In this document: positions 1-25,888 of the stretch, piece by piece
How positions within the stretch are numbered: position 1 is the stretch's first letter
Layout of the letters: each line of letters starts with the position of its first letter
Source: a virus
Taxonomy: Duplodnaviria; Caudoviricetes
Direction: 5' to 3' (one strand)
Virus record (IMG/VR): IMGVR_UViG_3300025529_000035
Location: 1-25,888 of that record
DNA: 25,888 nt
Notes under the pieces: generated by a model
Seen by the model: the letters and a program-made list of their open reading frames with translations, nothing else
Databases searched by the model: none
Told to the model about the DNA's origin: nothing
Made by a program: the position numbers and the translations under genes

Positions 1-87
1 CTCGCAGCCCTTGACCTGCTCAGTCGTGAGCCGGCCTCCGAAAGGCGCGCGCCGGGCGTAGCTGAAGAACGTCGTGCGATTGATCAT
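1..87 (-). CDS. Endolysin, 5' part only (runs off the window); probably glycoside hydrolase family 19-like
   Basis: Absent from the ORF track. Manual translation from ATG at 87 gives MINRTTFFSYARRAPFGGRLTTEQVKGCE, which resembles from memory the N-terminus of Hyphomicrobiales phage lysins. GAGGT RBS upstream, a late-promoter motif copy at 138-147, and position downstream of the tail genes. Confidence 0.65.
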   Translation of the reverse strand, partial: MINRTTFFSYARRAPFGGRLTTEQVKGCE

Positions 88-112
88 CGGGCACCTCGCG
101 CGAGATGCCCGG

Positions 113-147
113 AGGATGCGGGGCGCCCCAATCAGACGCACCGCACA
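113..147 (-). promoter_or_regulatory. Putative phage late promoter copy 1 (endolysin)
   Basis: TGTGCGGTGC (147-138), N19, CATCCT (118-113); 50 nt from motif to ATG 87. Confidence 0.75.
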
Positions 148-317
148 GAGGCGCTATGGCGGCCACTCCATCGGCACGGCGGCCCGCCGAAAGCGACGAT
201 AGCAAAGCCCCACGCCGGAGCGCCCCAAACGAAAAAGGCGGCCCCGATGGCCGCCCCGAAGGAGATGCCGCCGAGGATGGCGGCGATGGCGCCGATCAGC
301 GGCGCCGTGTAGTAGAG

Positions 318-347
318 TGGAGTGCACCCCGTTTGACCGGACAGGCG
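318..347. repeat. IS terminal inverted repeat downstream of orfB (IRR)
   Basis: TGGAGTGCACCCCGTTTGACCGGACAGGCG; near-identical to the reverse complement of 1641-1671. Confidence 0.95.
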
Positions 348-357
348 ACGGTCTGCA

Positions 358-1200
358 TTAAGCACCGGCGGCCTTTGCCCTGAACTCTCGTGGCGAGAGG
401 AAGCGCAAGCCGGAGTGCGGGTGGATTTCATTGTAGTCGTCGAACCATTTCGGCAGCAAGGCGAGGACGGTTTCGGCGTCTGGCAGGATGACGTTTCGGG
501 CGTAATCTCGCTTCAGGGTTTTGACGAAGGCCTCGGAGATTCCATTGCTCTGCGGCGAGCGAACAGGGGTGAAGGCCAACCGTAGCCCAAGTGCTATCGC
601 GGTGGTCGCCGTTTCCCGCGCGATGTAGGCGCTGCCGTTGTCGGACAGCCATTCGACAGGATGCGGCGTTCTCGTCCCGCCGAAGCGCTTCTCGACGGCT
701 TCGACCATCAGATCGCGCACCATCTCGCCCGAGACGCCGGCATGGGCGACGGCCGACCAGGCGATGATCTCACGGTCGCAGGCATCGATGACGAACAGCA
801 CCCGAACGATCTCGCCGTTGCGGCATTTGATCTCGAGGTGGTCCGAGCACCAGCGGATGTTGGAGCGCAGGGCAATGACGACGCCGTCATGGGTGCGGGC
901 CGGACGATAGGCGGTATGGCGCGTCAGCACGAGACCGTTGGCCTGCATGATGCGCAGCACCCGCTTGGCGTTGACCGACGGCAGGTCCTGGGCGCGCCGC
1001 TCGCGGTTGAGCAGAGCCGTGATGCGGCGATAGCCATAGGTCGGCCGCTGATCGACCAGCCTGCGGATCGCGGGCAGCACGGCCACATCTTCAGCCTTGG
1101 TGTATGGCTTGCGCGTCGCCGGGCTTTCGAGAGGGCGTTTCTTCGCCTGCTCGACGAGGTTGGAGCGGGAAACGCCGAGCGTGTCGGCGACCGTCTTCAC
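358..1200 (-). CDS. IS3-family transposase OrfB (HTH plus rve/DDE integrase core)
   Basis: YGYRRITALL, WCSD, WLSDNGSAY, PQSNGISEAFVKTLK, YNEIHPHSGL motifs; GTG start overlaps the orfA stop. Confidence 0.95.
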   Translation of the reverse strand: MKTVADTLGVSRSNLVEQAKKRPLESPATRKPYTKAEDVAVLPAIRRLVDQRPTYGYRRITALLNRERRAQDLPSVNAKRVLRIMQANGLVLTRHTAYRPARTHDGVVIALRSNIRWCSDHLEIKCRNGEIVRVLFVIDACDREIIAWSAVAHAGVSGEMVRDLMVEAVEKRFGGTRTPHPVEWLSDNGSAYIARETATTAIALGLRLAFTPVRSPQSNGISEAFVKTLKRDYARNVILPDAETVLALLPKWFDDYNEIHPHSGLRFLSPREFRAKAAGA

Positions 1201-1610
1201 AGCGAACCGTCCTGATCGAACGAGGCGAGCCGCAACACTGGCTTTTTGGGGGCGGCAAGATCGAGCGCCTCCTTGAGGATCTCGACCTCCATGGTCTTCT
1301 TGCCCAGCATGCGCTCCAGATCACGCACGCGTTTCTCGAGTTCGCGCACACGGCCTGCGCCAACGACATCGTCATCGGCCTGAACGGCGGTCGCACCGCC
1401 TTCGAGCATACGGCGCTTCCACGCAAAGAGCTGGCTGGGTGCGATACCGGCCCGGCGTGCCACATAGGACACCGACATGCCGGGCTGCATGGCCTCTTCG
1501 ACGAGGCGCACTTTCTCGGCCGTGGTCCAGCGCCGCCGGCGCTGCACCGAGGTGATCACTTCAACACGAGGCGAAGGCGAGAACGGATCAGAAGTCATAG
1601 TCATAATCAT
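1197..1610 (-). CDS. IS3-family transposase OrfA (HTH plus leucine zipper)
   Basis: RRRRWTTAEKVRLV...VARRAGIAPSQLFAWKR HTH followed by a coiled coil; exact start among several ATGs is uncertain. Confidence 0.93.
   Translation of the reverse strand: MIMTMTSDPFSPSPRVEVITSVQRRRRWTTAEKVRLVEEAMQPGMSVSYVARRAGIAPSQLFAWKRRMLEGGATAVQADDDVVGAGRVRELEKRVRDLERMLGKKTMEVEILKEALDLAAPKKPVLRLASFDQDGSL
1242..1252 (-). other. Probable -1 programmed frameshift site producing OrfAB
   Basis: CCC AAA AAG in the orfA frame; the -1 frame is open (..KASVAARLVRSGRFAVKTVAD) and continuous with orfB, as is typical of IS3. Confidence 0.7.
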
Positions 1611-1640
1611 AGGCGTATGCCTATGCCTTATCGGCTATGC

Positions 1641-1671
1641 CGCCTGTCCGGTCAAAACAGGGTGCACTCCA
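1641..1671. repeat. IS terminal inverted repeat upstream of orfA (IRL)
   Basis: CGCCTGTCCGGTCAAAACAGGGTGCACTCCA. Confidence 0.95.
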
Positions 1672-1768
1672 TAGAGCGCCCGGCCGGGGAGCCAGTCGGG
1701 CATCCAGCGATCATCCCCGCGCGCACGGTTGAGCACGGCGCAGGCGGCTATGGTAAAGATGGCGGTCG

Positions 1769-1837
1769 TCATAGCGCGGCGGCCTCCGTCCACATGGCGT
1801 CGATTTGCTCCGGCGTCAGACCAAGCGCGGCTCCGCT
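1769..1837 (-). pseudogene. 3' remnant of a tail-fibre-associated small protein gene
   Basis: SGAALGLTPEQIDAMWTEAAAL* resembles the LGLTxEQIDAxF/WxxAAxL C-terminus of small proteins encoded after phage tail fibres. Its TGA overlaps the next ATG (ATGA), but an in-frame TGA lies immediately upstream at 1838-1840. Confidence 0.55.
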
Positions 1838-2057
1838 TCACGTCTTTCAGCTTCCCCGCCCGCCATGCGGCTTCGAGCCGGTCCATGGCCTGCGCATCTC
1901 GCCGAACTCAACGGAATCGATCATGGTGTGGTCCGTTTCATGTAGTCGTTTTGCCAGATAGTTGATTTGATGGGATACGTCATCCACGGCCCGCCCTGCA
2001 GTTGTTTGTCCGCCGAATGGTAGCGGCGCAGGACTGGGCCACGGATACGTTTAGCAT

Positions 2058-4034
2058 TTAGTTTGCGACACGCAATATTCGGAACCCCACTCCGCCAGAA
2101 TCTGCTTCACCGATCTCAACCCTTGACAGCGTTACGGTGCCTCCGCGATTGACAGCCAGCAGAACGCCTACTTGTGAAGGACCAAATGGGTAATCCGCCT
2201 GAACTGAAATTGCACCACTTGAGTAAAGCTGTACCGACGCGTTGGCGGTTACTAGGTGCTGTGTTCCGGCATTAGATACGCGAAGTCCCCCAGCGATGAT
2301 CTTGTACCGCGGGTCCGCTTGGTTTGCTGAGCCTAAAATCGTCGTGGCAGTCCCTGCGTCTGTGACTTGGGTGGTATCCCCAGACAGGACGATGTTGGCA
2401 ATGCTGTCGGCATCAATGTTGACAGTCAACACTCCAGCATCAATGCTCGAACGAATAACTCGGTTCAGGTCAAACGCACCAGATGCGTTTGCCACGGCAC
2501 CCTCAGTGCGCGGGTTGATTACGCACAGGTCGATGACATCCCCGATACCCGCAAGGCCGTCTGCTCGCACTGCTCCGTCGATGGTTTCAAAAGTGTGGTT
2601 TGCGATCAGAAAGCCGGTGCTGGGCCGAGTTAAAACCGTGATCTTGACGCCATGCTTAGAAGCAAATGCAGATGAGCAACCATTGAGCACGATCCCCCGG
2701 CAGTCCACAAACTCAAATGGGTAGCACGGCGCTTTGCCGTGCCATTCATAGGTGCCGAAGGCTTTGCACGCCGTCAGCACAGCCTCCTGTAGATTGGAGA
2801 GGTAGAACAGCGGTGCGGTGGCGGTTGCGTTCTTGTGTCTGGCTAAACAGTTTTCCAATACCACTGTTTGCGAGATGGTGTCAGCCGTGTTATCGGGGTC
2901 AGGCTCGATGCGGTAGCCGTTGTACCCGTCTGCCACGTCTTCCACGTACAGATTGCGCAAAGAAACACCGTCATAAGGCTTTAGCATATGCACGCCGTGG
3001 CCGGTGAATCCATTCATGTGGATGCTCAGGTTTTCGACGCCTGCACCTACCATGCTGTAATAGGAGAGTATTTGGTCGAACTTGAAAACTGCGGCATCGC
3101 CAAGATCGGCGGCAACAGTAATCTTGGTGGCATCCAGTCCCTCGCCTATGATGCGCACACCTGTCCGCTGAAAAAGCGTTTGCCCGGTAACTTTGTACAG
3201 ACCCTTCGGCACAAACAGCACACCCCCGTTGGATTCGAAAAGCGAACCCCCAGAACCGAAATACGCCGCAGCAGCCTGGAATGCGGCCGTGTCATCAGTC
3301 ACACCATCCCCAACCGCGCCGAAATCCTTGACGCTCACGAACTCGCGCAGCTTATCCTGCACGGTGCGATAGACCGCATCAGTGCCCGCCTGAAGGAACG
3401 AAAGTTTGCTCGCACGCACCGCGTCAGGGTGACTGGGGGAAGGTGGATCGAAGACTTTCGGATCGGTGACGGCGCCGTCAGCGATCTTCGACGAGATCAC
3501 TGCATTATCGCCAATGTCGCCGCTGTGAATCTCGTTCGGCTGAAGCGGGATGAAATTCCCGTTCCCGTCCCACCCGACGTACTTGCCGATGCGATCTGCA
3601 ATTGGCGGGAGTTCCAGCCCTTGCTCCCCCAGTGGAACGCGGATCGTCCGGCGAAGGCGCTGAAAGAGTTCGCGGCAGATCGCCGTCAGGGTGTTGAATT
3701 CGGTATTGTGGTCCCGCGCCGGGATGCCGCGCCCCTCGGCGAATTGTGCCTCGGCAGGCCGCCGCGGGGCGCGGTTCCCCTCGATGTAGAGCGAGCCAGA
3801 GATAGGAGCGTCGAAGGAGATCGAGCCGTTCACCCACGTGTTCGGCGCGCCATAGAAGCCCGGCTCCAGCGTACCGGTGAAGCTCCAACCGCTGGTGACA
3901 ACCTGCCCGTTCAGCGTCACCTCGAGATCGGCGCCGGTCGGATCGAAGACCGGGAACGGCACCGGGAACGGGCCGGTCGAGTTGTTGGGCGTGTAGTGAA
4001 CGAAGCGGTCAGCGTTAGCGATGTTGGCGGGCAT
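2058..4034 (-). CDS. Tailspike / receptor-binding protein: N-terminal tail-attachment domain plus pectate-lyase-like beta-helix (putative polysaccharide depolymerase)
   Basis: N-terminal GPFPVPFPVFD..DLEVTLNG adaptor-like region; VSVKDFGAVGDGVTDDTAAFQAA motif followed by beta-helix-like sequence; position after the internal virion genes. Confidence 0.88.
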   Translation of the reverse strand: MPANIANADRFVHYTPNNSTGPFPVPFPVFDPTGADLEVTLNGQVVTSGWSFTGTLEPGFYGAPNTWVNGSISFDAPISGSLYIEGNRAPRRPAEAQFAEGRGIPARDHNTEFNTLTAICRELFQRLRRTIRVPLGEQGLELPPIADRIGKYVGWDGNGNFIPLQPNEIHSGDIGDNAVISSKIADGAVTDPKVFDPPSPSHPDAVRASKLSFLQAGTDAVYRTVQDKLREFVSVKDFGAVGDGVTDDTAAFQAAAAYFGSGGSLFESNGGVLFVPKGLYKVTGQTLFQRTGVRIIGEGLDATKITVAADLGDAAVFKFDQILSYYSMVGAGVENLSIHMNGFTGHGVHMLKPYDGVSLRNLYVEDVADGYNGYRIEPDPDNTADTISQTVVLENCLARHKNATATAPLFYLSNLQEAVLTACKAFGTYEWHGKAPCYPFEFVDCRGIVLNGCSSAFASKHGVKITVLTRPSTGFLIANHTFETIDGAVRADGLAGIGDVIDLCVINPRTEGAVANASGAFDLNRVIRSSIDAGVLTVNIDADSIANIVLSGDTTQVTDAGTATTILGSANQADPRYKIIAGGLRVSNAGTQHLVTANASVQLYSSGAISVQADYPFGPSQVGVLLAVNRGGTVTLSRVEIGEADSGGVGFRILRVAN

Positions 4035-4058
4035 GTCGGCACCTGTTGAGATGCCGAC

Positions 4059-4093
4059 ACCCTGCGATCGCGGGCCGATGCCCGCACCGCACA
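4059..4093 (-). promoter_or_regulatory. Putative phage late promoter copy 2 (tailspike)
   Basis: TGTGCGGTGC (4093-4084), N19, CAGGGT (4064-4059); 49 nt to ATG 4034. Confidence 0.8.
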
Positions 4094-4098
4094 GCGGG

Positions 4099-7000
4099 TT
4101 ACTGCCGCCGCTCCGGAATCCCGAAGGCGTTGTTCACCCCGTCCTCTACTTGATCAAGAAGCCTCCTGATCCAGAACAAATTCTGGAAGAACATCAGCCG
4201 GCGCAGCGCCGTCGTGTCCGAAGCCGTCCACTCGCCGGTGGCGGCGGCGCCCGTCACCTGGGAGACTTTCTCGATCTTGCCAGCCGTCGGCCCAAGTAGC
4301 GCCGACAGGACCGAGCGCGAAGCATAGCGGGACAGCGGCCGGTCGGCTCCAATCAGCCGGAAGGCGTCTAGCTGCCCCCGCGTCGCCTTGGCCGTGAGCG
4401 AGTTCACTTCGTCGAACCACCCCATGACACCGGAGCGCGACAGCCCTTCCTTGATCCAGTCCTGCGGCCGGTCGCTGGCATCCTGCCCCGCGGCCCACGT
4501 GTAGGCCCGATACGACAGCATGCCCAGCGCCACCGAGAAGATGAGCCCCTGCAGGGCAGCAGCGTCGGCACGCTGCAGATTCGCGATCAGCAGGCGCTCG
4601 TTCGCCGCGGCGATGAACGACTTGAACTGCCCGAGCAGGCTCCAGATCGGATCGCTCATCCAGAGCGGCCGTTCAAGGCCGGGCGTCACCACGAGGGCGT
4701 CGGCTTCCTTGCCCATGGCCGCCTCAAAGGCAAGCGCGGCGCCGCGATCCTGCCAGGCACCCGTGTTCGGCAGGCGCACGCCGTCGACCACCTCGCCGCC
4801 GCCCTCCTCGTTGAACGCCTTCCAGATGCGCTCGGCCATGGCCGCGTCGATGTTGTTCTCCGCGAGCATGGTGATGTCTCGCTTGCTCGCCCGTCCTTCC
4901 ACCACGCGGCGGATCATGCGCAGGTGCTCCGACGACGCCACGGAATAGGCAATCGTCTTCACGGCATCCGTCCACGGGGCCTGGAAGTTGACGAGCTGCG
5001 AGCGATTGGCGCCCCACTGCAAGGCGCGCTCGAAGCGGGTATCGGGCCGGTAGCCCTCAATCAGATCGTTGAGCTGGTGCGCGCGGATGTTCAGTTCCGT
5101 CTCGATTGCCACGCCCGTCGCTCGAGCCTGGCGTTTGGCCACGCCGTAGACTTTCGACCGACCGACGAGCCCGGAGAAAAACGGTATCCATCCATCCCGC
5201 AAGACGTTCATGAAGGCATAACGGAACACCACGCCGGCGGCATCGCCGAAGGAGTTGAGCATCGCGCCGCCAAGATCGGCGATGGTATTCCAGGCGTGCA
5301 CAGCTGCCGACACGCGGCCGAGCATGCGGCGGTCGGCACTCCAGCCATAGATGCCACGAATCCGGTCGCGCGTGGCGGCGAGGTCGCGGATGAGCTGGGT
5401 CCGCTCCTTCTCGATGGCAATGCGCTCCGCCTCGGTCTTGGCAGCCGCGGCCTTCGCTGCAGACGCTTCGTTGATCCGCCGCATCTGCTCCGTCATGTTC
5501 ACGTCGCCGAAGCGGGTCGTCAGATGCAGGTCGGGCAGCACCGTCCGCATGACAACTCTCATGATGTGCTCGACGTCCTGCTCGACGAAATCCCACACGA
5601 GCTGCGTAGGGATGGCGAAGTCGCGGGATTTGAGCGAGCCCCGCAGGTCGTCCGACTGTCTCACGCCGCCGGGCTGCGGCGAGGCGATATCGTAGGGCAG
5701 GCGACCATCTGGCGAGCCGAGGATGCGGTCGATGATCTCGTCGGCTCGGCTCGCGATCTCATCGGGCGTCCAGTCGTAATCCGTCTCGACGATGCGCCGG
5801 GCCGCCCGGTCCACTGCCCGATCCGCAGCCCGCAACCGCGGGGCGTTCTCGGCACGGCCGGCCGCCGCCTCGTCCCGTGTCTTGAGCGCAGACACGGCAT
5901 CCGCGGCGGAGTTGCCCTTCCAGCCGCGCAGCTCCTCCTCGAGACGGGCCCGCGTCTTCTCCATCGCCTCGTCGGCAAGAGCCCTCGCCCGTTCCAGCAT
6001 CTCGCGCTGCGCCTGGGCCCGGTCGAGGCGATCCGACAGGATACCGAGCCGCCCGCGGTTCGCTCGCTCCGCCAGGGCAGCCTCGTCGACGCGGGCCTCC
6101 GCAATGCCGAGCTGCCGCGCCTTCGTCCTGCCGGCGCGAATTGCCTTGTCGCGGGCCGCGCGAATATCGGCGATTGCCTCACGCCGAGCGGCGATGATCC
6201 CCGCCACCTGCTCGGCACGGGCACCGGGCGGCACCGGCTGGCCGACGGCCTCCATCGCCGCCAGCTCCCGCTCGAGGTCATCGAGCGTCCGCGGCACGCT
6301 CTCGCCCCGCAGCAGGTAGTACCAGTCATCGGCCGTCTGCGGATCGACGCCAGCCTCGCGCGCCATATCGTCGAGGATACGCACCATCTCGTCGACGCGC
6401 GCCGCCTTGGTCGGCTGTCCGTTCTCGTCGACGAGGAACCACCAGGGCGGGTTGCCGCGCTGGGCCTCGTCGATGATCCGCAGCACCTCGTTGTACGACG
6501 GCCGGCCGTCAGGGAAGGCGAAGCCGAATTGGTCGTAGAGGTATTCGCCCCACTCGTCGATGGTGCGCCCGCGGCCCGTCTTGCGCACGAGGCCGACTAC
6601 CGCGCGGGCGTCGCCGAGAATGGCCACCACCTCGCCGTGGTCGTCGACGATGCCGCCGTTCTTCGCCATCCAGGCAAGGAAGCTCGGCAGCCGGTGGCTC
6701 TTGTTGCGCCCGGTCAGGATGTTGATTGCCGTGCGCACGTCCCCGGTGAGGATCGAGCGCTTTTCCTCCTTCTCGATCTTGTCGAGGTCGGCTTCCGTGA
6801 TCGGCTTATCGGCGCGACGCAGGGCCGCCAGCTCGCGCTCGAGCTCGCGCAGTTGCTCGGTCAGCTCGGGCGAGCGCAATTCCGCCTTCATCGCGTCGAT
6901 GAACTCGGCGAGCTCCGAAATCTCCTCCGCGATGAGCGAGGCCCGCTCCTCCAGCGCGTCAGTCCGCGCCGCTGTGCGGCGCACCTCCATCCCGCGCTCG

Positions 7001-8529
7001 TCTAGCCGGGACTCCAGATCGGCCGTGCGCGCGGCAAGCCTCTCCTGCTTCGCCTCCAGCTTGGCAATGGCCGCTTCGAGCCGGTCGCGCTCCGCGACCA
7101 GCTCCATGATCCGCTCGCGGGCGGCGACCTTCTCCGCCTGCTCGGCGGCGAGCCAGTCCACGATGCGCTTCTTGAAATCGTGGCGGCGAGCGGCGATGAC
7201 CGACTTGTTCCAGATGCGCGCGAACCACGAGGGGTCGCCCTTTGGCCCGTCCACATCCTCCGGCAGCAGACCTGCCGCCTTGAGATCGCGCTCGAGCGGC
7301 TTGAGGATGTTCGCGCGCAGCTTTTGCGCCGCCTCTTGCACTTCGACAATCGGGTGGACATCACCGGACATGAGCGCCCGCGTCACCTCGCGCTTGAAGT
7401 CGCTATATGACAGCTTGTCGCCGTTCCGTCCGAGCAGGTCGTCGAGATTCGAGCGCGCGATGGGGGCCGTGTTGGGTGCCTGGTCGCCGTAGCGATAGCG
7501 GATGAACGTGTCGCGCAGCGTGTCGCTCGTTTCGATGGCCGCACGCACCTTCTGCAGCGTGACGATACGGGAGACGGGCGGCCCGCCCAGCGAGGTCGGG
7601 ATGCCGAGCGTGTTGTCCTCGAAGCGCAGGACCGTTTCGGAAAGATCGGCCATCACCCGCTTCGCCGGCACGTTGTCCGACGAGAAGATACGCAGCGTAG
7701 GCGACGTGCGCTTGATGAGGTCGCCGATGACCGGCACGCGGTCCAGCCCGAACGAAACCAGCCGCAGCTCGCGCGGGTCCGTGGCCGCGGCACCCGCGGA
7801 GGCTGGCATTGTAAAGCCGTCCCGCACCGACGGCTCCTCGACGCCTGCCTGGCGCGACAGCGCCGCGCGGTCGACGTCCAGAGCCGCTTCCAGCGCCCGG
7901 CGCTCGGCACGCGAGAGCAGCGCCGCCGCGCCGCCGCCAATGAGGCCCGACAGGAGAGTAGCCGTGCCGATTTTGATCAGCGATTCCTCGGGCGTGCGCG
8001 TCACCTGCGACGCCTGCAGCGCCGCCTCGGAGACCGTCGCCTGCAGGCCGCCGGCGAGGCCCACAAGCCCGGCCGACTTGGCGATGGAATAGCCGCCCCG
8101 CACGGATCGCACGAGGCCCGCGCCCGGCAGGAAGATGAGCGGATCGATGACACCCGCCGCGATGCCTGCCGCAATGCCCCAGCCGCCTGCATCCTCCAGA
8201 ATTTGTCGGTCGCGCTCCTCGGCATCGATACGCGCCATGATCGAGCGCGTTTCCTCCTCGTTTCGGGAGGTGAGGAAGCGGTCGATATAGTCGCGCTCAT
8301 AGCGCGTGCCGCGGATCGTCTCGAGCGGGTTGTGGTCAGGGTCGGCCGGCGCCCGCTGCTGAGCTTCGAGCGCCCGTATGAGCGAGGCCACCGAGTTTTC
8401 CATGCGAAACGCCGAGCGGATCGTGTCGCCGATGGTCGGCTCGTAGCCCGCGAAAGGATTTGGTTCCGGCCGCCCCGTGACCTCGCGAAACTCGAGGCCG
8501 GTCGGCTGTTCCTCGGGGAAGAGCGGCAT
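4099..8529 (-). CDS. Large internal virion / DNA ejection protein (T7 gp16 position), 1476 aa
   Basis: Synteny (last and largest core gene before the tailspike), Gly/Ala-rich hydrophobic N-terminal segments, long coiled coils, C-terminal LLGQFKSF motif. Confidence 0.75.
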   Translation of the reverse strand: MPLFPEEQPTGLEFREVTGRPEPNPFAGYEPTIGDTIRSAFRMENSVASLIRALEAQQRAPADPDHNPLETIRGTRYERDYIDRFLTSRNEEETRSIMARIDAEERDRQILEDAGGWGIAAGIAAGVIDPLIFLPGAGLVRSVRGGYSIAKSAGLVGLAGGLQATVSEAALQASQVTRTPEESLIKIGTATLLSGLIGGGAAALLSRAERRALEAALDVDRAALSRQAGVEEPSVRDGFTMPASAGAAATDPRELRLVSFGLDRVPVIGDLIKRTSPTLRIFSSDNVPAKRVMADLSETVLRFEDNTLGIPTSLGGPPVSRIVTLQKVRAAIETSDTLRDTFIRYRYGDQAPNTAPIARSNLDDLLGRNGDKLSYSDFKREVTRALMSGDVHPIVEVQEAAQKLRANILKPLERDLKAAGLLPEDVDGPKGDPSWFARIWNKSVIAARRHDFKKRIVDWLAAEQAEKVAARERIMELVAERDRLEAAIAKLEAKQERLAARTADLESRLDERGMEVRRTAARTDALEERASLIAEEISELAEFIDAMKAELRSPELTEQLRELERELAALRRADKPITEADLDKIEKEEKRSILTGDVRTAINILTGRNKSHRLPSFLAWMAKNGGIVDDHGEVVAILGDARAVVGLVRKTGRGRTIDEWGEYLYDQFGFAFPDGRPSYNEVLRIIDEAQRGNPPWWFLVDENGQPTKAARVDEMVRILDDMAREAGVDPQTADDWYYLLRGESVPRTLDDLERELAAMEAVGQPVPPGARAEQVAGIIAARREAIADIRAARDKAIRAGRTKARQLGIAEARVDEAALAERANRGRLGILSDRLDRAQAQREMLERARALADEAMEKTRARLEEELRGWKGNSAADAVSALKTRDEAAAGRAENAPRLRAADRAVDRAARRIVETDYDWTPDEIASRADEIIDRILGSPDGRLPYDIASPQPGGVRQSDDLRGSLKSRDFAIPTQLVWDFVEQDVEHIMRVVMRTVLPDLHLTTRFGDVNMTEQMRRINEASAAKAAAAKTEAERIAIEKERTQLIRDLAATRDRIRGIYGWSADRRMLGRVSAAVHAWNTIADLGGAMLNSFGDAAGVVFRYAFMNVLRDGWIPFFSGLVGRSKVYGVAKRQARATGVAIETELNIRAHQLNDLIEGYRPDTRFERALQWGANRSQLVNFQAPWTDAVKTIAYSVASSEHLRMIRRVVEGRASKRDITMLAENNIDAAMAERIWKAFNEEGGGEVVDGVRLPNTGAWQDRGAALAFEAAMGKEADALVVTPGLERPLWMSDPIWSLLGQFKSFIAAANERLLIANLQRADAAALQGLIFSVALGMLSYRAYTWAAGQDASDRPQDWIKEGLSRSGVMGWFDEVNSLTAKATRGQLDAFRLIGADRPLSRYASRSVLSALLGPTAGKIEKVSQVTGAAATGEWTASDTTALRRLMFFQNLFWIRRLLDQVEDGVNNAFGIPERRQ

Positions 8530-11500
8530 CAGCGATCTCCGAAAGCAGGCATGGAGAGACCGAACGCGCCCGGCATAGGCAGGCGGACGTTCCGCGCCGC
8601 CGGCGACTCCAGGAATGAGCGGATCACCCCAGCCCGTCGCCGATGCTCCGCCAGGGCCGCCTCTGCATCGGCCCGGAAGCGAAGCGGGCGCCCATCCGCA
8701 TCCTCGAGCGCGACAAACCGGCCATCGTCAGTCTTGATGACGACGCGATACGACGGCGGCTCTCCGCGGCTCCACTCGGCATCCGTCTGCCGGTCGGCAA
8801 CCAGGCGCCGCTCGGCAGCGATCATCCGGTCCGCCCGCTGCCGCATTTCGCCCGGCCGCTGCTCCACCGTCTGCACGTCGAGCTGCGTTTCGATGGCCCT
8901 CCGCACGACCTCGTCAAGCTGGTCCGTGATCCAGTCGTGCGAGCCGCCGATGGTGGGATAGAACTTCTCCGGCGGGTTGCGCATGATCTCGCCGCCGTTG
9001 GCGGCCGACGGCCCCCATACGCGATTGACGCGATCCGCGGCGAGTTTCGTCGCGCTCGCCTCGTTGCCCGTCTCCGCGTAGGCGATGGCGAACTCGCGCA
9101 CGAACTCCTGCCGCAGCGTGGCGGCCATGCCGGCATCGCTCGGCACGCCAGCCTGGCCAAAGCCGAGGAAGCCGCCGTGGCCGAGCTTGTTGCGCACGTC
9201 CTCGACGGTCCAATCCTTCGCCAGCTCCTCCGCTTCCTGCCGCAGCCTCCGACGCGCCTCGCGCACCGAGGGATCGTCCGCCCGCTTCATCTCCGCCATG
9301 AGCTGGTCTGGCGTCATGTACTGCCGCCGGTCCTGCCACAGGCGCAGGTTCGTCTCGATGTCCCGCCCGTAGACGCGCTCGAAAGCCTGCGGGTCACGCC
9401 GATACTCGGCGTCGAGGATCGAGTAGGCGGCCCCCATCTTCTGCGGGTCGCCGGACCGAGCCATGCCGGTGATCGTGTTCACGATCTCCTCGTTCGCCAT
9501 GAACAGGCCGAGCTGGTCGGGCGTCAGCATGGCGGTGATCTGTCCGAGAAGCGGCTGGGCATTCTCGGGCGCAGCCTTGATGGCCGTGGCGATGTTGCCG
9601 ATGTCCGTCTTGGAGAACACGGCATCCGAGGCATCCGGGTTGGCCTGCTTGACGATCTCGAGCGTGCGCTGGCGTTCCTCTATCGAGGCCCGCAGCGCGT
9701 CGACGCTCGACAGGTCGAGCGGCTTCGGCACGGGAATGCCCGTCTCCGGATCGACCTTCCCATACAGCGTCGGCTCTTCGCGCAACACGCGCGTCCGCGC
9801 CTCCGCCTGCCGGTTCCAGACTTCGATCAACTGCCGGCCGAGCGGGTCAACCTCGCCACGGGCCGCCGCCGCCTCCGCCTGGGCCACGAGCTCCCGGAGC
9901 CGCTGGACCGGCAGGCCGGCCGTCTTGCCGGCCGCTTCCGCCACGGCAAGCCCGTCCAGAATTTCCTTGCGGAGCTTCGCGTCCGACACCTTCGGCAGGT
10001 ACGTGAGCAGGTCTTCCATCTCCTGCTCGGTCGGCTGATAGCCGTTGTCGAAGGCGCCCTTGATGCCGGCCCACGTCTGCCGCGCGCCGTCATTGACGAT
10101 GGTCTGAAAGCGGCCAAGCAGCTCATGATAGACGGGGCTCTGCTGCCATGTTCCGGCGGCCACCGGCACGGTCGCGCTATCGGCCCCCTCGACCTTGCGA
10201 ATCCAGAGCTGGGCGAACTGGCCGGCCGTCATGTCCGGCGTGCCGCCATTCATGGTCACGGCGCTCATGCCGACGATATCGGCCGCCCGCGCGTTCGGGT
10301 TGCTCAAGAGCCTCGCCGCGCCTGCGGCGCCCTGCTGGTGGGCAAGGTAGAGCTCGCCGTCTGTCACCGGCCGACCAAGCGTCCGTTCCAGATAGCGCTT
10401 GTTGTCGAGCAGGAGCCTGGCGGCGGCATCCGCACTCGCGACGGGATCGTGCGGGCTCGCGCCGCCGCCGTACTGGCGCCACGTCGACGGGATGAACTGG
10501 AACGGCCCGGCCGCCCTGGAATTCGGATTGATGGCGTTCGGGTCGAAGCGGCTTTCGATCCACGCGATGCGGAACAGAAGGGAAGAGCTGAGGCCGTACT
10601 TCTCCGCCGCCATGTTGACAGCCGCAGCGATTTCCGGCGGCGGCTGCCGCGGCGTAGGTGCGGTCTGCCCGCCACCGGCGCCCAGAGCGCGGTTCTGCAG
10701 GCCGCCGAGGGCTGCGACGGCACCGCGCGCTGACGCGCGGGCCGCCGGCTCCAGCCTCGCGGCCTCGCGCTCCATCTCAAGATCGTCCGCTGCGCTGTGC
10801 GCCCCGTAGCGCCGAAGCTCCTCGATGACGGCATCTGTTTCGGCATCCGGCACTTTCTGCCCGCTGCGGTAGAGCTGCCGGAGCGTTAGGGCGCGTTCTT
10901 TCGTCTCCTGCGTCAGGGCGCTGCGAACGGCGTTGGCACCCTCCAGATTTCGTTTGATGAGGCCGAGGTACTGGATCCGATCTTCGGGCGGTAAACCGGC
11001 CACGCTGTTCAGCGCGTCCTCGGCTGCTTTCTGCGCGCGACTGAAATTGCCATCGCGCTCGTAATCGCGCCTGGCCGCGCCGACGATGGCCATGGCCGTC
11101 ATGCGCCGGTCAAACCGCTCGGCATCGAGCTTCGCCATCTCCTCGGAATAGGCGAGGTTCGGATTGCCAACCATCTGCCGCCGGATGTCGTCGGCGTCCG
11201 TCAGGAGCTGCGCGTATTCCTGCGTCGGCGTCCCGTCGGGGTTCTTGTCCGCCCCGCGAAACACCATGTCCTCCAGGCGGCTCTCGACGTCCTCGCGCCG
11301 CGCTTTCAGCGTGGCCAGCGCCGTCTGCTCGTCATGGCGACGCTTGTCGTTGACGAGGTTCGAGAATGCATTGCCAGCCACCCGCGTTGCGTAGGTCCGC
11401 AGCTTGTCGCGCAGGATCGGGCTATCCTTGCCGACCGTGCGCGCGTACTCCTTCGCCCACGCCTCGAACTCCGCCGGCCGGTGCTGGTACTGCGCCCGCG

Positions 11501-11759
11501 CCTCGGCAATGTCCTTGTCGATCTGGAACTGCGCCTCGGCAAACGCAGTCTGGTGCGCCATGGCGTTGTAGGCAGCAAGGTCGTCCGCCGCCTGGTGCAG
11601 CGCCTTCCCGACGTGCCCGACCGCCTCCGCAATGGCCGTATAGGGCCGCGTGAGCCTGTCGACCGGAACCACATGCGGATCGCGCGTGCTTGGAACGTCC
11701 GTGAGCTGCTGCCGGACGCGGCCGGCGCCGGATGCCTCGAATGCGTCGACCATTACCAA
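8529..11759 (-). CDS. Internal virion protein with a soluble lytic transglycosylase (SLT) domain, 1076 aa
   Basis: SLT motifs IAWIESRFDPNA, AAGPFQFIPSTW, YLAHQQG within an all-helical protein; T7 gp15 position. Confidence 0.85.
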   Translation of the reverse strand: MVMVDAFEASGAGRVRQQLTDVPSTRDPHVVPVDRLTRPYTAIAEAVGHVGKALHQAADDLAAYNAMAHQTAFAEAQFQIDKDIAEARAQYQHRPAEFEAWAKEYARTVGKDSPILRDKLRTYATRVAGNAFSNLVNDKRRHDEQTALATLKARREDVESRLEDMVFRGADKNPDGTPTQEYAQLLTDADDIRRQMVGNPNLAYSEEMAKLDAERFDRRMTAMAIVGAARRDYERDGNFSRAQKAAEDALNSVAGLPPEDRIQYLGLIKRNLEGANAVRSALTQETKERALTLRQLYRSGQKVPDAETDAVIEELRRYGAHSAADDLEMEREAARLEPAARASARGAVAALGGLQNRALGAGGGQTAPTPRQPPPEIAAAVNMAAEKYGLSSSLLFRIAWIESRFDPNAINPNSRAAGPFQFIPSTWRQYGGGASPHDPVASADAAARLLLDNKRYLERTLGRPVTDGELYLAHQQGAAGAARLLSNPNARAADIVGMSAVTMNGGTPDMTAGQFAQLWIRKVEGADSATVPVAAGTWQQSPVYHELLGRFQTIVNDGARQTWAGIKGAFDNGYQPTEQEMEDLLTYLPKVSDAKLRKEILDGLAVAEAAGKTAGLPVQRLRELVAQAEAAAARGEVDPLGRQLIEVWNRQAEARTRVLREEPTLYGKVDPETGIPVPKPLDLSSVDALRASIEERQRTLEIVKQANPDASDAVFSKTDIGNIATAIKAAPENAQPLLGQITAMLTPDQLGLFMANEEIVNTITGMARSGDPQKMGAAYSILDAEYRRDPQAFERVYGRDIETNLRLWQDRRQYMTPDQLMAEMKRADDPSVREARRRLRQEAEELAKDWTVEDVRNKLGHGGFLGFGQAGVPSDAGMAATLRQEFVREFAIAYAETGNEASATKLAADRVNRVWGPSAANGGEIMRNPPEKFYPTIGGSHDWITDQLDEVVRRAIETQLDVQTVEQRPGEMRQRADRMIAAERRLVADRQTDAEWSRGEPPSYRVVIKTDDGRFVALEDADGRPLRFRADAEAALAEHRRRAGVIRSFLESPAARNVRLPMPGAFGLSMPAFGDR

Positions 11760-12274
11760 TACCCCGCGGTCTGCCCGGCCCTCAGGAACGAGCCGGCACC
11801 CGAAATCGCCTGCCCCGCGGCCGAGATGAGCGATGCCGTCCGATAGCGGCGGCTCGCCCGCAGAAGCGCCATCGCGTCGCCCTCCGCGACTGCCGCCTCG
11901 TTCTCGATCCCCATCGCCCGCAGGCGCTCATTGCTCACGGCCACACGGCGCGCCCGGTCGTTCGTCACCCGCGCACGCTCGCCAAGGGCGCGCGAGGTCG
12001 GGCTGTCGACCGACGCGCCTTGGGCTGCACGGATCGCGTACAGGTTCTGCAAGGACTGGTTGAGGTCTTCGCGGAATGCCGTGTCGACCTGAATGCCGCG
12101 CACCTTGGCCGCCTCGGCCGCGACCTTGAGACGTTCCGCCTGCATGCGGGCACGGCCGGCCTCGAGCTGCGCGTTGACCTTGCTCTGCTGTCCGCCGGCG
12201 AGCGCCGAGAAGATGCCGGCGCCGGTGCCTGCAGCATTTAGCGCCAGAATGCCGGTAGAGACAGGATCGCCCAT
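11753..12274 (-). CDS. Small internal virion protein (T7 gp14-like), 173 aa
   Basis: MGDPVSTGILAL.. hydrophobic Gly/Ala termini with a central helix. Start moved to ATG 12274 (GAGG RBS), because the ORF-track start lies in the promoter motif. Confidence 0.75.
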   Translation of the reverse strand: MGDPVSTGILALNAAGTGAGIFSALAGGQQSKVNAQLEAGRARMQAERLKVAAEAAKVRGIQVDTAFREDLNQSLQNLYAIRAAQGASVDSPTSRALGERARVTNDRARRVAVSNERLRAMGIENEAAVAEGDAMALLRASRRYRTASLISAAGQAISGAGSFLRAGQTAGYW

Positions 12275-12300
12275 GATGACCCTCGCAATTCTCGAGGGCC

Positions 12301-12335
12301 ACACTGCCGCGCGAGGCGAGCGCAGGCACCGCACA
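12301..12335 (-). promoter_or_regulatory. Putative phage late promoter copy 3 (internal virion operon)
   Basis: TGTGCGGTGC (12335-12326), N19, CAGTGT (12306-12301); 51 nt to ATG 12274. Confidence 0.8.
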
Positions 12336-12340
12336 CCGCC

Positions 12341-14545
12341 TCAGATCGTGACTTCAGTCGTCAGCTCAAGGATGGTCAGCGAGCCTGGAAGCGACTGGAC
12401 CAGCGACCACTCGGGATCGATGGCCCGGCCGAGAACGCGCGTGCGGTACGTCTCGTCGCGCATCGGCGGCGGTTCCTCCTCGTTCTCCCCCGCCCGGTAG
12501 AACGGCACGAGCCAGCCGGCGACCTCTATCGCCTGCGTTCGCTGCACTGTCGCCGCAACCTGCTTGAGACGGCGCCGCCGGAGACGCTGGCGCTGCGACT
12601 GTCCCTCGGGCGCATGCGGGACGAACGGCGTAACCTCGACCGTGAACGAGAAGCCGCCCGTCATCCCCACCGCGCTCTGCACCGGAATCTGGCCCGACAG
12701 CGAGCCGTCCGGCTCAATCGTGTAGTCGCCGCGATACCACCCGGCCTGCACGACCGAGAGCGTCGTGCCCACGGCCCAGTTGAACGCATAGGTGTTCCCC
12801 AGCTCCACAGGATCGCCGGGCTCGAACTCGACAGGATCGCCAGGCGTGAACTCCAGAACCTCCGTTCCCGTGCTGCTGGCGAGCGGCTGAGCCGCGTCGA
12901 CCAGAAGGCCCTCATCGAACACCTCGACGAAGCGGAGCTCCTGCCCGCCCACGTTGTAGCTCGCCGTGACGATCACGTCGGAACCGCCCGAGGCTACCCA
13001 TTCGATGCGCCCGGCCCCATCCCACGGCACCCACCCGACATACGATCCGGCCGACCGGCGTTCCTGGTAGCGTCCCACGGCGAGCGTGCCGTCCTGGCCG
13101 TTCGCCACGTACAGATACCGCTCTGCAGTCGTGACATCGGCCGAGCTCGCAGTGATCGCAACGGGCGACTTGATGAGCGGCGAATGGTACTGCGTCAGGT
13201 CCTCGATTATGTAGGGCCGTGTCGTCTGTCCGGTGCCGACGAGGGCGAACACGCGCGTCAGCGAGGCGTTGACGAACACCATGCCCTCGGACGTGAGCAC
13301 CGGCCGGATCGTCGAACACGGATCGTCGCTGATCCGGCGAAACGAAATCGAGCCAGGCACCAGCGGATTGTTCTCCGACACAGGGACGTAGTAGACGCCC
13401 TTGTCGGTGAAGATGAATTCGTCGGCGCCGCCCACCACGTCCCGCACCGTGCAGTTGTCCGGCACAAACTCGAAGATGGCATCCTCCGGCTCGCCGCCCA
13501 CGAGGAAGTCATTCACGGTGCCGGTGGCGGAGTAGACCACCGCCGATCCCACCTGCGGGAAGTCGCAGAAGATGACGCGCTGCTGGTCCTTGGAGACGAC
13601 GCGCGGCCATCCCCGGAAATCCGACATCAGCGCCTCTTCCCAGAGGAACGTTGCCGCTGGCGCGGCGGCCGACTGCGATGAAACCGTCATCCTCGAGCGC
13701 GGTCCGGCCACCACTTCGCTGGACTGGAAGCCCGCCCAGTTCTGCGTCACCAGGATCGTGGCCGTCGTTCCGGCAATCCCGGTCACGACGCCGCGCGCGC
13801 TGCTCGTCACGCCCTCGACGATATCCCCTACCTGCAGGCCGGAGACAGTGTTGAAGGTCACGTTGTAGGTCGGCGGCAGCTCCTCGATGACAGTCGCCGT
13901 GGCGCTCGTCGGGCTGTTGACTGCCGTGATCTCCACCTGGCGCTCGGCATAGCGGAAGCGCACGCCAACGTGACCCGGATCGAGCACAGGCTGGGAGAAG
14001 GTCAGCGTGATGCTGCCGGACCGGGCGGACGGCTGCACCGTGATACCGCGGCCGAGAAAGAAGTTGTGGAATGGTGCGCGGATGGCGCCCGTCGGATCAG
14101 TCGCGAATGCGAAAACGCTATGCGTCCACAGGCCGATCGATGGCGTGTAGTCGAAAAGCTGCGGCCGGATGCCGGGCCCCGAGATGATGACAACGTTCTG
14201 CGACTCCGCAAAGCGCAGGTCGCCGATGATGTCCGCCGTCCACGGCATGCCCGTGATCGTCTGGGCCGTGAGCGCCCCCTTCCTGCGAAATGTGATCCGC
14301 CCGGGCTCCAGTGCCATGTACCAGGTTTCGCCGGCGGTCGGCTGAACGATGTCCGCGCGTCCGGTCGTCGAGAACAGGATGCGACGGCCCGGACGCCGCT
14401 TGAGCGCCCGCGTGCCGAGAATGCGCACGTTCCGGGCCCGCTTGAGCCCGGCGCGCATGATGTCCGTGTCGTCGCCGCGGGCGGCCGTCGGGTCGAGCTG
14501 CCCGGCTGAAAAGTCCCGCTGCGCAATGATCTGCGCATTGATCAT
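12341..14545 (-). CDS. Tail tubular protein B / nozzle (T7 gp12-like)
   Basis: N-terminal QRDFSAGQLDP...N...LKRRPG motif, GWPRVV..QQRVIF, beta-rich 734 aa, synteny. Confidence 0.85.
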   Translation of the reverse strand: MINAQIIAQRDFSAGQLDPTAARGDDTDIMRAGLKRARNVRILGTRALKRRPGRRILFSTTGRADIVQPTAGETWYMALEPGRITFRRKGALTAQTITGMPWTADIIGDLRFAESQNVVIISGPGIRPQLFDYTPSIGLWTHSVFAFATDPTGAIRAPFHNFFLGRGITVQPSARSGSITLTFSQPVLDPGHVGVRFRYAERQVEITAVNSPTSATATVIEELPPTYNVTFNTVSGLQVGDIVEGVTSSARGVVTGIAGTTATILVTQNWAGFQSSEVVAGPRSRMTVSSQSAAAPAATFLWEEALMSDFRGWPRVVSKDQQRVIFCDFPQVGSAVVYSATGTVNDFLVGGEPEDAIFEFVPDNCTVRDVVGGADEFIFTDKGVYYVPVSENNPLVPGSISFRRISDDPCSTIRPVLTSEGMVFVNASLTRVFALVGTGQTTRPYIIEDLTQYHSPLIKSPVAITASSADVTTAERYLYVANGQDGTLAVGRYQERRSAGSYVGWVPWDGAGRIEWVASGGSDVIVTASYNVGGQELRFVEVFDEGLLVDAAQPLASSTGTEVLEFTPGDPVEFEPGDPVELGNTYAFNWAVGTTLSVVQAGWYRGDYTIEPDGSLSGQIPVQSAVGMTGGFSFTVEVTPFVPHAPEGQSQRQRLRRRRLKQVAATVQRTQAIEVAGWLVPFYRAGENEEEPPPMRDETYRTRVLGRAIDPEWSLVQSLPGSLTILELTTEVTI

Positions 14546-15183
14546 CGGCCAACCCCACCATACGGCGGCACCGGCAGGAACGCGCGCCCGCTGCCGCCCG
14601 CGCGCCGCTCGGCCGAGCGCGAGCGCAGGATGGCGCGGGCCGGCGTCTGTTGGTCGTGCCGCGTCCTCAGCTCCGCCAGCATGTCCTCGACATCAGCGTG
14701 CCGGCGGCGGGCGTTGTCCGTGTCCTCGTTCAGGCCCTGCAGCAGGTACGCCTCGACCTTGGCAATGCAGACCTCGACGAACCCCGGCGGCCACTTGTCC
14801 GGGTCGGGGGCCCGCACATAGAGGATGGTCAGGCCCTGGTCGTGATCGCAGCAGAGCTTGTCGTCGACGATCTCGTACCGGTTGAGCGGGACCGAGCCTG
14901 GGCCGCCGTTCAGCCCGATCCAGACCGACGAGACGTGCAGGCAGTCGCCCGGCAGAGCGTAGGCTTTCGACAGGAGCGGATGCGGCGACGACGGCAGCAG
15001 GCCGGCAAGCGGCACCGTGCGCGTGGCAAAATTCCAGTCGTGCTTCGCGATCAGATAGCCGACGGCGCGCCGATAGGCCGATTCCGCCATGGTCCAGGCA
15101 TCGGAGCCGTCATACTCGACGTTGAGCCGGTTGTTGCCGGTGCCGAGCAGTGCATCGTTGATGATGGAAAGCCGACTTGCCAT
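14542..15183 (-). CDS. Tail tubular protein A / adaptor (T7 gp11-like), 213 aa
   Basis: MASRLSIINDALLGTG, HDWNFAT, YALPGDCL motifs; start revised to ATG 15183 (GGGAG RBS). Confidence 0.85.
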   Translation of the reverse strand: MASRLSIINDALLGTGNNRLNVEYDGSDAWTMAESAYRRAVGYLIAKHDWNFATRTVPLAGLLPSSPHPLLSKAYALPGDCLHVSSVWIGLNGGPGSVPLNRYEIVDDKLCCDHDQGLTILYVRAPDPDKWPPGFVEVCIAKVEAYLLQGLNEDTDNARRRHADVEDMLAELRTRHDQQTPARAILRSRSAERRAGGSGRAFLPVPPYGGVGR

Positions 15184-15206
15184 GCGCGGTCTCCCGAATT
15201 GCCCGC

Positions 15207-15241
15207 ACGATGGCGCTCGCCCCCGGACGATGCACCGCACA
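15207..15241 (-). promoter_or_regulatory. Putative phage late promoter copy 4 (tail tube operon)
   Basis: TGTGCGGTGC (15241-15232), N19, CATCGT (15212-15207); 48 nt to ATG 15183. Confidence 0.8.
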
Positions 15242-15243
15242 TG

Positions 15244-15267
15244 AAAAAGCCCGGCACGAGGCCGGGC
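15244..15267 (-). terminator. Intrinsic terminator ending the capsid operon
   Basis: GCCCGGC-CTCGT-GCCGGGC stem-loop followed by TTTTT on the minus strand. Confidence 0.8.
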
Positions 15268-15292
15268 CTTTCGTCCGCCGAGACGGTGAGGG

Positions 15293-15604
15293 TCAGCCGG
15301 CGGCGTTCAGTTCCGCCGCCTTCTTCTCCGCCTCCTCCTTCGTCAGCTTCTCGACGACTTCTTTGTCGCCGTCCATGACGGAGTAGGAGCCCTTGCCGCG
15401 GTGGACCGCCACGAACCGCGGCTTGTCCCCGGCGGCCGCTTCATCGCCAGCCTTGGCCTCGGGCGCCAGCTCCTGCTTCTTCTCCGCTGGAAACGGCTGG
15501 AAGCTCCACTCGCCCGGATGGCCGACGACGGCCTCGCGTGCGTCGATGGTGTACAGCTCGGCAGTCGCGCCGCTGCGGTGATAGATGGTGATCTTCCTCG
15601 GCAT
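15293..15604 (-). CDS. Hypothetical phage protein (possible virion component), 103 aa
   Basis: Clean ORF within the capsid operon with plausible composition; no family recognised. Confidence 0.75.
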   Translation of the reverse strand: MPRKITIYHRSGATAELYTIDAREAVVGHPGEWSFQPFPAEKKQELAPEAKAGDEAAAGDKPRFVAVHRGKGSYSVMDGDKEVVEKLTKEEAEKKAAELNAAG

Positions 15605-15640
15605 CGTCGGTTCCCAGGATCAAATTTGGGAGCGCCCCTC

Positions 15641-16069
15641 TTACGGGCACTCCGAAAGCCAGGCCGAGAACGTGATCGACGGCGTGGTCCCACCTGCAAT
15701 CAGCCGCAGCCGCAGGTAGGTGAACTCATCGATCAGATCGTTCGAGACCGGAATGGCGTACCGCCCCGTCGGCGACGTGCGGGCGCCACCGGTGCGGGCC
15801 GCGGTGGGGCCGATCTCAAGCATCGCAAGGTTCTCGATGCTGCCAGAGAAGTTGGCGGCATCCGCGCCCTGCAGCAGAAACGTGTACAGCTCATCCCCGT
15901 CGGTCGCGTCGTAGCTCGTGACATCGATCACGAGCGCCATGTCCTGCCGCCCCTTGCCAATCTTGAGCACGACATCCGAGCCGTTCTTCTGGACGTTGCC
16001 CGTCGCCGTCAAAGTCACGCCTTCGCCGAACAGCGTGTTGGCGTCGAGCGGGTAGTAGCGCTTCGCCAT
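15641..16069 (-). CDS. Capsid decoration / cement protein (BPP-1 Bbp16-like jelly roll)
   Basis: Beta-rich 142 aa directly after the major capsid gene; YLRLRLIAGGTTPSITFSAWL C-terminus; GGAGA RBS. Confidence 0.65.
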   Translation of the reverse strand: MAKRYYPLDANTLFGEGVTLTATGNVQKNGSDVVLKIGKGRQDMALVIDVTSYDATDGDELYTFLLQGADAANFSGSIENLAMLEIGPTAARTGGARTSPTGRYAIPVSNDLIDEFTYLRLRLIAGGTTPSITFSAWLSECP

Positions 16070-16094
16070 TGTCCTATCTCCACCCTTCCCGTTG

Positions 16095-16121
16095 CAGAAA
16101 GGGGCCCGGCGTACCGGGCCC
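16095..16121 (-). terminator. Hairpin / weak terminator after the major capsid gene
   Basis: GGGCCCGG-TACG-CCGGGCCC followed by a short CTTTCT tract. Confidence 0.6.
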
Positions 16122-16126
16122 GCCCA

Positions 16127-17083
16127 TTACGCAGTGATCGCGCCGTTGGCGATGCTGGTCAGCCGGCAGATCGAGTATTCCTTCGAGACCAGGCCCCAGT
16201 CCCACTTGATGTGGGTCGACAGCAGGGGCAGCCCCGGAAGCTGCCCCTCATCCGTGACCCGGAGCGGCACGCCCTCGATCATGAACACGCCATCCTCGCT
16301 GAACGAGACCACGAACAGCGAGGTCGTGACGGCGCTGCCACCGCCGTTGGCAACCTCGTCGAACGGCAGGATGGAGTCGTCGCGCGACTTCGGGTAGCCG
16401 AACAGGAACGGCAGATCGCCAAAGGCCAGAACGTTCCGCCCAAGCGGGTCACGCTGGTCGTAGTTGAGCATGTTGTTGGTGATCTGTGGGTTGCGCGCCG
16501 CGGCGTTCAGCAGCGGCTTGAGCGCCCGGTCGCAGATGATGTGCGTCGGGTTGCGGACGTTGTTGATCGCCTCGTCGAGCTTGGCAAGCGACAGGGGCGC
16601 GCCACCGGAGTTGGTCGAATTGTGAATGGTGGTCTGCTCATCCATCGCCGCGCGGAGCTTGAGGCCCTTCGGTTCGCGCGGATCGGCGATGTTGTCGCCG
16701 TTGATGAACGTGCGGGTGAAGTGCCGCGCCATGGCCTTCACCTTGAGCGCTTCCTGCTCCGCACGATGCTGCGGCCCGAGCTCGTCGACGAGAGCACGGT
16801 CCACCTTCACGTACTCGTCCATCAGGAAGACGCCTTCCTCCTGCATGGAGGTGCGCCCCGAGCTGGCGTTGCCGGGCTCGTTGTACGCACGGAACTTGAC
16901 GTCCGGCAGCTCCTCTTCCTGCGGATAGCGATACTTGCCCTTCTTGGCCGGGCGAATGACCATCGCGGCCATGATGTCGGACTCGCCGACGAAAGTCTCG
17001 ACGACCGCCCGCTCTGCGCTGCCCTCCTCAAGGCGCTGGCTGTACTGCACCAGCGTCAGGGCTTCCTCGAATTCTCCCGCCAT
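16127..17083 (-). CDS. Major capsid protein
   Basis: 318 aa after the scaffold; LPDVKFRAYNE, VKVDRALVD, FINGD...EPKGLKLR motifs typical of this HK97-fold capsid group; GAGGAG RBS. Confidence 0.88.
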   Translation of the reverse strand: MAGEFEEALTLVQYSQRLEEGSAERAVVETFVGESDIMAAMVIRPAKKGKYRYPQEEELPDVKFRAYNEPGNASSGRTSMQEEGVFLMDEYVKVDRALVDELGPQHRAEQEALKVKAMARHFTRTFINGDNIADPREPKGLKLRAAMDEQTTIHNSTNSGGAPLSLAKLDEAINNVRNPTHIICDRALKPLLNAAARNPQITNNMLNYDQRDPLGRNVLAFGDLPFLFGYPKSRDDSILPFDEVANGGGSAVTTSLFVVSFSEDGVFMIEGVPLRVTDEGQLPGLPLLSTHIKWDWGLVSKEYSICRLTSIANGAITA

Positions 17084-17108
17084 TTCGTGCTCTCCTCACC
17101 CCTTCCCG

Positions 17109-17900
17109 TCAACCGCGGGCCATCCCAAGCCGCTGCCGCGCGGCCATGAACTTCTGGGCCGGCGTCATCCGGTCCCAGCCCTCGATCTGCCCCGCTCCGG
17201 CCTTCTCGCGCCCGGCCTGCGTGAAGCCGGGCCCGCCGCTCGTGACGGTGCGGATCAGGCGCTCAAGCCCCTCAACCGCAGGGGCAAACTGCAGAAGATG
17301 CTCGAAGAACGGCATCACCTCCGGCCCGAGCTTGGCCGTCAGGAAGTTCTTGACCGCCGCCACGCGGTCGGCGCCCTTCGGGCCCAGCGCTTCGAGCTGC
17401 TTACCTTTCAGGGCCTCGATGTTCTGGAGCTCAGCGATCTGGTGCTTGGCGTACTCGCCAACCAGGCGCTCGAATCCGGCCTGGTCGAGGCCGAGCTGAT
17501 GCGCAATCTGCCGCCCGAAATTGACCATCGGGTCGTTCGCATCGAGCTGGAAATCGAAGCCAACCGGCGCCTTCCAGTCGGCCGGCAGCTTGAGCTCGTA
17601 AGCGTCCGGCTTCTCCGGCACCGCCGCGCGGCGCGAATCCTCCGCGGCCTTGAAGGCGGCGAGGTCGTCCAGATATGCCTTGAGGTCGGCGCCCTTGATC
17701 TCGCCTTTCTCGGCATCCCAGAACTGCTCAGCCAGCCAGTCGGGGCGCTGCGGTCGATCAGGCGGGGACGCGCCGGCGAACCCCTCGGGCGCGACCGCCG
17801 CCGTGCTCGCGGGCATACCGCTGCCGGAGCCGTTCGAGGTTGAGGTCGTCGTCTGCGTCGTCGCCGCTGTCGCCGTGGCCCCTGCGTTCGCTGTCGTCAT
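17109..17900 (-). CDS. Capsid scaffolding / assembly protein
   Basis: Low-complexity N-terminus, RPDWLAEQFWD, VPEKPDAYELKLP motifs; located between portal and capsid. Start either ATG 17900 or GTG 17909. Confidence 0.8.
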   Translation of the reverse strand: MTTANAGATATAATTQTTTSTSNGSGSGMPASTAAVAPEGFAGASPPDRPQRPDWLAEQFWDAEKGEIKGADLKAYLDDLAAFKAAEDSRRAAVPEKPDAYELKLPADWKAPVGFDFQLDANDPMVNFGRQIAHQLGLDQAGFERLVGEYAKHQIAELQNIEALKGKQLEALGPKGADRVAAVKNFLTAKLGPEVMPFFEHLLQFAPAVEGLERLIRTVTSGGPGFTQAGREKAGAGQIEGWDRMTPAQKFMAARQRLGMARG

Positions 17901-18108
17901 CGTCCGCACTCACCGCAAATCCCAGGATGGTTGCGGCCAATCTGCGGGCGCCCTCATGCTCATGCACCGCACAGGACGGGGAACCAGGCGGCATGACCTC
18001 CAGAAGCTGCCGCCGCAGCCACAGAACGGCCTTCTTGCCGTCCCCCGGGAACGGGCGATCCGTCAGTATCCGATGCCACGCCTGGGCCAGCTCTTGATCG
18101 GGGCTCAT
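17758..18108 (-). CDS. Small conserved-position phage protein (Bbp19-like)
   Basis: ATGA overlap with the portal stop; GKKAVLWLRR...EGARRL pattern; the 3' part overlaps the scaffold gene. Confidence 0.65.
   Translation of the reverse strand: MSPDQELAQAWHRILTDRPFPGDGKKAVLWLRRQLLEVMPPGSPSCAVHEHEGARRLAATILGFAVSADDDDSERRGHGDSGDDADDDLNLERLRQRYAREHGGGRARGVRRRVPA
17939..17973 (-). promoter_or_regulatory. Putative phage late promoter copy 5 (scaffold-capsid operon), embedded in a CDS
   Basis: TGTGCGGTGC (17973-17964), N19, CAGATT (17944-17939). Confidence 0.75.
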
Positions 18109-19664
18109 GCGACCTCCGTACCTGCCGGCATACCGCCGCCACCGCCCAGAACGGGCGCGAGCTGCTGCACCGCTCGCGCGATCTCTTCCTGCGAGCGCAG
18201 CACCACCACGCTGTCGCGCAGCTTCTCCTTGATGTTCTCCAGCGTCTTCGGCCCGTCGACGATCACCTCGGCCGTCTGCGGCAGGTAGGCCCTCGCCATC
18301 TCAAGAATGCGGCCGGCAATCTGCACGTCCTGGTGCTCCTGCGCCTGCTCGGTCGGGTCATAGGGCACGAGAGCGATTTCGTTGCCGTTGACCTTCACCG
18401 GCGCAATGGCGCCGCGCTGTTCGAGCAGGTACTTGAACCGCAGGAACACCTGCGCTGGAAACTCCTTCCAGAACACCTTGCCCGGCGTGCCGATGCGGCG
18501 CTTGGCCCGTGCTAGCTCGTCAAGCCACTGTTCCGCCGTCGGAGGCGTCTTGCCGACCTGTTGAGGGAAGTCGATGAAGTGCAGACGGCGGATGCGCGCC
18601 TCGATCTTCTGGAATGTGTACTCCGCGGTCATCGCATCCGAGCCGAAATCCATCGGCAGGAACGGCGCGCCCGAGCCCCACGGCCGCGCCGGATAGCCCA
18701 TGCCCGGCTCGATGCCGCCCGACAGGTTGATCACCCCGTCGTCGGCATAGAAGAATGGCTTGTGTATCTGGAAGTCGCGCGCCTCGATGTCGAGCTTTTC
18801 GAGCTCGTCGAGGCGGCGAAGCTCAGGAAGCGCCTGCAGCGTCGGGCCGTCGCCATACGGGAACGACTGGTCGACATTAATGCGCCCGACGATGAGCGGG
18901 CAGGAGCCCTCGCCGCGCAGCACGCCATCGTCGACAACCCTGTCGCCGATCATGATGACCCACTGCCACACGACATCCGAGGTGTCGTCCCACCGGCGCC
19001 AGAAGCCCCACCGCACCTGGCACGATCTGTTCGGGTCGTCCTTCACCTTCCGCCGAATGCCGTCAGGCAACCGCACCCCAGGCAGAAGCGCGGGAATGTG
19101 CCGGTACCGCGTCGAGCGGACGATGAAGCGGTCATCAACCTCGCCATAGGGCCCGACGTTGATCTCCAGCTCCCGTAACGGGACGTGCTGGCAGACGATG
19201 GGCTCGTTCGGCCGCAGGCTGTCTATCCAGAGCGCAACGGTGCCGAGCGATAGGTCAGGCATGAATGCCTGGGCCGCGGCGGCGTAGAAATTCGACGCCT
19301 TGATCGCGGCCATGATCTTCGCCGTCTGCTCGTCAATGTCGTCCTTAATGTCGTTGAACTCATCCTCCGACATCTCGATGCCGGGCTTCTGGTCGCACCA
19401 GTTGATCACCTCCGGCATGAAGGTGTTCAGCACCTCGGTGGCGAAGTCCTGGGCGACCTCCATGGCGAGCGAGGTATGCAGGAGGGAGGATTCGTCCTCG
19501 CGCGCCCTGTCAGGGTTCGTGATGACGTTCGACGAGACGTCCTTCGACCGGCGCGGCGCCGTGAAGAAATAGCCCTCGCGCAGATCAACTTCGATCTGCG
19601 ACTTGCAGGCGCGGGCGTCCTTGAGACGCTGCACCGCCTCCTTCTCGAGCGCGGTCGCCGCCAT
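18105..19664 (-). CDS. Portal (head-to-tail connector) protein
   Basis: 519 aa; DLSLGTVAL, YGDGPTLQALPELRRL and TPPTAEQW motifs of T7-type portals; synteny. Confidence 0.9.
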   Translation of the reverse strand: MAATALEKEAVQRLKDARACKSQIEVDLREGYFFTAPRRSKDVSSNVITNPDRAREDESSLLHTSLAMEVAQDFATEVLNTFMPEVINWCDQKPGIEMSEDEFNDIKDDIDEQTAKIMAAIKASNFYAAAAQAFMPDLSLGTVALWIDSLRPNEPIVCQHVPLRELEINVGPYGEVDDRFIVRSTRYRHIPALLPGVRLPDGIRRKVKDDPNRSCQVRWGFWRRWDDTSDVVWQWVIMIGDRVVDDGVLRGEGSCPLIVGRINVDQSFPYGDGPTLQALPELRRLDELEKLDIEARDFQIHKPFFYADDGVINLSGGIEPGMGYPARPWGSGAPFLPMDFGSDAMTAEYTFQKIEARIRRLHFIDFPQQVGKTPPTAEQWLDELARAKRRIGTPGKVFWKEFPAQVFLRFKYLLEQRGAIAPVKVNGNEIALVPYDPTEQAQEHQDVQIAGRILEMARAYLPQTAEVIVDGPKTLENIKEKLRDSVVVLRSQEEIARAVQQLAPVLGGGGGMPAGTEVA

Positions 19665-19670
19665 GGCCGA

Positions 19671-19889
19671 TCACCGTGCCGCCGTGGCGATGGACCGGGC
19701 GCCGAACGTCCGCAGGAGCCGGTTCGTGTCTCGGGCAAGCAGGGCCTGCATGGCGCCGGCCTGCGCCTCTTCCGCCTCGCGCCGCTGCCGTTCGATCTCG
19801 GCCCGCTGCTGAGCAAGCCGTTGCTCTTCCTGGATCTGCTGCGCGATCATCATGCGCCGCTGGGAGCTGCCGGAGAATGCGTTTCCCAT
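19671..19889 (-). CDS. Small coiled-coil protein upstream of the portal, 72 aa
   Basis: MGNAFSGSSQRR..; GGAGG RBS; start revised from the ORF track to fit the promoter. Confidence 0.7.
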   Translation of the reverse strand: MGNAFSGSSQRRMMIAQQIQEEQRLAQQRAEIERQRREAEEAQAGAMQALLARDTNRLLRTFGARSIATAAR

Positions 19890-19912
19890 GGGTCGGACCT
19901 CCATTCGGCCCG

Positions 19913-19947
19913 ACCCTCTCCCCGCGGCGCGAAGTCCGCACCGCACA
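19913..19947 (-). promoter_or_regulatory. Putative phage late promoter copy 6 (portal operon)
   Basis: TGTGCGGTGC (19947-19938), N19, GAGGGT (19918-19913); 48 nt to ATG 19889. Confidence 0.8.
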
Positions 19948-19951
19948 GGGC

Positions 19952-20368
19952 TCAGTCGACGAGCGCGCCACCCTGCCGCAGCAGCGCCCGATAGAGCCCG
20001 TCTGGCCGCAATGCCTGCGTCCGGCAACCGACGAGATGCGCAATCGCCGGCACGCACCAGAAACCCACGCGGAACCAGAACCGCCGACCATCGCGCGGCG
20101 AGAACGCCACCGTCACCGCGTGGTCGCGAATCCGGCTCATGTGCTCCCACGCCAGCGCGCCGTCGGTTATCACGGCGATCCGCGAGCGGCGAAGGCTCAC
20201 GTCGTAGAACACCCAGTGCCCGCTCTCCGGTATCCAGCCAGCTGCCGATACGTGCTTGAACCGGCCGAGCGCCAGCCACGACAGCCACCGCGACCGCGCC
20301 CGCGTCTCGAAGAACACGAACCACGTCGCCGGCTCGACGCCTGGGCTCTCGAACGCGCGATCCGCCAT
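19952..20368 (-). CDS. Hypothetical protein, possibly a permuted papain-like (NlpC/P60) fold, 138 aa
   Basis: Start MADRAFES with GGAGG RBS. His motif (GRFKHVSA) precedes Cys motif (FWCVPAIAHLVG) and a LRPDGLY tail. Confidence 0.6.
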   Translation of the reverse strand: MADRAFESPGVEPATWFVFFETRARSRWLSWLALGRFKHVSAAGWIPESGHWVFYDVSLRRSRIAVITDGALAWEHMSRIRDHAVTVAFSPRDGRRFWFRVGFWCVPAIAHLVGCRTQALRPDGLYRALLRQGGALVD

Positions 20369-20369
20369 G

Positions 20370-20624
20370 TCAGTCCTCCATGAAGAGCATCTTCGCGTGT
20401 TCGATGACGCCAACCGTGCGAACCGCTCCAGGCGACGATTGCCGGTAGCCGACCTCATCGCCGTTCGCGAACGCGACGAAAATCGTGTCGACCTGCCGCT
20501 CGCCGGCATCAATCTCCCGTAACAGCGACACGAGCACGTCGCGAGGCGTCCATTTCGAGCCGTCAAGCTCCCTGCTGGCCCGGATTTCGCCTATCGACAT
20601 CGGCGCCTTCGAGAAGTCGTCCAT
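20370..20624 (-). CDS. Hypothetical phage protein, 84 aa
   Basis: ATG overlaps the terL stop (TGATG); MDDFSKAPMSIGEIRA..WTPRDVLVSLLREID. Confidence 0.75.
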   Translation of the reverse strand: MDDFSKAPMSIGEIRASRELDGSKWTPRDVLVSLLREIDAGERQVDTIFVAFANGDEVGYRQSSPGAVRTVGVIEHAKMLFMED

Positions 20625-22228
20625 CACGACACCCGCCGCAGCGAGCGGGCCCCCCGATACCACTTCACCGGCTGGTTCGATCCGGCCTCCCCGGGCCGCG
20701 CTCGGCCCACCATCGCCCGGCCCTCGCCGGCGCCCAGCAGCAGGTATTGCAGCGCGTCCGCAATGTCCGAGTAGCGGTCCTTCACCGGCACCGTCCGCTG
20801 GTCGTCACCCTTCTTGAAGCGGTAGCCGCCGGCCATCGCCATCTTCAGCGTCACCACCGACGGCGACAGCAGGAACCGCGGCGCGCCGTCCCGCATCGTG
20901 TTCAGCGCGTACTCCACCACCTCAAGGCGCGTGGCGATGTCGTTCGTCGGCACCGGCGCCGGTCGCACGCTCATTCCGAACGACGCGAACACGTCGTAGG
21001 CCGTCACGTCCGACGCCTGCGTCTTGTCCTGCCCCTTCGGGTCGCCGTGCAGCCGCAGGCGTCCGTACCGGATAGCCTTCTCCACGGACTCCGTGTCCTC
21101 GCCGTCGAGAAGCCCTGGGCAATGCTGGTACAGCCACCGCCGAACGCGCGGCGCGAACACCGACGCGCCCTGATCGCTTCCGACGAGCTCGCCAATGATC
21201 TGCCAGCGGTCGTTGATGATCTGCCCGAACACCGCCGCCGGCCGCCGGCCAAAGTCCAGCCCCACCTCGACCGGCCAGTTCGCGTTGTACCGCAGCAGCT
21301 CTTTCGCGACGTGCGTCTCCTCGCGGAACATCGGCCACACGGCCTGCCCGTCAATCGGCGCCGTGATCCGGTTCATGATCGAGCTGTCGATCCAGCGTTT
21401 CGACTTGCCCTTGATCGTTTCCAGGTACAGCGGCCGGCCGCCGATCTTCGGGATCCATTTCAGGTTTTCGGCTTCCGGGTTCAGCTTGTAGTCGACAACC
21501 GTCTTCCCATCGGCGCCGAATACCTCAATCAGCCCCGGCGGCTGCACGAAATACTCCCAGCCCTCCGGCCACACCCATTCGGCCCGCTCTTCCTCCGGCA
21601 TGTCCTCGGGCAACGGCACCTCGCCCGTCAGCCGCGGCAGCCAGTGGTCCTCCGTCGGAGAGTTCAGGTCAGCGAACAGCCCCGACCACGTGGCCCCGCC
21701 ATCCTTCACGGCCGGGTAGTAGCCGATGCGCGACTCCGCCTCATCAAACACCTCCTTCGGAATGTACTGCAGCTCATTGATCCAGCCGCCCGTCCATTCC
21801 GTCGAGCGCAGCTTCGACACGTCCTCCGGCTTGTCGAGCGCCAGGAACACCACCTCCGCCAGCACGTCCCCCTTGCGCAGGTAATGCACCATCGGCTTCG
21901 ACCACGTGAAACGGCCGAAATCCCGCTCCGGAAACCAGTCCAGCCACGTCTTCACGGTCGAGCGCTGCAGCTCCGGATACGAATTGCGGATCACGAACCA
22001 CCGCGACCGCCGCAGCCCATCCGGACCCGGTGCCTGCTCGCACGCCCGCCGGTAAATCTCCAGGCAGCACGCCGACGAAGTGCCCGAGCGGATCGGCCCG
22101 CGGATGATCCGCACCCGCGCATTCGACAGCAGAAACCCACGCAGCACCTTCCCGTCGGGCTCGTAGATCGGCCGCCCGTCCGCATCGCGCTCAATCCGCG
22201 GCCGATCCTCGGCGTCAACGTCCGTCAT
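20624..22228 (-). CDS. terL: Terminase large subunit, 534 aa
   Basis: P-loop GPIRSGTS, RNSYPEL..TVKTW, Walker B GWINE, nuclease VGLDFGRRPAAV and SDIADALQY. Start revised to ATG 22228 (ATGA coupling). Confidence 0.93.
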   Translation of the reverse strand: MTDVDAEDRPRIERDADGRPIYEPDGKVLRGFLLSNARVRIIRGPIRSGTSSACCLEIYRRACEQAPGPDGLRRSRWFVIRNSYPELQRSTVKTWLDWFPERDFGRFTWSKPMVHYLRKGDVLAEVVFLALDKPEDVSKLRSTEWTGGWINELQYIPKEVFDEAESRIGYYPAVKDGGATWSGLFADLNSPTEDHWLPRLTGEVPLPEDMPEEERAEWVWPEGWEYFVQPPGLIEVFGADGKTVVDYKLNPEAENLKWIPKIGGRPLYLETIKGKSKRWIDSSIMNRITAPIDGQAVWPMFREETHVAKELLRYNANWPVEVGLDFGRRPAAVFGQIINDRWQIIGELVGSDQGASVFAPRVRRWLYQHCPGLLDGEDTESVEKAIRYGRLRLHGDPKGQDKTQASDVTAYDVFASFGMSVRPAPVPTNDIATRLEVVEYALNTMRDGAPRFLLSPSVVTLKMAMAGGYRFKKGDDQRTVPVKDRYSDIADALQYLLLGAGEGRAMVGRARPGEAGSNQPVKWYRGARSLRRVS

Positions 22229-22479
22229 ACCCGCACCCATCCCTCGGCGCCCTGCACGAACGTCCCTTCCGTCGTCTCGACCATCAGCTTCCCGCCAAAC
22301 ACCGTCGACGACCGAAGCTCGCCAGGCGGCATCGCACCACCCGCCACGCCAACACCCTCCTCGGGCCGCCACTCAGGCCACGGCTCGCCACGCGCCTCCG
22401 CCGCGCGAATGCGCTCCATGTGCGCACTCCACGCCTCCTCCTGCCGCTTTCGCCGCAGAACCTCCCGCGTCGTCGCCAT
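22225..22479 (-). CDS. Hypothetical phage protein, 84 aa
   Basis: GGAGG RBS before ATG 22479; stop coupled to the terL start. Confidence 0.65.
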   Translation of the reverse strand: MATTREVLRRKRQEEAWSAHMERIRAAEARGEPWPEWRPEEGVGVAGGAMPPGELRSSTVFGGKLMVETTEGTFVQGAEGWVRV

Positions 22480-22716
22480 CAGACCCTCCAACCCAGAATG
22501 TTCCGGGCCCAGAAATTCTCCAGACACCCCCCGGATGTTCCCCGCGGAAATCGTGTGGGGAGGGGAGGACGTCCAACTTTCGCGCGCGTTTTGCCCCCAC
22601 CCCCGCCCCGGCGCGCGCGTCCAGCGGCGAAGGGGGGCGGGGCCGGTCGCTGCACTGCACCATGGCGGCGCCCGAGCGCGCCCGAGCCGATGCCGTCGCC
22701 TCGCCGAGCACGTCGA

Positions 22717-22733
22717 GTTAACCGGCGCTTAAC
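22717..22733. promoter_or_regulatory. CtrA-binding consensus site
   Basis: GTTAACCGGCGCTTAAC matches TTAA-N7-TTAAC on both strands; intergenic, within very GC-rich DNA. Confidence 0.65.
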
Positions 22734-22744
22734 GCGAACCATCG

Positions 22745-23224
22745 TCATTCGTCGTGCTCGATCAAGGGCTTGCCGGAATCCGTTCCCGACAACCCGACCG
22801 AGCGCGGCCCCTCAGCCGGCCCGTCCAGGCGGATGACGTAGCCTGCAATGACGTTCTGGCCGCCGTTGATCGTGATGCCGCTGCCTTCCTCGGAGCCGTC
22901 GAGCGCGCGCGCGGCCTCCAGAGCGACCTTCATCGTCGCGGCCGTGGCACCCGGCTCGAGGCCGCGGTCTCGCACCGTCCGGCGCAGCAGGATGTTGCGG
23001 GCCCTCTCGCTCTCGGCGAGCACCTCAATCTCGCGCATGAACTGCCTGCGGACAGCCGGGTCGCGCATGATGAGGCGAGCGCGGTGGCGCCGGATGCCGA
23101 CCTTGTCGGCGGCGTCTTCGAGGCGTTCACCCTCGATCAGGAGGTTGAGGAGCTGGCGGACGCGCGGGATCGCCAGGAGCGTCTTGCCGGATGAGTTGAT
23201 CGGAGGGACCGCGGGCTTGCTCAT
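22745..23224 (-). CDS. Probable terminase small subunit, 159 aa
   Basis: N-terminal HTH-like LEDAADKVGIRRHRARLIM, helical core, C-terminal GYVIRLD strand; position upstream of terL. Start revised to ATG 23224 because GTG 23350 is inside the promoter motif. Confidence 0.7.
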   Translation of the reverse strand: MSKPAVPPINSSGKTLLAIPRVRQLLNLLIEGERLEDAADKVGIRRHRARLIMRDPAVRRQFMREIEVLAESERARNILLRRTVRDRGLEPGATAATMKVALEAARALDGSEEGSGITINGGQNVIAGYVIRLDGPAEGPRSVGLSGTDSGKPLIEHDE

Positions 23225-23321
23225 GGTGGAGAGGTTGGATCGCCTGCCTTCGCTTCCGCTCGGCTGGCTCGCTGGTCGCTCGCCACCGGCGAGAAGAACG
23301 CGCGTGGTTGGTCGCGCGAGG

Positions 23322-23356
23322 AGGATCGTTTTTTTCGGCTTCGGCGGCACCGCACA
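23322..23356 (-). promoter_or_regulatory. Putative phage late promoter copy 7 (terminase operon)
   Basis: TGTGCGGTGC (23356-23347), N19, GATCCT (23327-23322). Confidence 0.75.
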
Positions 23357-23487
23357 GGGCGATTTGCTTGCGCGTGCGGGGCCGTTTCTTTGTTATCTCA
23401 ATGCGTTATCGTTTCGCATCCGTTACGACATGCCGCTATGCGTCGTGCTTGACAAGTGCTGAGCAAGTCGTGCCTGGACGATTCCCG

Positions 23488-23497
23488 TGTGCGGTGC
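23488..23497 (+). promoter_or_regulatory. Motif copy 8, divergent, upstream of the GIY-YIG/T5orf172 gene
   Basis: Exact TGTGCGGTGC, 32 nt before ATG 23530; the nearest A-N3-T hexamer (GATCAT) is at N17 rather than N19. Confidence 0.55.
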
Positions 23498-23529
23498 GAA
23501 GAGTGTCTCGACCTGATCATCAATGCAGC

Positions 23530-24219
23530 ATGAAGAGCTACATTTACGTGATCAGCGCCACCGGCGGCCGAGTAAAGATCGGCTATTCCCACCGTCCGCA
23601 AGATCGCCTTTGCAATTTGAGGTCGTCTTCTCCGGTCGATCTTCATCTCGAATTCGTCGTTGCCGTCAGGAAGGCGCGCGATATTGAACAGATGATTCAC
23701 CGCGACCTTGATCATTGCCGAACGCATGGCGAGTGGTTTGAGATATCCGTCGAAGCCGCGATAGCAGCTGTTGAGGCCAGGGCTGGAAAGGGTCGCCGCC
23801 TTGACCCGAATGATCGTGGGCGGTTGTCACGCGAGGCGCATGAAGAGCGCCTTGCAGAGCTGGACGCCTATTGGGAACGCCTCCATGGCCCAGGCAAGCG
23901 GTTCCCAACGACATTCCCTCGCGACAAGCAGAAACGACGCTCTATCGCCGATCGAGCTTTTGCCGATTGGAAGAACCAGCAGCGTGCAGAACTCACACCC
24001 GGTGATTACCCACCATGGGGAGAGGGCCCGGCACGCACGTTCTCGCTGTCCTGCGCCTGCGGCCATTCCGGCGAGATCACGTCGCCGCCCGAACGGCTAT
24101 GGCGTCGGCCGTTGCGCTGCTCGAGCTGCGGCGGTCGCATCGAACTCCAACCCGAAGCGCTGTTCAGTCATCTGCCCGGCCGGAAAGCACCGCCTTGCGG
24201 CAGTTCTGCGTCGAGATGA
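23530..24219 (+). CDS. GIY-YIG superfamily (T5orf172/MUG113-like) protein with a C-terminal Zn ribbon, 229 aa
   Basis: YIYVI..VKIGYS..P..RL..L..SSP, E..IH..L...GEWF motifs; CACGH...CSSCG at the C-terminus. Start revised to ATG 23530. Confidence 0.8.
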   Translation: MKSYIYVISATGGRVKIGYSHRPQDRLCNLRSSSPVDLHLEFVVAVRKARDIEQMIHRDLDHCRTHGEWFEISVEAAIAAVEARAGKGRRLDPNDRGRLSREAHEERLAELDAYWERLHGPGKRFPTTFPRDKQKRRSIADRAFADWKNQQRAELTPGDYPPWGEGPARTFSLSCACGHSGEITSPPERLWRRPLRCSSCGGRIELQPEALFSHLPGRKAPPCGSSASR

Positions 24220-24356
24220 TGCGAAGCGAGCCCGAGCGCGCGGCCGACGTGGCGGAACGATGGTTCACAGTACGCGATTGAGTGTCGCGAAACTTGACCG
24301 AAGCCCCGCAGCGCCTATCATCAGGCCCGTCCCAAACCGTGGGAACGGGGGCTATC

Positions 24357-24569
24357 GTGACGGTTCTGGATGATGTGGAGCACCTGATCCGATCGCGCGC
24401 GCCAGAGGCAGTGTGCGATGATTGTGTCACCGAATTGCTCGAACTCACCATACGGCAGCACGCCAATCATAAGACGCGCCGGCTGGCCGAAGCTCCAATG
24501 TTCGACAGGCGGCCCGGTGAGTGCTCCGTTTGCAAGAAAACGAAACGCGTCATCCGATACGCACTCTGA
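24357..24569 (+). CDS. Small Zn-finger protein, about 70 aa
   Basis: CDDC...CSVC pairs; GTG 24357 preceded by GGGGG (alternative start 24282). Confidence 0.65.
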   Translation: MTVLDDVEHLIRSRAPEAVCDDCVTELLELTIRQHANHKTRRLAEAPMFDRRPGECSVCKKTKRVIRYAL

Positions 24570-24714
24570 CGAGCGCTTGCGACTGGCCGCTTATGCATGC
24601 CCGGGCGGCGGCTTCGAGGTTGGATCGCCTTCCCACACATGAGCCTCAACCAGACCGTCCTGCCCATAGAGGGCGACGTAGTGCATCGCCTCACGGAATC
24701 GCGTCCCGGGGCAG

Positions 24715-25248
24715 CTAGACTCCGACGGCGGCGGCGACGGTTTCCATCGGGAGGAAAAAGGTTCGCGTTCCTTCGGGAAATTGTTGAAAGCCATAGCTCG
24801 CATAAAAGGCCGCTGCTTCATCGTCGATTGCGTGCACCATCACGGCGCGACTACCGACAATCTTGCTGGCGTGGACGGCCCGCCCAAAGGCGTCTTTCAG
24901 AAGGGCCTTTCCGATTCCCATTCCCTGAAAGCGCTCGTCGACCGCTAACCTCGCAAGGAGGGTGGTGGGGACGAGGAGCGGAACGTTGCGACGTAGGCGT
25001 TTCGGAAGTTCATCAATCCGAACAGCGCCGTTGGCGAATGTATAATACCCTACAACAGTATTTCCCAAGCAAACAACATATGTCCGAGCGGTCTTCGCCT
25101 CTTGTTTGACCGCGTGGCGCCTCAGCCAATCATCTAGCGGCTCTTTTCCGCATCTAAACTCGTGCAATCCATGTTCCTGGCTCAAAGGCGCGGGGGGCAT
25201 GATAGCCGACCGCGCCTTTGAGCTTCCGATAGGCGTTATCGTTCCCAT
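24715..25248 (-). CDS. GNAT acetyltransferase toxin (AtaT/TacT/KacT family)
   Basis: FRCGKEPLDDWL, VVGYYT, LLARLAVDERFQGMGIGKALL (acetyl-CoA motif), FYASYGF; overlaps the antitoxin stop by 13 nt. Confidence 0.92.
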   Translation of the reverse strand: MGTITPIGSSKARSAIMPPAPLSQEHGLHEFRCGKEPLDDWLRRHAVKQEAKTARTYVVCLGNTVVGYYTFANGAVRIDELPKRLRRNVPLLVPTTLLARLAVDERFQGMGIGKALLKDAFGRAVHASKIVGSRAVMVHAIDDEAAAFYASYGFQQFPEGTRTFFLPMETVAAAVGV

Positions 25249-25547
25249 GGGTCCTTCTCGTTGAACAAGTCCCTGAGCTTCTGCACAGGGGGTGGTGGGT
25301 TGTCGAGCACTTCCAGGAAGGCTTCGAACTGCTGCTCAGGCAGCGAAAATAGCCGTTGATCGAGAAGGACATCGACCGCATGCTGCTTCGCACTTTCCAA
25401 AACAAATTCAGTTCTCGTCTTTCCCATGACGGCCGCGGCCGTATCAATGAGTTCCTTTGTCTTGCTCGGAATTCTTACGTTTATTACAGCGTCGCGTCTG
25501 GTTTCCTTCTCATGGTGTGCCCGACTCTTTGCGAGGGCGGCGCTCAT
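25236..25547 (-). CDS. DUF1778 ribbon-helix-helix antitoxin (AtaR/TacA/KacA family)
   Basis: INVRI...KELIDTAAAVMGKTRTEFVLESA...FLEVLDNPP; AGGAG RBS. Confidence 0.92.
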   Translation of the reverse strand: MSAALAKSRAHHEKETRRDAVINVRIPSKTKELIDTAAAVMGKTRTEFVLESAKQHAVDVLLDQRLFSLPEQQFEAFLEVLDNPPPPVQKLRDLFNEKDPWER

Positions 25548-25660
25548 CTGATTTTCTCCTGTTCGGACTTTTTATTTATGGCATTTATGAGTTATATTGA
25601 TTGGTCGTTCCAATGGGAGCGCTCTTGGGCTCCCCCTCTCCCCTTGGAGACGACACGGGT

Positions 25661-25693
25661 TTTATGCCCACCTGTATGCACGTTGTCAATACA
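25661..25693 (-). promoter_or_regulatory. Sigma70 promoter of the TA operon with an overlapping palindromic operator
   Basis: TTGACA (25689-25684), N17, CATAAA (25666-25661); inverted repeat TGTAT-N11-ATACA (25673-25693) spans the -35 box. Confidence 0.7.
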
Positions 25694-25888
25694 CGAACGT
25701 GTGCGCGAACGTGTGGTTCCAGGCAGCCCGAATTGCAGTTAGCGTGCCTGTGCTCAGATCGGACTCCTTGAATGGCATCAAGAGTGGTCGGGCATGCTCT
25801 CCAAGCGCCCCGATCAGAAAAAGCACTCCGGGGAACGCCCTCCCGGTCGGCTGTACGCCGAGCGACCACCGCAGCGCCTTCCGTCCCT

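Follow-up and report, generated by a model that had tools for sequence, protein, structure and literature searches.

The DNA analysed here, a stretch of 25,888 nucleotides referred to below as the window, represents the late region of a temperate podovirus of Alphaproteobacteria. Its late genes, the promoter sites in front of them and two hairpins are listed in Table 1, together with a candidate regulator gene from a near-identical provirus.

Table 1. Probable promoter sites, genes behind them and hairpins in the window, and the candidate regulator gene
Feature	Position	Strand	Details
Gene behind divergent copy	23530-24219	+	T5orf172/GIY-YIG-type; ATG 23530 at nt 33
Divergent copy	23488..23532	+	box 23488-23497; spacer 20: A present, T absent
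Late promoter 1	23322..23356	-	box 23347-23356; GATCCT; predicted +1 23315; 91-nt leader
TerS-like gene	22745-23224	-	behind promoter 1; ATG 23224
TerL	20624-22228	-	follows TerS-like gene
Late promoter 2	19913..19947	-	box 19938-19947; GAGGGT; predicted +1 19906
Small gene	19671-19889	-	behind promoter 2; ATG 19889
Portal	18105-19664	-	follows small gene
Late promoter 3	17939..17973	-	box 17964-17973; CAGATT; predicted +1 17932
Likely scaffold	17109-17909	-	behind promoter 3; GTG 17909
Major capsid, GP7-type	16127-17083	-	follows likely scaffold
Terminator-like hairpin and T run	15242..15270	-	stem 15263-15248; closes capsid block immediately ahead of promoter 4
Late promoter 4	15207..15241	-	box 15232-15241; CATCGT; predicted +1 15200
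Tail adaptor	14542-15183	-	behind promoter 4; ATG 15183
Nozzle	12341-14545	-	follows tail adaptor
Late promoter 5	12301..12335	-	box 12326-12335; CAGTGT; predicted +1 12294
Ejection-protein block	11753-12274, 8529-11759, 4099-8529	-	behind promoter 5; small head gene (ATG 12274), gene with SLT domain, third gene
Late promoter 6	4059..4093	-	box 4084-4093; CAGGGT 4059-4064; predicted +1 4052
Tailspike	2058-4034	-	behind promoter 6; ATG 4034
Terminator-like hairpin	235-257		upstream of promoter 7
Late promoter 7	113..147	-	box 138-147; -10-like CATCCT 113-118; predicted +1 106
Endolysin	ATG 87	-	behind promoter 7; extends past window edge
Candidate regulator gene	L167:6193-6705		provirus G001, outside the window; 170 aa, pI 10.8, basic

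Box copies and late genes in the window

An earlier reading made from the letters alone (the sequence-only reading) had reported eight exact copies of a 10-nucleotide box, seven on the minus strand and one on the plus strand, and a recount found all of them at the coordinates and on the strands reported. In comparison with these eight, 300 dinucleotide shuffles of the window gave a mean of 0.11 exact copies (maximum 1). With one mismatch allowed, there are 10 copies in the window, compared with a mean of 2.88 and a maximum of 7 in 100 shuffles. The two one-mismatch copies (6973 and 13227, plus strand) lie within genes and show no -10 pattern.

Behind each of the seven minus-strand copies the 21st nucleotide after the box is an A and the 25th a T (7/7), with the hexamers that had been described. 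The frequency of this A-N3-T pattern on the minus strand is 0.030; seven out of seven would arise by chance with a probability of about 2e-11, or 1e-8 once 40 offsets and 16 base pairs are allowed for. The -10 pattern does not extend to the plus-strand copy (TCATCA at spacer 19). This copy would be a weaker, possibly leaderless promoter, and divergent copies facing terS are also present in the relatives G003 and G012 and in phage Mwe-JY08. Start codons had been placed 48-54 nucleotides behind six boxes, and we count 50, 49, 51, 48, 54 and 48 intervening nucleotides; behind the seventh minus-strand box, the ATG of the TerS-like gene follows at nucleotide 123. The predicted +1 is a purine in six of the seven window sites, and the -1 is a pyrimidine in all seven. 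A consensus promoter scan of window positions 1-20000 returned 0 promoters. Among the RNA runs that contain the window stretch there are five clear RNA rows (share 0.56-0.97). Four runs compared with the stretch are contigs, which may include DNA and show no starts. In near-identical records the spacer and the free hexamer positions of promoter 2 vary, while the box, the A and the T are constant.

As to the gene names, the TerS-like gene is without a family match and is named by its position, and the endolysin is GH19-like in the near-identical provirus (E 2.4e-5, slightly below the Pfam cut-off). The late region had been divided into seven separately driven modules, of which the promoter ahead of each block stands but the sealing is doubtful: a terminator-like hairpin lies just upstream of only two of the seven minus-strand sites, and the box of promoter 3 lies within a small gene (17758-18108). 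Given these two observations, what we have is probably less a set of seven sealed modules than nested units, each a boost on transcripts that read through. Hairpins akin to that at 15242..15270 also precede the adaptor box in many relatives, and the coding-region box of promoter 3 changes variant in step with its genome's remaining sites. Antitermination of the Q type was rejected as the principal late control; the 30 non-late ORFs scanned in the near-identical provirus include no Q-like protein.

The box and its probable promoter register in relatives

The box had been regarded as specific to one phage, and this view has to be given up. It is family-wide, and genome-specific variants of it stand ahead of the same genes in dozens of relatives, GTGC being followed by GGTG, GTTG, TTTG, TGTG, AGTG or ATT. 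Our family set comprises 42 related sequences (1.17 Mb), whose kinship means that the counts are not independent events. The pattern GTGCN[GT]TG, which was picked after viewing these 42 sequences, occurs in them 306 times on the late strand and 96 times on the other strand (140 and 101 for the reversed control). An unsupervised 7-mer choice of the variant of each genome was too noisy; the fixed pattern and a motif-blind anchor were used instead.

Among 273 non-redundant late-strand sites, A-N3-T was found at spacer 19 in 104, at spacer 20 in 24 and at spacer 18 in 11 cases, other spacers giving 4-12, and an ATG stands at nucleotide 32 behind the box in 40. Three controls for A-N3-T and ATG position were flat. 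In 36 of 137 family sites the ATG falls exactly at the predicted +1. The motif-blind anchor on the adaptor ATG finds GTGC 40 nucleotides upstream in 23 of the 31 sequences with an assignable ATG, and 39-42 nucleotides upstream in 26 of them (6 further sequences had no ATG assigned); this distance implies leaderless starts at the predicted +1. Similarly, the spike gene has an orthologous site in 7/7 relatives, with GTGC 40-41 nucleotides ahead of its ATG (exactly 40 in 6/7, motif-blind). The numbering proposed earlier, with the box at -41 to -32 and +1 at nucleotide 32, agrees with these data, as leaderless ATGs in relatives fall exactly there. In summary, the register is constant: box at -41..-32, hexamer at -12..-7, and ATG or a purine at +1.

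Furthermore, across 28 genomes the majority variant of the genome concerned was found at 128 of 138 sites (shuffled mean 73, maximum 86 in 2000 shuffles), which argues for one trans-acting reader per genome. Genomes of the family have 7-10 promoters with a single box each. A scan of the collection with the window's own box and -10 gave 118 loci, nearly all of them lone matches, and these were read as mostly chance; among them, four listed rows are near-identical records and the contigs L098 and L103 are family members.

According to PMC8407463, the conserved triad of sigma70 promoters is TTG at -35..-33, and -7T is absent from most alphaproteobacterial promoters. It had been suggested that the box replaces the -35 element. 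Its bases 7-9, however, fall on -35..-33; of 137 family sites, 78 have TTG there and the other 59, with all window sites among them, GTG. As judged from the sequences, the box appears to extend the -35 element rather than substitute for it. T at -12 is found in just 10 of the 137 sites, so the core promoter appears weak. With these patterns in hand, we have little doubt that the boxes are late promoters.

A candidate regulator and its distribution

Either a phage-encoded class II activator or an alternative sigma factor had been envisaged as the reader of the box. The former is the best reading; a sigma gene was not found, with no region 2/4 match in 30 non-late ORFs of G001 or 32 ORFs of the window. 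G001 is the near-identical provirus, 93% complete, and very small or fast-evolving genes would escape the ORF list on which these scans depend. The sigma, Q, Mor/C, Ogr, RinA and ArpU families had no match among the 30 non-late ORFs (7 of them rescanned), and no Mor match was seen at E 0.05 for the candidate described below or 29 other ORFs.

The search of the early region for an HTH gene, which the sequence-only reading had recommended, yielded an XRE-type candidate in G001. Its gene is the last of the early operon, after the replication genes and before terS. The predicted structure (pLDDT 83) has a four/five-helix XRE fold. The XRE domain is N-terminal, and behind it comes a basic tail (residues ~105-159), a putative C-terminal helix pair. 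The nearest fold is C.AhdI (Z 9.3, rmsd 2.0, 62 aligned), and other near folds are C.Esp1396I, HipB and phage repressors; Pfam HTH_3 matches at E 0.007 only, below the cut-off. In an Atlas search the top matches were unnamed viral clusters, with KGG only at 0.82, a lead.

The candidate is common to 15/15 relatives tested (10/10 of those reached via the capsid gene) and to 6/6 records at least 90% complete. For comparison, the next most shared of 26 non-late ORFs is the integrase, in 11/15 relatives. The complete TerL relative G440/L310, our sole complete negative control, is without both the XRE protein and the box. In sampled genomes the protein was found in 2/401 class-wide, 4/401 order-wide (narrow profile) and 22/401 family-wide. 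Only one cultured phage record, Mwe-JY08, has it, and a literature search on this phage found no paper. At 50% identity the family numbers 2,789 clusters at E <= 1e-10, some of which may be ordinary XREs. On this evidence, the XRE-type protein is probably the late-promoter activator; that it contacts sigma region 4 directly has, in our view, an even chance of being right.

We see a mixed picture for the co-variation of apparent partner residues and bases. Tyr51 in helix 3 changes to His together with box base 6 = A twice, in phage lineages (G019; L291-L294), Tyr changes to Thr together with T once (L277), and Lys54 changes to Thr together with box base 2 G to A once (L377). The exceptions are an 8-member TTTG clade that retains Tyr and two satellite-like copies (G791, G569c) that pair His with a G-type box. 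The His proteins of L290-L294 are distant relatives (E 1e-5 to 1e-7), and no single XRE residue accounts for G/T at box base 7. For the same 32 genomes, with states set by hand and 5/32 rows reached via XRE itself, the variants require the minimum of 7 changes on the tree of XRE and 8 on each of those of TerL and portal; the variants thus follow overall kinship, and the comparison does not single out XRE. A forward test of the pairing of His with A, using an A-type box and a leaderless ATG, gave 16 loci, of which only G019 itself is a phage late gene, and XRE was present in 0/12 of the records searched.

The same parts occur outside complete phages. We compared 18 genome contexts that lack matches to TerL, portal, capsid, adaptor and nozzle; in 11 of them there is a box before a late-type gene (TerS-like, ejection, spike, decoration-like, XRE, or an ORF heading such a block); in the remaining 7 such a box was not seen. 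The combination of box, A(-11) and an ATG at nucleotides 30-35 was found in 6/40, compared with 0/30, 1/41 and 0/36 for control words. XRE copies from bacterial genomes lie ahead of a full late cluster in 1/20. We put forward, with more doubt than confidence, a wider scheme in which the XRE activator family would drive the virion genes of temperate alphaproteobacterial podoviruses via a -35-fused box and a swappable protein-DNA code, and in which PICI-like satellites would share activator and box with TerS-like and their own ejection/spike genes, plugging into or trans-activating the late programme of a helper.

Readings of the box and comparison with known systems

Our preferred account, which we consider likely as a whole, is that of host sigma70 late promoters switched on by a phage XRE-type activator. 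Host sigma70 polymerase would read each box and the A-N3-T hexamer 19 nucleotides behind it. Upon induction the last gene of the early operon would give the 170-aa XRE protein, which may bind the non-palindromic half-box NGTGC(G/T/A), either as a monomer or in a head-to-tail arrangement. It speaks against this account that XRE proteins for the most part bind to palindromes as dimers, and the box is no palindrome. Placed on the box's upstream half, next to sigma region 4, the protein would recruit or stabilise RNA polymerase in class II style. The promoters of the terminase, portal, scaffold/capsid, tail, ejection, spike and lysis genes would then fire together, each internal promoter boosting a nested unit.

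The late promoters could have another phage reader (an alternative sigma factor, an AsiA/MotA-style pair or a small factor), with XRE only co-travelling. The variants do track kinship about equally on the TerL, portal and XRE trees, G001 also has a winged-helix protein (L167:8026-8559, weak Trans_reg_C match), a gene in the CII position and a GapR-like gene, and a very small or fast-evolving reader would have escaped the ORF list. We think this unlikely, however, given that the scanned ORFs lack the regulator families named above, that the remaining DNA-binding candidates of G001 occur in only 0-7/15 relatives, that the -35 TTG in 78/137 sites is a need of host sigma70, and that box and XRE recur jointly in capsid-less elements. 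It is quite unlikely, too, that XRE is a repressor or timer covering the -35 of self-sufficient promoters: its gene closes the early lytic operon, so the protein would be made at late-gene onset and not in the lysogen, and with -12 T in 10/137 sites and the -35T lost in the window's lineage the cores look weak enough to do without repression. What speaks for a repressor is that the box overlaps -35, the usual repressor seat, that HipB and phage repressors are among the near folds, and that T-type variants combine TTG at -35 with A(-11) and T(-7), perhaps enough for some basal activity.

Alternatively, a host regulator might read the box, for example PhaR/AniA with the consensus TGCRNYGCASMA and the common core TGC-N3-GC. 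The window box fits TGCRNYGC (PMC6201568), and one of the copies in host DNA beyond the provirus (L216) agrees with the entire 12-mer. Nevertheless, the 12-mer TGCRNYGCASMA (consensus from PMC6201568) is found in 0/153 phage sites and the 9-mer in 21/153, variants such as GTGCTTTG break the consensus, and all sites of one genome switch variant together. Nor is the box frequent in the host chromosome, an outcome that the sequence-only reading had named as adverse to a phage promoter: the provirus has 8 exact copies, whereas the 3.7 Mb of host DNA around it contain just 6. Three of these 6 have A-N3-T at spacer 18 or 20, above the ~9% per site expected. We regard a host reader as quite improbable, and a translation, RNA-processing or packaging signal that is no promoter element as very improbable indeed. 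The fixed distance from box to start codon in many relatives would suit such a signal, but leaderless genes place the box upstream of any mRNA, the hexamer distance is constant while the start-codon distance runs from 32 to >120 nucleotides, the spacing tolerance of 18-20 equals that of sigma70 promoters, and an Rfam scan of the window matched no family. An alternative sigma factor (no sigma match in the ORFs scanned), the PhaR box (0/153) and an RNA family (no Rfam match) were rejected as explanations.

Literature searches on the box or on such a late system returned nothing relevant; earlier papers on phage genomes may still contain it. Late control has been worked out for a few enterobacterial and Gram-positive phages, and our searches found no description of it for these alphaproteobacterial podoviruses, a widespread group. 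The sigma70 account with an XRE-type activator names a DNA site, the position where transcription would start and a protein as candidate. Natural pairs of box and protein variants would yield a small recognition code and offer orthogonal inducible promoters for rhizobia and methylotrophs. A box at -40 from a leaderless ATG fixes gene starts and flags late units in unannotated genomes, and a satellite-helper circuit is suggested by the elements that have these parts but no capsid genes.

In kind, such a system is familiar. P2 Ogr and P4 delta serve several activator-dependent late promoters, the satellite having its own activator and site copy; they are zinc-finger proteins that act at a dyad near -55 and contact the alpha subunit. 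The capsid-less elements described here resemble P4 delta, as they appear to carry their own activator and box copies, whereas no Ogr_Delta match was found in the G001 ORFs scanned. Lambda CII, cI at PRM and the controller proteins of restriction-modification systems are HTH activators seated next to -35, in contact with sigma region 4; as dimers or tetramers they recognise direct or inverted repeats, and they are not known to drive virion genes. Among solved folds, those of the controller proteins C.AhdI and C.Esp1396I come closest to our candidate, which, unlike this group, adds a putative basic C-terminal helix pair and has a proposed site without a dyad.

Our candidate resembles Ltr (RinA, LtrB/C) of Gram-positive siphophages in being small, basic and encoded between the replication genes and terS (PMC3753634), and it has no NCBIfam or Pfam match to RinA/ArpU. 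Ltr acts at one terS promoter, on DNA repeats and by its C-terminal domain, whereas here we see one box at each of many promoters, an N-terminal XRE domain and alphaproteobacterial podoviruses. With Mu C it shares a temperate phage, several late promoters and a small phage activator (a candidate in our case). As described in PMC2582627, the late promoters of Mu (Plys, PI, PP, Pmom) show a recognisable -10 and use host sigma70, with C over the -35 region, and the site of C, of the Mor/C family, is a 16-bp imperfect dyad centred at -43.5. Such a dyad is absent here, conservation being limited to the box (-41..-32) with mixed flanking columns; the site, 10 bp long and no palindrome, retains the -35 triad in the majority of members, the promoters number 7-10, with many leaderless ones in relatives, and the XRE-type candidate gave no Mor match. 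By analogy, then, late activation in the phage would seem to resemble that by Mu C or Ltr, but through a site and a protein family not described so far.

Box copies in the window and in related genomes

In this podovirus-type phage the window corresponds to the late region, where the minus strand has genes for a TerS-like protein (named by position), TerL, portal, a likely scaffold, a GP7-type capsid protein and two tail-tube proteins, followed by three proteins of ejection type, one of which has an SLT domain, and then by the tailspike, an IS3 element and the beginning of the endolysin. The eight exact copies of the 10-base box, TGTGCGGTGC, were all found where the sequence-only reading had placed them (mean 0.11 and maximum 1 in 300 shuffles). 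Counting from the end of the box, all 7 minus-strand copies have, as claimed, A at nt 21 and T at nt 25, with a chance of about 1e-8 when offsets and base pairs are allowed for. Our recount likewise gave a start codon 48-54 nt after six copies; that of the TerS-like gene lies 122 nt after its box. The plus-strand copy has the A (at a box-to-hexamer spacer of 20) and an ATG at nt 33, and lacks the T. Near-identical records show four variant forms of these sites, with all changes outside the box and A(-11); the sole change at the place equivalent to T(-7) restores the T, in the plus-strand copy.

G001, a 44-kb provirus whose capsid protein is identical, has the same eight copies, and its non-late part (18 kb) is free of the box. 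The frequency of the box in the host chromosome had been proposed as a check, and there it is rare: in the genome of Chelatococcus composti, where record L204 has an identical candidate regulator, there are 8 copies within 25 kb and 6 in the remaining 3.7 Mb (reversed control 3). Among these 6, the hexamer with A(-11) and T(-7), that is A-N3-T, stands at spacer 19 in none and at 18 or 20 in three (L216, L217, L229).

The IS3-bearing stretch has no aligned counterpart in G001. In the variable region that lies upstream of terS, the window has a TacAT-type toxin-antitoxin pair and G001 has different cargo (SH3 protein, SRAP). Module exchange is seen at the tailspike, where G001 has a different one at the same promoter position, and at the capsid, whose tree conflicts with the TerL and portal trees.

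Coordinates of the features and distribution of the box variants
Feature	Location	Strand	Remark
IS3-family element	window 318-1671		between tailspike and endolysin
IS3 transposase ORFs	window 358-1200 and 1197-1610
IS3 terminal inverted repeats	window, about 318-347 / 1641-1671
Stretch noted for module exchange	window 4112-8529
Capsid	window 16127-17083
T5orf172/GIY-YIG-type gene	window 23530-24219	+	behind divergent box; C-terminal CxC...CxxC motif
TacA-like antitoxin and GNAT acetyltransferase	window 24715-25547	-
XRE candidate	L167:6193-6705		G001
XRE gene with box upstream	L189:13744-13998		G019
XRE gene with box upstream	L447:11107		G630
Host 10-mer copy L216	G027:C1:229536		extends into full PhaR consensus 12-mer
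Box variant GTGCTTTG	TerL relatives L265-L275, L282, L322
Box variant GTGCTGTG	TerL relative L277
Box variant GTGCATT	TerL relatives L286, L290-L294
Box variant GTGCGTCG	TerL relative L258
Box variant ATGCGTTG	L377		scaffold and adaptor sites
Box variant GTGCGTTG
Satellite-like elements	L432-L449		G507, G497, G569, G556, G599, G590, G803, G630, G028, G542, G791

The box, which had been supposed to be phage-specific, is found family-wide, with variants before the same genes in relatives. At 41-58% capsid identity, 14 of 15 long records have GTGCG(T/G)TG on the late strand before these genes, and in the sole exception, G019, GTGCAGTG occupies these positions. In the 28 genomes with at least three sites, the genome's majority variant accounts for 128 of 138 sites (73 when shuffled, maximum 86 in 2000 shuffles). 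The variant switch also reaches the copy that lies within the small gene ahead of the scaffold, where it alters the encoded residues. Phage Mwe-JY08 (L168, PP395640.1), deposited with a cyanobacterial host, has an ortholog of the T5orf172/GIY-YIG-type gene at the same place. Since it has a GapR-like gene, 66% G+C, 70% TerL identity to the window and a full box set, it looks alphaproteobacterial, and the host label may be open to question.

Probable promoter register and anatomy

In 42 mutually related sequences (1.17 Mb), from whose inspection the pattern was picked, the late strand has 306 occurrences of GTGCN[GT]TG and the other strand 96 (reversed control 140 and 101); the spacer and ATG peaks are independent of the box letters. 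Among 273 non-redundant late-strand sites, A-N3-T lies at spacer 19 in 104, at 20 in 24, at 18 in 11 and at each remaining spacer from 12 to 27 in 4-12, and 40 sites have an ATG at nt 32. Control patterns gave neither the spacer-19 nor the nt-32 ATG peak. We also used a motif-blind test, anchored on the adaptor gene ATG with the box pattern unused (six sequences had no assignable ATG). Of 31 sequences, 23 have GTGC starting 40 nt before this ATG and 26 have it 39-42 nt before; in the other five, including the window, the distance is 47-63 nt and the leader mostly purine-rich. With the spike gene as anchor, six of seven relatives give 40 nt and one gives 41. An ATG that follows the -10 hexamer by six bases leaves no space for a ribosome-binding site and is the mark of a leaderless mRNA, so that +1 would fall at nt 32 and the box at -41 to -32; the ATG peak and both anchors agree with the placement proposed earlier. 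On this sequence evidence the boxes are very probably promoters, and it is most improbable that they are something else.

The sequence-only reading let the box replace the -35 element. Instead, its bases 7-9 fall on -35 to -33, where the 137 sites that have a -10 read TTG (78) or GTG (59), and the box would thus extend that element. One published account gives TTG at -35 to -33 as the conserved sigma70 triad and describes the -7T as absent from most alphaproteobacterial promoters (PMC8407463); in our sites the -7T is kept. Given the position of bases 7-9 and a T at -12 in only 10 of 137 sites, the anatomy appears to be that of a weak sigma70 core with a six-base upstream specificity half-box. 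The -35T has been lost in the window's lineage.

The idea of seven separately driven modules is probably too strict. In positions 1-20000 (the terS site lies outside) a terminator-like hairpin stands directly upstream of two of the seven minus-strand sites, adaptor and lysis; only this placement is notable, because 10 hairpins were found against 10.8 in shuffles. Read-through transcripts probably contain the remaining late units as nested parts.

Candidate regulator and satellite-like elements

A phage activator or an alternative sigma factor had been expected. The 30 non-late ORFs of G001 comprise integrase, recombination, CI/Cro, GapR-like, RusA and replication genes and have no match to sigma, Q, Mor or Ogr families, nor do the rescanned G001 ORFs to RinA/ArpU; what they offer is an XRE-type activator candidate. 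Its gene closes the early operon, and the protein, of 170 aa and pI 10.8, combines a predicted XRE fold with a helical tail that is basic. All 6 records at least 90% complete have it, and phmmer found it in 15 of 15 relatives, 10 of 10 among those reached via the capsid; the runners-up were integrase (11/15) and other DNA-binding candidates (0-7/15). One complete TerL relative has neither the protein nor the box. The family has 2,789 representatives at E <= 1e-10 and no name in Pfam, PHROGs or NCBIfam. In position, size and charge the candidate agrees with the Ltr pattern described in PMC3753634. In G019 and G630 the XRE gene has its own box upstream, which hints at positive feedback; the G019 protein lacks the basic tail, and its gene lies directly upstream of terS.

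For the same 32 genomes, the eight box variants require 7 changes on the XRE tree against 8 on the TerL and 8 on the portal tree, and the trees do not settle the link. Tyr51 of the XRE protein is replaced by His with A at base 6 in two separate lineages and by Thr with T in one, and Lys54 by Thr with A at base 2 in one. These pairings are suggestive of the XRE protein as the box reader; exceptions are the TTTG clade, which retains Tyr, and two satellite-like His copies with G-type boxes, and a prospective scan for further cases came out empty.

Better evidence comes from a held-out sample. Within one bacterial family the XRE profile matched 22 of 401 genomes, and we took 20 of the 30 listed places, only one of which has the full late cluster downstream. 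In 18 contexts (both sides, 11.7-31.5 kb; some are cut off by the contig end and are perhaps prophage remnants) there was no TerL, portal, capsid, adaptor or nozzle match. In many of them a TerS-like, ejection-type, spike or decoration-like gene adjoins XRE, and in 11 a box directly precedes such a gene or block. A box with A(-11) and an ATG at nt 30-35 was seen for 6 of 40 boxes, against 0/30, 1/41 and 0/36 for control words. Judging by their gene content, these small integrated elements, with XRE and the genes named and without capsid, portal or TerL, are likely satellites that supply their own injection proteins; two of them, in G507 and G497, also encode a P4-type primase and an integrase. 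A satellite's box may be read by the helper's protein. If only the kinship of late genes were at work, it would be hard to see why XRE and box move jointly into a different type of element.

Alternative readers and known systems

What the sequences show is the anatomy, the register, the family distribution and the co-occurrence; the best explanation is that the boxes are late promoters, probably switched on by the phage XRE-type protein. It is unlikely that another phage factor reads the box. Rather less likely are a repressor role for the XRE protein and, to the same degree, a host regulator such as PhaR, whose 12-mer is matched by 0 of 153 sites.

A literature search, with supplements and most subscription papers outside its coverage, found nothing relevant on the box or on a system of this sort in these phages. 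Activation of late promoters by the XRE-type protein would be of a known kind: Mu C-dependent late promoters work similarly (PMC2582627), as do the Ltr activators. In contrast to Mu C, Ltr and P2 Ogr/P4 delta, there is here no dyad and no Mor, RinA or Ogr family. P2 Ogr/P4 delta is a known satellite-linked system, and the link of box and XRE protein to satellites recalls it.
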